Below, piece after piece: positions 1 through 57,216 of a stretch of 57,216 nucleotides of DNA (position 1 is its first letter; each line of letters starts with the position of its first letter). Origin of the DNA: a virus (lineage: Duplodnaviria; Caudoviricetes); IMG/VR virus record IMGVR_UViG_3300027877_000007, positions 1 to 57,216 of that record; one strand, given 5' to 3'. Below the pieces are notes generated by a model, which ran no database searches, was not told where the DNA came from, and saw only the letters and a program-made list of their open reading frames with translations. A program made the translations under genes and the position numbers.

Positions 1-141
1 CAGGGCCGGGAGAATTCCGCAACTGTAACGTGATATTTGTCCAGTTCACAGGTGAAAAATATCCTGTGTGGGTAAGCATCTGCCCCAAGTGTGGAACGAA
101 ATGGAGAAACGACAAGCAGAGAAAAACACTGGTGAGTTGAG

Positions 142-354
142 ATGGAAGGTAAAGTGGAAGGCAAATGTCCTGTCTGTGGTAGCGTAGACTTGTTCTGTTG
201 CAAGAAAAACATGAACGGGTATGATTGCTATAGGTGCAACAAATGTGGCACAGAACCAATCTATTACCCTTCTGGCACGAAGCCTCTCAATGTCCGTAAA
301 CTGATGCTGGAAAAACTGGATGAGTATAAAGAAAAGGCTACACATTGGCGGTGA
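142..354 (+). CDS. Small zinc-ribbon protein
   Basis: CPVCG...CNKCG two-CxxC pattern; GGTGA RBS upstream. Confidence 0.6.
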   Translation: MEGKVEGKCPVCGSVDLFCCKKNMNGYDCYRCNKCGTEPIYYPSGTKPLNVRKLMLEKLDEYKEKATHWR

Positions 355-986
355 AAAGAAAATGACAAAATGGGCATGCGAGAACTGCCCTTCAGATAAA
401 ACAGACTGTAAAAAGTGTCTGTGCTATAAATGTCATCTACAGAAAAAGTGTCCCGGAGAACTGGGATGCATTTACGATGACAAGGGCAACATGAAACGAA
501 TCAAGAAGAAAACAGGAAACGTATGCACGGCATACGACTGGGGATAACAATGACAAAATACTGCGCATTTATGGTAAATGCCTGCACTGACAAGTGTATG
601 GCATACAACGTCTATGATGGTACATGCCGTAGACTTGCGGCACTGGAACGGATTGCGGATAATCTCAGCATACTGGATGTGAGGGTGGAAGGAAAAGAAT
701 GATCATTCATGACGGGAAGATTTCCCTGATAATTTGTAATTATTGTGGGGAAGTTATTGTCACGGTGGCAGAGCTTCTCCCTATTACCAAATGTATAGAT
801 ATGTGTGCTGATTGCGCCATTTATCGAGAACAACAGGGAGTACCAGAAAATGATGAGCGACTTTACTGATGATAGAGATCCATGTGAAGATTGTGACGAA
901 ACATGGCCAGACTGTGGCTGTGAGCCATGGGAGTGTTTACAGGAACAAGGAGAATATTTGATGGAGGCAACACGGGAGGCGCATGA

Positions 987-1208
987 ATGAGATGGAAGGA
1001 TAATTCAATACCGGAAAAAAAGAAAGTTAAACTTACACCTGACGAGGATGCCATGTACAACGAACTGATACGTGCGGGGCCACGAAAAATATCCTACGAG
1101 GAGCTCAATGAGGCATGTATCGCCTGTAACCTACCGTATGACAGGGGAATGAAAGCCATGATTGGCCTGTCAGTGAAAGGATATTTCTCTGTCAGGAAAA
1201 TCAAATGA
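987..1208 (+). CDS. Hypothetical protein
   Basis: ATGA overlaps with neighbouring ORFs on both sides. Confidence 0.55.
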   Translation: MRWKDNSIPEKKKVKLTPDEDAMYNELIRAGPRKISYEELNEACIACNLPYDRGMKAMIGLSVKGYFSVRKIK

Positions 1209-1398
1209 TCAGAGCGGATATATACCTGATGGATTCAACTACTCCGGTATACACCCTTGCTCATAAACGCAAGGAAGAGCTGCGTCATGATGGGTGGAGG
1301 GTAAAAATCCGTAAAAATGCAGATGGGATATTTCAGGTATGGAAAAAACATGTTGTGGTTATGGATACCCAGCGTGGTCATGGTAATGGGAGAAGAGT

Positions 1399-1629
1399 AT
1401 GACACGAACACGAATAGTCAGTGTTGATTTGACAGAGAGGGACATCCTGATGAATTCAGAATGTCTTTTTCTTGCCTCTGTGATAATGAAAGATCCTGAA
1501 ATGGTGAAGGATAATCCAAAGGCACTGGAGGCGGTTATCGATTTGCTGGATAACATTGAATCGTGGAAAGAATACTGCTTAAAAATGCAGGAGATATGCA
1601 TAAAAGCACAAACAACGAGTGGAACATGA
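1399..1629 (+). CDS. Hypothetical protein
   Basis: ATGA-coupled to neighbours. Confidence 0.55.
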   Translation: MTRTRIVSVDLTERDILMNSECLFLASVIMKDPEMVKDNPKALEAVIDLLDNIESWKEYCLKMQEICIKAQTTSGT

Positions 1630-1929
1630 AACCAAATTGTGATACCTGTGCCCGTAGGCAGATAAGCCGTGATCCGAACGGGTGTTTCAAATACTTAAGC
1701 ACGAGCCGGATAAGCCGGTTTGTTAAAAGTATAATCGGATGCAAATGGTATAGAAAGAGGAACTCGCCATGGTAACACCGCGTGAAACGAAGAAAGATAA
1801 TGTCTGGAAGAGCTTTACCAAAACGTGTGACCAGTGCTCCAGAGCTGACGGGTGTTCAGCCTTTCAGTTCGCATCGAGGATTGGATTCACAATGGACTAC
1901 TGTGTAGAGTTCAAGGAGATAATTGGATT

Positions 1930-2265
1930 ATGACGGGGCTGGACGAACTGGATAAATGGGTTACTTTACATGTCGGTGCAAAATATATAGATTATGTAGA
2001 GTTACGACAGAAAATACGTGAATTCCGCAAGAGTGAGTGTGAAATAGAGCCAAAACCTTGGGTAACTGCATATCAGGAAGGCGTATTAACCGGCATACAA
2101 TATGGACGCGAGAAGGTGCTGAACGATTTACGGAACACCCTTACACATAGACGGGTTTACCATGTTCACGACGACGAATTGCGGGGTCTTGAATTTTATG
2201 TTAAATTGTCTGATATTTATAAAGAGATAGACGATCTTCTCCGCAAGCAGGGTGAGCAGGAATGA
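1930..2265 (+). CDS. Hypothetical protein with REKVL...LRxQGE C-terminal module
   Basis: Likely start at ATG 1930, overlapping the upstream stop; C-terminus resembles the next ORF. Confidence 0.6.
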   Translation: MTGLDELDKWVTLHVGAKYIDYVELRQKIREFRKSECEIEPKPWVTAYQEGVLTGIQYGREKVLNDLRNTLTHRRVYHVHDDELRGLEFYVKLSDIYKEIDDLLRKQGEQE

Positions 2266-2591
2266 CACAGGAATACATCATCACCGAGGAAAAGATTAAC
2301 GCGATTCTTAATTTTCTAATTGGAGATGATTACAGGTTTGTTCATAAGATACTTTCCAGTTGCCGTCCATACACCAACGAGTGTGATCCGGGTATGGGTG
2401 TAGATGATTTTGTATCTTTAGCCGGGAAAATGGAAGTATCTATCCGCAAAGACGAGCGTGAGAAGGTGCTGAATGAGTTTTTACGGATATTATCAAAAGA
2501 GGAATTTCCATGTATGGAATCACCATATACTGTTATTGAACGCATCCACAAAATAATTGAACAACTCCGCAATCAGGGTGAGCCGAAATGA
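2262..2591 (+). CDS. Hypothetical protein with REKVL...LRxQGE C-terminal module
   Basis: ATGA overlap; shares C-terminal motif with the upstream ORF. Confidence 0.65.
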   Translation: MTQEYIITEEKINAILNFLIGDDYRFVHKILSSCRPYTNECDPGMGVDDFVSLAGKMEVSIRKDEREKVLNEFLRILSKEEFPCMESPYTVIERIHKIIEQLRNQGEPK

Positions 2592-3467
2592 TAAAAACCT
2601 GTAAGAATAATCCACGTGCAAAATATGTGGACACGGGGAAACACACACTCACTACCAGAGAACGTGCGGCAAAACTACGGATGTATGGTGAGGCGAAATG
2701 ATACTCTGGATGATGATATGTGATTTATTCGGTCATGGAGAAACCGAACGGAAATGGTATGAATGGAAAAAACCATTTGCTGGTAGGCATGGAGAATATA
2801 TCACATCCTGTAAACGGTGTGGAATGATAGTGAGGATTGAAAGATGACTGCACATCCGAAGAGATGTAAACTATGCCGTTTTGGGTATGGAGGCACTGGG
2901 AGGCATTGGTGCTACGCAAATCCGTCTGCAAATGGAGGGCATAGACAATGGATTTGTGAGGATACCTATAATGATTTCATTGCACTTCTTGGATGTGCGT
3001 CATTTAAGGAAGAGGATGAACATGACAGTTGAACCAATATCCCTTATTACAGGGGTGTGTCTTGGGTATGTTGTATGCTGGTGTATCATCCAGTATAAAT
3101 GGGAAGTTAAATGTAAGGCATGTGAATTCTCCAACGAGGCTATACAGAAGGAAGTGTATAGGCATTGAGGTGAAATAAGTGAAAATGGGTGATGCACCAC
3201 CAATGTGTTATCGAAACAGGAGCTTGCCGTATAATCCTGATAACGAGGTATGTATGGCCTGTAAATGGAAAATGGATTGTAACAACGGGAATAAAACAAT
3301 TAAAATCAGGTGGAAAAAATGAATCAGATAAAAGAAGCACGGTTACGCCTTGAACGTTCACTCGAAGAGATGGACAGGGTAGGCCGCGAATGGGATGAGT
3401 TGGTGAAAATACAGGAACGTTGCAGTGAGAAGAGATTGAAATGGTGGCGAGAGAAGATAAACCGATA

Positions 3468-3483
3468 GTTCGCATTTGCGAAC
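3468..3483. repeat. 16-bp palindrome GTTCGCAWWTGCGAAC, first of 9 copies (others at 7037, 10198, 20614, 30353, 32970, 49600, 49934, 56126)
   Basis: Read directly; identical 7-bp arms, central 2 nt TT, AA or TA. Confidence 0.9.
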
Positions 3484-3537
3484 CGAATCGTTTTTAAATA
3501 AGAAACATTTATTTTATCTGAACGCCTATAAATTAGT

Positions 3538-4218
3538 ATGCCTGTAGGCACTTTTGAACGATTCGGAACAGATGATGTTGTCATAAAGCTGGAGGTTGAA
3601 GGCACTGAACAGATGTGCACCTTCAAGACAACACCAAAGGTACATGACTGGATTGCAAATCATCCGGCATGGTTTTCCAAAGGTTCGGTTGTCGATTATG
3701 CTGTTAATAAGGACGGTGTGATAGGTAAAATCACACAGGCCGGTGGGTTCAAGAAAGGGACTGAGCCAAAGGCAAAATCTCAACAGGAGTTGTGGGAAGA
3801 GAAACAGAAAGCAAAATCGGCTATCGATGCCATGAAGTCACCACCACCTCCAAAAGAAGTGGTTGAGAAAAAGGCAGAGGCAGCCGGGTTCAAGCCACCC
3901 ACAGGGACGTTCACTCCAGAGGAACAGGCAAAAATGTTCGGGAATCTTCCTCTGACAAACCGGGTGACAGAATCCTCATACCAGCAACCGGCAAAACTTA
4001 TAGGCATGTTTGATCCGGCAAAGGTGCATGGATACGAGGTTACAGATACCTGCCAGATTACGAACTTTGAACCTGTCACAATAAAAGTGATTGGTGATGA
4101 CGTAGAAACGTGCAGGAAGGCGTTAATCGAGGCATGGGGTATCTTCGGCCAGTATAACGAAGTCACCAGAGAAACGGTCACAAAACACATCCAGACACAC
4201 TTATTGAGGAAGTTATGA
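3538..4218 (+). CDS. Hypothetical protein (beta-rich N-terminal part, Pro/Lys-rich linker)
   Basis: 226-aa ORF downstream of an AT-rich TATA-like region. Confidence 0.7.
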   Translation: MPVGTFERFGTDDVVIKLEVEGTEQMCTFKTTPKVHDWIANHPAWFSKGSVVDYAVNKDGVIGKITQAGGFKKGTEPKAKSQQELWEEKQKAKSAIDAMKSPPPPKEVVEKKAEAAGFKPPTGTFTPEEQAKMFGNLPLTNRVTESSYQQPAKLIGMFDPAKVHGYEVTDTCQITNFEPVTIKVIGDDVETCRKALIEAWGIFGQYNEVTRETVTKHIQTHLLRKL

Positions 4219-4478
4219 GTAGTACTGACAGGGAAACTATCTGCCACGCACTGGGTGTGGAGGACAGAACAGAAAAACAAAAACAGGAAACTGCAATCGT
4301 TTTGGGTAAGTTACTACATATGGATAACTACACCGTTGATTGTGCTATCGTAGATATGTTCGTAATTTACGGCATACATGATACGCCTGAAGCCAGAAAG
4401 ATTGCAGCTGAAATGTATACCCTCGGAGCTTCGGTAGAAACAGCCGCGTACTTCCTCTCTATGTTAAAAGAAAAGTAG
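4215..4478 (+). CDS. Hypothetical protein
   Basis: ATGA overlap with the upstream gene. Confidence 0.6.
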   Translation: MSSTDRETICHALGVEDRTEKQKQETAIVLGKLLHMDNYTVDCAIVDMFVIYGIHDTPEARKIAAEMYTLGASVETAAYFLSMLKEK

Positions 4479-4721
4479 GTGGCATGGATGGCGAAGATGA
4501 ATCCTACGCTAGTAGTAGTGCCAGTTCCACCAAGACCTAACTATGTGGGCAAATTCAAGCGCCTTGACGATTATATTTGTAGTTCTCCATCAGGCACAAT
4601 CTTCTTTTCTGAAACCCTTGCAAAACAATTTCTCATGTCAAGTGCAAAAACTATTGGTGGCCTGTTGCGTCAGAGAGAGGATGTAGAGAAAATAAAATGC
4701 GGGACGTGGATGAAATTATGA
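4479..4721 (+). CDS. Small putative winged-helix DNA-binding protein
   Basis: SETLAKQFLMSSAKTIGGLLRQREDV..W; resembles the next two ORFs. Confidence 0.5.
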   Translation: MAWMAKMNPTLVVVPVPPRPNYVGKFKRLDDYICSSPSGTIFFSETLAKQFLMSSAKTIGGLLRQREDVEKIKCGTWMKL

Positions 4722-4972
4722 GATTTATGGGTGTTTACAAGCCGTATAGGTTACGATCACCAACTATACCATACAAGAATCGGAGGATAAAATCAATCCC
4801 TGAAAAGATTGATGACGTTATCCTTGACTATAAAAAGAAAGGGGATACTTATGTTATATCACGTGACATAGCCAAATCTCTCAACATAATGCCTAACCGT
4901 GTAGGCGCACTCCTGCGTCAAAGTAAGTGTGTTGAATACGACAGGGAAAAAAATTGCTGGGTGATTCTGTAA
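4718..4972 (+). CDS. Small putative winged-helix DNA-binding protein
   Basis: SRDIAKSLNIMPNRVGALLRQSKCV..W; start placed at the ATGA overlap. Confidence 0.55.
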   Translation: MRFMGVYKPYRLRSPTIPYKNRRIKSIPEKIDDVILDYKKKGDTYVISRDIAKSLNIMPNRVGALLRQSKCVEYDREKNCWVIL

Positions 4973-5211
4973 TGAATTCAATGCTGGCACACCGAAGGCG
5001 GTTACGAGTGAGAATTGGAAACTATCTGGATACCCTCCCATCAGGACGTATTTTTACCCTCGATGAACTGGGAGCCAGATTTGGACGGAGTACAATGTCA
5101 ATGGCAGCTCTTATCAAGGAATTCACGGATACGAAGGTTAAGAAAATTCGTGAATCGCGTGGTGGACATTGCAGCTACAATTATTACCCGTCTATCTGGA
5201 TAAAACTATGA
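4972..5211 (+). CDS. Small putative winged-helix DNA-binding protein
   Basis: FTLDELGARFGRSTMSMAALIKE..W; TAATG coupling. Confidence 0.5.
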   Translation: MNSMLAHRRRLRVRIGNYLDTLPSGRIFTLDELGARFGRSTMSMAALIKEFTDTKVKKIRESRGGHCSYNYYPSIWIKL

Positions 5212-5439
5212 GGGTAAATCCCAAGTACAATAATATTTGCTGGAACAGAAATCTGAAGTGTAAGGGGTGTAGTAAGGAGTGGGAGTGTAAGTGTCACTAC
5301 TTGAATGGTAGGTGGCACTACTATATCCGGCCAGAGTATCGTCCGAAATGGAATATGGAAGGTAACTGTCAGGTGAAATTACGTCCCAAGCCGGGTGGCC
5401 TTTACGATACTTTATAAATAAATCCCTCTTTTTTCCCAG

Positions 5440-5690
5440 TACTCCCTAACTCCGTAAGGTCTGTTGGTATAGGAACTTTTTGAAACTGGATACCACACTA
5501 AAAAATGTCTATTTTCTTGCATTATATTATTTTCAGTTACCTATAAATACCAATAATGACAAATCATACAACAAGACTTTTCGGTACTTTTTAATACGAT
5601 AGTCAAGACTTTCTCGTTTCTGGAAAAATACCTGACACACCCTTCCCGGAAAAGTTCCTACCACCGGGAAGGTTACGGAGTTATGGAGTA
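5440..5690. repeat. Long imperfect inverted repeat flanking an AT-rich non-coding spacer (origin-like)
   Basis: TACTCCCTAACTCCGTAA..TAGGAACTTTT (5440-5480) versus AAAAGTTCCTA..TTACGGAGTTATGGAGTA (5650-5690); CAAGACTTT occurs twice inside. Confidence 0.7.
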
Positions 5691-5729
5691 ATGGAACGGT
5701 TTTTATCTATTACCTGCAAATAGTATCTC

Positions 5730-6011
5730 ATGCGTGAAAGAACTGTCTATAAATGGAGGATATATTCCAGAGATCCGGATTCAAAATATCATCAAAAAAG
5801 GTATTTTGCACGGAAACAGTATGATCACACCATTAAAAAATATAAGTGGGAGTACCTGCATCGGTTTGTTTGGGAAGCTCATAACGGAAAAATCCCACCC
5901 GGTTTTGCTGTCATTCATAAAAACGGGGATATATCTGATAACAGGATAGAAAACCTCGATTGTATACCAGTTGTCACCCACCTTCACAATATCAGAAAGA
6001 ACCGTTTATAA
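5730..6011 (+). CDS. HNH endonuclease (HNH_3-like)
   Basis: LHRFVWEAHNGKIPPGFAVIHKNGDISDNRIENL. Confidence 0.85.
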   Translation: MRERTVYKWRIYSRDPDSKYHQKRYFARKQYDHTIKKYKWEYLHRFVWEAHNGKIPPGFAVIHKNGDISDNRIENLDCIPVVTHLHNIRKNRL

Positions 6012-6311
6012 GGATACAAAGACAATACAGGGGTAAGCATGAAACAGAAAGACATCTGGTGCAGTATGTGTTATTCTCCGTATAGTGATCATGAAGGTGG
6101 TCTGGAGTATAAGGATAATGTGATTGAAGGTCAGTTCTGTTCTAAAAAATGTTTTGATTTGTGGGTTCGATGGAAGGTTGCATTTCTGGAGTGGTCAAAA
6201 CTATGATTGATGATATACGGATGCGCAGGGGTTCTTACGGGTACTGGAGATTACATGCATCAGCTCCTCTGGCAAGGCGTATAGCTGCATGGATACAAAG
6301 GGATATCAGGT

Positions 6312-6875
6312 GTGAGAAGATTGGTAGACTTAACCGTTCGGACGAGTAACCGGAAGAAGAAGCTACAAAAAACGTGGGCAGGGAAGCTCTGGAAGGAGAA
6401 ACGACTGGAGTTCATAGGTGACAGGGGATGCTCATGGTGCGGCTCAAAGGAGTATCTAACCGTCCACCATCCCTACCGTAACAGCTACGGTTCAGAGCTC
6501 TACATGGACTTCTACCTCTCACAATGTGTAGTCCTGTGCAGGCGGTGTCATTCTGCCCTGCATGCGGGTAAGGTATTGTGTGAGTGCAGAGAACACTACC
6601 GTCCCTTCGACGCACAGGAGTGTTTTGTCTGCTATGCCAGTAAGTATCCAGAGGTACTGGAGAAGGTGGAGATAGACAAAATCAAGAAGAAGAAGGCAGA
6701 TAAGCTGTATCGTCATAATAAATACCTCGAAGCCAAGGCCAGATGTACTGGGAAGGGGAAGATCACCGGGAGCTATCCGAAGAAGGGTGTAAAAAGCCGT
6801 GGGACAGGCGAGGTGAAAAGCGATACAAATGTATCAAATTCTGGTGTTAAGAGTGACAGAAGTGGAATGGAATGA
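6312..6875 (+). CDS. HNH endonuclease with zinc-binding cysteines
   Basis: CSWCGSKEYLTVHH...VVLCRRCH. Confidence 0.75.
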   Translation: MRRLVDLTVRTSNRKKKLQKTWAGKLWKEKRLEFIGDRGCSWCGSKEYLTVHHPYRNSYGSELYMDFYLSQCVVLCRRCHSALHAGKVLCECREHYRPFDAQECFVCYASKYPEVLEKVEIDKIKKKKADKLYRHNKYLEAKARCTGKGKITGSYPKKGVKSRGTGEVKSDTNVSNSGVKSDRSGME

Positions 6876-7164
6876 AATACGGCGTAAACCTGTCAGAATC
6901 CATTTCCCTGATTGTTACAGGGAGGGGATGTACCGTCCAGAACCAGAGTGCTGGACATGTGATATCCACTCGATGTGCAAGCCGCGAGCCAAGAAAAAGG
7001 TGAAGGATAATGTTTGAATGTCTATGGTGTGTAAAAGTTCGCAAATGCGAACGGTGGAGAGTGGCATGGGAAAAAGCCAGTCTTGCCTCCACGTCTGGTG
7101 AAAAACGGCATGAAATGTTATGTGAACAGACAAAGGGGTGTTCTGATTACGAGGAAGATGTTGG

Positions 7165-8406
7165 ATGACCATAGAGATAAAACAGGGACACGTCATAGAC
7201 AAGCTGCGGGAGCTACCGGATAAATCCGTGCATTGCGTAGTTACCAGTCCTCCATACTGGGGATTGCGCAACTATGGGACAGCCGGGATAATATGGGAAT
7301 CATACATACCCTGCACCTGTAAGGAACATGAATGGAAAATGGTGCATCCTTCAGGGTATCGGGAGAGTGACACGAATCCCGGAGAGATACAATCCGAAGG
7401 CACGAAAAATCGGGACGGTCTTACCTCATATATCTGTAAAAACTGCGGTTCGTGGCGAGGGGAGCTGGGGTTAGAACCTACGCCTGAAATGTATGTTGAT
7501 CATCTGGTGGAGATATTCAGGAAGATGTGGCGTGTCCTGCGTGATGATGGCACGGTCTGGCTGGTCATAGGAGATTCATATACCAGCGGTAATACTCCAG
7601 AGGGGTTAAAACCAAAGGATTTGGTAGGTATCCCGTGGAGGACAGCCTTTGCATTACAGGCTGATGGCTGGTATCTGCGCAGTGACATAATCTGGTCAAA
7701 GCCAAATCCCATGCCAGAGAGTGTAGAGGACAGGCCGGTAAAGGGGCATGAGTACGTGTTCCTCTTATCCAAGAGCAGAAAATACTACTATGATTACGTG
7801 GCAATACAGGAAAAATCCGCATACGATGGCCGTCAGGACACTGTAATGAAAGGTTCGGAAAAATACCGCAATGGATATGCACCTACAGATAATCCTCAAT
7901 CCTGTGCAATCGTAGGGCACGAACGGTGGCCGTTTAAGGCCAGTGATGGTACTCCCATGAGGAACAGGCGCACTGTATGGGAAATCCCTACCCAGCCTAC
8001 ACCAGATGCCCATTTCGCTACGTACCCGGAGGCTTTGGTGTTGCCATGCATACGTGCCGGGACATCAGATATGGGTGTATGTCCTGACTGTGGTGCACCA
8101 TGGGTAAGGATAATCCATAGAGAGAAAGCTGACCGTGTAGAGAGGACGGATAATCCAAATACAGGTGGCCTGATGCGATGCCCACCACAACAGGATAAAG
8201 TGACTACAAAAGGGTGGGAGCCGTCATGCAAATGCGGAAAAATTTATAGTGTGTCTGCAACCATCCTTGATCCATTCGGTGGCAGTGGGACTACTGCGAA
8301 GGTTGCACGCGAGCTGAACAGGCATTGCATCCTGATAGAACTGAATCCTGACTACATTAAAATCATGCGTAAAAAACTACGTCTGAACGAGCAGCTGATT
8401 GTATGA
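7165..8406 (+). CDS. DNA N4-cytosine/N6-adenine methyltransferase (beta class) with Cys-rich insertions
   Basis: VTSPPY catalytic motif; RVLRDDGTVW; DIIWSKPNPMPES; HFATYP; LDPFGGSGTT SAM motif. Confidence 0.93.
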   Translation: MTIEIKQGHVIDKLRELPDKSVHCVVTSPPYWGLRNYGTAGIIWESYIPCTCKEHEWKMVHPSGYRESDTNPGEIQSEGTKNRDGLTSYICKNCGSWRGELGLEPTPEMYVDHLVEIFRKMWRVLRDDGTVWLVIGDSYTSGNTPEGLKPKDLVGIPWRTAFALQADGWYLRSDIIWSKPNPMPESVEDRPVKGHEYVFLLSKSRKYYYDYVAIQEKSAYDGRQDTVMKGSEKYRNGYAPTDNPQSCAIVGHERWPFKASDGTPMRNRRTVWEIPTQPTPDAHFATYPEALVLPCIRAGTSDMGVCPDCGAPWVRIIHREKADRVERTDNPNTGGLMRCPPQQDKVTTKGWEPSCKCGKIYSVSATILDPFGGSGTTAKVARELNRHCILIELNPDYIKIMRKKLRLNEQLIV

Positions 8407-8587
8407 TAGGAATAAAAGAGATGAAACTGGTAGAGATACGGTCTGAAGATCCTGAATTCTATTACTGCTACGAGGTAGGAAGTCACCCTCGAAACATGGT
8501 ATTGGTGAATAAAAGGTGGTTGAAAATGTATCCTGACGATTTCCGTATGCAACGGGATAAAAAGACCATGCTGGTGCGTGCTGACAT

Positions 8588-9013
8588 ATGATGCTCTTCA
8601 AAAAATACCATGTATTGCCCATGTACTTGGGAATAAAAACCTATACCCGTAGGTTCTGGAAGTATCCACGCAAGGTAGGCAGCTTCCATAAATGCCAGAC
8701 AGATTTTCGGAGCGCTCCATTCGGGGCACTGGAGATTCTTGAAGTCTACCAGCAACCCTTGGATATGATGGATGAGTGGGATGCGTGCCGTGAAGGTGGG
8801 TATACCCTCGAAGAATATAAAAAGACACTGGAGATGATCACGAAGAAAAAGTGGGATCCGGCAGCTACTCCATACGTTGTCAGGTTCAAATTCACGCCTA
8901 TGGAAGAGCTGAATGATGAAGGATTAATATGGGAATACACACGCCTGTGGAGAGAACACATGGAGGAAATAAATGGAATTCGTCATGAAGTCAGCCTGTT
9001 CCAACTGTGGTGA
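8588..9013 (+). CDS. ASCH domain protein
   Basis: GIKTYTRR..W; DACREGG; PYVVRF pattern of the ASCH/PUA-like fold. Confidence 0.75.
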   Translation: MMLFKKYHVLPMYLGIKTYTRRFWKYPRKVGSFHKCQTDFRSAPFGALEILEVYQQPLDMMDEWDACREGGYTLEEYKKTLEMITKKKWDPAATPYVVRFKFTPMEELNDEGLIWEYTRLWREHMEEINGIRHEVSLFQLW

Positions 9014-9165
9014 GATAATCCCGGCCAGCTTTGAAATCTATAAATTATGTCCTGTCTGTGAGATGCGGTTGAAACAGCTGTCAGAGAATGTAAAAAGAGA
9101 AATGCAGGTATTCGGAGAGATGAGGCGCAAAGTACGAGAGAATAACAAAGAATAAGTGATTTTTT

Positions 9166-9522
9166 ATGGGTGATACAATGGATGGATATAAATGCTGGAG
9201 ATGTTTCCATGTAGTACCGTCAGAAGAGATGCTCAAAGGTGAGAAAGACGTTCCAAAATGTCCTTTATGTGGGGAAGAAAAGCTGGTCAAGAAAATGTGT
9301 ATTCTGGATACTGGAGTGTGTCGATGCGCACGTGACACGCATGCTGAAGTTATCCTCTGTAAATCGTGCCACGATCCTATGTGTCCCGAATGTGGTTCGC
9401 ACGATGTAGTGGGTGTATCCAGAGTGACAGGGTATCTGTCCGATGTATCGGGCTGGCGCATGTCAAAAAAAGCGGAATTCAATGACCGTATGAGATATAA
9501 CGTGGGTGAAGCTTTCAGATGA
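9166..9522 (+). CDS. Zinc-ribbon protein with NrdD (class III RNR) C-terminal glycyl-radical-like motif
   Basis: CPECGSHDVVGVSRVTGYLSDVSGW...KKAEFNDR; extra CxxC pairs at the N-terminus. Confidence 0.8.
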   Translation: MGDTMDGYKCWRCFHVVPSEEMLKGEKDVPKCPLCGEEKLVKKMCILDTGVCRCARDTHAEVILCKSCHDPMCPECGSHDVVGVSRVTGYLSDVSGWRMSKKAEFNDRMRYNVGEAFR

Positions 9523-9679
9523 TGTGCAGGTCATTTGAAAACACAGGGAAGCTGAAGCTGTGTCACCAGAACTACTGCCCAAATGTATTCAATGATAATA
9601 TTCAATGCCCTATAAAACGAAGGATGGCACGAAGAAAAGACGGGACGAAGATGTTTCCGAACGAATAAAAAAGAGAAGT

Positions 9680-9898
9680 TCAGGCTGAAGCTGCTTCAGC
9701 TTCCTCAGCCCTTTTGTTGTAGTTCACGATTTCACGCAGGCCGTGTCCATAGTGGAGGGAGTATCCCTCTGCACTGTAAATCACGATGTGTTTGTACAGG
9801 GGATTTACGGAGATCATGAGGCCACCCGGCAGATTCATGTAGGTGGTGTGTTCCTTCCCGATGTTTACCTTGCGGGTTGTATAGGATTTTTTTGACAT
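9680..9898 (-). CDS. Hypothetical protein; one of few minus-strand genes
   Basis: Start MSKKSY preceded by AGGAGA RBS; TTATATAC box on the minus strand at about 9973-9980. Confidence 0.6.
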   Translation of the reverse strand: MSKKSYTTRKVNIGKEHTTYMNLPGGLMISVNPLYKHIVIYSAEGYSLHYGHGLREIVNYNKRAEEAEAASA

Positions 9899-9985
9899 GT
9901 TCTGTTCTCTCCTGTGGTGTGTCCACGATAGGTAGATAGGTTGTCTGACACGATAAAGGTTTCTATGTAGGGGTATATAACCACT

Positions 9986-10008
9986 GTCAGACATATGTCG
10001 TGCTGAAA
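9986..10008 (+). repeat. 23-bp dispersed motif GTCWGAC-N4-GTCGTGCTGAAA (copies at 9986, 13645, 15685, 17444; variants at 50297, 50366)
   Basis: Copies at 9986 and 13645 are identical (GTCAGACATATGTCGTGCTGAAA); all copies have the same orientation. Confidence 0.85.
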
Positions 10009-10060
10009 TGACCACCTACAGACGGTGAGGTTTTTAAGGATACGAAACCCACCCTCTATC

Positions 10061-10561
10061 ATGGCACGATGTGAAGAGTTTTACGAAAAGTGGAGGCAAT
10101 ATCCGAACTGGTGTGAGAAGGCAAAGAGTAGTGTGTCACAGATAAACGCCTATTTATCCATGGTGGATTTGTTGCAGAGGGAAGGGGTAAATCCAGAGTT
10201 CGCATATGCGAACTTTCCGGAGGCAGCTGCACGTCCGATAATGGGTATCAAAAACACAGAGATAAAGGACAAGGTGATAGGCCGTGTATCTCATGCCCTT
10301 AAAACAAAGAAGCTCTACAAAGACACGATGAAAAAAGGTGATCCTGAACCTTCACACATGACCATGATGGATGTCAAGGATATAATCCATGAGTATATTC
10401 AGGACACCAAGACAGAAAAACCATTGCCCAAGCATCCACACTACTGCATAAAATTTCGTATTATAGACGAGCATGGTGAGGATACGAGTGACTGGGTGGA
10501 CGTATCATACGAGGACTACGAGGAACTGGTATCTAAATATGGAACTATCGGCTCAAAATAA
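10061..10561 (+). CDS. Hypothetical protein
   Basis: ATG 10061 (MARCEEF) is the likely start; leads into the methyltransferase gene. Confidence 0.65.
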   Translation: MARCEEFYEKWRQYPNWCEKAKSSVSQINAYLSMVDLLQREGVNPEFAYANFPEAAARPIMGIKNTEIKDKVIGRVSHALKTKKLYKDTMKKGDPEPSHMTMMDVKDIIHEYIQDTKTEKPLPKHPHYCIKFRIIDEHGEDTSDWVDVSYEDYEELVSKYGTIGSK

Positions 10562-10563
10562 AT

Positions 10564-11388
10564 ATGTCTAAAATACTTACCTGTGATGCAGTTATGGGGT
10601 TACAAACCCTCGAATCAGAATCTATTGATTTAACTGTCACTTCTCCACCCTACGATAATCTGCGGCAATATCATGGCATATCTCTGGACATGGATGGGGT
10701 AACAAGAGAGCTTTATCGTGTTACAAAAAAGGGTGGCGTGGTTGTATGGGTGGTAGGGGATGCAGTAATAAACGGTGGTGAATCTGGTAATTCGTTTCGT
10801 CAGGCATTAAAATTCATGGATGCTGGTTTCCTGCTCAATGATACGATGATTTACAAAAAAACGGGCACTACCTTCTCCGAAACAGGAAAGAGATACACGC
10901 AGATATTCGAGTATATGTTTGTGTTCAGTAAGGGCATCCCAAAAACCTTTAATCCGATAAAAGACGTGCCGAAGTTGTGGGAAGGTTCATGGGGAAAAGG
11001 CACTCAAAGGCAAAAGGATGGCACGCTTAAAGATAATAATAATCCTACATGCGGGGCTGCTCGTTCTGGCCGTGATGATACGGGAAAATATGGGTGGAAA
11101 CAGAGATATAACATATGGGAATATAAGAGTGGAGGGAAGTTCAAGCACCCGGATTGGGAGATTGCAAAAAAACATCCTGCAACATTTCCTTATAAACTGG
11201 CTGAAGATCACATCCTGTCATGGAGTAACATAGGTGATGTCGTGCTGGATCCGTTCTGCGGCAGCGGGACGGTAGGACTTGCGGCAACGATAAACAACCG
11301 TGAATACATCCTCATGGACATATCAGAGGTATACACTACTATTGCAAAAGAAAGAATCAATAAACCCATGCAGAGGAAGATAATATGA
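10564..11388 (+). CDS. DNA N4/N6 methyltransferase (beta class)
   Basis: VTSPPYD; RVTKKGG; HPATFP; LDPFCGSGT. Confidence 0.93.
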   Translation: MSKILTCDAVMGLQTLESESIDLTVTSPPYDNLRQYHGISLDMDGVTRELYRVTKKGGVVVWVVGDAVINGGESGNSFRQALKFMDAGFLLNDTMIYKKTGTTFSETGKRYTQIFEYMFVFSKGIPKTFNPIKDVPKLWEGSWGKGTQRQKDGTLKDNNNPTCGAARSGRDDTGKYGWKQRYNIWEYKSGGKFKHPDWEIAKKHPATFPYKLAEDHILSWSNIGDVVLDPFCGSGTVGLAATINNREYILMDISEVYTTIAKERINKPMQRKII

Positions 11389-11882
11389 CCGTGCCTGCTA
11401 ATTATACGGGTGGAGATGAATACATGCACTTCTTCACTGATACGATAGGTATAGAAGGTATTGATTGGAGGTTTGCAACACCTGAAGAAAACAAGACATG
11501 TGGTGACATTTATTTGATAAAAACAGGTAGATTTGTTGAGGTAAAAACTGATTACAGAACACATCTGATAGAACCAACAGGGAATATCTATTTTGAAGAT
11601 TCATCCGATGATAAAAATGGTGAGCACAGAATATCAGGGATAAACCAGAACTGTGATGAATGGTTCGTAATATGCCCTCGTATAGATGCATCTCCTGAAA
11701 TGTTCTGGTTCAAGGACATGGTAAAACTACGAGAATTCGTTGCTCAATATAGAAAGGTAACAAAATATCCTGATGAACGTGAGAAGAAAAAGACCATGGG
11801 GTATATTGTGCCATCAAGAGATTGCCGGGAAATAGACGAGCTACACCCGAAAATAACGATACAAAAAAGGTTAGAGGTATGA
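11385..11882 (+). CDS. PD-(D/E)XK nuclease-like protein
   Basis: GDIY...VEVKTD...TGNIYFE; ATGA-coupled to the methyltransferase. Confidence 0.6.
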   Translation: MTVPANYTGGDEYMHFFTDTIGIEGIDWRFATPEENKTCGDIYLIKTGRFVEVKTDYRTHLIEPTGNIYFEDSSDDKNGEHRISGINQNCDEWFVICPRIDASPEMFWFKDMVKLREFVAQYRKVTKYPDEREKKKTMGYIVPSRDCREIDELHPKITIQKRLEV

Positions 11883-12006
11883 AACGAATCTACAAATGCT
11901 TCGTCTGTCAATATACATGGGAAGCTCCCTCCATACCTGAAAAATGCCCTTTGTGCGGAACTAATGGTATTAGCTATGTCTGGAAACAGGAAGAGAGGAA
12001 AAAGAT

Positions 12007-12381
12007 ATGATTGATAGCCGGTGGTTAATTTTTGCTCTAACAGGGGCTGTATTTATTTTAATGGTAGTGGTTATGGTAATGCCAATACAGCCGTTCACCA
12101 TGCACATAAAAAGCCTGAATGATAATTCATTAACCCATGGTTCGTTCTTCTTGGGTTCGGGTTCAATAGACGAAGAGCCTGTCTTTGTTACGTATGTAAT
12201 GTTAAACAATGGTGGATACAAATTAAAAACAATTCCGGCAGGAGAGTTTACAACAATTTATGAAGATGATCCACCAGTCCCATATGTCTATGTATGGGGT
12301 AGTACATGCTTCTTATATTATGAAATTCACGTGCCAAAAGGAACGATAATACAGGCGTATAATCTGGATGGTAAGTTATGA
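12007..12381 (+). CDS. Membrane-anchored hypothetical protein
   Basis: Hydrophobic N-terminal helix; GSFFLGSGSI motif; ends YEIHVPKGTI. Confidence 0.7.
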   Translation: MIDSRWLIFALTGAVFILMVVVMVMPIQPFTMHIKSLNDNSLTHGSFFLGSGSIDEEPVFVTYVMLNNGGYKLKTIPAGEFTTIYEDDPPVPYVYVWGSTCFLYYEIHVPKGTIIQAYNLDGKL

Positions 12382-12481
12382 CCGAATGTGCATGTATGTA
12401 TGATTTCTGGATTGGCCTTGCCGTTGGAATTGTCGGAGTATTTTATGGATATTTAATAGGCAACTGGATGCGTGGTATATA

Positions 12482-12772
12482 ATGTGCATGAAGTGTGATG
12501 CGATAATCCGCTTTGCTGATGACTACGGGGATAATGTTGCAACCTTCCACTGCCAGCTCGAAAAAGGGCACACGGGATTACATCTGGAACGTGGGGATAT
12601 GGGTACAGAAGATAATCTCATCCCCTACGTCTTATCATGGAACGGTACTGACATAGAAGATGACGACGTAGATTGCGAGGACGAGTGGGTTATCTATGAT
12701 TATGATGCTAACAACCCGTCTATAACTACGAATACATATGCAAATTTCACGCCTGACACAGAGGTGAAGTAA
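12482..12772 (+). CDS. Hypothetical protein (C..C..GH.G.H motif, acidic tail)
   Basis: CQLEKGHTGLH. Confidence 0.55.
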   Translation: MCMKCDAIIRFADDYGDNVATFHCQLEKGHTGLHLERGDMGTEDNLIPYVLSWNGTDIEDDDVDCEDEWVIYDYDANNPSITTNTYANFTPDTEVK

Positions 12773-12915
12773 GGATAATTCTATTATGCCGGAATATCTC
12801 ACCTCGTATCAGGGGTAAAAGTTCACCTCGATAACCTCGTAGAATGAAAAATCCTTCGAGGTGAAAACACCAATCGGAGGCCAAATCAACGTCACCCTGT
12901 TTGGCACCTTAATTA

Positions 12916-12939
12916 TTTTCCGTTACTTTTAAATACTAT
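12916..12939 (+). promoter_or_regulatory. Putative late promoter (TTTTCCGTTAC plus TATA box) upstream of terS
   Basis: 22/24 identical to 34283-34306; contains TTTAAATA. Confidence 0.6.
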
Positions 12940-13049
12940 GTCTGCCTATAATACCATTACTATTCATATTTTCAATACATTTTATTACTGGGAATAATAA
13001 AACGTGCAGGACTTACACAATAAAAACTTCACAATATAGGAGATAAAAC

Positions 13050-13640
13050 GTGAAACAAGCAAAGACACACATCAGTGTTCGGGCTAAAAACGGGAGAGGC
13101 AGACCGTCAAAATTCAACGAGGAATATACAACCAGACTGGCAGGGTGGCTGGCGAGGGACGGGCTGACTAACGAAGAGATATGCCGTGAGATGGGAATAT
13201 CCACCTCTACGTTGCATGAGTGGTGCAAAAAATATCCTCAATTAGCGAGCGCCATTAAAAAGGGCAAGGACTACGTGGACAGGGAGGTTGAGGATTCCCT
13301 GTTGCGCAGGGCACTGGGGTATGAGTATGAGAAAGAGGAACTGGAAGTTACCACAACTGACACGGTTAAAGGAGATCGTGTGTTCTCAAAGAGGAAAACC
13401 ACAACCATGCACGTGCCTCCCGATGTCGTGGCCATCATCTACTGGCTGGGCAACCGCAAGCCAGCCGTCTGGAAGAACAGGCGTATGGAAACAGACTTTG
13501 AGCACCAGAAGGGTGACATAAGTGACCTGTTCAAGTCATGGAAAGAGAATCCTCCCTCCCTCGATAGTGCAAAATCCCTGTCACTGCCAAAAACCGCATC
13601 ACCTGTAACCTTTGCTGTCGAGCACCAGTCAGAGAAGTAG
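13050..13640 (+). CDS. terS: Terminase small subunit (HTH type)
   Basis: GRPSKF; HTH GLTNEEICREMGISTSTLHEW; VEDSLLRRALGY; PDVVAIIYWL; directly before TerL. Confidence 0.85.
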   Translation: MKQAKTHISVRAKNGRGRPSKFNEEYTTRLAGWLARDGLTNEEICREMGISTSTLHEWCKKYPQLASAIKKGKDYVDREVEDSLLRRALGYEYEKEELEVTTTDTVKGDRVFSKRKTTTMHVPPDVVAIIYWLGNRKPAVWKNRRMETDFEHQKGDISDLFKSWKENPPSLDSAKSLSLPKTASPVTFAVEHQSEK

Positions 13641-13679
13641 AAGTGTCAGACATATGTCGTGCTGAAAACAGGAGAAAGC

Positions 13680-14921
13680 ATGCTGGGAGAGTTGGTGGGT
13701 AAGGCCAGACAGTCTTTCATTGAGTGTAACGCATGGATGAATATATGGGAAGGCGCAGTATCATCCTCAAAAACCGTTACCTGTGACTTTGCATGGATAG
13801 ATTTCATCATTCACGGGCCAAAGGGCAACCTGCTCATGGTAGGCAAGTCAGAGAGGACGTTAAAACGCAACGTCATTGATCCTATGGTAGAGATGTTCGG
13901 GGCCAGACAGATAAGCACCGTGGGCATGGGTAAAGGGGAGATACACATGTTCGGCAGGCTGGTGTATCTGGTGGGTGCGAACGATGAACGGGCTGAACAG
14001 AAAATACGTGGTGCGTCATTAGTAGGGGCATACTGTGATGAAATAACCCTCTATCCTGAATCTTTTTTCCAGATGTTACTTACCCGTCTGCGTTCACCCG
14101 GCGCACGATTGTTTGGGACAACCAATCCCGATACACCCTATCACTGGTTCAAGGTCAATTTCCTCGACAGGAAAGAAGAGCTGGACTTAAAATCATGGAA
14201 GTTCACACTGGATGATAACCCGTATCTCGAACCAGAATACGTAGAGAATTTAAAAAGGACGTATACTGGGCTATGGTATCGCAGGTTCATCCTTGGTGAA
14301 TGGTGTATTGCAGAGGGAGCAGTCTATGACGGGTTCAACATAGATATTCACGTCGTGGATAAACCGCCTTTTGCAATTCAGGACTACTACGTGGCCATAG
14401 ACTACGGGACGAACAACCCGTGCTGTTTCCTGCTCATAGGGGTGAATGGGAAACAGGCGTATTGTGTCAAGGAATACTATTACGACAGTGTGAAAGAAAA
14501 ACGGCAAAAGACCGATGCGGAGTATGCCGATGATCTGTATAAGTTCGTGGGGAGTGTGCCTATCCGCTCCATAATCATAGATCCTTCAGCTGCCTCGTTC
14601 AAGGTGGAGTTACTACGCAGGCATTGGCCTATCCGTGACGCAATAAATGATGTCATAGACGGGATACGTACAGTGAGCGTGATGCTGGGACAAGGGAGAT
14701 ACCACATTCACAAAGACTGCACGAATCACATCAAGGAATTCATGAGTTACGTATGGGATGCACGGTCAATCACGTTAGGTGAGGACAGACCGAAAAAAGA
14801 GAATGACCACTCCCTCGATGCGTGCCGATACTGTTTACACACGGTAGTAGGGAGAGAGGTATACGCAATCAACTTCGCTAACCACCCTCCCGGACAGTAT
14901 ATTACGTTCAAGGGATTGTAG
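13680..14921 (+). CDS. terL: Terminase large subunit, PBSX-type
   Basis: Walker A EGAVSSSKT; IRG..AYCDE; TTNP; nuclease motifs AIDYGTNNP, DPSAA, DHSLDACRY. Confidence 0.95.
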   Translation: MLGELVGKARQSFIECNAWMNIWEGAVSSSKTVTCDFAWIDFIIHGPKGNLLMVGKSERTLKRNVIDPMVEMFGARQISTVGMGKGEIHMFGRLVYLVGANDERAEQKIRGASLVGAYCDEITLYPESFFQMLLTRLRSPGARLFGTTNPDTPYHWFKVNFLDRKEELDLKSWKFTLDDNPYLEPEYVENLKRTYTGLWYRRFILGEWCIAEGAVYDGFNIDIHVVDKPPFAIQDYYVAIDYGTNNPCCFLLIGVNGKQAYCVKEYYYDSVKEKRQKTDAEYADDLYKFVGSVPIRSIIIDPSAASFKVELLRRHWPIRDAINDVIDGIRTVSVMLGQGRYHIHKDCTNHIKEFMSYVWDARSITLGEDRPKKENDHSLDACRYCLHTVVGREVYAINFANHPPGQYITFKGL

Positions 14922-15220
14922 AACGTATCCCGTAGGCCCGCTTTGCGTCTGTTAGTCCAGCAAAAACCTACGAGGTAAGAAAATCGTCAGGGGATAAACA
15001 GTTGTTTACCACGTGGTGTGAGGTTAGAATGGAAAAATAACCCTCCATCAACTGCACCCGGTTTTTTCGTTACGGTATTTTCCCATACCTTTATATACCC
15101 ACTTTATATAGAAGTGATAGGAAGTTATTTAAAGTCAGACAGCATATAGGTCGATTGTAGAAAGGGGATAAGGAGAGAAACTTACCCTTTCGATGAGTAG
15201 GCTATTTGCGCAATTTTCGT

Positions 15221-15359
15221 GGTCAGGGGTGATTGCGCACACCAAAGTGTATTCTTGGGTTTGTTCAAAGACAAGTACCGGGCATACTCGTCTGTAAGAA
15301 TCCTTCCTATGGGCAAGGAAAACATTTGCAGACAGTGGGTGAAAATCCCACCCTGATCT
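15221..15359 (+). ncRNA. tRNA-like RNA 1 (acceptor stem and T-arm, enlarged interior)
   Basis: GGTCAGG/CCTGATC 7-bp stem; GTGGG-TGAAAAT-CCCAC arm; internal GTCTGTAA/TTGCAGAC helix. Confidence 0.55.
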
Positions 15360-15372
15360 GCATTACTTATGT

Positions 15373-15489
15373 GTCGAGGGGCACGATGTCCAGCTGGCAA
15401 GTGCCAAATTGGGATGGCTCAGACGTGTTCCATCCAGCTGACGGACGTATAAACGAATCGGCAAGCAGGTGGAATCCCTGCCCTCGACA
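15373..15489 (+). ncRNA. tRNA-like RNA 2 (acceptor stem and T-arm, long internal helix)
   Basis: GTCGAGG/CCTCGAC perfect stem; GCAGG-TGGAATC-CCTGC arm; CAGCTGG/CCAGCTG helix. Confidence 0.6.
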
Positions 15490-15501
15490 ATCCTATCACG
15501 T

Positions 15502-15577
15502 GTCAGTGCAGCACCTGTTGGAACGGTGTGCCCGGCCTGTAACCGGGAGGTCGCAGGTTCAATTCCTGCCTCTGACT
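15502..15577 (+). tRNA. tRNA-Thr(UGU)-like, atypical (C8, C33, one acceptor mismatch)
   Basis: GTCAGTG/CTCTGAC acceptor; GCAC/GTGT D-stem; CCCGG-CCTGTAA-CCGGG anticodon arm; GCAGG-TTCAATT-CCTGC T-arm. Confidence 0.75.
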
Positions 15578-16378
15578 TCAGGGGTTATCCCTATGATAAG
15601 TGACCAGAAAATCTCTATTCTTCGTGGCGAGGCTGTGGCTAGGTGTAGAGAACGCCTTGACCGTGCTGCCTCGCTTGCCAAAACGTCAGACGCTTGTCGT
15701 GCTGAAATGGGTACAGCCGGGCGTTTGAAATCCAAGTGGCTTTGACAATAGAAACGTCTTAATTTATAAACATTCAATATAATGTTATGTATGCCTGCGA
15801 GGACAACTGGATTGGTGTATCCATTAGATGTCCTCACTGCCGTGAATGGCTGGACGTAGAAGCTCCAGACCGTCCACCCATAGGCAGTAAGGCGGAGGCA
15901 TGGTGTCGTGTGTGCGGAAAAATGTTCATGGTAGAGGTATGATGTATGGGAAAATGTAGAGAGGCCATTGAGCTTTTAAAAGAAATGGAATGGAGCGGGT
16001 ATCATACAGACTACGAGGATTCGTGGGGTGTCCTGACACATGCCTGCCCGTGCTGTCTGAACGCAATGGTGGATGGGCATAAGGAAACGTGCAAGCTGAA
16101 GGAACTGATCGGATGACACTATTAGAACGAGCGGCTGATTGGTGCTGGGACATCCTTTCTGGATTAATGCCCGTTGTCGTTTTCATATTTTTCCTTATCC
16201 TTCTGTTCTGCCTTATTTTACTAATCGGAGCGTTTTTTATGGGGATATATGCATGAGAGAGAAAGAATTGCGTCTGATGATTCGTAAAGAACCAACTCGT
16301 ATCCGGGAACATGTAGATATGGTGCGTGTTTTCAAAGATGCTGCTAACACACACGAATTTCCAAGAAGGTATAGATAA

Positions 16379-16648
16379 ATGAAAGAATTTGCCTGTAATT
16401 GTACCGAACATTCGTTAGTAGTCAGTAGAATACCATTGGACGAGGATAATCCTTCTCCCAATGACCATGATGAATTTGAAATTTCAGTATGGTATTATGG
16501 CCACCAGTATTATTCTGTTAGTCAGAGGTTGCGGCACATCTGGAGAATCCTTCGACACGGCCACCCATGGGCAGATATGATAGTTCTTAACCGTGAAACG
16601 GCAACACAACTGCGTGATTATCTTACACAGGAGCTGGGTGAACTTTAA
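16379..16648 (+). CDS. Hypothetical protein
   Basis: GAAGGT RBS; C.C..H N-terminus; RLRHIWRILRHG motif. Confidence 0.6.
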   Translation: MKEFACNCTEHSLVVSRIPLDEDNPSPNDHDEFEISVWYYGHQYYSVSQRLRHIWRILRHGHPWADMIVLNRETATQLRDYLTQELGEL

Positions 16649-16936
16649 TGTGTTTCTATGATGGTGATGTAGAGGACGCACGTTCTTTTCTGGTTGAACA
16701 TGGATATATGACCAAAGAAGAGGCCGTAAAAAGAAGGAAACAAAAAACAAAATCTGAATCTGAAAGGAAATGGAAAAATATTGGGTGAACTTATGAAAAC
16801 TGAAATCGGGTTCTTACTTATGACTGGGTGCATGATGATAATGTATCTCGTAATTATACTAGCCTTCGTCTTTGCAGGCGGGTACATTATCCTTTACCTG
16901 TTGAAAGCATTTGGAGTGATATAGAGGCGATACTAA

Positions 16937-17368
16937 ATGTGCAACATACTTGCAAAAGAATGTAAAATCTGTGGGAAGCTCATGCCTCTCCACTTGGGAG
17001 ATTATGACACTGATCCTGAAGAGGTTGAAATGTTCTGTCAAGATCATCTCCCCTGTAGTGATGTGCGAATTTATACCCTGAAGGAAGATGACGTGTGGGA
17101 CGATTTCCCCGAAGATTTCATAGATACCCGAAAACCCATAGTCATCTATCCTGCACATACCAAGTTCGGGATACGTGCCCTTACGGACAATGCACGCATA
17201 AACAAGGATAAAAACCACCCGAATGTTGCAGCTGACTGGATGGAGATGGATCTTAACGAGAAGGGACAGGTAGTACCTATCGTAAAAATGAGCCGGGCAG
17301 ACATCGAGGCTAAGATGGAAGGAATAGTTCAACGACTACGCGACAAGGCCCAGCACAAAGAAAAATGA
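16937..17368 (+). CDS. Hypothetical protein (CxxC, CxxH)
   Basis: GAGG RBS; 143-aa ORF. Confidence 0.65.
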   Translation: MCNILAKECKICGKLMPLHLGDYDTDPEEVEMFCQDHLPCSDVRIYTLKEDDVWDDFPEDFIDTRKPIVIYPAHTKFGIRALTDNARINKDKNHPNVAADWMEMDLNEKGQVVPIVKMSRADIEAKMEGIVQRLRDKAQHKEK

Positions 17369-17739
17369 GGGGTATATAAATTTATGTGCGGCAGGTAGGG
17401 GTTGTCAGGGGTGAAGTCAAAAAATTACAATTTGGCTCACTTTGTCTGACGCTTGTCGTGCTGAAAACCCAGATCTTGTGGAGAAAGCATGGATGTTTGT
17501 AGACACTGTTTAATCACGAAGGCGAGCTGGACTGACGGAGAGAGAAGTTACCGTCTTGCTTTCTGCCTGACAGATACCTGTGACTACATCTCCCGTTTAT
17601 GTCTGGTCAAGTTCCAACAGGAAGTCAAGGAAAATAAAGTCTATTCTGAAATCAAATCCGCACGCCTCCCCGATGGCACGTGGTAACGTTCTTATTTCTA
17701 CGAGTAATATATCTATTAAATGTCTGTTTTGAGGGTATC

Positions 17740-18483
17740 ATGAAGGAATATCTTGTACTTGGTGATTTGCATTGTGGTTCTAATGTATCGGTTTCTACGA
17801 ATCCCAAAAATTCGATACAAAAAGGAATTCGTAAGAAATGGAAAGAAATGGTTGAACATCTTGCATCCCATACCTTTGCAGGCGGGATAAATCTTGGTGA
17901 CAACACAGAGGGAACAGACTATCATTCGATGGGCAAATACAATGACACGAATGACCATCTTGAACAGGTAAACATGGCCTGTGAACTTTTACAGGAACTA
18001 CCTGTTAAAAAGTGGTGTGTTGTCAATGGGAGCCGTTATCACATAGGCAGTAATCCTACAGACGATGAACTGGTTGCAGATAAGCTGGGTGCAAAATATG
18101 GGAGTGAACATATAATAGATACAGGATATGGACGTATTCATGCCAGTCATAAAGTTGGGGTGTCCATGTCTGCAACAGCCTACAGACCTACTCCCATAGC
18201 ACGGGAAATGATGCTGGCAACTCTCAATCAGGAAGAGTATGGAAAATTCAAAGTTATCCTCCGGGGCCATGCCCATTACTATGTACAAGTCAGATTCGGC
18301 GGGACTATGGGTGTCATCTGCCCGTGTTGGAAGGGGAGGGACGTTTTTGCACAGGAAAGGACATTGGCCATGATGCCACACTTGGGATACTGCATCCTGC
18401 AATTTGAAGGCACTTCCTTTAATTTAGAACCACATCTCTTCACTTTAAAGAAAAAGAACCTCATAAGTGAGATTAAGTTATAA
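17740..18483 (+). CDS. Calcineurin-like metallophosphoesterase
   Basis: GDLHCG; NLGD; GSRYH (variant of GNH); H; RGHAH. Confidence 0.8.
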   Translation: MKEYLVLGDLHCGSNVSVSTNPKNSIQKGIRKKWKEMVEHLASHTFAGGINLGDNTEGTDYHSMGKYNDTNDHLEQVNMACELLQELPVKKWCVVNGSRYHIGSNPTDDELVADKLGAKYGSEHIIDTGYGRIHASHKVGVSMSATAYRPTPIAREMMLATLNQEEYGKFKVILRGHAHYYVQVRFGGTMGVICPCWKGRDVFAQERTLAMMPHLGYCILQFEGTSFNLEPHLFTLKKKNLISEIKL

Positions 18484-18562
18484 TAAATATATTTAAATAC
18501 TATTAGTCACATACACTCTTCTATCCTTCTGGCGGAAAATAAGTCCAGAGGACGTGACTAAT

Positions 18563-18697
18563 ATGTTAAAAACTCAAGAACAAAAAAAGATTCCGGTTCA
18601 GCGTAGCTGCCCGGATTGTGGAAGTAAACAGTTTTACTTCCGTGTAAAGACAGAGGATTTCGTCTGCCAAAAATGCGGATGTGTGTGGAGTAAGTAG
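18563..18697 (+). CDS. 44-aa zinc-ribbon protein (below the ORF-track cutoff)
   Basis: Hand translation MLKTQEQKKIPVQRSCPDCGSKQFYFRVKTEDFVCQKCGCVWSK; follows a TTTAAATA box. Confidence 0.65.
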   Translation: MLKTQEQKKIPVQRSCPDCGSKQFYFRVKTEDFVCQKCGCVWSK

Positions 18698-18698
18698 T

Positions 18699-19655
18699 AT
18701 GATAACAGAACGTGAAAAAGAGTTACAGAAGCGGTTTGAATCTATTGATGCCCGCACTGGAACGCCTATGATCCTTTCCAAGTCATCCATAGGTGTTGAT
18801 CTTGCAGTTCCAAATAATCCGGGCGGATACCAGCGTGAACGGTTTCTGACCGAACCCAAATTGAAAAAGATGCGGAAGTCGTTTTCAATGTTCCTCTTCG
18901 GAGCATTGCACATTGCTGACTATAGTGGTGTTCCGGGCGGAGAACACATAACAGGACATGTATACAATGCACTTGATGGGAATGGCCGTTTGACCGTTGC
19001 AAAAGACATTCCTGAAGTTACAGAGGTGCCGTGTATGGTGTATCCAGTAAGCTCGCGTGACGAGGCCGCTTACCTATTCCGTGAACTTGACAGCCAGAGG
19101 AAGAACATCTCCCCACTGGAGAGGTTCAATGTGAATATCGCATTAAAAGATCCTACGGCTATACGGATACGGGATGTGCTAAAACGACATGGTATTGAAG
19201 TATCCAAAGGTCAGAAGGTAATGCACATTGCCGCTATTGGAGCTTGTTATAGTATTGTGAAATCTCCCCACTTTGATCGGACAATTCGTGCCGTAGCTGC
19301 AATGTGCCGTAGGCATGATGCACCCGTAACAGCTTTCTGTGTTCGGGCTACCCATTATGTTCTTGCACATGCGGCATGGGTATCAGACAATGCACCACCA
19401 CAAGCAACTCGACAGTCACAGTTTGACCGTCTATGGAATAAACTCATAAGCATTGATCCACGTAAACTTCAGGAGAAGGTGGATAATATCGGGAAATTGG
19501 AACTCAATGGTGATATCTATCTTGGAAGTGTACTTATGGGGATGATCAATGAGGGACTTCACTACAGGTTCGTTCTTAACACTGTAGCTCAGCAAGAATT
19601 CGGCAGCTCTTCTAAAATAGGAGAGCAAGATTCATATACAATCATTGACATATAA
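18699..19655 (+). CDS. ParB/Srx-like N-terminal domain protein
   Basis: GYQR; ALDGNGRL (DGxHR-like); VPCMV; AAYLF..LD..RK.I...ERF. Confidence 0.65.
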   Translation: MITEREKELQKRFESIDARTGTPMILSKSSIGVDLAVPNNPGGYQRERFLTEPKLKKMRKSFSMFLFGALHIADYSGVPGGEHITGHVYNALDGNGRLTVAKDIPEVTEVPCMVYPVSSRDEAAYLFRELDSQRKNISPLERFNVNIALKDPTAIRIRDVLKRHGIEVSKGQKVMHIAAIGACYSIVKSPHFDRTIRAVAAMCRRHDAPVTAFCVRATHYVLAHAAWVSDNAPPQATRQSQFDRLWNKLISIDPRKLQEKVDNIGKLELNGDIYLGSVLMGMINEGLHYRFVLNTVAQQEFGSSSKIGEQDSYTIIDI

Positions 19656-19662
19656 TTAGTCA

Positions 19663-20229
19663 ATGATCCCTTTTTTAGATAAAAAATATAAGTGCATTGT
19701 TGCAGATCCGCCATGGGAGTATGAATCTAAATGGGCTGGTGCTCATGGAGGGAGTGCGGCAAGCAGAAAATATGAAACAATGTCCCTCGAAAAAATATGT
19801 GCCCTGCCTGTCCCTGACATTACCGATAAGGATTGTGTTCTTTTTCTATGGGCAACCACACCTCTGCTCGAACAGTCATTTGAAGTCCTGAAGGCATGGA
19901 AGTTCAAATACAGGACGGCCCTGTACTGGCATAAAGTGGATGCAATGGGGATTGGATGGTGGTTCAGGGGACAGGTTGAAGTATGCCATGTTGCAACGCA
20001 TGGGAAGATACGTGCGTTTCAGGATCAATCGCCTAACATAATAATAGAGAGGCCACGCCTGCACTCACAGAAGCCAAAAAAGTTTTTTTACCTCGTAGAT
20101 ACGATAACAAGAAAATATAACCTCGAACCTAAACTTGAAATGTTCGCACGTGACAGGAACGAGGGCTGGGATGCATGGGGAAATCAGGTATCTCCTGATG
20201 AACAAAAAAAGTTGAGGATAGATGACTGA
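19663..20229 (+). CDS. MT-A70 family adenine methyltransferase
   Basis: ADPPW; YETM; LFLWAT; HSQKP; LEMFAR..EGWDAWGNQ. Confidence 0.92.
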   Translation: MIPFLDKKYKCIVADPPWEYESKWAGAHGGSAASRKYETMSLEKICALPVPDITDKDCVLFLWATTPLLEQSFEVLKAWKFKYRTALYWHKVDAMGIGWWFRGQVEVCHVATHGKIRAFQDQSPNIIIERPRLHSQKPKKFFYLVDTITRKYNLEPKLEMFARDRNEGWDAWGNQVSPDEQKKLRIDD

Positions 20230-20711
20230 CTACGGCCCTCCAGAACCAAGCACCGAAATAATCTGCACCATATGTGGTATGCCAGCCATTGCCAGCTGGA
20301 ACATGTTTGGGAAAAAGATTGCAACGTGCTGGGAGCACAGGCACATCCTGACCAACATACAAAAAGGGGAAACCATGCAGAAATATTACAAGTTTTACAA
20401 TGGCGTGTCACCATGGAATCCCTTTGGGTACTGGTACATGTCCTCCGGCATCGTGAAAAAGTGAGTATATAAACCTATGGGGTATACTTCCACTGGAACG
20501 GCCAGAAAAGGGGCATAATGCGTTTCTGTCATTTCCACATACAATCCTACCACCCACCTACTTATCTGCCACTGTACAAAATGTAACCTCGTAGAAAATG
20601 GCCTGTTTTCACTGTTCGCATTTGCGAACTTATGGGAAAAATACCTACCTATATTTCCACTGGAAACTGTCACAAATACCTATTTAAACGGAGAGAACCC
20701 ATTATTTACCA

Positions 20712-21083
20712 ATGAAAATCTACTGGCTTACTATGGATGGGGAAAAATGTTTCTTCACACCTTCCAGAGAGAGGACAGAACACGAGCGGGATTTTCGTGC
20801 AGATAAAACGAATTACACGTTCATGCCTTCCCTCTTTGATGATTCGATAGTGTGGGGTGTGGAGGAAGAGGACGTGCCGGATGAGAGCTTTGGGTACTGC
20901 ATCAACGGGCTGCCTTGGGAGCCTGCGCCTGCCCGTGTCCTGCCTGACAAGTCTGATTGTTCTGTAGGTATAGTCAGGAAAATACGGCATGGTATATCCA
21001 ATGACGATGGCACGTGTGCAACATGCCCGTATTACACGAAAGAGAAACCAGAAATAAAACCGATAGAACCAGAGGGTATATAA
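20712..21083 (+). CDS. Hypothetical protein
   Basis: 123-aa ORF after a TATTTAAA box. Confidence 0.55.
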   Translation: MKIYWLTMDGEKCFFTPSRERTEHERDFRADKTNYTFMPSLFDDSIVWGVEEEDVPDESFGYCINGLPWEPAPARVLPDKSDCSVGIVRKIRHGISNDDGTCATCPYYTKEKPEIKPIEPEGI

Positions 21084-21107
21084 ATGCAAAAAACCAAGGG
21101 TTATACA

Positions 21108-21218
21108 GGGAGTACGGAAATGATAGGTGTAAAAGCCACCCGAAGAGGATTGGATTACCCTATCTCATCAGCTGTGACAGGGCCGTTGCCAGACCGGGTT
21201 CGATGCCCGGCACTCCCA
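21108..21218 (+). ncRNA. tRNA-like RNA 3 with its own TATA promoter
   Basis: GGGAGT/ACTCCC stem; CCGGG-TTCGATG-CCCGG T-arm; GATAGG.GTAA/TTACCCTATC helix; GTATATAAAT at 21076-21085. Confidence 0.65.
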
Positions 21219-21389
21219 CTGGTTGGTTCGCAGGCTCCAACGTTAAACAAAACTGTGTCATCTGTGGTTGGTTTGTTTTCTTACCTCATATATACTGTGC
21301 ATACGTTATCCTCCGTAGAGCCAATAGACATACCTCCTTAAATTCTCGTAGTCACTCCCATCCCTTTGACACGGGGATGATCACCTCCC

Positions 21390-21398
21390 TTTTTTTTT
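21390..21398 (+). terminator. Oligo-T tract (archaeal-type terminator)
   Basis: T9 run downstream of the tRNA-like RNA. Confidence 0.4.
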
Positions 21399-21675
21399 AG
21401 TTATCAGTGATAGGTTCATATAGGTATCGCTATTTACTGATACCCCACTTTTTTGTCATATTACTGGTGAGTATATAAATGAAATCAAAAAATTACCCAT
21501 AGTAATAAATAGGAGAAAGACATATATAGTAGTTCATGGTGAAATCCGTCCCTTCGCGGTGTCCTCAATGTTGCCGTTTGGAATTTGAAGAAATATCAAA
21601 ATGGGTTTATTTGTGTTCGTATTGCGGGTGGATGGAAATAAATTCATGGGCATATGAGAGGGAGAGGGAAATATC

Positions 21676-21966
21676 ATGATAGAAGAGGATTACCCGTACA
21701 TGGATACATGGTCTGACATACATCTGGAGGTTTACTGTATGCTCAACCACGATTATTCACATAAAAAAGAACCGTTTGACTACCTCTACGTCGAGGGAAA
21801 AGAGCCTGACGAATGGCCTGAAGTGCCTAACAAGTCATATGATCCAGAGGCAAAGCCAGAGGACTGGCCTGCGGATTGTAAGAGGAAAATAACCATCGAC
21901 TGTCTTGAATGTGAGCATGTTGCATACTGTGAGATGGAAGTAATAAAAATAGAAGAGGAACTATGA
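21676..21966 (+). CDS. Acidic hypothetical protein
   Basis: GGAGAGG RBS; CLECEH near the C-terminus. Confidence 0.6.
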   Translation: MIEEDYPYMDTWSDIHLEVYCMLNHDYSHKKEPFDYLYVEGKEPDEWPEVPNKSYDPEAKPEDWPADCKRKITIDCLECEHVAYCEMEVIKIEEEL

Positions 21967-22094
21967 AAAATGATATCGGATTTTATTATTGTCGGAGCGC
22001 TTTTGCTTATGTTTTTTACAGGGTATTTTTTGGGACGGATGATTGAACAGGTAAAGAAAAAGTGGAAAAATGGAGGATTTTAACCTGAACGCCT

Positions 22095-22775
22095 ATGATT
22101 CGTGACTGTTTTGTAATTGCAGAGCTGGGTGTGAACTGGAGAAACCTGCACCAAGCCGATAAACTGATACGTGACTGCGCGTGGGCAGGGGCAGACGCAG
22201 TAAAATTCCAGATGTATAACGAGGAGCAGATCAAAGATGCGCCTGATTACCCGTTCCTGCGTCATATCATGCTCAAAAAACCCGATATACGGTATCTCTA
22301 CTGGAGGTGCAAGTATCATGACATCGAGTTCATGTGCACACCCATGTACCCGGAGGCCGTTGATATTTTAGATCCGTATGTGGAGAGATGGAAAGTCAGG
22401 TATGCAGACAGAGAGAACGAGGATATCATTTCCAGAATGTTTACCGGGCATGATAAACAGATATTGATATCCCATCATGAAGTCCCAGCAATACGCGAGT
22501 GGAGGCACATAAAATATCTCTACTGCGTGCCGGAATACCCTCCAACAAAATGCGGTTTTGATGAGTTTCAATCACGGTATCTTAACAAAGGGTTTGATGG
22601 GGTATCCTGTCACTGGCCGAATATCGAGATTGCCATGTACTTTGTCAAGAACGGGGCACGGTTTCTGGAGATGCATGTCAAGGACGAGGATGAGGATTAC
22701 TGTCCTGTAGACAATGCGGTTTCAATCACGATATGTGAACTGAAAAAGTTAATCGACTGGATGCGGAGCGAATGA
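22095..22775 (+). CDS. NeuB-family nonulosonic acid synthase (short, no C-terminal SAF domain)
   Basis: VIAELGVN; AGADAVKFQ; EFMCTP; LYCVPEYP; GARFLEMH. Confidence 0.85.
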   Translation: MIRDCFVIAELGVNWRNLHQADKLIRDCAWAGADAVKFQMYNEEQIKDAPDYPFLRHIMLKKPDIRYLYWRCKYHDIEFMCTPMYPEAVDILDPYVERWKVRYADRENEDIISRMFTGHDKQILISHHEVPAIREWRHIKYLYCVPEYPPTKCGFDEFQSRYLNKGFDGVSCHWPNIEIAMYFVKNGARFLEMHVKDEDEDYCPVDNAVSITICELKKLIDWMRSE

Positions 22776-22951
22776 ATAATGTCGTATGAATGTTTTTGTG
22801 AATGGAGGAAACTGGCAATTTGGAACTATCATTGTAAACACCCATCAAATACGGCAGGATTTGGAAAATGTAATGATATAATAGAAATGGGAAATTGCCC
22901 GATGGGTTTTGTTTCAAAAGAGTACGCCGAAAAATATTATGAGGAAATAGA

Positions 22952-23758
22952 ATGAGTGTATATCTTGTAACAGGTGGGGCAGGCAGTCTTGGCAAGGCAG
23001 TGTGTAAAAAGCTCATGGAAAGGGGGCATACTGTCCGTTGTATGGACATAAACGAGTGTGCGCTGGCATCTATATCATATCCACCCGATAGGTTCACCAA
23101 AGTCTATGGTGACGTTTCTGACCTATCCCGTGTTATGAAGGCGATGCGTGGCGTGGACGTGGTGATACATTGCGCGGCTATGAAAAACATCGACATAACC
23201 GAAATCAACGCTACGGATTGTGTGAGGACGAATGTGATAGGGACACAAAACGTGGCAGAGGCGGCCATGGAGAGAGGAATAAAACACGCAATTTTTATAA
23301 GCACGGATAAATCCGTAGCTCCTGTGTCGTTATACGGTGCAACCAAGCTGGTTTCAGAGCATATCTGGAAGGCAGCTGGGAGAATACAGAACAGGACAAA
23401 GTTTACCTGTCTGCGTTCGGGGAATTTCTTTGAGAGTAACGGGAATGTGTTTGAGGTATGGGAAAAACAGTATGCAGAAGGCAAGCCCCTGACCGTGACC
23501 GATACTGAAATGCTGAGATACTTCATTGACATTGACGAGGTTGCTGAAATCATCCTCCAGCTGGATGTACGGAACTTCACAGCCATACCGTTAATGAAGG
23601 AATATTCCATGATGGACTTGCTGATTTTGAAATACGGGGATGAGCAGGAGTTTATCATTACAGGGAAACGACAAGGTGAGAAAATGCGTGAGGAGCTTAA
23701 CTATCCTGATGAAAAACTTGTCGAGATAAACAACTTCTACTACGAGGTTCAGGAATGA
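22952..23758 (+). CDS. NDP-HexNAc 4,6-dehydratase (PseB/CapD-like SDR)
   Basis: TGGAGSLG; HCAAMK; ISTDK; YGATK; RSGN; GEKM.E. Confidence 0.88.
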   Translation: MSVYLVTGGAGSLGKAVCKKLMERGHTVRCMDINECALASISYPPDRFTKVYGDVSDLSRVMKAMRGVDVVIHCAAMKNIDITEINATDCVRTNVIGTQNVAEAAMERGIKHAIFISTDKSVAPVSLYGATKLVSEHIWKAAGRIQNRTKFTCLRSGNFFESNGNVFEVWEKQYAEGKPLTVTDTEMLRYFIDIDEVAEIILQLDVRNFTAIPLMKEYSMMDLLILKYGDEQEFIITGKRQGEKMREELNYPDEKLVEINNFYYEVQE

Positions 23759-24468
23759 AAACGATTTGTATTATCCCTGCACGTTCAGGGAGTAAGGGTA
23801 TAGAAGATAAAAACATCCGCCACATCGGTGGCAGGCCGTTAATTGACCATTCAATCCGTCAGGCCGTGCATGCAGAGCTTGATTTGATTATAACAACAGA
23901 TTCACAAAAATACATCGACATGGTAAATTCCATGTATCCGAAAGGGGTTCAGAATCAGGGCAGAATGTTGTACTGCCCGTTCCAGAGGGACAAAAAACTG
24001 GCCCGTGACGATACGCCTACTAACCGTGTGGTTCTGGATGTGTTAAAATGGATAGATGAGAACAGGCCGGACGAGTATGATGCGTTTGTCCTGTTAGAAC
24101 CCACTGCACCTCTGCGGTTTACGAAGGATATAACCCTTCCTTTGGCCATGATGCGTCAGGATGAGAGTATACCGTCTGTAGTCAGTGTGTGTGATGACCA
24201 CAGGAAACACCCGGCTTTGTCATTCCGCATGAACAGAGGTATCCTCCAGTCAAATACGGATACACCACACCTGCGCAGGCAGGCGCTTGAACCATTCTAT
24301 CATTTAACAGGGACGATATATGCCGCACGGATTCCCTTTTATCGTGAACATAAAACGTTCATCACGCCTGAAACAAGAGGGTATGTAGTTGCGCCTTGGC
24401 AGGACTTTGAGATAGACACTCCTGATGACATACCGATAATTGAGTTGTTTATAAAGAGGGTGATGTAG
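23755..24468 (+). CDS. Acylneuraminate cytidylyltransferase (NeuA-like)
   Basis: IIPARSGSKGIEDKNI; LLEPTAPLR; EIDTPDD. Confidence 0.92.
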   Translation: MKTICIIPARSGSKGIEDKNIRHIGGRPLIDHSIRQAVHAELDLIITTDSQKYIDMVNSMYPKGVQNQGRMLYCPFQRDKKLARDDTPTNRVVLDVLKWIDENRPDEYDAFVLLEPTAPLRFTKDITLPLAMMRQDESIPSVVSVCDDHRKHPALSFRMNRGILQSNTDTPHLRRQALEPFYHLTGTIYAARIPFYREHKTFITPETRGYVVAPWQDFEIDTPDDIPIIELFIKRVM

Positions 24469-25203
24469 ATGGGTGGTTACGGGAGCGGGGATAAAACCGG
24501 GCATCCGTTCTATGGCAATCAATATGGTATGGGGAAAGGTGACACTGGAAAAAGTGGCACTGGGAAAGGTAAGACCAATGATGGCAGGTATGACACGAAG
24601 AGGGGATACCTTCACGGGCCAACTGCACCAGTTCCAACTACAAAAACCAATCCAAAAAATCCCACCGTCCGTTCTATGGTAGAAGATTACTACAAAAATA
24701 CAGAGTACGCATGGGATTTGGAACACGAACATCTCTACGTCTATAAAAATGATCCGGCAAATGTGCTTGGGACAACCCATGGAGATGGAGAATCTACAGA
24801 GTGGATAACGTCTGAACGGCCAGAACTTAAACTACACATACAGGATGCAGATGCTGTTCATAATCACCCATACGGGAATCCTTCCCTGTCATGGCCGGAT
24901 TTATACCATGCAATTAAGGATAATTGCAGGTCAATTACGGCAATTACAAAAGAAGGACGTTTTTGGACATGTCATAGACCACCCGGAGGATGGGCAAAAA
25001 TAGTAAATGATGCTATTACCTATGAGTTGTCAATCGAGATTGCTAAAGAAGAGTTACGGCAATCGGATTGGTGGCAATCTCTGAAGGCGGATGTAGATTC
25101 CAAGAAAATACCTTCAGGTGAAGCTAACCGGGCGTGGACAGACGAAATTTACAGGCGTGCGTATAAAAAACTGGATTTGGATATTGAGGAAGGTGAAATA
25201 TGA
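24469..25203 (+). CDS. Leader-tagged JAB/MPN-domain effector
   Basis: Leader MGGYGSGDKTGHPFYGNQYG; E...HNHPYGNPSLSWPD matches HxH-x7-S-x2-D. Confidence 0.75.
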   Translation: MGGYGSGDKTGHPFYGNQYGMGKGDTGKSGTGKGKTNDGRYDTKRGYLHGPTAPVPTTKTNPKNPTVRSMVEDYYKNTEYAWDLEHEHLYVYKNDPANVLGTTHGDGESTEWITSERPELKLHIQDADAVHNHPYGNPSLSWPDLYHAIKDNCRSITAITKEGRFWTCHRPPGGWAKIVNDAITYELSIEIAKEELRQSDWWQSLKADVDSKKIPSGEANRAWTDEIYRRAYKKLDLDIEEGEI

Positions 25204-25541
25204 GTGCTGAAAGTATCAGGCAGGAGCTCCGTGAACGGGCAAAAGAACTTGGGATTAACGAGGAAGATATTGTACCTGCAAATCCTGATGTCCTTGACGG
25301 TCAGGACGAGTTATACAGGAATATGGAATTAAGTGAAATCTGTTTCTTCTGTGTTCGTCTGCACGATGACGGTTCGCGCACGTGCGATGCATACCCGGAC
25401 GGGATTCCTCGCCAGATATGGATGGGAGAGAGAGATCATAAAACTCCATTCCCCGGCGATCATGGGTTACAGTTCAAATCCAGAACACCACAGGAAGATA
25501 AAGCTGCCGAATACATAAGCCGCAAGGCACAGGAGTACTGA
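25200..25541 (+). CDS. Cys-rich partner (immunity-like) protein
   Basis: CFFC...CDAYPDGIP..IW.G..DH..PFPGDHGLQF; four paralogs in the window. Confidence 0.75.
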   Translation: MSAESIRQELRERAKELGINEEDIVPANPDVLDGQDELYRNMELSEICFFCVRLHDDGSRTCDAYPDGIPRQIWMGERDHKTPFPGDHGLQFKSRTPQEDKAAEYISRKAQEY

Positions 25542-25542
25542 A

Positions 25543-26316
25543 ATGGGTGGACATGGTTCAGGGGATAGAGTAGGGCATCCCTTTTATGGAAACCAGCATG
25601 GGACAGGACGGGCAACCAAAGGCGGATTTGGTGCGGCATCAAAAAAGTATGCGGGGCCAACAGCAAAACCGCCAGTCAGTTCCAGAACTACGAAACATCC
25701 GGAATCACGTGCAGTGGTAGACGATTTCCTGATGGGGCATAAACACGAAGGCGGGAAAGTTACCATGCACGAACAGCACCAGAAGGACAAGGTTGAGCAC
25801 CTGCATGTGTATAGGAATGGTGAACTTCTGGAGGACGAAGTTGGAGATAGTCATGGTGTAAGTTCAAAATCTCATGACGATTTGCCCGATTCTGATACCA
25901 TCCACAACCATCCGTCAGGGGCAGTTTCTTTCTCTACGGGTGATCTCTTTATGACAATGGCTTATAACGGGAATTCTGCAAGTGTGGTTTCAAATGACGG
26001 CAGGCTTATAACTCTTCATAGACCGGAGGACGGGTGGAAACCGTTAATGGAGAAAATTCTTAAAGTTAAACTCAAAGAAGAATTTGGAGAGGCCATGCGT
26101 GAACATGCAAAGAGGGTTGCATATACAGTAGACCATGACAGAGATGATTATGAAGAAGAACTCCGCGAGGGCGAATGGTATAAGGGAATGAAAGCCAAAA
26201 TCAGAAAAGGCGAACTAACGACGGACGATGTAGATGCAGCTGTTCGTATGGAAACGTGCAGGTATGCTTTAAATAAATATGGATTCGATATCGAAGAAGG
26301 AGAGGTAGATAAATGA
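25543..26316 (+). CDS. Leader-tagged JAB/MPN-domain effector
   Basis: Leader MGGHGSGDRVGHPFYGNQHG; EHLHVY...HNHPSGAVSFSTGD. Confidence 0.75.
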   Translation: MGGHGSGDRVGHPFYGNQHGTGRATKGGFGAASKKYAGPTAKPPVSSRTTKHPESRAVVDDFLMGHKHEGGKVTMHEQHQKDKVEHLHVYRNGELLEDEVGDSHGVSSKSHDDLPDSDTIHNHPSGAVSFSTGDLFMTMAYNGNSASVVSNDGRLITLHRPEDGWKPLMEKILKVKLKEEFGEAMREHAKRVAYTVDHDRDDYEEELREGEWYKGMKAKIRKGELTTDDVDAAVRMETCRYALNKYGFDIEEGEVDK

Positions 26317-26582
26317 CAGACGATGATATTGAGATGGACGGGCCGGACGAAGAGGATAAATTCTACCTGTTAAGTCCTGTCTGTTTCTTCTGCGCACGCC
26401 TGCCCGTGGACGAAGAGAGGGTGTGTCCCGCCTTCCCGGACGGGATACCCACACAAATATGGTATGGAAAGTATGACCATAAAAACCCCTTCCCCGGTGA
26501 TCATGGTCTGCAATTCAAATCGAAAACTCCGAAAGAGGACGAGGCACGTGACTATATAAGTCGCAAGTCACAGGAGTATTGA
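26313..26582 (+). CDS. Cys-rich partner (immunity-like) protein
   Basis: CFFC...CPAFPDGIPTQIWYGKYDHKNPFPGDHGLQF. Confidence 0.75.
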   Translation: MTDDDIEMDGPDEEDKFYLLSPVCFFCARLPVDEERVCPAFPDGIPTQIWYGKYDHKNPFPGDHGLQFKSKTPKEDEARDYISRKSQEY

Positions 26583-26583
26583 G

Positions 26584-27348
26584 ATGGGTGGTGAAGGTAG
26601 CGGGGATAGACCGGGACACGAATTTCACGGCAACCAGTACGGATACGGAAAATCCCCGGATCGGAGTGGTATACCTCCCACAAAATTCAAGAGTGTGGCT
26701 TCATATGGTAAACTTCAGGAAGAAGGATATAAAGGACATACCGGACAATGGGAAGATGCCAAGGATAAATGGCTTGATACTGATTCCAGAGCAAATCCCA
26801 TGACAGACGAAGAGGAATACGCTGTTCATAAAGCCTATGCCGGGAATGTCCATGCATGGGATTTGAACCGATACCTGCGCAGAGAAGAATATGATGCACT
26901 TGTTCATGATCCTGAAAAAATGAAGATTACTATAAACAACATCAAAAATGCAATCAATAAACAACCCACAATTCCAAAAGGAGAAATTCTATGGCGAGGC
27001 GTTCAGGATAGAAATGCCGAAGAGGGGAAAATGCTTGAAGTGGGTGACATAGTTGCAGACAAGGGTTTTACCTCGACAACCTATGATTTAGACCATGCAC
27101 AGAACTTCTGTGACCTGTCTAAATATGATGTCATATATCGTATTGTGACCAGTGGTAAGGAGAAGGCAATACCGGGCAAAGAAAGTGAAACCGAAATGAT
27201 ATTCCAAGCCGGGCAAAAATGGGAAGTTGTAGGTATCGAAGAAAAAACAGTTCTGTATTTAGATCCCGATACTGGTAAGGGTATAGATTCAGAAACAGGT
27301 CAAAGACCTAACAGGTTTCGTGTAATCACTGTTACGGGGATTGATTGA
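26584..27348 (+). CDS. Leader-tagged ADP-ribosyltransferase (VIP2/Alt-like, R-S-E type)
   Basis: Leader MGGEGSGDRPGHEFHGNQYG; LNRYLR; LWRG; GFTSTT; ETE. Confidence 0.85.
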   Translation: MGGEGSGDRPGHEFHGNQYGYGKSPDRSGIPPTKFKSVASYGKLQEEGYKGHTGQWEDAKDKWLDTDSRANPMTDEEEYAVHKAYAGNVHAWDLNRYLRREEYDALVHDPEKMKITINNIKNAINKQPTIPKGEILWRGVQDRNAEEGKMLEVGDIVADKGFTSTTYDLDHAQNFCDLSKYDVIYRIVTSGKEKAIPGKESETEMIFQAGQKWEVVGIEEKTVLYLDPDTGKGIDSETGQRPNRFRVITVTGID

Positions 27349-27349
27349 A

Positions 27350-27484
27350 ATGTCAGAAGGAAGAGGAAAGAAAAAGACCGAAAACTCAAAATGGTCAGGC
27401 GGGTTTGAAAAAGTTGGTCATGTATCCAGTAGGAAACAGGACGAACTTGCTGATTACGTGAAAAAGAAACGAGAGAGCTTATGA
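27350..27484 (+). CDS. 44-aa micro-ORF after the ART, possible partner or partner remnant
   Basis: Hand translation ends QDELADYVKKKRESL, similar to EQELYDYVKKAREKYE of 54936..55163. Confidence 0.5.
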   Translation: MSEGRGKKKTENSKWSGGFEKVGHVSSRKQDELADYVKKKRESL

Positions 27485-27663
27485 AAAAACTCAAAGGATG
27501 GATTAAGTGGCCTACCCTCAAAAAAATGATGATGGGCAGGGATTACAAGGGACATAGTGTTGAAAACGGTGTCTACAAGATAGAAATAGGAAAATCCAAG
27601 TTTGAGGTAGTACCTAAAAATGTGAAGTATTACAACGTCTATAAGATTTACGAGTGATGTATC

Positions 27664-28857
27664 ATGAATGTATGGCAGAGAGCATGTCAGATTATTCCGG
27701 GCGGGAATTGTGTAGTTAGCAAAAGACCTACGAGGTATTGTCCCTCTTCATATCCTTCCCACTACACGTGGGCACACGATAATCAGGTAACTTCGGTTGA
27801 GGGTATAACCTATTATGACTATTCAACCATGGGGATAGGGACGTGTATCTTGGGATACGGAAATGCTGAGGTGGATGCAGCTGTCATACAGGCCATTGCA
27901 GGCGGGAATATGTCATCCCTGAATCCTGTCGAGGAGCTGGAGCTGGCAGAAGAGATGCTGAAAATAAATCCACACATGGACATGTGCAGGTTCGCACGCA
28001 CAGGCGGGGAGGCGTGCGCGATAGCTGCGAGGATTTGTCAGGTATACAATCCGGGCACGTTCCACCTCCAGCACGGGTATTCCGGGTGGCATCTTGGAAA
28101 CCCGGAGAAAGGATTTGGTTACAATTTTGAAACTATGGATGACATATGCCTCTTGAAGAATATCTACGATGAAATATCGTTTGTCATCATGGAGCCTGTC
28201 CGTAATTTCCCGGATAAATCCTGTCACCTCATGAAACAGGTAAGAAAGTGGTGTACTGAAAACAATGTCCCGCTTATCTTTGACGAAATAACTTCAGGGT
28301 TCAGGTGTAATATTGGAGGGTATCATGCAATTAAAGGGGTGTATCCAGATATTGCCGTCTACGGGAAGGCACTGGGTAACGGTTATCCCATTGCCTGTGT
28401 GGTGGGGAAAAGAGAGCTCATGGAAAAAGCTGAAGATACGTTCATATCATCCACCTTCTGGTCAGAGAGGACGGGGTATGCGGCTGCACTCGCAACGCTC
28501 GAACAGATGAAGAAACAACATGTCCCGGACAGGCTTATCCGTATGGGAAAAGAGGTTCAGGATGGGTGGTTGCATCTTGCAGACTTGGCAGACATAGACA
28601 TCGAAGTTACGGGCATACCTCCACTGGCACATTTCGCGTTCAAAGAAAATAACAATGAATGTATGACCATGTATACACAGGAGATGTTGAAGAGAGGTAT
28701 TCTTGCCACAGACCAGTTCTACGCCTCCATTGCACACAGACCTATCGACATTGAAACATACATGTTCCACGTGGATAAAATATTCACCATGATTGCAGAG
28801 GGGAAAGTGAAGCTGGAAGGAGAAGTAAAGGATATGGGATGGAGGCGGCCAAATTGA
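27664..28857 (+). CDS. Class III PLP aminotransferase (GSA-like)
   Basis: CILGY; RFARTGGEA; FDEITSGFR; PDIAVYGKALGNGYP. Confidence 0.9.
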   Translation: MNVWQRACQIIPGGNCVVSKRPTRYCPSSYPSHYTWAHDNQVTSVEGITYYDYSTMGIGTCILGYGNAEVDAAVIQAIAGGNMSSLNPVEELELAEEMLKINPHMDMCRFARTGGEACAIAARICQVYNPGTFHLQHGYSGWHLGNPEKGFGYNFETMDDICLLKNIYDEISFVIMEPVRNFPDKSCHLMKQVRKWCTENNVPLIFDEITSGFRCNIGGYHAIKGVYPDIAVYGKALGNGYPIACVVGKRELMEKAEDTFISSTFWSERTGYAAALATLEQMKKQHVPDRLIRMGKEVQDGWLHLADLADIDIEVTGIPPLAHFAFKENNNECMTMYTQEMLKRGILATDQFYASIAHRPIDIETYMFHVDKIFTMIAEGKVKLEGEVKDMGWRRPN

Positions 28858-29226
28858 GGTTACGAGATAAAATTGAAGGGCCAAGCCCCTGTGATACCTG
28901 CATGCTCTACCCTTACGAGAAGAAATCTATAGAGCCTAACGGGGAGGAACTTATTGATCTTGTCCCTATGGATGACTGTCCCATGTCATTTGACGTTACG
29001 GCAGAGGATGACCTTGATCCTCTGTCGATAAGTGTGTGGGAGAAGATTACACGCATGACAGGATGTACATGCTGGAGGCAGAAAATATGACGTACGATCC
29101 ATTAAACGGGGAAAAAGAGAACTGGATTCAGATGTATGGAATGAAGGCACTGATTATCCTTCTTTTTATATTCATAAGTGTTTTATTCCTGTATATCATT
29201 ATAGATAAATGTGCATTGATATGCTG

Positions 29227-29904
29227 ATGAGAGTAATTGTCTTTGGCGGTTCTGGCGTAATTGGCCGGGCTGTAGTGGATGCCCTGATTGCAGGGGATTA
29301 CACTGTGTATAATGCAGACCTTGAAGATTCCGGGCGTGGAACGTTTTTAAGGACAGATATTTTAAGCATGCACTCAATATACCGTACCATGGAGTTGGTA
29401 GGTGACATTTACGGAGTAGTGAACTGCACCTATCCCCGGACAAAACGATACATGACCGATCCGTGGTATGATACCCTGACCGATGACTACCAGACGTTCT
29501 TCACCCAGCATCTGGTATCCTCTATTTCTCTTATGAAATTGTGCCGCGAATTCGGAGTGAAAAATATCGTTGTCATGTCATCGATGTACGGGAAGAAAGT
29601 TCCTGAGCAGTGGATGTATGACGGAACAGAAAAAAGAAAATCTCCCCTTGAATACGGGATGGCAAAAGCAGCTCTGAACCATATGGTTCAATATTTATCC
29701 AGAGAAGGGATGCACATAAACGCTATTGCACCCGGTGGAATAGAATCAGATGATATGCCTACACTGTTCACAATAAAATATCGCACAAAGGCCGATTTTA
29801 CAAAACCGTGCGAAGTTGCAGGCACGGTAAAATACTTGTTATCGCAAGAAGGTCAAGGAATAAACGGACAGGTGATTACAGTAGATGGAGGTTTTTCTGT
29901 ATGA
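29227..29904 (+). CDS. SDR oxidoreductase (PtmA-like)
   Basis: GGSGVIG; VNCTYPR; SSMYG; YGMAK; INAIAPGG; NGQVITVDGG. Confidence 0.85.
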   Translation: MRVIVFGGSGVIGRAVVDALIAGDYTVYNADLEDSGRGTFLRTDILSMHSIYRTMELVGDIYGVVNCTYPRTKRYMTDPWYDTLTDDYQTFFTQHLVSSISLMKLCREFGVKNIVVMSSMYGKKVPEQWMYDGTEKRKSPLEYGMAKAALNHMVQYLSREGMHINAIAPGGIESDDMPTLFTIKYRTKADFTKPCEVAGTVKYLLSQEGQGINGQVITVDGGFSV

Positions 29905-30262
29905 GTGTAAGGGACTGGATGGAAAATATACCCTGTTTTGAAAAACCGTGTTTCGGCATGTGGGGATATGTCGAGGGAGGGGTAAACCGTGGGTGTGATA
30001 AGTGCGAGTGTCTGTGGCATTGCCGTGAAAAATACTTTTCAAGGAGTACAGGGCAGGGATACATAAAATTATGAATTACGGGAGGACAGAAATGAAAGTC
30101 TGTTGGGATTGTAAATATTGGGTATCAGATAAACCAGAACAGCCAGACTGTCAATTTGGATGGTGTCATAGGTTTCCTCCACAACTGCTTGGGAGAGAAG
30201 CATCCAATCCCAAAGTATTTCGTATGAATTGGTGTGGAGAGTGGGACTATAAGGAGTAATGT

Positions 30263-31216
30263 ATGAAAAAAATACTGTTTCCTGTTGGATGCCGTTCTGA
30301 TGAAGGATTATCACTGCCAGTAATAAAACGGCTGAAAGAGGCGGGATATAATGTTCGCATTTGCGAACTTGATCCGAATAACTTTGTCTATTCCTACCAG
30401 CTGGTGGATTTCCTTTGCGCAGGAAACGACACGGTTGAGGTGAAAACAAGAGGCAAGCCGGACTTGGTTGTTATTGTGGGTGACAGGGTAGAGATGACTG
30501 CGGCTGCGGCAGCTGCCTTCCACAATCGTATTCCAATCTGTCACGTGTACGCAGGAGTAACAAATATTCCAATAACCACGTTCGATGATATAGACCGCCA
30601 CTGCATAACCCTATGGGCTGACATGCATCTCTGTGAGAATAAAGAAGCTTGCCAAATGGTGGAAAGTATCTGCTCTGGAATTAAAGCCTGTTACCCGGAG
30701 GTTGTGGGTATCACGCATCTGGATGATATGGAGATTGATGAATCTTTAGTGCCTTATCACACAAATCCAGAACCAATGATGTATTTTCCAAAATTTGTTT
30801 TTCCAACAGATTATGACCTAATCCTCTACAACACTCCAACTACAACCGATTACAGGCCGGAAGTCTATGCAATGGAGGAAATAATTGCACGGGAAGGAAA
30901 TTACAGGATTCTCATAGGCGGAAACCCGGACGGGGAGGCAGAAACAGAAACAAAATTAATTGAAATGATGAACCAGTTTTATCCCAGCCTCCCGCGTGCA
31001 CAGTTCTTGGGACTTCTTAAAAACTGCAAGAGGTTCATAACAAATAGCTCCAGCGCTATCTACGAAGCTCCATACTTCTTAAAACCAGAACAGATAATCA
31101 TGATTGGCCAGAGGAACAGGAACAGGCCGAAAGTAGACTGTCAGCCGGGCGGGAGTGACCGGATAGTTAAGGCAATTCAAGAGTATCTGGAGGCATTTGA
31201 TGATACGAAGATGTAA
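30263..31216 (+). CDS. UDP-GlcNAc 2-epimerase, hydrolysing type (NeuC-like)
   Basis: GCRSDEG; PDLVVIVGDRVE; D..RH.IT; NPD; ITNSSS..YEAP; IGQRN. Confidence 0.85.
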   Translation: MKKILFPVGCRSDEGLSLPVIKRLKEAGYNVRICELDPNNFVYSYQLVDFLCAGNDTVEVKTRGKPDLVVIVGDRVEMTAAAAAAFHNRIPICHVYAGVTNIPITTFDDIDRHCITLWADMHLCENKEACQMVESICSGIKACYPEVVGITHLDDMEIDESLVPYHTNPEPMMYFPKFVFPTDYDLILYNTPTTTDYRPEVYAMEEIIAREGNYRILIGGNPDGEAETETKLIEMMNQFYPSLPRAQFLGLLKNCKRFITNSSSAIYEAPYFLKPEQIIMIGQRNRNRPKVDCQPGGSDRIVKAIQEYLEAFDDTKM

Positions 31217-31764
31217 AACCTGTGGGAAGGAAGCTCCTGAAATGTTCTCTCCTGCATGGAACAAGGAAAAATGGCATGCCAATATGTCAGGGGTGAATGT
31301 TATTGCCGTCTGGTGTCCCAAGCATGAAAAAGAGTGCCATCAGTTTTGGGAAGATCATTGTGCAGGAAGAGGAATAATTGAGTACAGGTCGGGAGAATGA
31401 AACACAACTGGGTTTTTGTCAAGGCAGAGGATGACGAATTTTTTGATGTTGAAAATGAGGACGTTGTAAAAGGGATATCTCTGTTATACCTATGTGCAAA
31501 TCCGGGATGTGATAAATATTTATCATTTATAGTACGGCGCGAAGGGATACCCATGTTATTACGTTTTGTTACAGAATCACAACGGAAAGTGGATGTGGAA
31601 TGTACTATACGAGGGTGTGAATGTCATGGAGTATAAGCGTACTGACTGGATACTGGTAGATACGACAACCAGTACGAACGGGACAGACATAATCTACGTC
31701 AGAGAATGTAACGATCATGAACACAGATACGCACTGGCCAAAGTAACCGTCCGGGAGAGAAAAG

Positions 31765-32154
31765 ATGGAACAACGCGATTGGGTAAAACCAAGGGTGTAT
31801 CATGGCACGATGACACAATGGTACTGGGTAGTAAACCACCCGGAGCATTTTGTCTTGGGTGAGAGGGTGGACATAGGTATGTTCACGTTCATAAATGCCA
31901 AGCAGGGAGTGATTATCGAGGATGATGTTCAGATAGGTGCACACTGTGCTATCTATTCAGTGTCTACAATAGACGGGAAACAAGGCCCGGTCATTCTGAA
32001 GAAGAACTGTAAAATCGGGACACATTCAACTATCATGCCGAATGTGACCGTAGGTGAGAATACCATTGTAGGTGCCTATTCATTCGTGGACAGGAGTATA
32101 GGAGCAAATCAGGTGGTGAGGTGCGTGCCTAAAAACTTCAGGAGAATGTTGTGA
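31765..32154 (+). CDS. Hexapeptide-repeat acyltransferase
   Basis: LGERVDIG; IEDDVQIG; IGTHSTIMPNVTVGENTIVGAYSFV. Confidence 0.88.
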   Translation: MEQRDWVKPRVYHGTMTQWYWVVNHPEHFVLGERVDIGMFTFINAKQGVIIEDDVQIGAHCAIYSVSTIDGKQGPVILKKNCKIGTHSTIMPNVTVGENTIVGAYSFVDRSIGANQVVRCVPKNFRRML

Positions 32155-32281
32155 GATATAGAACATCTGATTTGAAATGCCCTGTGTCACTGTGTGAATT
32201 CAGGGAAAAGGGTGGAGAATGTAATGCACCGATAGAAGAAAAAGTTAAAAGATACTGTCCAATGTTTGTTAAGAGGGAAAA

Positions 32282-32527
32282 ATGAGCTGCGAATGTGATG
32301 ATTGCAAGAATTATGTCCCAAAAAGTGGGAAACGGGATTGCTATAAGAACAACTGTGATGGGTGCAGGTGTAAGGACTGCCCGGACTACCATAACTGCGA
32401 TAATCACGCCTGTTATGGAAGCTGTAAATTCCATCCGAAGTATTATTATCAGTGTCCTCAATGGACGTATACCTATCCGTATTACTATCAACCGCAATAC
32501 ACGTACTACAGTGGAACAGAGATGTGA
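32282..32527 (+). CDS. Cys-rich (metallothionein-like) protein with Tyr/Pro-rich tail
   Basis: About 12 Cys in the first 58 aa; YYYQCPQWTYTYPYYYQPQY. Confidence 0.55.
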   Translation: MSCECDDCKNYVPKSGKRDCYKNNCDGCRCKDCPDYHNCDNHACYGSCKFHPKYYYQCPQWTYTYPYYYQPQYTYYSGTEM

Positions 32528-32538
32528 GGTGAAATAAA

Positions 32539-32685
32539 ATGCCATTGAAAACGGGAAAGTCAAAAAAAGTTATCAGCCAGAACATTGCAACTGAAATGAA
32601 GGCGGGCCGTCCACAGAAACAGGCCATTGCCATTGCCATGTCAAAGGCTGGGAAGTCACGAAAGGGACGAAAGAAAAAGAAATGA
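32539..32685 (+). CDS. 48-aa basic virus protein (below the ORF-track cutoff)
   Basis: GAGGTGA RBS; [48 protein letters not shown]. Confidence 0.75.
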
Positions 32686-32805
32686 GAAAATCTGACTGGA
32701 GATACCCGGCCATGATACAGATACGTAAAGTACTCTCTGATATATCCGGGTTGTCAGAGGACGAAGTGGAAAAAACCTTCGCAGAAGTGCCTATGTTGAG
32801 GAAAA

Positions 32806-33093
32806 ATGATAGAGAATAACGTATGTGCAACCTGTAGGAAGTGTTGCACTGGGGAAATATCGGGGAATGGGATGTGTACATTTTACACATCTACCGGGTG
32901 CAGTGCCCTGTGGGAGAACAGAAACGAAGGATGCAGGTTCTACCCGTTTATCGTGGTCAGGGATATGACGTTCGCAAATGCGAACCAGATTCGTGTTCTT
33001 CTGGATACCGCCTGTCCTCACTACAAAGAGTTTGAGATTCTTCTGAACATTGTTTTAGAAAAACCAGTCCCATCTATGGAGATACATAAATGA
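32806..33093 (+). CDS. CxxCxxCC (YkgJ-like) cysteine-cluster protein
   Basis: CATCRKCC...CRFYPF...LDTACP. Confidence 0.7.
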   Translation: MIENNVCATCRKCCTGEISGNGMCTFYTSTGCSALWENRNEGCRFYPFIVVRDMTFANANQIRVLLDTACPHYKEFEILLNIVLEKPVPSMEIHK

Positions 33094-33446
33094 CAGATGA
33101 AAATTTTATAATCAAAGACGATATCTGCAAAGAATGTGGCGGAATATGTTGTCAGGGAAAAGTTTCTGGATATGCACCATGCGGGTGGCTCACTCCTACC
33201 GGGTGTAATATGTGTGATGCGCATAGAAATCCTACCTGCAACATCTGGCCGTATGTCATAGTGGATGACAGGAGATTCCCGAATTCACGGAGGATATTCT
33301 TGGATACTGGGTGTCCACACTGGAGGGAGTTTGTCAAACACTACGACAAGTTACCAAAAGAGGAACGTTTACAGGACTACTCTCTGGTCATCATGAAATT
33401 ATCCGTGCATGATATAGAGGATGCAGATCCACGGAGAGAAGAATGA
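33090..33446 (+). CDS. CxxCxxCC (YkgJ-like) cysteine-cluster protein
   Basis: CKECGGICC...CNIWPY...LDTGCP. Confidence 0.7.
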   Translation: MTDENFIIKDDICKECGGICCQGKVSGYAPCGWLTPTGCNMCDAHRNPTCNIWPYVIVDDRRFPNSRRIFLDTGCPHWREFVKHYDKLPKEERLQDYSLVIMKLSVHDIEDADPRREE

Positions 33447-33739
33447 TAGTCTACTGTCTGGAAAACTGTCCTCACTGTGAGGAAATCAAGGAAAAACTGG
33501 ATGCGATTGGGTACGATTACGAAGTCCGGGACATGTCGTTAGCAGAAAATCTGACGGAACTGAAGATGTTGAACTGTTTTGCGATGGAAGCGCCTGTCCT
33601 ACAGGTGGATGATCGGTGTTTTGAGTATGCAGACTGCCAGAAAGAAGGATTTTTCACAGAGTTATTGAAAATGTGTCCTGACCAGAGGGAAATTCCCGAT
33701 ATTGCCGAAACCCACTCCAAATTAAAGTCTGATAGGTAG
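33443..33739 (+). CDS. Glutaredoxin/NrdH-like protein
   Basis: CPHC active site; EAPVLQVDD cis-Pro motif. Confidence 0.85.
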   Translation: MIVYCLENCPHCEEIKEKLDAIGYDYEVRDMSLAENLTELKMLNCFAMEAPVLQVDDRCFEYADCQKEGFFTELLKMCPDQREIPDIAETHSKLKSDR

Positions 33740-33786
33740 ATAGGTTTAATATCTTACAACGCCTACAGGTACATGGTGATAGCACC

Positions 33787-34041
33787 ATGAAAACAAAAAC
33801 CAAGACTACCAAAAAGTCCACCAGTAAAACGGACTTTATCCCAGCCGTTGCAACTGGGATATACCGGATTCCGAAAAAGAGCTGGTTCAACAAGAAACAG
33901 GTGAACGGAGATCCGAAGTGGAAGGACATCTACGGAAAGAAAAAGTGCTTCGTCTGCAAGGAACATTTCCAAGAGAACGAGGCATACCGGGTGACGAACA
34001 ACCACAAATACCATCACGTGGATTGTGTGGTGAAATCATGA
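33787..34041 (+). CDS. Basic hypothetical protein with CxxC..HxxC
   Basis: GGTGA RBS; CFVC...HVDC. Confidence 0.55.
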   Translation: MKTKTKTTKKSTSKTDFIPAVATGIYRIPKKSWFNKKQVNGDPKWKDIYGKKKCFVCKEHFQENEAYRVTNNHKYHHVDCVVKS

Positions 34042-34282
34042 GCATTGCCCGGCAACGTGCACAGATGAAACCCGATTACCCTTTTTACTGTGCTGACTGC
34101 AAGTGCAAGGTAAGGACTGATCAATCACCGTGCCGAAGGTGTGGACGGACTAACATCCAGCCACGGGTGTGCAATACCTGTCACTGGGGAAGGACAGATT
34201 CAGATAAAATATACTGCATCTACCGTCACATACGAAAAGAATTGGGTGACTGGTGCGGCAACTGGTCACATCTTACTTAACT

Positions 34283-34306
34283 TTTTCCGTTACCTTTATA
34301 TACTAT
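34283..34306 (+). promoter_or_regulatory. Putative late promoter upstream of the structural module
   Basis: TTTTCCGTTACCTTTATATACTAT, near-identical to the element before terS. Confidence 0.6.
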
Positions 34307-34394
34307 TACCAACATATACTACCTCACTGTAGTTCTGCTTTTTAAGGACTGCAAGCTTTTTTTATAAATTTTATAAAAAAGTGTGAGGATTAAC

Positions 34395-34865
34395 ATGGGA
34401 TTTGAACTTGGGGGTAAGGTGCAAGGTGTAACACCTGCCCGTAGGAATTTCTACGAAAGAAACCTTTTTTACGTGGGATTTTCCAGCACACACGCCGGAG
34501 TAGGGACTGATGCCTCAACTGGTGTAAACTCTACTACACCATGCCTTTTGTTAAGGGATGCCGCATCCTCATATAATACCATTAAAAATTATTCAACCCG
34601 TTTGGATTGGATTCACGTGTGGTATTTCGGGAGCGGAGCATCAAGTAATTTTAACATAATTTATTGTAATGTGGACACTACTACACAATCACAGACGGTG
34701 AAAGTTTCAACTGCAAATTTGAATAATAACATGGCGTATAACTGGGTAGTCCCGTTACCGCCACGTACAGAGATGCACTTTGCGATAACAACCGCATCCA
34801 GCTTAGGAACGTTTACATTACAGACTGCCGAGGCATTCGGTGATATGCCATTTGGAAATCCGTAA
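34395..34865 (+). CDS. Putative virion structural protein
   Basis: Beta-rich, Ser/Thr-rich; same GAGGATTAACATGGGA start context as the next gene. Confidence 0.6.
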   Translation: MGFELGGKVQGVTPARRNFYERNLFYVGFSSTHAGVGTDASTGVNSTTPCLLLRDAASSYNTIKNYSTRLDWIHVWYFGSGASSNFNIIYCNVDTTTQSQTVKVSTANLNNNMAYNWVVPLPPRTEMHFAITTASSLGTFTLQTAEAFGDMPFGNP

Positions 34866-34884
34866 ATAAGGAGAGAGGATTAAC

Positions 34885-35316
34885 ATGGGAACATTTGGTG
34901 AATATTTAGAAATTAAGGTCTTGGATCTCATATGGGGTTCAACAGGATTTGTGCCTTCAACCAAGATTTATTTTGGTCTAACGAGTGCAACACTCACCTC
35001 GACTGGTGAGGAATATAGTGGTGCCGAACCTTCAACTCTGACAGGGTACGCACGTGTGTACGTAGGGAATACTTCTGCGAATTTCACAGGAGCTGAAACA
35101 TCCGGCACTGTGGCCGTTAAGTACAACAGTACTTCGATTACGTTTCCCACAGTCACGGGAAGTTCATGGCCTACCGTTAATTACGCCTTCTGTACAAATG
35201 CATCCTGTTCATCAGGATATATGCTCTGTTGGGGTGCATTAACTACTCCGAAGAGCCTTGCAGTTGGTGACACAGCCAGCTTCTCCAGTGGTGCGTTCAA
35301 GATAACACTCGACTAA
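34885..35316 (+). CDS. Small tail-fibre/tail-associated protein
   Basis: YLE.KVLD..YFGL..E...GYARV..N..SITFP..W pattern seen in small phage tail proteins. Confidence 0.7.
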   Translation: MGTFGEYLEIKVLDLIWGSTGFVPSTKIYFGLTSATLTSTGEEYSGAEPSTLTGYARVYVGNTSANFTGAETSGTVAVKYNSTSITFPTVTGSSWPTVNYAFCTNASCSSGYMLCWGALTTPKSLAVGDTASFSSGAFKITLD

Positions 35317-35492
35317 ACGAGGGCAACAATGGCGATTGTTGAACTGGAGTGTACGGCATCGGCGCATGGTTCGATGCCTAACTCTAAAGAGATAGCGGAA
35401 GCTCAACTCAAAGAGAGAATTGAGCTTCTGAAAAAGAAACTGGAACAGCTAAAAGAACAGGAAAAATAAATTTTTTTGGTAGGTAGTGGAAC

Positions 35493-36674
35493 ATGGCAAC
35501 AACGTTATACTTGCGTGGTATAGATGCTACAGGCGTAGTCCCGAACGCAAAGCAATCTGCCGATACCATAACAGATGATTTGGCAAGTACGTGGGGTGAA
35601 TACGCTACTCCAGCACAGATGACCACTACTGCCGGGTCTGCGAACCAGACAAATAGCGGGACTGTAGCGGCCAGTCCTAACCCACGGTATGAACACTACG
35701 GGACGTGGGTATCTCCTGCAATGGCGGGAGGGCAACAGTTATCCGGTACTGTCACAATCGGCCTGTCAATGAACGAGGCGCGGGTAAAACAGAATGTCCT
35801 TCCACGTGTCTACATATACCTCTGGAACGCTGATGATACCATCGGCTCCGATGTACTGGCAGTGGTAGATTCAGCAACAGAGGTAGGCGTGGCGTATGCA
35901 CTTGCCACGTATTTCTCTGGAACGGCTATCAGTACGGTAGACGTTGCTGAAGGTGACAGGATTGTTATTGAAATTGAAGGAAACTGTGATCCTACGGAAT
36001 CCGTTTCGTGTGATCATGGTATCCAGTTTGACGGTGCAGCTGCCGGGACATATGGTTCATATGTTACCTTTTCTGATGACATTTTGTGGTATAGTGTTGG
36101 TGGCGTGGCCACTACTGATGTCAATGCAGTCACTACCGATACATTCAATCTGAAAAACCGTGCGGCTCTGAATACAACCATAGATGCACTTACAACCACC
36201 ACGATGTCTGCCGGTCAAAGACATGCAACCTCGTGTACTTCGGCCAATGCAGTCACTACCACAACCTTTGGTGTAGGACAAACAGCTGCTCTGGCCTTCA
36301 CGGTTGATGCCTTATCCACAGTCACAGATTTACTTGGGATACGTCATTCTGTAGCTACAGAAGTTAATTCAGTAACGACAACCTCATTCACATCTGGTAT
36401 ATCACAGGCGCTGGCATTTATTGTTAATGCACTTTCATCGATTACAGACCTTGACTTACATCAGGCTCTATTGCACGCATTAGGATGTCAGGTAGATGCA
36501 CTTTCTATCACTGATATATCGTTAAGTGTAACAGCCGGGGAAACAGAAGTTGCGTGTGAGGTAAATGCAGTATCAGCTACAGAGATTGAACTTACAAAGG
36601 TAGGTGCGGCTACACTTGTCCTGACAGCCGTCCAGCACGAAACACACATTGATTTAACGTGGGTGGCCGCATGA
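35493..36674 (+). CDS. Fibre-associated protein: N-terminal globular domain plus (V/I)(D/N)A(L/V)(T/S) repeats
   Basis: Repeats shared with the 1646-aa protein; ends LVLTAVQHETHIDLTW. Confidence 0.7.
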   Translation: MATTLYLRGIDATGVVPNAKQSADTITDDLASTWGEYATPAQMTTTAGSANQTNSGTVAASPNPRYEHYGTWVSPAMAGGQQLSGTVTIGLSMNEARVKQNVLPRVYIYLWNADDTIGSDVLAVVDSATEVGVAYALATYFSGTAISTVDVAEGDRIVIEIEGNCDPTESVSCDHGIQFDGAAAGTYGSYVTFSDDILWYSVGGVATTDVNAVTTDTFNLKNRAALNTTIDALTTTTMSAGQRHATSCTSANAVTTTTFGVGQTAALAFTVDALSTVTDLLGIRHSVATEVNSVTTTSFTSGISQALAFIVNALSSITDLDLHQALLHALGCQVDALSITDISLSVTAGETEVACEVNAVSATEIELTKVGAATLVLTAVQHETHIDLTWVAA

Positions 36675-36684
36675 GGGTGATTAC

Positions 36685-37164
36685 ATGGTCTTAACTACAG
36701 AACAGGCCACACGCCTGATAAAAAGTATCTGGAGAAGCGAGCTGGAATACAAGGAAACCGTGGATTTGGCAGAGGAATTACAGGCACTCCCTTCCCGTAC
36801 TCCAGAACAGGAAATAACGCTGACGCATTACCTCAATAAAATCCAGCACGACAGGGATGTTATACAGATATGGGTGCAGAAAATAAAGGCGGCTGGGATA
36901 TCGAACCTGAAAACACAGGCAAATCTCATCATCCGCACACAAATCATGGACGAACTTAAATCCATGATACAAGAAGAAATAGAAAGGCTTGATACCCAAT
37001 GGAACGATTTTGTAGTTGAATATGGGGCACGAAACCCTGAAGATCAGAATCAGGAAGAATACGACAACTCCTATGCAAAATATATAAAACGTAAAACACG
37101 ACTACAAAAACAGGCTACGATTCTCGATAATCTGAAACTATCGACAACGGTGTTTACAGTATGA
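36685..37164 (+). CDS. Helical/coiled-coil protein (possible assembly chaperone)
   Basis: E/K/Q/L-rich; lies between fibre genes; GGTGA RBS. Confidence 0.6.
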   Translation: MVLTTEQATRLIKSIWRSELEYKETVDLAEELQALPSRTPEQEITLTHYLNKIQHDRDVIQIWVQKIKAAGISNLKTQANLIIRTQIMDELKSMIQEEIERLDTQWNDFVVEYGARNPEDQNQEEYDNSYAKYIKRKTRLQKQATILDNLKLSTTVFTV

Positions 37165-39188
37165 CAGCTATAGTCAGTGGTGGGGATGGAAACTGGTCAT
37201 CGACTACAGAGGATGCGCCTTGGGATGGAGGTGTCGTACCCGGAGAGAACGACACAGTAATTATTCTCTCTGGACATACAGTAACAATAAACCAGAATGT
37301 AATTGTAGGTGCTGATTCGACTTCAGGACTTGTAATAAACTCTGGCGGGAAATTACAGGTTCTTCATGATGTAGCTGGTAGTTATTCTCTCACGGTAAAA
37401 GGAGATTTCACAATAAACGGTACGTTTGAAGTAGGTACTGTTGCCGAACCGTTAGCTGCTGCGACTACATTTACAGTAATGCTTAATTATTCCGCCTCCC
37501 TCGCAGAAGGGGAGTATGGAATGAAGATAGGTGTATCTTCTGCTGCTACAGTAACGTTACAGGGGGCTGTCCCGTGGGGTACGTCATATTACGCCACCAC
37601 ATTGGACGTGGATGCAGTTGCAACGGATACTCATGTTCATACAGCTGTCAATACCGGGTGGAAGGATAACAACGTGTTAGTAGTTGCAGCTACAAGACGT
37701 ACATATACAGAACACGAAGCATTAGTGATGAATGGGGATGCCGCTGATGATGTGGTCAGTTTTGATGCTCCTGCAAGTTTGGCATATCCACATTCCGGGA
37801 CATCTCCAACAGCTGCCGAAATTATAAATCTTACACGAAATATCAAAATAACGTCGTATAATGCTTCATATAACGGTTTTGTTTCAATAGCTAATGCGAG
37901 TACTGCAATAAACTGGGACTGGGTAGAATTTTCAGAATTGGGGAATAACGCAACAGGAGAGTATGGTGTTGATTTTATTACTAATGCACTATCAACAGCT
38001 GCCAATATTAAGTACTGTTCTTTTTATAATAATAATGTACATATCAGAAATAGTATTGCAAGTAATAATCTTGATATCCAAGATTGCGTTTTTTATAATT
38101 CGGCCAGTTATCCTATATATCTCCAATCCAGTTGTGCTACATTAACTCTTTCTAATATACACATTATATATGGCCTTGCATATCTGATATATGTCTATGG
38201 TGCAGTATCTTCTGGAACATTTTCGTATTGTTATTTATCAGGTGGTATTACCAATGCACTTCATTTTTACGATGGTAATTGGTCTGGATTAACGATATCA
38301 AATATTGTAGCTCATTCGTGTGGTACTTGTGGTTTTTATCTTGATGGAATGAATTTGACAGCATCAAATATTACTGCATGGAGAAATGCCAATTATGGTA
38401 TTAGTGTTTCAGGACAGAGAAATTTTGTTTTAACCGATGTTACAACATTTGGAAATACAAACGAAGGTATAATGACAAGCGGATATGGGGTTAGCGGGAG
38501 AATTACAAATTGGACTTCAAATTCAGAAGCTAGTTATGCATCTGTATACGCGCTATATGTGGGTGATGGTCACGTAGATTTTGTAATTGAAAACGCATCT
38601 CTTGGAGAAACCACAACCTATACCAATGGTTCTTGTTATCTGCAATATGCCACCGGAAAAATAACTTTTGTAAAATCGGTATTAACTGGTACTAACGAAA
38701 CGCATTTTTATTATTTAATGCAACCAAATGCAACAATTTACTCTCATGACCACGATGATAATGTAGGAACACATAAATGCTGGAAACGAGAGGGTATTAT
38801 TGAAACGGATACAACCGCTGATGAATATCATACAACCGCTCCTTCTGAAAAATTAACTCCTTATTATGCGGCATATAAATTAGAATCTCATCCGAAATAT
38901 ATTACCTGTGCATCTGCCGCTACTCCGACTGTAAAGGTATGGGTAAGAAAATCCGCATTATACGATGGTGACGAACCAAGACTGGTTCTGAAGAGGAATT
39001 ATGCGGCTGGGGTAACAACGGATACTGTTCTGGATACAATGACAGCTGCCGTGGAAACATGGGAGCAGTTATCAGGGGCAGTAACCGCGCCTTCGGAGGA
39101 CACGGTATATGAGCTGGTAGTAGATTGTGCAGATGCAACGGTATCAACACATTATATCAATGTAGATGACTGGACTGTAGAGTATTGA
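37161..39188 (+). CDS. G8-like domain plus right-handed beta-helix protein (spike/adhesin)
   Basis: W...W..G.VP...DTVII..GH.VTI N-terminus; LTRNIKI; Asn/Gly/Tyr-rich beta-helix repeats. Confidence 0.75.
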   Translation: MTAIVSGGDGNWSSTTEDAPWDGGVVPGENDTVIILSGHTVTINQNVIVGADSTSGLVINSGGKLQVLHDVAGSYSLTVKGDFTINGTFEVGTVAEPLAAATTFTVMLNYSASLAEGEYGMKIGVSSAATVTLQGAVPWGTSYYATTLDVDAVATDTHVHTAVNTGWKDNNVLVVAATRRTYTEHEALVMNGDAADDVVSFDAPASLAYPHSGTSPTAAEIINLTRNIKITSYNASYNGFVSIANASTAINWDWVEFSELGNNATGEYGVDFITNALSTAANIKYCSFYNNNVHIRNSIASNNLDIQDCVFYNSASYPIYLQSSCATLTLSNIHIIYGLAYLIYVYGAVSSGTFSYCYLSGGITNALHFYDGNWSGLTISNIVAHSCGTCGFYLDGMNLTASNITAWRNANYGISVSGQRNFVLTDVTTFGNTNEGIMTSGYGVSGRITNWTSNSEASYASVYALYVGDGHVDFVIENASLGETTTYTNGSCYLQYATGKITFVKSVLTGTNETHFYYLMQPNATIYSHDHDDNVGTHKCWKREGIIETDTTADEYHTTAPSEKLTPYYAAYKLESHPKYITCASAATPTVKVWVRKSALYDGDEPRLVLKRNYAAGVTTDTVLDTMTAAVETWEQLSGAVTAPSEDTVYELVVDCADATVSTHYINVDDWTVEY

Positions 39189-39201
39189 TTTCTAATTTAA
39201 C

Positions 39202-42200
39202 ATGGGTAGTTATGAGTATGCATCTGGTGGCATCCCATTTGGCGGGATAAGTGAAGCTCAGGGTGGAGATACTTATTGGTCAGACGGTATCCCCTATGGT
39301 TTTCTTATTGAAGCTGAAGGCGGAGCAATAGCTGTTGAAGCTACCATTGATGCGGTAACGACAGTAACAGATTTACTGTCACAAAGACATGCAATTTCCG
39401 CTGAGATAGATGCATTAACTACTACATTATTCAATCTGGAATCTGGATTCCCGCTGGCAACAGAAATATCTTCAGTAACCACAGTTACGTTTGGACTGGG
39501 TGTAAGATACGCATTATCAACGAAGATTAATGCAAAAACCTCAAAGAATTTTGTTGCAAGAAACGTAGCTGACGGGACGGAGAACGGGACTACAACCGGA
39601 TTCTCAGCGCGTGGGGCATCGACATTATCTTCAGACGATACAACGAGCTGGGAAGGAGATCATAGTTTAAAAGTTGTAACTCCCGGTACACTACCAACAG
39701 AGGGGTGTCTTACCCATAACACTCTGAACGTTCTGGCAACCGGAGATTCAATCACCCATTCGGTGTATGTGAAAGGTTCTGGTGATATAAACGTTGATAT
39801 TGCTGAGTATACCGATGAAACATATCTTGGCCATACCGCAACGTGGGTGCGTTTAACAGATAGTTTTGTCAGGAAAGAAGTCACCAGAACCATCACAACA
39901 GGTAATCATTTCTATTGTTATGTATTTACGGATGGGACAGCTGCAATCACCTTCTATGTGGATGGCGTACAGGTAGAATACGGGACTACCGCAACCACGT
40001 GGGAATTGCCAAGTAACACGTATGATCTCACCGTAGTGCTTGCCGGGGCTGAAATTCCCCTTGGGTGTGAGGTAAACGCGGTTACTACTGTAACTCCAGA
40101 TGCAAGACAGACACAGAAACTTGCGTCACAGGTAGATTCTCTTACCACAACCACATTTAATGCAGGACAGAGAACCGCACTTCAGGCGCAGATAGACGCG
40201 CTTACCACAGATATTTTTACCCTGTATATCCGTCAGACTTTTGCGGATACGATAGATGCGGTTACTACAAACACGTTTAACCTTCGGTATAGTGCAGCTC
40301 TGGCCGTTACTCCAGCGGCTGTTACAACCACTGAATTTACCCTGCACACACACCCAGCCGTTGCGTTTACTCCAGCTTCGGTAACGACTACAACCTTTGA
40401 TTTACACGTCCATCAGGCGGTTGCATGTACCGTAGCGGCTGTAACGTCTACCACAATAAATGCAGTGGAAAGAGCAACACTTTCCACACAGGTGGACGCA
40501 CTCACCACAGATATATTCAACCTTCATTACCACCCGGTTCTGGCCCTCCAGTCAGACGCAGTAACTACAACTGCCTTTGATTTATCTACCGTAACGTTAG
40601 CATCCGTGGGTACACAGGTGGATTCTGTTACCACAGATGCCTTTACCCTCCGTGTCCGGCAGGCCGTAGCTGCAACCATAGATGCCTTGACAGCTGCAAC
40701 ATTCAACCTTAAACAGAGTAACAGTTTATCCATAACTCCGGCTGCCCTTACCGCATCCACATTTAATTTAACATATCGTGCGTATCTGGCGGATACAATA
40801 GATGCCCTGACAGCTGCAACGTTCAATTTATCCAACAGGAACACACTCTCCACGCAGGTAGACGCAGTAACGTCCACTGTCTTTGGTCTTGAAAGTAGTG
40901 CCAGTGCATATGTCACAATCAATGCCCTTACCGCAACCACGTTCAATCTTCGGTATCTCGCGGATGTGCGTGCGCAGATAGACGCATTAACGGCTACTGT
41001 TCTTAACCTGACCACACGGGCATATTTATCTACACAGACAGATTCCGTAACAACCACATCTTTTACCCTGAATACTGATTTCATAGAAATACAGAGAAAT
41101 GATAATGGCGGTGCGTGGGAATTAATTGACACCGTGCCATGGGATCAGTGGTCAGGATATCGGGACGATGGGCCGTTCACGGATGGTCACGAATACTGTT
41201 ACCGTGTGCGTTCCAATATCAACGGGGATTATTCTGACTGGTCTAATATAGATTGTGTGGTCTACGAAGTAGCCGGGTTAGTACAACTGGAATCAATAGA
41301 GAATAATGCAGTAACTACTACATCGTATAATTTATCAGTTGCCCGTTCTCTTGCAATAGAGATAAACGCACTGACAGCCGCAACCTATGACCTGATACAA
41401 AGAGCCGCAGTTGCAACACAGGTGGATGCGGTATCCTCTTCCACGTTTACCCTGTCACATAGACATGCGTTAAGTATTCAGATAGACGCACTTACGTCTG
41501 TACTTGACACGCTGAAATCATCCCTGTACTTACAGGCAGAGATAAACGCACTGACCGCCTCTACGTTCAATGCACACACGCACGCGGCTTTGGCCACACA
41601 GATTGACGCAGTAACAGCCGCAACCTTTGAGGTGAAATCCCTATCTTCTCTTGCAACACAGGTTGATGCCGTTACCTCAACAGAGTTCATACTTAAATCT
41701 TTAAGCTCCTTGTCTGTACAGATAGATGCGGTCACTTCGGCTCTCTTTACCCTGTCACACAGGCATGCCCTTTCCACACAGATAGATGCACTTACGACAG
41801 TGACCAGTGCCCTGACAAGTGCATGCATACTGGCCACACAGGTAGACGCACTGACAACTACGAGCATTACTGCTCAAATGCGTGCGTCATTGAGCATAAC
41901 AATCAATGCATTGACAACTGTCCTGTCAGAGATTACCAACAGCCAGTATCTATCCATACAGGTTGATGCCACAACATCTACTTCATTCCTGTTAAGTCAG
42001 TTGAAAATGCTGGAAATCCAGATTGACGCACTGACAGATGCAACCTATAATTTAAAATCTTCACTGTCATTACAGGTTCAGGTAGATGCCCTGACCACAG
42101 TTCTGGATACATTAAAATCGTCATTGTCCCTCCAGACACAATCGGATGCCGTATCCACTGCAACGTTCAATGCGTCCATGCGTGCGAGCCTACAGGCGCA

Positions 42201-44142
42201 GGTGGACGCGCTTACAACAGTTTCCTACGAGCTGGTGAATGTTGTTCGTCTGGCAACAGAGATAAACGCACTTACAGACACATCCTTTACCCTGCGGGCA
42301 TTAAAGGGACTGGAAACTACAATCGAGGCGGTTACTTCGGTTCTGGCCACCCTGTCCCATTCCCAGTCCCTCCAGACACAGGTAGATGCATTAACCACTG
42401 TGCTTGATGATCTGACAGCTGTCTACAGTCTGGTAACGGAGATAAATGCCCTGACCGTGGCAACCTTCGGGATGTCCGGGGGCAACCAGTTAGAAACACA
42501 GGTAGACGCGGTATCCAGTACAACCTTTAATCTGGTGGTTGCAGCTGCACTGGCAACAGAGGTATCTTCCACTACAACGGTCACAGAATCGTTGTACGCC
42601 TCACAGACACTTGCCGCAACCATTCAGTCAAGCACAACTACAGCCTTTAATGTAACGTTAAGGCAGGCCGTTTCTGTTGATATTAATGCACTTACTTATG
42701 TTCTTGCTATGGCCGGGGCCAGATATTCAATAGCTGCACAGGTAGATGCCCTGACCGATACTTCTTTCACGATTAACACCGATTTCGTTGAGATAGAGAG
42801 GAACGATAACGGTGCAGGATGGGTACTGATTGCAACCGTCCCGTATGATTCATGGACATACGCAGATCCGGGGCCGTTCACAGACGGACACGAATACTGC
42901 TACAGGATTAGGTCTAACATAGACGGGAGCTACTCCGGGTATTCAAACACTTCGTGCGTAACCTATCAGGCGGCACTTAAATTCCTCTACGCAGAGGTAA
43001 ACGCCTTAACAAGTGTAGAGCCTACACTGATAGTTTCGTGGTATCTGGCTGCACAGGTGGATGCAGTTTCAACAGTCACTCCGGCCTTATCAGGTGCAAT
43101 AACTCTCCAGTCAGAGGTGGATGCCCTTACAAGTGTCATAGCTTCGTTAGAATCGGAGTTATCCCTTGCCACAGAGATTCTGTCCACTACAAGTACAACC
43201 TTCTCCCTAACAACGGTAAGGGCTGTTTCTGTTGATATTAATGCACTTACCACAGTTTCGTTTGAGCTTGCCGGAGCTGGTGGACTTACCGTACTGGTTG
43301 AGGCATTGTCATATGTTGAGGCTGCACTTATCCAGTTACATGCCCTGTCCCTCCAGACCGATGCAGTAACCAGCGTCGAGGCGGATTTACACCGGGCAGA
43401 ATTGAATAATCTTGGCACAGAGGTAAATGCAGTAACCTCTACGATATTCAATTCTGTAGCTGCGTATTCCCTGTCCACAGAGATAAACGCAGTTACTTCA
43501 TCAACCTTTGACCTATCCGTTCAGGGATGGATGAATCTGGAGGCTGAGATAACTGCACTTTCTCAAATCGTGGCTTCTCTTATCCAGAGGCATGGGTTAT
43601 CCACTACAATCAATGCCCTGTCAAGTGTCGAGGCGGATTTACACCGGGCAGAACTGCATCAGTTATCCACAGAGATAAATGCCCTGACAAGTGTTGAGGC
43701 CGGTTTGTGGCAGGCTGAAACAAAATACTGTGCGGCTGAGATAGATGCCATCACACAGATACTTGCTGAGATAACCACACAGATGGGACTTGGGTTTACT
43801 CCAGAGGCGGTATCTTCGGTCACTGCCAATCTTGGTGTCAATATAGCTTTCAGTGTAGAATCCAATGCCCTGTCCGGTGCCACCTTTGAGTTAATGACAG
43901 GTTCTCTCCAGTACCTCGAAACACAGGTGGATGCGGTAACAACAGTAACCTTCACACCACACGAAGTGGAATATCCGCTGACTGTAACACTGCACACAGA
44001 CAAGAGGGATTCCTATGACCATGACACGTCCAGAACCTCTGGATTATCTACAAGCAGGAGATCATCAAAGAAACATGACCAGAAGAGAACATCAGTACAC
44101 TCCACGTCTGGAAGAGATGTAGAGTTACGAGTAGACAGGTGA
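39202..44142 (+). CDS. 1646-aa Thr/Ala/Ser-rich repeat fibre protein with a CBM-like domain and two partial FN3-like inserts
   Basis: About 21-22-aa repeat (Q/E)(V/I)(D/N)A(L/V)T; EGDHSLKV..SVYVKG..YVDGVQVE domain; duplicated EI.RNDNG..W...DGHEYCYR.RSN module. Confidence 0.85.
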   Translation: MGSYEYASGGIPFGGISEAQGGDTYWSDGIPYGFLIEAEGGAIAVEATIDAVTTVTDLLSQRHAISAEIDALTTTLFNLESGFPLATEISSVTTVTFGLGVRYALSTKINAKTSKNFVARNVADGTENGTTTGFSARGASTLSSDDTTSWEGDHSLKVVTPGTLPTEGCLTHNTLNVLATGDSITHSVYVKGSGDINVDIAEYTDETYLGHTATWVRLTDSFVRKEVTRTITTGNHFYCYVFTDGTAAITFYVDGVQVEYGTTATTWELPSNTYDLTVVLAGAEIPLGCEVNAVTTVTPDARQTQKLASQVDSLTTTTFNAGQRTALQAQIDALTTDIFTLYIRQTFADTIDAVTTNTFNLRYSAALAVTPAAVTTTEFTLHTHPAVAFTPASVTTTTFDLHVHQAVACTVAAVTSTTINAVERATLSTQVDALTTDIFNLHYHPVLALQSDAVTTTAFDLSTVTLASVGTQVDSVTTDAFTLRVRQAVAATIDALTAATFNLKQSNSLSITPAALTASTFNLTYRAYLADTIDALTAATFNLSNRNTLSTQVDAVTSTVFGLESSASAYVTINALTATTFNLRYLADVRAQIDALTATVLNLTTRAYLSTQTDSVTTTSFTLNTDFIEIQRNDNGGAWELIDTVPWDQWSGYRDDGPFTDGHEYCYRVRSNINGDYSDWSNIDCVVYEVAGLVQLESIENNAVTTTSYNLSVARSLAIEINALTAATYDLIQRAAVATQVDAVSSSTFTLSHRHALSIQIDALTSVLDTLKSSLYLQAEINALTASTFNAHTHAALATQIDAVTAATFEVKSLSSLATQVDAVTSTEFILKSLSSLSVQIDAVTSALFTLSHRHALSTQIDALTTVTSALTSACILATQVDALTTTSITAQMRASLSITINALTTVLSEITNSQYLSIQVDATTSTSFLLSQLKMLEIQIDALTDATYNLKSSLSLQVQVDALTTVLDTLKSSLSLQTQSDAVSTATFNASMRASLQAQVDALTTVSYELVNVVRLATEINALTDTSFTLRALKGLETTIEAVTSVLATLSHSQSLQTQVDALTTVLDDLTAVYSLVTEINALTVATFGMSGGNQLETQVDAVSSTTFNLVVAAALATEVSSTTTVTESLYASQTLAATIQSSTTTAFNVTLRQAVSVDINALTYVLAMAGARYSIAAQVDALTDTSFTINTDFVEIERNDNGAGWVLIATVPYDSWTYADPGPFTDGHEYCYRIRSNIDGSYSGYSNTSCVTYQAALKFLYAEVNALTSVEPTLIVSWYLAAQVDAVSTVTPALSGAITLQSEVDALTSVIASLESELSLATEILSTTSTTFSLTTVRAVSVDINALTTVSFELAGAGGLTVLVEALSYVEAALIQLHALSLQTDAVTSVEADLHRAELNNLGTEVNAVTSTIFNSVAAYSLSTEINAVTSSTFDLSVQGWMNLEAEITALSQIVASLIQRHGLSTTINALSSVEADLHRAELHQLSTEINALTSVEAGLWQAETKYCAAEIDAITQILAEITTQMGLGFTPEAVSSVTANLGVNIAFSVESNALSGATFELMTGSLQYLETQVDAVTTVTFTPHEVEYPLTVTLHTDKRDSYDHDTSRTSGLSTSRRSSKKHDQKRTSVHSTSGRDVELRVDR

Positions 44143-44145
44143 AAA

Positions 44146-44433
44146 ATGACACATGTAACAAAAGGAGATACAATCAGGCTAAATTCGGCGTTCCATACGT
44201 ATGACGGTGTTGGAACGGATCCGGCCACATGCACGTTATACGTTTATGATGGTGATCATAACACACTCACGTCTGCAACTACGACAAGCAGTGTTATGAA
44301 TGGGAGTACGACAGGAGAATATTACTATGACTATACCACAGTCAATGTAGGCGCTCATTTCTATGAATTCAGAGGTTCGTTGGAAGGGTTTACAATTTCA
44401 GACAGGGGCACGTTCTATGTAACGTGGGCATAA
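44146..44433 (+). CDS. Small Ig-like/baseplate-adaptor-like protein
   Basis: GDTIRL..F..DP..L.VY..TGEYYYDY pattern. Confidence 0.6.
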   Translation: MTHVTKGDTIRLNSAFHTYDGVGTDPATCTLYVYDGDHNTLTSATTTSSVMNGSTTGEYYYDYTTVNVGAHFYEFRGSLEGFTISDRGTFYVTWA

Positions 44434-44476
44434 AATGATGAAGAAAATGATAATGTTAAATGAAGGTGAGTAAAAA

Positions 44477-46063
44477 ATGGCATGGGATGACACACGAACA
44501 GATGGGGAAACGCTCTATGCGTCAGAATGGAACGCGGTTATTACACAGCTTGTAGGATCGCAGTCCGACTGGTCAGTTTTAATTTATCGTGACGGTTCAA
44601 ATACCGTTGCCGTTAATGCGGCTGGGACAGTGATATCTTCGCAAATGGCGGCTACGTCAGAAGTTGTATTTCAGGCGGCACACGATTATCTGACAACAGG
44701 CGGAAAAATAGTAGTTTTAGCTGGTACGTATACATTTGCAGATGCAGTTAATATCACGTATCATAATATCAGTGTACAAGGAACTACACCGTTTTTCTTT
44801 GAATTCTCTACAAAAAGAACACAAATAACTGGTTCTTCGGGTAAAAAAATCTTCAATATTAATGCTGCCGGATTTTCAACGTATGGGATTTATTATTACG
44901 GAGGGACAACCGCGTTATATTTTGACTTACCCGTAGTTCATTATGATATCTTCAGTCTGGCTGTATCACACTGTGGTTTCAACTATCAGACTGCTAAGAC
45001 AATCTGGTTTGATGATACGCAGGATAACGGTCATGGGTATATCGGTAATATGTATATCTGTGATAATTACTTTGGATACAATAGTCCAGCACCGTATAAT
45101 ATCTATATTGACGTTTTAAGGTATGTCACGGCGTTTAGGATTGACCATAATATCTTCCAAGGTAGTGCCACTACAGATGCCATTTACATTCATACTGGAT
45201 ATCAGTTTGAAATTCATTCTATAGGGTATAATTATTGTGAATTAACAGGAGCTGGATATTCCTTTATTCATATAGATATTGATACTGACGAAGATATAAA
45301 ACCAACTTTAACCACAGAGTATAAGATGAATGAAGGTATACACGGCAACATTTTCAATACAACATATGGTGCCACACATGCCATGTTTTTGAATTTAGAC
45401 CTTGTAGACGGGTATCTATGGTATCTTCCAATTCATCATAACACTATAAACAAAGGAGAAATATCTATTGTTAATAGTGTGGCTGCCGGTGGTAATGCCG
45501 GAGTTATTTGTGATATTTCAAATAACATGTGTCTTGCGGCTACATTCACTTTAACCGGAAAAGAGTGTACTGGAGCTGGAGCTGGGTATCCGTGGAACGA
45601 TACGTTTTTAATTCATCATAATTACATTTCAGCGGTAAGTTCAATAACAATTACTGACGTTCACTCACTTAACTTTTGTGATAATGCATTAGGAAACAAC
45701 GTGACTGTAACCGTTGATGGATATGTAGATGCAAAGATCACAGGAAACTATCCGAATCAATCTGCGGCTAATTATACTCTTGCACTTTCAAATTACATAG
45801 GAACTGGGCATGAAAAACAGTATGTTCATGATAACATAGGATATGTTACAGAAAATCATGGCAGAACGTCTGTTGCTGATGGAGGCACAATCGCACACGG
45901 ATTAACTGCTGCACCAACATGGGCTATTGTTACTCCTATAACCGCAGGAGAGATGGCAAGTGTGACCACGATGGATGCAACGAACCTGACCGTGGCAATT
46001 AAGAAACACGATAATTCGGCAGGAACAACCCAGTATGTAAACTGGTGGTGCGGAGTATATTAA
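44477..46063 (+). CDS. Tailspike-like beta-helix protein
   Basis: FQAAHDYL..GGKIVVLAGTY glycoside-hydrolase/pectate-lyase-like start; N/I-rich repeats; IAHGL..P C-terminal module. Confidence 0.75.
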   Translation: MAWDDTRTDGETLYASEWNAVITQLVGSQSDWSVLIYRDGSNTVAVNAAGTVISSQMAATSEVVFQAAHDYLTTGGKIVVLAGTYTFADAVNITYHNISVQGTTPFFFEFSTKRTQITGSSGKKIFNINAAGFSTYGIYYYGGTTALYFDLPVVHYDIFSLAVSHCGFNYQTAKTIWFDDTQDNGHGYIGNMYICDNYFGYNSPAPYNIYIDVLRYVTAFRIDHNIFQGSATTDAIYIHTGYQFEIHSIGYNYCELTGAGYSFIHIDIDTDEDIKPTLTTEYKMNEGIHGNIFNTTYGATHAMFLNLDLVDGYLWYLPIHHNTINKGEISIVNSVAAGGNAGVICDISNNMCLAATFTLTGKECTGAGAGYPWNDTFLIHHNYISAVSSITITDVHSLNFCDNALGNNVTVTVDGYVDAKITGNYPNQSAANYTLALSNYIGTGHEKQYVHDNIGYVTENHGRTSVADGGTIAHGLTAAPTWAIVTPITAGEMASVTTMDATNLTVAIKKHDNSAGTTQYVNWWCGVY

Positions 46064-46080
46064 AATAATGAAGGGGAATT

Positions 46081-46329
46081 ATGGCAGTTTGGAGTGAATT
46101 GTGTAAAAAATGCGGGAGGTGTTGTACTGGATGTAAGTACTTCAATGAATCTGTTGGATGTGCTGTAAAATACGAGGAACGCCAACTGTCCTGTAGATTA
46201 TATCCCTTCATACATTTTCTGCTTGAAGATAGACTACTTCTCGATCCGGAGTGTCCGGCATGGGATGATTTTGGAAAACAGTATGAGAACGCAAAAGAGA
46301 TTTTGAGAGATTCGAGGGGAGGCAAGTAA
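46081..46329 (+). CDS. CxxCxxCC (YkgJ-like) protein
   Basis: CKKCGRCC...CRLYPF...LLDPECP. Confidence 0.7.
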   Translation: MAVWSELCKKCGRCCTGCKYFNESVGCAVKYEERQLSCRLYPFIHFLLEDRLLLDPECPAWDDFGKQYENAKEILRDSRGGK

Positions 46330-47826
46330 ATGGTAAGTGCAAAAATCACGGAGGTGTATAACTGGCTTTCTGATGGTAACGAGATCACAGGCCAACAGAT
46401 AGGCGAACTTATACAGGATGCCAGACCACGTGCGTATGAGATGAAAAAACTGTATGGGAGATACGAGGGGAAAACAGATGATGTCCCTATTCTCACCAGA
46501 AAGTATGAGATAGATAATATCTCGAAGATTAACAACAAAATCGCAAATGATTTCTTCGGGGATATTGTGAACACGAAGGTAGGTTACTTCGCTGGAAAAC
46601 CTATCGTCTATAAGTATCCTGATGTAAAGGATGCTGACGAGGAGCTATTGGACGGTTTCCTGAAACGAAATGCTTACGAGGACTTGGATTCCGAAACCGC
46701 AAAGATGGCAGCTATCTGTGGTTCTGGCGCACGGTACTTATTCATAAATCTGGATGGCGAGGCCAGCGTGATAAACGTGCCTCCGTGGGAGTGCATATTC
46801 ATATACGATGAGATAGGTGTAACCGATGCTCCGTATGCAATCCGTTACTACCAGATTTACGTGGGAGATAAAACCTTTACAAAGGCAGAATTCTTTGACG
46901 AAGATAAAATAACCTACTGGATACGCGAGGGTGACATGACTTCTGAAGGTTCGTTTATCTTGGATTCTTCAGAAGAGGCCAATCCGATTGCGCATCTCAT
47001 GGACGGGTGTCCGTTAATCTGCTTCCCTAACAACGAAGAGATGCAGGGTGACTGTGAAAAAGTCCTTACCCTCATAGATGGGTATGACCGCACACTTTCA
47101 GACATGAATTCTGAAATTGAACAATTCCGTTTGGCATACATGGCGTTCCACGGGATGGTGCCCGATGATACGACACTTAAAAAGGCACTCCAGACAGGTG
47201 CGTTCGGATTCCCGGAAAAAGATTCCAGAATGGAATTCGTTACCAAGAATATCAATGCACAGGCCGTAGAAAACCACCTCCAGATGCTGGAGAAGAACAT
47301 TATCTACTTCGCACAGTCTGTCAGGTTTACGGATGAGGCGTTCGGTGGTGCAAGTGGCGTGGCCATGAAGTTCAAAATCTTCAATCTGGAAGCCAAGTGT
47401 ATGGTCTGTGAACGTAAATTCACACGTGCACTGCGCAGGATGCTGACCGTTCTTAACGGATACTTCAGCCGTAAACTTGCAGCTGGCGTGTATGAACCGT
47501 ATGACTGGGAATTTGTATTCACACGTAACTTCCCGCTGAACCTTATGGAAGAGGCACAGACACTCTCAACCCTGAAGGGACTTGTCAGTGACGAAACTGC
47601 ACTGGGACTTATGTCATTCATCGAAGATCCACAGGAAGAAATGGAGAAGATGAAGAAGGAACAGGAAGATTACATGAAGTACCAGAAAAAGCTCATGGAG
47701 GAACAAGGGCCGATGCCCGGTGAGGAAGCACCTCCAGAAGAGGGTGAAGAGGAAGCTCCAGAAGGCGAAGAGAAAGCTCCTGAAGAGGATGCCATGAGCA
47801 TGTTCAAGAAAATGACAGGCGGATAA
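46330..47826 (+). CDS. Portal protein, SPP1 gp6-like
   Basis: NNKIANDFFGDIVNTKVGYFAGKP; FPNNEE.GD.E.V..LID.YD; ASGVAMKFK; FTRNFP.N. Confidence 0.93.
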   Translation: MVSAKITEVYNWLSDGNEITGQQIGELIQDARPRAYEMKKLYGRYEGKTDDVPILTRKYEIDNISKINNKIANDFFGDIVNTKVGYFAGKPIVYKYPDVKDADEELLDGFLKRNAYEDLDSETAKMAAICGSGARYLFINLDGEASVINVPPWECIFIYDEIGVTDAPYAIRYYQIYVGDKTFTKAEFFDEDKITYWIREGDMTSEGSFILDSSEEANPIAHLMDGCPLICFPNNEEMQGDCEKVLTLIDGYDRTLSDMNSEIEQFRLAYMAFHGMVPDDTTLKKALQTGAFGFPEKDSRMEFVTKNINAQAVENHLQMLEKNIIYFAQSVRFTDEAFGGASGVAMKFKIFNLEAKCMVCERKFTRALRRMLTVLNGYFSRKLAAGVYEPYDWEFVFTRNFPLNLMEEAQTLSTLKGLVSDETALGLMSFIEDPQEEMEKMKKEQEDYMKYQKKLMEEQGPMPGEEAPPEEGEEEAPEGEEKAPEEDAMSMFKKMTGG

Positions 47827-47832
47827 CCAGAC

Positions 47833-48921
47833 ATGCCGGACTTTGATGAATCAGAAGGCCGATGGGTGACGATTAACGGCACACATATTTTTATCACGAA
47901 AGGGGATACTGTAGGTTCATCTATCAACAAAATGAAACTTGGTAGTAAAACCTCTGGCCGTCATCCAACATTCGTCAAAGTAGCTCCAAAAGGAGCGGCA
48001 CCTATGACACAGGTACACAAAGACGTTGTGGGTGTCTTTAACAAATATAAAGACAAATACGACACTGGTCACAAAGAGCTTAAAGAACTGCATAAAAAAC
48101 AGATGGATTTTGAAGGTAAAAGAGATGCGGCATGGAAGGCTCATCAAGCCGCTACCGATCCAAAAGAAAAAGATAAGCTCCTGAAAGAATATAGGGAGCT
48201 AACCGAAAGAGTAACAGAGGCCAGATGGGAATGTGTACAAAAAACAAAAGAAATCGGGGCCATAACCACAAATATCCGTGAAGATGCACGTAAGGTATTA
48301 TTTCCTACCACATCTACTCCTACTGGAAATTTAAAATACACGGCTCAGGATGCCGATTTACCGCAAGGCACACGGATTGTCTGTGATATAGCACAGGCTA
48401 ATCTTAACAGTTTTTTTGTTTCAAACAACTTACCAGATGTCCCGGTCTGGAGGTACAGAGATGCTGACCAGAGAAGCTGTGGTGGAAGCGTGGGGATATG
48501 GCTTGCTGATATAGCTACCACAGAAGTTGCGATGCATGAAATGGCACATTGTATCGAGGGCAGGGATAAGGGGCTTTTCGCACGTATAATAAAATTCTAT
48601 AACGACAGGACATCCGGGGATAAAATAGAATGGCTGGCACAAAAATATCCGAATTCCGGGTACAGACCAGATGAAAGAGTTAAAGCAGATAAATGGCCGG
48701 ATGAATATTGCGGGAAATATTATGACGATCAATCGACAGAAATTCTGGCTATGGGGTTTACGATGTTGTGGAGAAGCCCGGTAAAATTTGCAATGAAAGA
48801 TCCGGAATACTTCAATTTCATGGTAGATATCTGTAAAACACCTGTAAAGAAAATGCGTAGTCCACGCACACGGAAACCTAAAGCTCCAAAACCCTCTACA
48901 CCAAGAAGGAGAAAGAAATGA
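47833..48921 (+). CDS. Leader-tagged HExxH metallopeptidase effector
   Basis: Leader MPDFDESEGRWVTINGTHIFI; HEMAH; YCGKYY...TEILAMG. Confidence 0.75.
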   Translation: MPDFDESEGRWVTINGTHIFITKGDTVGSSINKMKLGSKTSGRHPTFVKVAPKGAAPMTQVHKDVVGVFNKYKDKYDTGHKELKELHKKQMDFEGKRDAAWKAHQAATDPKEKDKLLKEYRELTERVTEARWECVQKTKEIGAITTNIREDARKVLFPTTSTPTGNLKYTAQDADLPQGTRIVCDIAQANLNSFFVSNNLPDVPVWRYRDADQRSCGGSVGIWLADIATTEVAMHEMAHCIEGRDKGLFARIIKFYNDRTSGDKIEWLAQKYPNSGYRPDERVKADKWPDEYCGKYYDDQSTEILAMGFTMLWRSPVKFAMKDPEYFNFMVDICKTPVKKMRSPRTRKPKAPKPSTPRRRKK

Positions 48922-49172
48922 CAGACGTAACGATTGAGATTGATGAAACGTTCGCTGTAACTGACGGGAAGAAATGGTTATCTCCGAATAAAAAAACAGA
49001 AGAATTCCTGAATGTAGTTGCCTCACCGGATGCCGTTCTGGACAGGACAGTGTATGTCCCTGACATGGCAAAAGCTATGGCCAATCTCGCACTTGAATTC
49101 AGTAAGAGTGCCAGAATAGAGAAAATCGAGAATGATAAAACTATGGAATTACCGAAAGGGGCGAAATACTAA
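48918..49172 (+). CDS. Small partner (immunity candidate)
   Basis: ATGA-coupled to the peptidase gene; 84 aa. Confidence 0.6.
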   Translation: MTDVTIEIDETFAVTDGKKWLSPNKKTEEFLNVVASPDAVLDRTVYVPDMAKAMANLALEFSKSARIEKIENDKTMELPKGAKY

Positions 49173-49927
49173 TGGGTGGGCCGGGAAGTGGATGGACGGC
49201 AGCTGGCGGTCACGTACCCGGCAGTCAGGGTGGCAAGCTCACGCCTACGGAGAAGGCCGTTTACCAGAGGGTTTTTGATGTTCATTCAACTCATTATGAA
49301 CCGGGTACAATTCCATATGAACATAGAACACAATTTGCAGAAGAGGAAAAGAAATTCTCTCCTGAAGCCCTGAAATACGGTGAGAATCTAATGAAAAAAC
49401 GGAGTACTTATTATGATTATGTCCATACGGATTTTGGCCCTATAAACAGGTATCTTCGTGGGCAGGAGCACGGGTTCAAAGGAGATATAGGAGTGCTTGA
49501 AAATCGTGTTTCTATGCTGGATAATTACATCAAAGAAGCTCCTCCACTTGCAAAAGACGTGGTTATGTTTCGTGGTGTAGGAGAAGAAATAGGAGAGGCG
49601 TTCGCAAATGCGAACGAAGGAGATATAATCCGGGATAAGGCATTCCAGTCACATTCACTTTACTTGGGAAAGGCTCTCAGCTTCGCAGAACACTGGGCAG
49701 GCAAAACAAATAAAGAAGGCAGGATACCTGTAATTGGTGGTAAGAAACTAACCATTATCCGTGCATTAACTGGCGGTAAGACGAAGGGAATCTATCAGGA
49801 CAACTATGGGGAGATGGAAGTTACGGTGGCACGTGGAACACCATGGGTGGTCTTGGGTAAGGAAGTTTTCCGGGATGCAACCAACACCGAAATCCACCTC
49901 ATAACAGTAGGTGAAATAAATGACTGA
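49172..49927 (+). CDS. Leader-tagged ADP-ribosyltransferase
   Basis: Leader MGGPGSGWTAAGGHVP; INRYLRG; MFRG; AFQSHS; EME. Confidence 0.85.
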   Translation: MGGPGSGWTAAGGHVPGSQGGKLTPTEKAVYQRVFDVHSTHYEPGTIPYEHRTQFAEEEKKFSPEALKYGENLMKKRSTYYDYVHTDFGPINRYLRGQEHGFKGDIGVLENRVSMLDNYIKEAPPLAKDVVMFRGVGEEIGEAFANANEGDIIRDKAFQSHSLYLGKALSFAEHWAGKTNKEGRIPVIGGKKLTIIRALTGGKTKGIYQDNYGEMEVTVARGTPWVVLGKEVFRDATNTEIHLITVGEIND

Positions 49928-50417
49928 AGAAGAGTTCGCAAATGCGAACGATGATGAAATTGTCAAAGAAGCTGTCGAAGAAACTATCAAAGAAAATCCC
50001 AAGCCGGTAAAGGAGAAGAGCAGGTTTACAGGCGTATATGAGATATTCAAACCCGAAGAGTGGGAGGAAAAATCCATCCTTGAAAAGATAGAGGTAGTAA
50101 AACCAGCTGATCTTGTCTACGAGAAGGACGGCGTGCAGATATATAAATCAGACGAGGCCACGGTTATGATAAAAATTCTCCAGTATAAACCTCTGAAGTT
50201 TGAGGCCATTTACTCCATGCACGGGGATGAAGAACCAGAGGAGCTGGAAGAAGAAATGGATGAAGAGGTTGAGGAAGCTCCTAACCCGGAAGAAGTGTCA
50301 GACATAGAGCGTGCTGAAAACCCGGAGGAAACCACGGAGCCTGTTCCACCAAAACCGTCAGAAGTGTCAGACAAGCGTCTTGCTGAAATCCCGGAGGAAG
50401 ATCATGCCGGAGTATGA
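49920..50417 (+). CDS. Acidic partner protein (domain shared with 52744..53331)
   Basis: VYEKDGVQIY..VMIKI...PLKF. Confidence 0.7.
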   Translation: MTEEEFANANDDEIVKEAVEETIKENPKPVKEKSRFTGVYEIFKPEEWEEKSILEKIEVVKPADLVYEKDGVQIYKSDEATVMIKILQYKPLKFEAIYSMHGDEEPEELEEEMDEEVEEAPNPEEVSDIERAENPEETTEPVPPKPSEVSDKRLAEIPEEDHAGV

Positions 50418-51801
50418 CGAATCTGAAGGGACGTGGGTAACTATCAATGGAAACCACATCTTCATCCGTGAAGGTCAATCGGTGGGTTCAGCCATCAAAG
50501 AAAGGTTTGGTACTGGTGGTGGAGGTAGAGGTGGAAAAGGCGGAAAGGGTGGAGGTAAAATTGCATTAGAGGACGATAAGAAAAAGCTTGTAGAATCGCG
50601 GGTATTCAATAAGGAAGAATACGAGAAGATGGACATGCAGGCACGCAGGGAAGCATGGGAGAAGATGGATGTGGACGAACGGGATGAAATAACCAATGCC
50701 CGTGAATCTGTCCCTGCACGCGAGAAAGACTTACTTAAACCTCTTGGCAAGTGGCAGAATACGGGAGATATGGAGGCCGATATTGACAACAGGTTAGAGA
50801 AAGCTGCACTTCATATGTCTGATGATTCACTTGCCATTATAAAGGGTGATATAGGCGGGTATCAGGGTGTTTTGCGTGACGCTGGTATTGATGAAGAAAA
50901 AATAGGTTTTCTTATGTGTGCGGCTACAGATGCCCTGATTGCGCAGGAATTGGAGGCGCAGAACAGGCAGCTGGGTGATCATGGTGCACATCACGTATCG
51001 GGGAATATAGACAGGGCATTTGACATCTTCTCAATCACACCTATGTTGGAAACACCTCAGCAACAGGCAGAACTTATCACGGCCATGATATTCCATGACA
51101 TGGGATATATGACAGAACCTTCAAGGACGTTTCTGGATGAGGGGCATCCACGATGGGCTGAGCAGTATTTCAACGAAGAACTCTACAGTGAAGTATCACA
51201 CGTATTGGGCAAGGAATCGGCTATAAACATCGCACATCTCATAAGCACGCACGATGGCACGGAGTTGGACTGGGATCACGATCCTGTGGGAAGTGCACTA
51301 CGTCTGGCCGATAATACGGCACTCTTTGAGTATGATAAACTCCCTCCCATGTTTCGTGAAGTCCCGGAAAATCTTGACCTTCTTGAACTGGTAAACAAGG
51401 GCATGGTTGATGTGGATGTTGCACGTGCACAAATGCTTATCAATATCACCCACTCCACGTCTATAACTCCGGCTGAAAAATTAAGATTTAATAATGCAGC
51501 TAATGAAATGACGGCATTTACTACTAAAACAACACTTGGTATGTTAGGTGCTGATATAGATGAAATCAAGTGGATGGATGGCCACCCGGTGTTCATACTT
51601 GTACAAAACGATGAATCCAAAAGATACCAAGAAACTCTCGACTTGGGACAGGACAAGTTTATGAAATTTAAGAAGGCGTATGGTGATACTTCACCCGACC
51701 TGACCTTTACATTGAGAAATCCAAAAACAGGAAAGGTTGTTCTGGAAGGCAAATATCTGACGACTGACCAATATAATAGTGAATATTTGGGAGTGGGGTG
51801 A
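50404..51801 (+). CDS. Leader-tagged HD-domain phosphohydrolase effector
   Basis: Likely start MPEYDESEGTWVTINGNHIFI; DHGAHH..FHDMGY..GH..THD..LAD. Confidence 0.75.
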   Translation: MPEYDESEGTWVTINGNHIFIREGQSVGSAIKERFGTGGGGRGGKGGKGGGKIALEDDKKKLVESRVFNKEEYEKMDMQARREAWEKMDVDERDEITNARESVPAREKDLLKPLGKWQNTGDMEADIDNRLEKAALHMSDDSLAIIKGDIGGYQGVLRDAGIDEEKIGFLMCAATDALIAQELEAQNRQLGDHGAHHVSGNIDRAFDIFSITPMLETPQQQAELITAMIFHDMGYMTEPSRTFLDEGHPRWAEQYFNEELYSEVSHVLGKESAINIAHLISTHDGTELDWDHDPVGSALRLADNTALFEYDKLPPMFREVPENLDLLELVNKGMVDVDVARAQMLINITHSTSITPAEKLRFNNAANEMTAFTTKTTLGMLGADIDEIKWMDGHPVFILVQNDESKRYQETLDLGQDKFMKFKKAYGDTSPDLTFTLRNPKTGKVVLEGKYLTTDQYNSEYLGVG

Positions 51802-51802
51802 A

Positions 51803-52747
51803 ATGGGAGGCCCGGGTTCAGGGTGGTTCGCATCGGCGGGGCACGTCAGTCATAAACCAAAGTATGCCATAGGACGGCAGGCAGCCGAAGAGTACGTAGG
51901 GGAAACGTATCTTGGGAGGGACATACGGAAACAGCCGGAGAAGTTGCCGGGTGCATATAAATACAAACCTCCAGCCGGGAAGAAAACACGTCCACCGAAG
52001 AATCCCATTAAAAAATACTACAAGGACGTACCGGGGGCAAAGGATGATAATGATGCCGTAACACGGTTAAAGACATACTTAAACCCTGCATTTGCAAATA
52101 CACCGGATTGCCAGAAACAGTTGCAGGCAATATGTGATTTGCCCGATATACAAAGGGACGAGTTGCTTAGAGGGATGGCGATTCTGGATGGCACAGGAGT
52201 GACAATAAACGGGATTGTCATTGCACCTCCACCCAATTCTCCGGATTCAATGGGGATGTATCGTGGACACGAAAACGAGATTTATATTCATCCAAATACT
52301 GTTACTGAAACAGGCCCGCGTCCGGGAGCTGCTCAACGTCTGGAACTGAAAAGACAAGAGGCGATAGCGAGTGTTGAAGGCAATCCGGGTCTAACACGTG
52401 AGAGAAAGGACGAAATGATTAAAATATTCAAGTCAATTAAAAGAAACAATGTTGGAGATGATAAGAATTTTCTGGCCGCGTGTATAGCTCATGAAAACAA
52501 CCATGCGAAACATGCCGTAAAAGCAAAAGATCCGTGGAAGTGTATGACTGCAATGATGAGAACGATGAGGAAACATAAAGTAACAGACGCTGATTGCGCA
52601 CAGGTGAGTGCATATACATTTACAAGTTTCGGTGCCGGTGATGCCAGAGAAGTGTATGCAGAGGTAGGAGCTGCCCTGTTTACCGGGGAAACATATGTTC
52701 CTCAAAGTCTGATTAACGCCTATTATGACAGGAAGTGGTATCTGTGA
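51803..52747 (+). CDS. Leader-tagged HExxH metallopeptidase effector
   Basis: Leader MGGPGSGWFASAGHV; HENNH; VSAY..REVYAE. Confidence 0.72.
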   Translation: MGGPGSGWFASAGHVSHKPKYAIGRQAAEEYVGETYLGRDIRKQPEKLPGAYKYKPPAGKKTRPPKNPIKKYYKDVPGAKDDNDAVTRLKTYLNPAFANTPDCQKQLQAICDLPDIQRDELLRGMAILDGTGVTINGIVIAPPPNSPDSMGMYRGHENEIYIHPNTVTETGPRPGAAQRLELKRQEAIASVEGNPGLTRERKDEMIKIFKSIKRNNVGDDKNFLAACIAHENNHAKHAVKAKDPWKCMTAMMRTMRKHKVTDADCAQVSAYTFTSFGAGDAREVYAEVGAALFTGETYVPQSLINAYYDRKWYL

Positions 52748-53331
52748 GTTACGGAATCTGTTTCGACTGCAAGCACTTCAAGATAATAAGCTGCACCGCC
52801 TATCCGAAGATAAACAGTATACCCATCGAGATTCTGAACGGGGAGGTAGACCATCACAGACCATACAAGGGAGATCATGGCATCCAGTTTGAACCAATGC
52901 AAGAGGGACAAGATGAGGTGAAAACAGAGCCAGAAGTAGAATCGACAGAAGAACAACCCATTCCAGAAGCAGAACAAATCAACCAAGAACCAGAACAGAC
53001 AGAGGTATCCGATGAACAAGCGATTCAAGAAGGCAAAGAAGGAATTGAGGAAGTTACCGAAACTGATATTGAAAAGCCTGAAGGTGAGGAAGAGGCTGTA
53101 GAGAAACTGGATGATTTTAAGGTTGCAAGAATTGTATACGACATGAACGGCGTGCAGATTTACGAGAACGAGAACGCCGTCATAATGGTCAAGGTAGTTA
53201 ATAAAAACCCGTTGAAGTTCGTGGTAAACTATGCAGAGAAAATTGAGGATACAACGAAGGACGATGGTTCAGACCAGACAACAGGGCTGGGTAAGAGGAT
53301 GATGGACTACGAGGGAGTTACATTTGATTGA
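52744..53331 (+). CDS. Fusion of Cys-rich partner domain, acidic linker and GVQIY domain
   Basis: CFDC..CTAYP..IP..GEVDH..PYKGDHGIQF, then VYDMNGVQIY..PLKF; GTGA overlap. Confidence 0.72.
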   Translation: MSYGICFDCKHFKIISCTAYPKINSIPIEILNGEVDHHRPYKGDHGIQFEPMQEGQDEVKTEPEVESTEEQPIPEAEQINQEPEQTEVSDEQAIQEGKEGIEEVTETDIEKPEGEEEAVEKLDDFKVARIVYDMNGVQIYENENAVIMVKVVNKNPLKFVVNYAEKIEDTTKDDGSDQTTGLGKRMMDYEGVTFD

Positions 53332-53341
53332 GGTGAAATAA

Positions 53342-54052
53342 ATGGGTGGTCAGGGTAGTGGATGGTTCGCATCGGCTGGTCATGTCCCACGTATCAAGAG
53401 GGATAGTATAACCGTCCCGAAGTATAACCCGAAGGCGTATAAGGATCATTATGCGCTTATGAAAGAGAAGAAGATAAATGACGATGAATATGAATCCATC
53501 CGTCAGTATATCGGACTTGATGGTAGTCATAGGGGTATAAACAAAGCTCTTCGCGCAGGGGATGATACGAACCAGTGGATAAACAACGAGGTTAAAAGAA
53601 TTAGAAGTGCTATGAATAACAATCCTCTTGAAAAAGACGTAGTGGTTTATCGTGGTGTCCCGGACAGGATTGCACAAAAAGCTATAAATGCGGGAAAAAT
53701 TCACGATGAGGGATTCTGGTCTACATCAGCCGATTTTGAAATATCATCTGACCATTTTGCAGCTCCTTCCTCGTTGGATAATAAATCAAAATACATTAAT
53801 TTTTTCCGTATCGTTGCAAAGAAAGGAGAACCGGGCCTGTATATCACTTCACATCAGGAAGAGGAATTCCTTTTGTCTGGAGGGAGATTCCGTGTGAAAC
53901 AGGTTGTGCTTACTCCGGTTGTAAAGATAGAAGGGCACCCGGTTATGAGCTATGGAAAAACGAACCGTATCATTGAACTGGAGAGGATTACAAAATCTAC
54001 AACACCAAGACCACGCACGCAGTCAGGAACGAAATTCAGGAGAGATTACTAA
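53342..54052 (+). CDS. Leader-tagged ADP-ribosyltransferase
   Basis: Leader MGGQGSGWFASAGHVP; INKALR; VYRG; GFWSTS; EEE. Confidence 0.85.
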   Translation: MGGQGSGWFASAGHVPRIKRDSITVPKYNPKAYKDHYALMKEKKINDDEYESIRQYIGLDGSHRGINKALRAGDDTNQWINNEVKRIRSAMNNNPLEKDVVVYRGVPDRIAQKAINAGKIHDEGFWSTSADFEISSDHFAAPSSLDNKSKYINFFRIVAKKGEPGLYITSHQEEEFLLSGGRFRVKQVVLTPVVKIEGHPVMSYGKTNRIIELERITKSTTPRPRTQSGTKFRRDY

Positions 54053-54939
54053 TGGTAGGGAATGAAAACAGTGGGGATAAGGTAGGACATCCATATTACG
54101 GCAACCAGCATGGGCCGGGACGTGCAATAAAAACTTCAAAGGGAAAAACTCCGGGATGCAAGCAGTGGTCAGGGAAAATAAATAAACAGTTCGCAAAAAA
54201 AGTTGAATTTACCAACAAAACACCACAGGAAATTAAGGATGATGTTTATAAGCAAATGTCAGAACTGACCGAAATTACAGGTATACAACCTGAGCATTAT
54301 ATCGTATATACACGTGATGAATCCAGTTTTGGCAGGTACGCATCTCTTGGAGAAACAGCTACATGGGATTCCTCTAATCGTTATTTGGGAATGGCAGACC
54401 ACGCCACAAAGGAATGGATTAAAAACAATATCCCTATAAAATATGAGGAAAATAAAAAGAATTTGACTGAACAGGTTGAGAAAGCCCGGTCAGAAGGGAA
54501 TTATTCGTATGCCCGTGACTTGCAGGAAAAACTTGATAATCTGGAAGAAAGGGCTGGATATGAGGGCAAGACGTACGTAGGTAACGGAAAAAGAAACCCT
54601 ATTATTGACCATGAGTTTTTCCACGAAATGACAATCCAGAGGATGCATCCAAAGGAAAAGCCGGATAAAGTACCAACAAATGTCAGGGAGATGTCTACTA
54701 TAACGTCTAAGCTAAGAGATAAATTATCAAACTGCTCTCTTGATTGCCGGGTTTTCATGCAGAAAGTCAAGGTTTCTCATTATGGAGCAGAAAGGACATC
54801 AAATGCTGAAATTCCATGGGAAGAGGCATCCGCTGAAACTTACGCCTACTGGAAAGCTGGAAACGAGATTCCAAAAAGTATTGAAACGATATTTTTAAGT
54901 CTTGAATCCGGAGATATATATTCAGAGGTATTTAAATGA
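54052..54939 (+). CDS. Leader-tagged HExxH metallopeptidase effector
   Basis: Leader MVGNENSGDKVGHPYYGNQHG; HEFFH; VSHYG..EEASAE. Confidence 0.72.
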   Translation: MVGNENSGDKVGHPYYGNQHGPGRAIKTSKGKTPGCKQWSGKINKQFAKKVEFTNKTPQEIKDDVYKQMSELTEITGIQPEHYIVYTRDESSFGRYASLGETATWDSSNRYLGMADHATKEWIKNNIPIKYEENKKNLTEQVEKARSEGNYSYARDLQEKLDNLEERAGYEGKTYVGNGKRNPIIDHEFFHEMTIQRMHPKEKPDKVPTNVREMSTITSKLRDKLSNCSLDCRVFMQKVKVSHYGAERTSNAEIPWEEASAETYAYWKAGNEIPKSIETIFLSLESGDIYSEVFK

Positions 54940-55163
54940 TTCCGCAATGCATTTATTGTAAACATTACATGCCCTACGGGGAAGAGCCGTGGTGTCTGGC
55001 CTATCCGAAAGGAATTCCTGACGTAATATTCAACAATGAGGTAAGTCACACAAAACATTATGCAGGAGATCATGGTCTTTTGTTCGAGCTGAATAACAAC
55101 CTCTCTCCGAAGGAACAGGAACTATATGACTACGTGAAGAAGGCACGTGAAAAATACGAGTGA
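54936..55163 (+). CDS. Cys-rich partner (immunity-like) protein
   Basis: CIYC..CLAYPKGIP..I...H....GDHGLLF. Confidence 0.75.
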   Translation: MIPQCIYCKHYMPYGEEPWCLAYPKGIPDVIFNNEVSHTKHYAGDHGLLFELNNNLSPKEQELYDYVKKAREKYE

Positions 55164-55169
55164 GATACC

Positions 55170-56087
55170 ATGCCAGAATATCCCGGTATAGATGCACCAA
55201 TCAACCAGTATACGAGCTACATAGAGCAGACAGACGAGCTCCAGACTGCATGGGAGGATATTGTAGGTGCGAATAATGATGCCGTAGCTGCAATGCAGGA
55301 CAAGCCGGAAAAGGATTACAAGAGGATGCTGGGTGTATTGCAGGATACGTTAAAAACGGCAGATATGAAGTATTCCAAGTACGGGAAGCTGAACTATCAG
55401 GAGCTTGTCAGGCACGATTTCATTCATAAGCTGGATAAGGCCGTTGCTATGGCCGTGAAGGAAGGGTACTCCAATATAACCAAGCGTGCAATCAATGACC
55501 AGAGAATCCTTGCGGAGAGGACGTATGGTTCAGCTGTCATGACAATAAATCAGGCCACCGGGATAAGTGCCAGTCCGAAGATAAGTGGGAAGGCAATAAC
55601 AGAAATCCTGCAAAAGCCGTGGGATGGGATAAGTCTTAATGAACGTCTATACCTCCGGCAACAGGCTCTTGGGGTTACACTTCGTGCACAGATTGTCCGG
55701 GATACCATGGGCACAGGCGCAACCTACAGGGAGATAATGGAACACGTCCAGAAGGTCATGGTTCGGGACTATGCATCTCTTGGGAAAATGATGGAAGAGG
55801 CGGCACACCAGTTCCAGTCAGATGCAGAGCAACAGGCATTAAATGATCTTAAAGAAGAGGACATCCAGATTACCAAGACGTGGGTAACGGCAGGTGATAA
55901 CCGGGTGCGGGAGGCGCATGAATATCTGGATGGGATGACTGTGGATGCACAGGAAATGTTTGAAGTCCCGGAGGGTGACTACCGGGGATACAAGGCGGAT
56001 GGGCCGGGACTGTTTGGTGAGCCTGCACTGGATTTCAACTGTAGGTGCTATGTGGTAGCGGGTGTCAGACCGCGTGAAAAAGAATAA
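55170..56087 (+). CDS. Minor head protein (MuF / SPP1 gp7-like), no C-terminal toxin extension
   Basis: PWDGISLNERL; KTWVTAGDNRVREAH..LDG; NCRC close to the C-terminus. Confidence 0.88.
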   Translation: MPEYPGIDAPINQYTSYIEQTDELQTAWEDIVGANNDAVAAMQDKPEKDYKRMLGVLQDTLKTADMKYSKYGKLNYQELVRHDFIHKLDKAVAMAVKEGYSNITKRAINDQRILAERTYGSAVMTINQATGISASPKISGKAITEILQKPWDGISLNERLYLRQQALGVTLRAQIVRDTMGTGATYREIMEHVQKVMVRDYASLGKMMEEAAHQFQSDAEQQALNDLKEEDIQITKTWVTAGDNRVREAHEYLDGMTVDAQEMFEVPEGDYRGYKADGPGLFGEPALDFNCRCYVVAGVRPREKE

Positions 56088-56281
56088 GTTCCAGTGGAAG
56101 TATAGGTATACTTTTTTGCATGGTGGTTCGCATTTGCGAACACAAAAAACGTGGTTTTTGTCCGGGGTAATATTCGTTCTATTGACCGATAGGTAGGTCA
56201 CTGGTATGTTCGTATGCGGAATTGAAAGAAACGCAATGGTACGGGTTTCTGTTCATTCCAGTGGAAACACACCCACAAGGT

Positions 56282-56650
56282 TTAAATACTGTCTTTTTTC
56301 TTACGGTGGGCATCGTAATATGATTCCAGAACACGGGCATCATTTATGATCGGGCAGGGATTATTGATTTCGTTCATGTGTGGGCAACAGGACATATCCG
56401 ATTTCAGGACTTTTTCATAGGTTACAAAGGCTGGGTTATCTCCATCCGGTTTTGGCTTTCTGGTTATGGCCGTTACAGTACAGGTATACATACAAAATAC
56501 CTTACCGCTATCACCAATCCGTTCCATGTATCCACCATCGGTTTTAATGTAGTATCCTGAACGAAGTAACCACTTGCAGTCCTCTACAGGTTCTCCCTCT
56601 TTTCTCTCTCCAACGTTTTGTGGGACGTTCAACTTATGCAATAGGGGCAT
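56282..56650 (-). CDS. Hypothetical protein
   Basis: 122-aa ORF filling a region with no good + strand gene. Confidence 0.5.
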   Translation of the reverse strand: MPLLHKLNVPQNVGERKEGEPVEDCKWLLRSGYYIKTDGGYMERIGDSGKVFCMYTCTVTAITRKPKPDGDNPAFVTYEKVLKSDMSCCPHMNEINNPCPIINDARVLESYYDAHRKKKDSI

Positions 56651-57216
56651 AGGTGAAATGTTGTCTGCGAATCCATTTATACATTGCCAATGTAAATAGT
56701 TTTGAGGTAGGTAGATAGTTTTATAAACTCTCCCTGCGTATAGAACTGTGCCAAGAATGGCAGGAGAATAAAAACGAAATACGAAGTGTGGGACTACTTC
56801 CCCACTGAAAACGAGGCGTGGAACGAGGTGAAAACCTTGTGGGCAACAGGACTATTAGCTACCGCGCCTGTTCTGTATGGGGATGTCTGGCAGGTTCTTA
56901 CACCTGTCGAGAGTGTTGAGGGATAAATTATGGAAGTAACTGACATTAGGAATCTTGGATGGTATGGTCAAGAGGCCATGTTATTCACCGGGACACCATC
57001 TACCGGCACGCACTATTTCCGTGCAATCGTTCTAGCGGGAAACCTGAAGGAACTGAAGATGACAATGCCGGACGGAGGGACGACTGCATTATGAAGTTCA
57101 ACCGTAAAAACGTCATACATGTCTTGCAGGAACACATTGACTGCATTGACTTTTTGCTTGGCGAAACACAAATGATGCCAGCTACATTGGAGGCATGTAT
57201 GTCCAAGCGTGAGGCA

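Follow-up and report, generated by a model that had tools for sequence, protein, structure and literature searches.

Enzymes that are packaged in the head and injected make up the first attack of a phage on host defences, but it is only in a few model phages that we understand how diverse proteins enter the capsid. In phage T4, a short N-terminal peptide called the capsid targeting sequence is present on unrelated head-packaged proteins, including the injected ADP-ribosyltransferase (ART) Alt; these tags are exclusively N-terminal and are removed by the prohead protease. Encapsulins, which are not viruses, take diverse enzymes into an HK97-fold shell through short conserved terminal cargo-loading peptides, whose binding to the shell protein has been shown. 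Polymorphic toxins also have a short conserved peptide, such as the VENN motif of CdiA, at the border in front of a variable, exchangeable toxin domain.

Among phage proteins, the polyvalent proteins contain two to fifteen effector domains per polypeptide (Iyer et al. 2017, PMC5512222). ARTs that are fused to, or encoded beside, MuF and portal proteins have been predicted to be packaged in the head and injected (PMC5512222 and PMC9503650). In the MuF polymorphic toxins of temperate phages (Jamet et al. 2017, PMC5576092), an N-terminal MuF domain is followed in the same protein by a toxin domain, and a cognate immunity gene is located downstream. Junction peptides seem not to be described in PMC5512222, as judged by a text search, and a term search of PMC5576092 returned nothing on linkers, junctions, cleavage or a conserved motif. 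Likewise, we found no description of leader or junction peptides in the literature searched.

The window analysed here is the whole 57,216-nt stretch of IMG/VR record IMGVR_UViG_3300027877_000007, from an uncultured phage (Caudoviricetes). Nine of its plus-strand enzyme genes begin with a conserved leader peptide, which is of class A in four genes, class B in three and class C in two. These genes and their relevant neighbours are as follows.

24469..25203, + strand: JAB/JAMM-like protein, class A leader (about 24469-24540); HxHx7Sx2D motif
25200..25541, + strand: leaderless Cys-rich small ORF directly following JAB gene 24469; paralogue of 26313
25543..26316, + strand: JAB/JAMM-like protein, class A leader (about 25543-25614); JAMM motif
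26313..26582, + strand: leaderless Cys-rich small ORF; paralogue of 25200
26584..27348, + strand: ART, class A leader (about 26584-26655); PF03496, E 2.6e-9
46330..47826, + strand: SPP1-type portal protein; PF05133, E 8.8e-92
47833..48921, + strand: HExxH protein (putative zincin), class C leader (about 47833-47931), from the translation
48918..49172, + strand: leaderless small ORF amid leader-bearing genes; no family
49172..49927, + strand: ART, class B leader (about 49172-49237); PF03496, E 2.8e-10
49920..50417, + strand: leaderless acidic small ORF; domain in common with the 52735 C terminus
50404..51801, + strand: HD-motif protein, class C leader (about 50404-50502), from the translation
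51803..52747, + strand: HExxH protein (putative zincin), class B leader (about 51803-51850)
52735..53331, + strand: leaderless ORF; Cys-rich N-terminal domain and a C-terminal domain as in 49920
53342..54052, + strand: ART, class B leader (about 53342-53389); PF03496, E 3.4e-12
54052..54939, + strand: HExxH protein (putative zincin), class A leader (about 54052-54126)
55170..56087, + strand: stand-alone MuF (SPP1 gp7-like) minor head protein; PF04233, E 1.6e-11; PHROG head-morphogenesis families

This repertoire of ART, zincin-like (by motif), RadC/JAB and MuF domains resembles that of polyvalent proteins (PMC5512222), and relatives add the kinase, GNAT, PBECR and LPD domains also found there. 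The association of polyvalent proteins with virion genes (same source) is seen here as well, since the interval from portal (46330) to MuF (55170) contains six of the nine leader genes, and co-injection is predicted in both cases. Unlike polyvalent proteins in that account, the window domains are separate genes rather than parts of multi-domain polypeptides. Each gene has one leader and one recognisable domain, with stop codons, different frames and its own start context, and each of the nine has its own Shine-Dalgarno-like sequence. The presence of variable, toxin-like enzymes (for example, ARTs) together with a MuF head protein likewise recalls the MuF toxins of PMC5576092, except that the window MuF is a stand-alone protein of 305 aa with only a MuF domain and the ARTs are separate genes.

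All nine leaders recognised in the first-pass annotation are at the extreme N terminus of plus-strand ORFs, as judged from the translations (class A at 24469, 25543, 26584 and 54052; class B at 49172, 51803 and 53342; class C at 47833 and 50404), and every motif starts no more than 12 residues from the initiator Met. A six-frame regular-expression scan detected no further class A, B or C copies in the window. Degenerate DNA patterns for the three classes gave four, three and two matches, respectively, whereas 100 shuffles that preserved dinucleotides averaged 0.00, in a test that is post hoc because the patterns came from the same data. The consensus is GD-xx-GHPF(H/Y)GNQ(Y/W) for class A, GGPGSGW-x4-GHV for class B, and, for class C, W(I/V)T(V/I)NGxH(I/V)x(I/V) preceded by a stretch of acidic residues. 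The three classes originally proposed proved to be at least four, with the additional class D (GSGNxGHxGRPG) having a GG-x-GSG...GH core in common with A and B.

The enzyme labels assigned earlier held to different degrees: Pfam confirms the ARTs, motif and a weak fold match support the JABs, and the peptidase and HD hydrolase labels stand at motif level. PF03496 matches all three ARTs (E 3e-9 to 3e-12). Both 24469 and 25543 have the exact HxHx7Sx2D element of the E...HxHx7Sx2D metal site. An AF2 model of 25543 (pLDDT 67.4, with class A leader residues 1-35 below 50) matched RadC (2qlc_C; Z 6.2, rmsd 3.4, 100 aligned residues) and, after it, Rpn11/AMSH/CSN5 at Z ~5. The RadC Pfam match of this protein was below threshold (E 0.078), and Foldseek with the JAB model gave no match at E <= 0.001. 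We regard both proteins as probable JAB/JAMM (MPN+) members, for which the modelled fold provides weak but consistent support. HExxH is present in 47833, 51803 and 54052, and these proteins had no Pfam, PHROG or PDB sequence match aside from phrog_33618 (function unknown), which corresponds to residues 232-333 of 47833. In the single-sequence AF2 model of 47833, which is poor, the leader forms a beta-hairpin (residues 9-22) followed by a disordered stretch (25-58). ESM-Atlas provided leads only: structural neighbours of 51803 (TM 0.49-0.55) correspond to the C-terminal portions of proteins of the MuF family, and the clusters closest to 54052 are viral 'zinc metallopeptidase' (score 0.94). The HD-motif protein 50404, labelled from that motif, had no match in Pfam, PHROG or PDB sequences.

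Leader class was claimed to be independent of enzyme type, and this is supported: the enzyme bodies are 24-31% identical or unrelated. Pairwise identity is 24-31% among the three ARTs (leaders A, B and B), including 28-31% between class-A-led 26584 and the class-B-led pair, and 27% between JABs 24469 and 25543, and BLAST detected no similarity among the three HExxH proteins (47833, 51803 and 54052). The prediction that the leader DNA of 51803 and 53342 would differ mostly at synonymous positions was also correct, with 7 identical, 7 synonymous and 2 non-synonymous codons among 16. The remaining A and B leader pairs have 3-10 synonymous and 2-7 non-synonymous codons, and the class C pair (33 codons) has 9 identical, 13 synonymous and 11 non-synonymous. 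Among the IMG/VR matches listed, the class A core occurs in 101 distinct DNA versions, with every synonymous codon used, and the upstream K, G and D, which the search pattern did not require, are conserved in 51, 84 and 65 of these 101 versions. As judged by codon comparison, the leaders are under purifying selection at the peptide level.

These data bear on the proposal that the motifs have no specific partner and serve merely as flexible linkers, or as joints at which cassettes are shuffled by recombination. The motifs do lie at module boundaries and the modules are clearly shuffled, but 8-11 near-invariant non-glycine positions far exceed the needs of a linker. Furthermore, the DNA is unconserved across the 101 versions listed, which leaves too little identity for homologous recombination. 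We therefore consider this explanation very improbable.

The view of these motifs as specifically N-terminal leaders did not survive a wider search. Within IMG/VR, they are also internal, at domain boundaries of proteins of up to 3054 aa, which is true of 205 of the 338 class A instances among the matches listed and of 40 of 127 class C instances. The 3054-aa ORF (L060) has eight class A, two class B and two class D motifs, and two other giant ORFs have seven (L042) and eight (L095) of class A, with motifs recurring every 150-400 aa. Pfam domains between the motifs of L060 are GNAT, DRAT-type ART and MuF with an intein inside, and class C giants have ART, PARP and zincin-like domains downstream of motifs. 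Polyvalent-type domains downstream of motifs further comprise ART-PolyVal, Kinase-PolyVal, LPD3, PBECR1, pentapeptide, NUDIX, Zeta, 2H and SAM lyase. The class B leader of 49172, including its GHVPGSQGG tail, matches internal motifs of such giant ORFs. A class C profile matched 1578 representative proteins, some with several copies, and 5 of 150 class C profile matches also carry class D. In split genes, the motif is N-terminal in 118 instances versus C-terminal in 15 for class A (among the matches listed), and in 74 versus 13 for class C; when class C profile matches are at most 600 aa long, it falls within the first 70 residues in 77 of 88. Inspection of head proteins, a check suggested in the first-pass annotation, revealed the motifs in MuF-containing ORFs, and one is carried by an ART that forms a fusion with a homologue of the DUF2213-type 'head maturation protease'. 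Class A is present at no fewer than 117 IMG/VR loci, and its roughly 11-12 credible matches in 596 Gb of cellular genomes do not make it common in non-viral proteins; by these searches, the motifs are virus-restricted.

At least four short 'module-head' peptides, the three leader classes among them, mark the N-terminal boundary of effector domains in polyvalent, MuF-associated phage virion proteins and are found at the domain junctions of giant polyvalent-type proteins. In the window phage and one relative, such a protein exists as an array of single-domain genes, encoding ARTs, JAB-like proteins, HExxH proteins and an HD-motif protein. On our reading of the sequences, the window genes are unfused forms of these effectors that have retained the module-head peptide. 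The relative, contig IMGVR_UViG_3300027887_000012, is split in the same way and has leaders D, B, D, D and C beside MuF. It provides direct evidence for the leader swapping that had been proposed: class D is on its HD-motif protein where the window has C, and on its JAB where the window has A. HD-motif protein 50404 is 46% identical over 391 aa to its class-D-led counterpart (L261:8475-9797), and JAB 24469 is 33% identical over 113 aa to the class-D-led JAB of L261. The ART at 53342 is 32% identical to the ART of locus L280, and BLAST aligned their first 16 leader residues with 15 identities when the TTG start of the latter is read as Met.

The best overall explanation, to which we give a probability of about one half, is that these are split module-head effector genes whose peptide is a candidate procapsid cargo tag. 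Each peptide would act on the domain downstream of itself, and the machinery that assembles the virion would recognise it. The most likely task of the peptide is to bring the enzyme into the procapsid, so that enzyme and DNA would be injected together, and co-encoded peptidases might trim the peptide afterwards. The head-module context provided by the portal and MuF genes is counted in favour of this role. The three leader genes outside that interval form a JAB-JAB-ART block (24.5-27.3 kb) among sugar-biosynthesis genes, 19 kb from the portal gene, a site that counts against a head-loading tag.

Although head loading is the most likely role of the peptide, the main rival is a site for protease processing. 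The motifs would then mainly be places where phage zincin-like or JAB peptidases, or a prohead protease, cut polyvalent junctions, and these enzymes would treat the leaders of split genes as short propeptides or as recognition elements. The internal, domain-boundary position of most class A instances among the matches listed fits this idea, as do the five putative peptidases (three HExxH, two JAMM) among the nine leader-bearing window proteins and the modelled disorder, hence accessibility, of the class A leader. HExxH is also enriched in motif-bearing giant ORFs (16 occurrences versus 2.9 expected by composition), and PMC5512222 proposes that embedded zincin-like metallopeptidases process polyvalent proteins. 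However, HExxH occurs in 16 of the 53 giant ORFs and is absent from 37, and JAMM is absent from all 53. Four chemically distinct motifs, including the beta-hairpin-like class C, would demand several specificities, and the close portal relatives inspected have no recognisable prohead protease gene amid their portal, MuF, scaffold-like and capsid-like genes, as judged by ORF order and a MuF regular expression alone. Moreover, a cut upstream of the window motifs would free nothing, yet these are under purifying selection. A lone cleavage site needs no retention at residues 1-12 of nine separately translated genes, which favours the tag. We consider processing unlikely, both at polyvalent junctions and, in its propeptide form, for split genes.

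A signal that acts after assembly, either in ejection or translocation via portal and tail or by binding a host factor after injection, appears less probable still. Its appeal is that the motif accompanies an effector domain whether this stands by itself, is part of a giant protein or is joined to a head protein, sits on the N-terminal side of modules, and is followed in the leaders by disordered, Gly-rich spacers. Our searches suggest no host partner, and motif contigs come from many metagenome sets, such that any target in the host would need to be almost universal.

The suggestion of three docking sites or copy-number tiers is unsupported, because there are at least four classes and different classes occur within one polypeptide. 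The original interpretation thus stands for leaders that are real, selected as peptides, independent of enzyme type and swapped, and not for an exclusively N-terminal position or three sites or tiers. Multiple copies per polypeptide are not needed for addressing, and the motif is kept in MuF-containing polyproteins and on a head-fused ART, where a separate address looks redundant; both observations speak against a tag. The same is true of genomic context, since a crude regular expression applied to loci averaging ~8.5 kb placed a MuF signature near 18 of 117 class A loci among the matches listed and 22 of 119 class C loci, and leader genes were found in 1 of the 20 portal relatives inspected.

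The cargo-tag reading has precedents in the T4 and encapsulin systems, where, as here, a short conserved terminal peptide is present on unrelated proteins (in this case putative cargo). We know of no sequence resemblance between the leaders and the T4 capsid targeting sequence, and unlike the T4 tags, the present motifs are also internal and C-terminal and comprise at least four classes. The likeness to encapsulin peptides is that of short conserved terminal peptides on diverse enzymes, and any binding of the leaders to a shell protein would be hypothetical. The motifs differ from the VENN/CdiA pre-toxin motifs in sequence, in secretion context and in their many repeats per protein. Tentatively, the four motif classes may be general cargo tags of tailed phages that dock proteins to a conserved component within the procapsid and ensure their delivery to the next host together with the DNA. 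This broader proposal would span any carrier protein, with the motif at its start or between domains, in thousands of uncultured phages.

Short conserved peptides that mark effector modules in hundreds of viral contigs would offer a sequence handle for injected effectors in metagenomes, where most modules have no Pfam match. They would also provide a rule, open to testing, for the construction and shuffling of arsenals, whether their genes are fused or split. Should the tag reading be true, the peptide would serve as a portable signal by which selected proteins could be loaded into phage particles; if its general version is true, the motifs would be to phages what cargo peptides are to encapsulins, with swappable arsenals of injected enzymes. 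If they are processing sites instead, they would define which substrates are recognised by the zincin-like and JAB domains common in polyvalent proteins.

Finally, small leaderless ORFs sit downstream of several of the enzyme genes. The ORF at 25200 is 65% identical to 26313 and 45% identical to the N terminus of 52735; it has no Pfam match, and its sole PHROG match is phrog_33375 (function unknown). Furthermore, 49920 is 42% identical to the C terminus of 52735 over 59 aa. These small downstream genes could be candidates for immunity proteins.

The leader peptides are conserved, virus-restricted and position-biased, and they mark the heads of effector modules of the kind found in polyvalent proteins, the giant multi-domain effectors of phages. 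In the window they occur on genes that are not fused, and they are interchangeable. Translation places all nine leaders, assigned to three classes by the first-pass annotation, at the first residues of ORFs. Class A heads the genes beginning at 24469 and 25543 (JAB-like), 26584 (ART) and 54052 (HExxH); class B heads those at 49172 and 53342 (ARTs) and 51803 (HExxH); and class C heads those at 47833 (HExxH) and 50404 (HD-motif). A six-frame regular-expression scan of the window returned these four, three and two copies and no others. The corresponding degenerate DNA patterns, which were written post hoc, likewise matched 4, 3 and 2 times, whereas the expectation from 100 shuffles was 0.00.

Leader DNA had been described as differing mostly at synonymous positions, and a within-class codon comparison agrees. 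Between the leaders of 51803 and 53342, 7 of 16 codons are identical, 7 differ synonymously and 2 non-synonymously; for the class C pair the counts are 9, 13 and 11 of 33. This high synonymous divergence shows selection at the peptide level and rules out recent duplication or gene conversion. The proposal that leader class is independent of enzyme class also holds when the bodies are compared without leaders. The three ARTs show 24-31% identity to one another regardless of leader (A, B and B). The JAB-like proteins 24469 and 25543 are 27% identical, and the three HExxH proteins have no mutual BLAST similarity. The HExxH proteins have leaders C, B and A respectively, yet we rejected an arrangement of one peptidase per leader class, since our own calculation gives a probability of ~0.29 that this would occur by chance.

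Every leader gene either overlaps or closely follows the preceding gene and has an SD-like purine run, and the ORFs between leader genes lie in other frames. The differing frames, intervening stops and individual SD-like sequences rule out a single giant ORF or read-through; these are therefore separate genes and not a read-through polyprotein. The leaders have no hydrophobic core, which excludes signal peptides. Predicted structures add little. The class A leader is disordered in the AF2 model of 25543 (residues 1-35 below pLDDT 50), and in a single-sequence AF2 model of 47833 that is too poor to use (pLDDT 52.6), the class C leader forms a beta-hairpin of low confidence with a disordered spacer after it.

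The enzyme labels given to the bodies fared unevenly. The ART label is solid, with PF03496 matching all three proteins, whereas JAB stands by motif and a weak fold match, and peptidase and HD hydrolase chiefly by motif. Both JAB-like proteins contain an exact HxHx7Sx2D motif. For a three-sequence AF2 model of 25543 (pLDDT 67.4), the best structural row was RadC (2qlc_C, Z 6.2, rmsd 3.4 over 100 residues), followed by Rpn11, AMSH, CSN5 and JAMM1 at Z ~5. Foldseek returned nothing at E <= 0.001 for this model, although its top rows nonetheless belong to the RadC/JAMM family. Weak Foldseek rows for the 25543-26316 model include bacterial Ubl-deubiquitinase and BubCD entries (8tyx_B, 9ea4). Such rows hint, and no more, at a role of the phage JABs against host defences based on ubiquitin-like or CBASS-type conjugation. 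A word-indexed protein search with the JAB retrieved only itself and was uninformative. The peptidase label comes from the HExxH motif, with ESM-Atlas neighbours serving as leads only, and the HD label from the HD motif only. Searches of Pfam, PHROGs and PDB sequences returned nothing for the HExxH and HD-motif proteins, the JAB, HD and 54052 proteins matched PDB sequences at chance level only, and the HD protein had no match among cultured phages.

The motifs recur in IMG/VR. A degenerate DNA pattern for GHP(F/Y)(Y/H)GNQ has at least 140 matches at no fewer than 117 IMG/VR loci. Nearly all listed matches fall within long ORFs and share the longer consensus (K)GD-xx-GHPF(H/Y)GNQ(Y/W). Among the 101 distinct DNA versions of the matches listed, the upstream K, G and D, which the pattern does not impose, occur in 51, 84 and 65, and all synonymous codons are in use at the fixed positions. 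The class B pattern hit 61 loci, from which 15 instances in 13 loci were accepted by context; the remaining matches are chance frames in GC-rich DNA. The class C pattern occurs at 119 or more IMG/VR loci. In total, the listed IMG/VR loci hold at least 380 distinct motif-bearing ORFs. A tblastn search of cultured phages with leaders of 24-35 aa gave three weak matches for class A and none for class C or D, the latter being a fourth class found outside the window. The best match was a single GHPFRGNQH at residue 739 of the 1222-residue "internal head protein" of Xanthomonas phage Rb1. No Pfam model spans the motifs themselves in scans of the window and of motif-bearing ORFs, and an uninformative word-indexed search with the class A leader region found two proteins.

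For class A, we also scanned bacterial and archaeal genomes totalling 596 Gb and found 46 matches at 45 loci, against a chance expectation of ~35 by our own estimate from the pattern's ~35 bits. Only ~11-12 are credible (an aromatic after GNQ, a long ORF and the usual context), most of them on MAG contigs.

Many motifs recur within giant proteins. Class A copies are spaced one per 150-400 residues in giant ORFs, with eight in an ORF of 1997 aa, seven in one of 2096 aa and five in one of 2070 aa. A 3054-aa ORF (locus L060) carries class B at residues 26 and 158, class D (GSGNxGHxGRPG) at 318 and 477, and eight class A copies. Its Pfam domains all fall between motifs: GNAT (395-440), DRAT-type ART (824-913) and MuF, a minor head protein domain, which is interrupted by an intein (1746-2114). 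The MuF of this ORF (L060:679-9840, IMGVR_UViG_3300032516_000159) is apparently intein-split, with Intein_splicing at 1746-2076 and the MuF C-terminus at 2077-2114. For class C, a 44-position profile searched against 1.84 billion representative proteins matched 1578 at E <= 0.001, and nothing at E <= 10 among PDB sequences. Among the best 150 of these 1578, 62 are longer than 600 aa, 32 of which have two or more copies; in the other 88 (600 aa or shorter), the motif lies within the first 70 residues in 77. Class D is also present in 5 of the 150. Co-occurrence in a single polypeptide thus ties classes A, B and D together, and likewise C with D. Leaders of classes A and D also align across a common MGG-x-GSG(D/N)..GH core.

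That every junction of the giant proteins carries a motif is what would be expected of processing sites, the main rival explanation for the leaders and one that we consider rather unlikely. HExxH is enriched in motif-bearing giants (16 occurrences against 2.9 expected), and five of the nine leader proteins in the window are putative peptidases, but HExxH occurs in only 16 of 53 giants.

Position was scored by calling a motif N-terminal when it lies no more than 70 residues past the upstream stop; some "C-terminal" instances may be ORFs truncated at a locus end.

Positions of motif instances in IMG/VR loci (classes A and C, listed loci)
Internal: 205 (A), 8 (B), 40 (C), 3 (D)
N-terminal: 118 (A), 7 (B), 74 (C), 5 (D)
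C-terminal: 15 (A), 0 (B), 13 (C), 0 (D)

Given the N-terminal bias, the motif belongs with the following domain where domains are separately encoded. The 442 segments downstream of motifs were clustered into 314 groups, and Pfam was scanned with representatives of these groups, 140 of 217 for class A and all 97 for B/C/D. Most scanned modules had no Pfam match, and the listed families account for at most 32 (A) and 31 (B/C/D) member-hits. Judged by family assignment, the matching modules are typical conflict domains. Those of class A are ART (4), PI3/PI4-kinase-like (4), DRAT, pentapeptide and MuF (3 each), GNAT (2), and NUDIX, Zeta and HipA-like (1 each). Those of B/C/D include ART (6), LPD3 (3), DUF2213 and NAD:arginine ART (PF01129; 2 each), and single cases of ART-PolyVal, Kinase-PolyVal, PBECR1, Zeta, YkuD, Tlde1, 2H, SAM lyase, MuF and GNAT, among others.

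The window, an entire IMG/VR virus record (57,216 bases, estimated completeness 76%), carries almost all its long ORFs on the + strand, and it contains the features below. The gene for the major capsid protein falls outside it.

7165, 10564 and 19663: three DNA methyltransferases
13050-14921: small and large terminase
22095-31216: nonulosonic-acid-type sugar cluster
37161-46063: beta-helix tail-fibre-like genes
46330-47826: SPP1-type portal (PF05133, E 8.8e-92)
55170-56087: stand-alone MuF (PF04233, E 1.6e-11)

The portal is only ~43% identical to those of the nearest cultured phages. Although a search with the single sequence gave no relatives, a two-sequence alignment retrieved 80 at 37-60% identity, 20 of which were inspected. 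The usual order among these 20, read from ORF sizes, N-termini and a MuF regular expression without family scans, is portal, MuF (~300 aa), scaffold-like gene and capsid-like gene. Leader genes occur in only one of them, IMGVR_UViG_3300027887_000012, so the array between portal and MuF in the window is an insertion.

This contig (loci L280, L261 and L357) provides direct evidence for leader exchange, since homologous HD and JAB bodies carry different leaders. Its portal, 46% identical to that of the window, is followed by a class B-led ART (32% identical to 53342), and genes led by D, B, D, D and C adjoin a MuF-fusion gene. Its HD protein is 46% identical over 391 residues to that of the window, with leader D in place of C and an alignment that begins directly after the leaders. 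Its JAB (33% identity over 113 residues) has leader D in place of A. Its class C leader is on a protein with ART-like motifs by our own reading.

Links to head genes are also found elsewhere. A crude regular expression for MuF detected its signature in 18 of 117 class A and 22 of 119 class C listed loci and in 1 of 12 class B loci. A 609-aa prophage protein (L145:2379-4205) begins with a class C leader, continues with an ART-like segment and ends in a head-gene domain. This C-terminal domain is 93-99% identical to Klebsiella phage proteins in which the N-terminal part is missing. Its homologues bear the annotation "head maturation protease", and the gene lies between MuF and the major capsid gene in those phages. 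Relative to Klebsiella phage RCIP0114 (L424, 3953-5122), the prophage head gene has acquired a class C leader with an ART-like segment of 223 aa at its N-terminus.

We infer, at a probability of about one half, that the assembly machinery reads the leaders in trans and would recognise them as head-loading tags. This role is favoured because selection has kept the peptide at the very start of nine genes that are each translated on their own, a position in which a scissile site by itself would be useless, and because the motif tolerates different positions, as a docking motif would. Furthermore, the genes lie in a head module, and ARTs adjoining or fused with MuF and portal have been predicted, in published comparative work, to be packaged and injected (PMC5512222, PMC9503650). 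Two observations weigh against a tag. The motif persists where it would seem superfluous, both within MuF polyproteins and on the fusion to a head protein, and sugar genes surround the block at 24.5-27.3 kb. Tagging and processing could also be combined, by analogy with T4, in which the targeting peptide is removed later.

The window genes act like modules of polyvalent proteins or MuF toxins, but they lack the multi-domain architecture that defines the former and the MuF fusion that defines the latter; they are a split form of such modules. The likeness of the leaders to T4 capsid-targeting sequences, encapsulin cargo peptides and pre-toxin boundary motifs is one of logic only. Head-packaged effectors are themselves known biology. 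No description of the motifs was found in text searches of PMC5512222 and PMC5576092 or in the literature searched on capsid targeting, MuF and injected proteins, polyvalent cargo and the motif strings. The novelty lies in a set of four or more interchangeable module-head peptides and in a polyvalent arsenal that is "exploded" into single genes.

The gene order of the window is itself unusual. The terminase subunits (13050-14921) lie 31 kb upstream of the portal (46330-47826), with methyltransferases, sugar genes and tail-fibre-like beta-helix genes between them. The phage-encoded sugar pathway (22095-31216) comprises NeuB, PseB-like Polysacc_synt_2, CMP-sugar cytidylyltransferase, class III aminotransferase, SDR and UDP-GlcNAc 2-epimerase, and is split mid-way by a JAB / Cys-rich / JAB / Cys-rich / ART block (24469-27348). 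Small ORFs without leaders lie directly 3' of leader-bearing enzymes (25200-25541, 26313-26582, 49920-50417 and 52735-53331), and family searches gave no match that explains them. The Cys-rich products of 25200 and 26313 share 65% identity, and each shows 36-45% identity to the N-terminus of 52735, whose C-terminus shares a second domain with 49920 (42% identity). These small proteins may be immunity, inhibitor or partner proteins. Finally, a 44-codon ORF (27350-27484) begins immediately past the ART stop and contains an internal SGGFEKVGHVS that loosely resembles the class B core and could be a decayed leader or chance.
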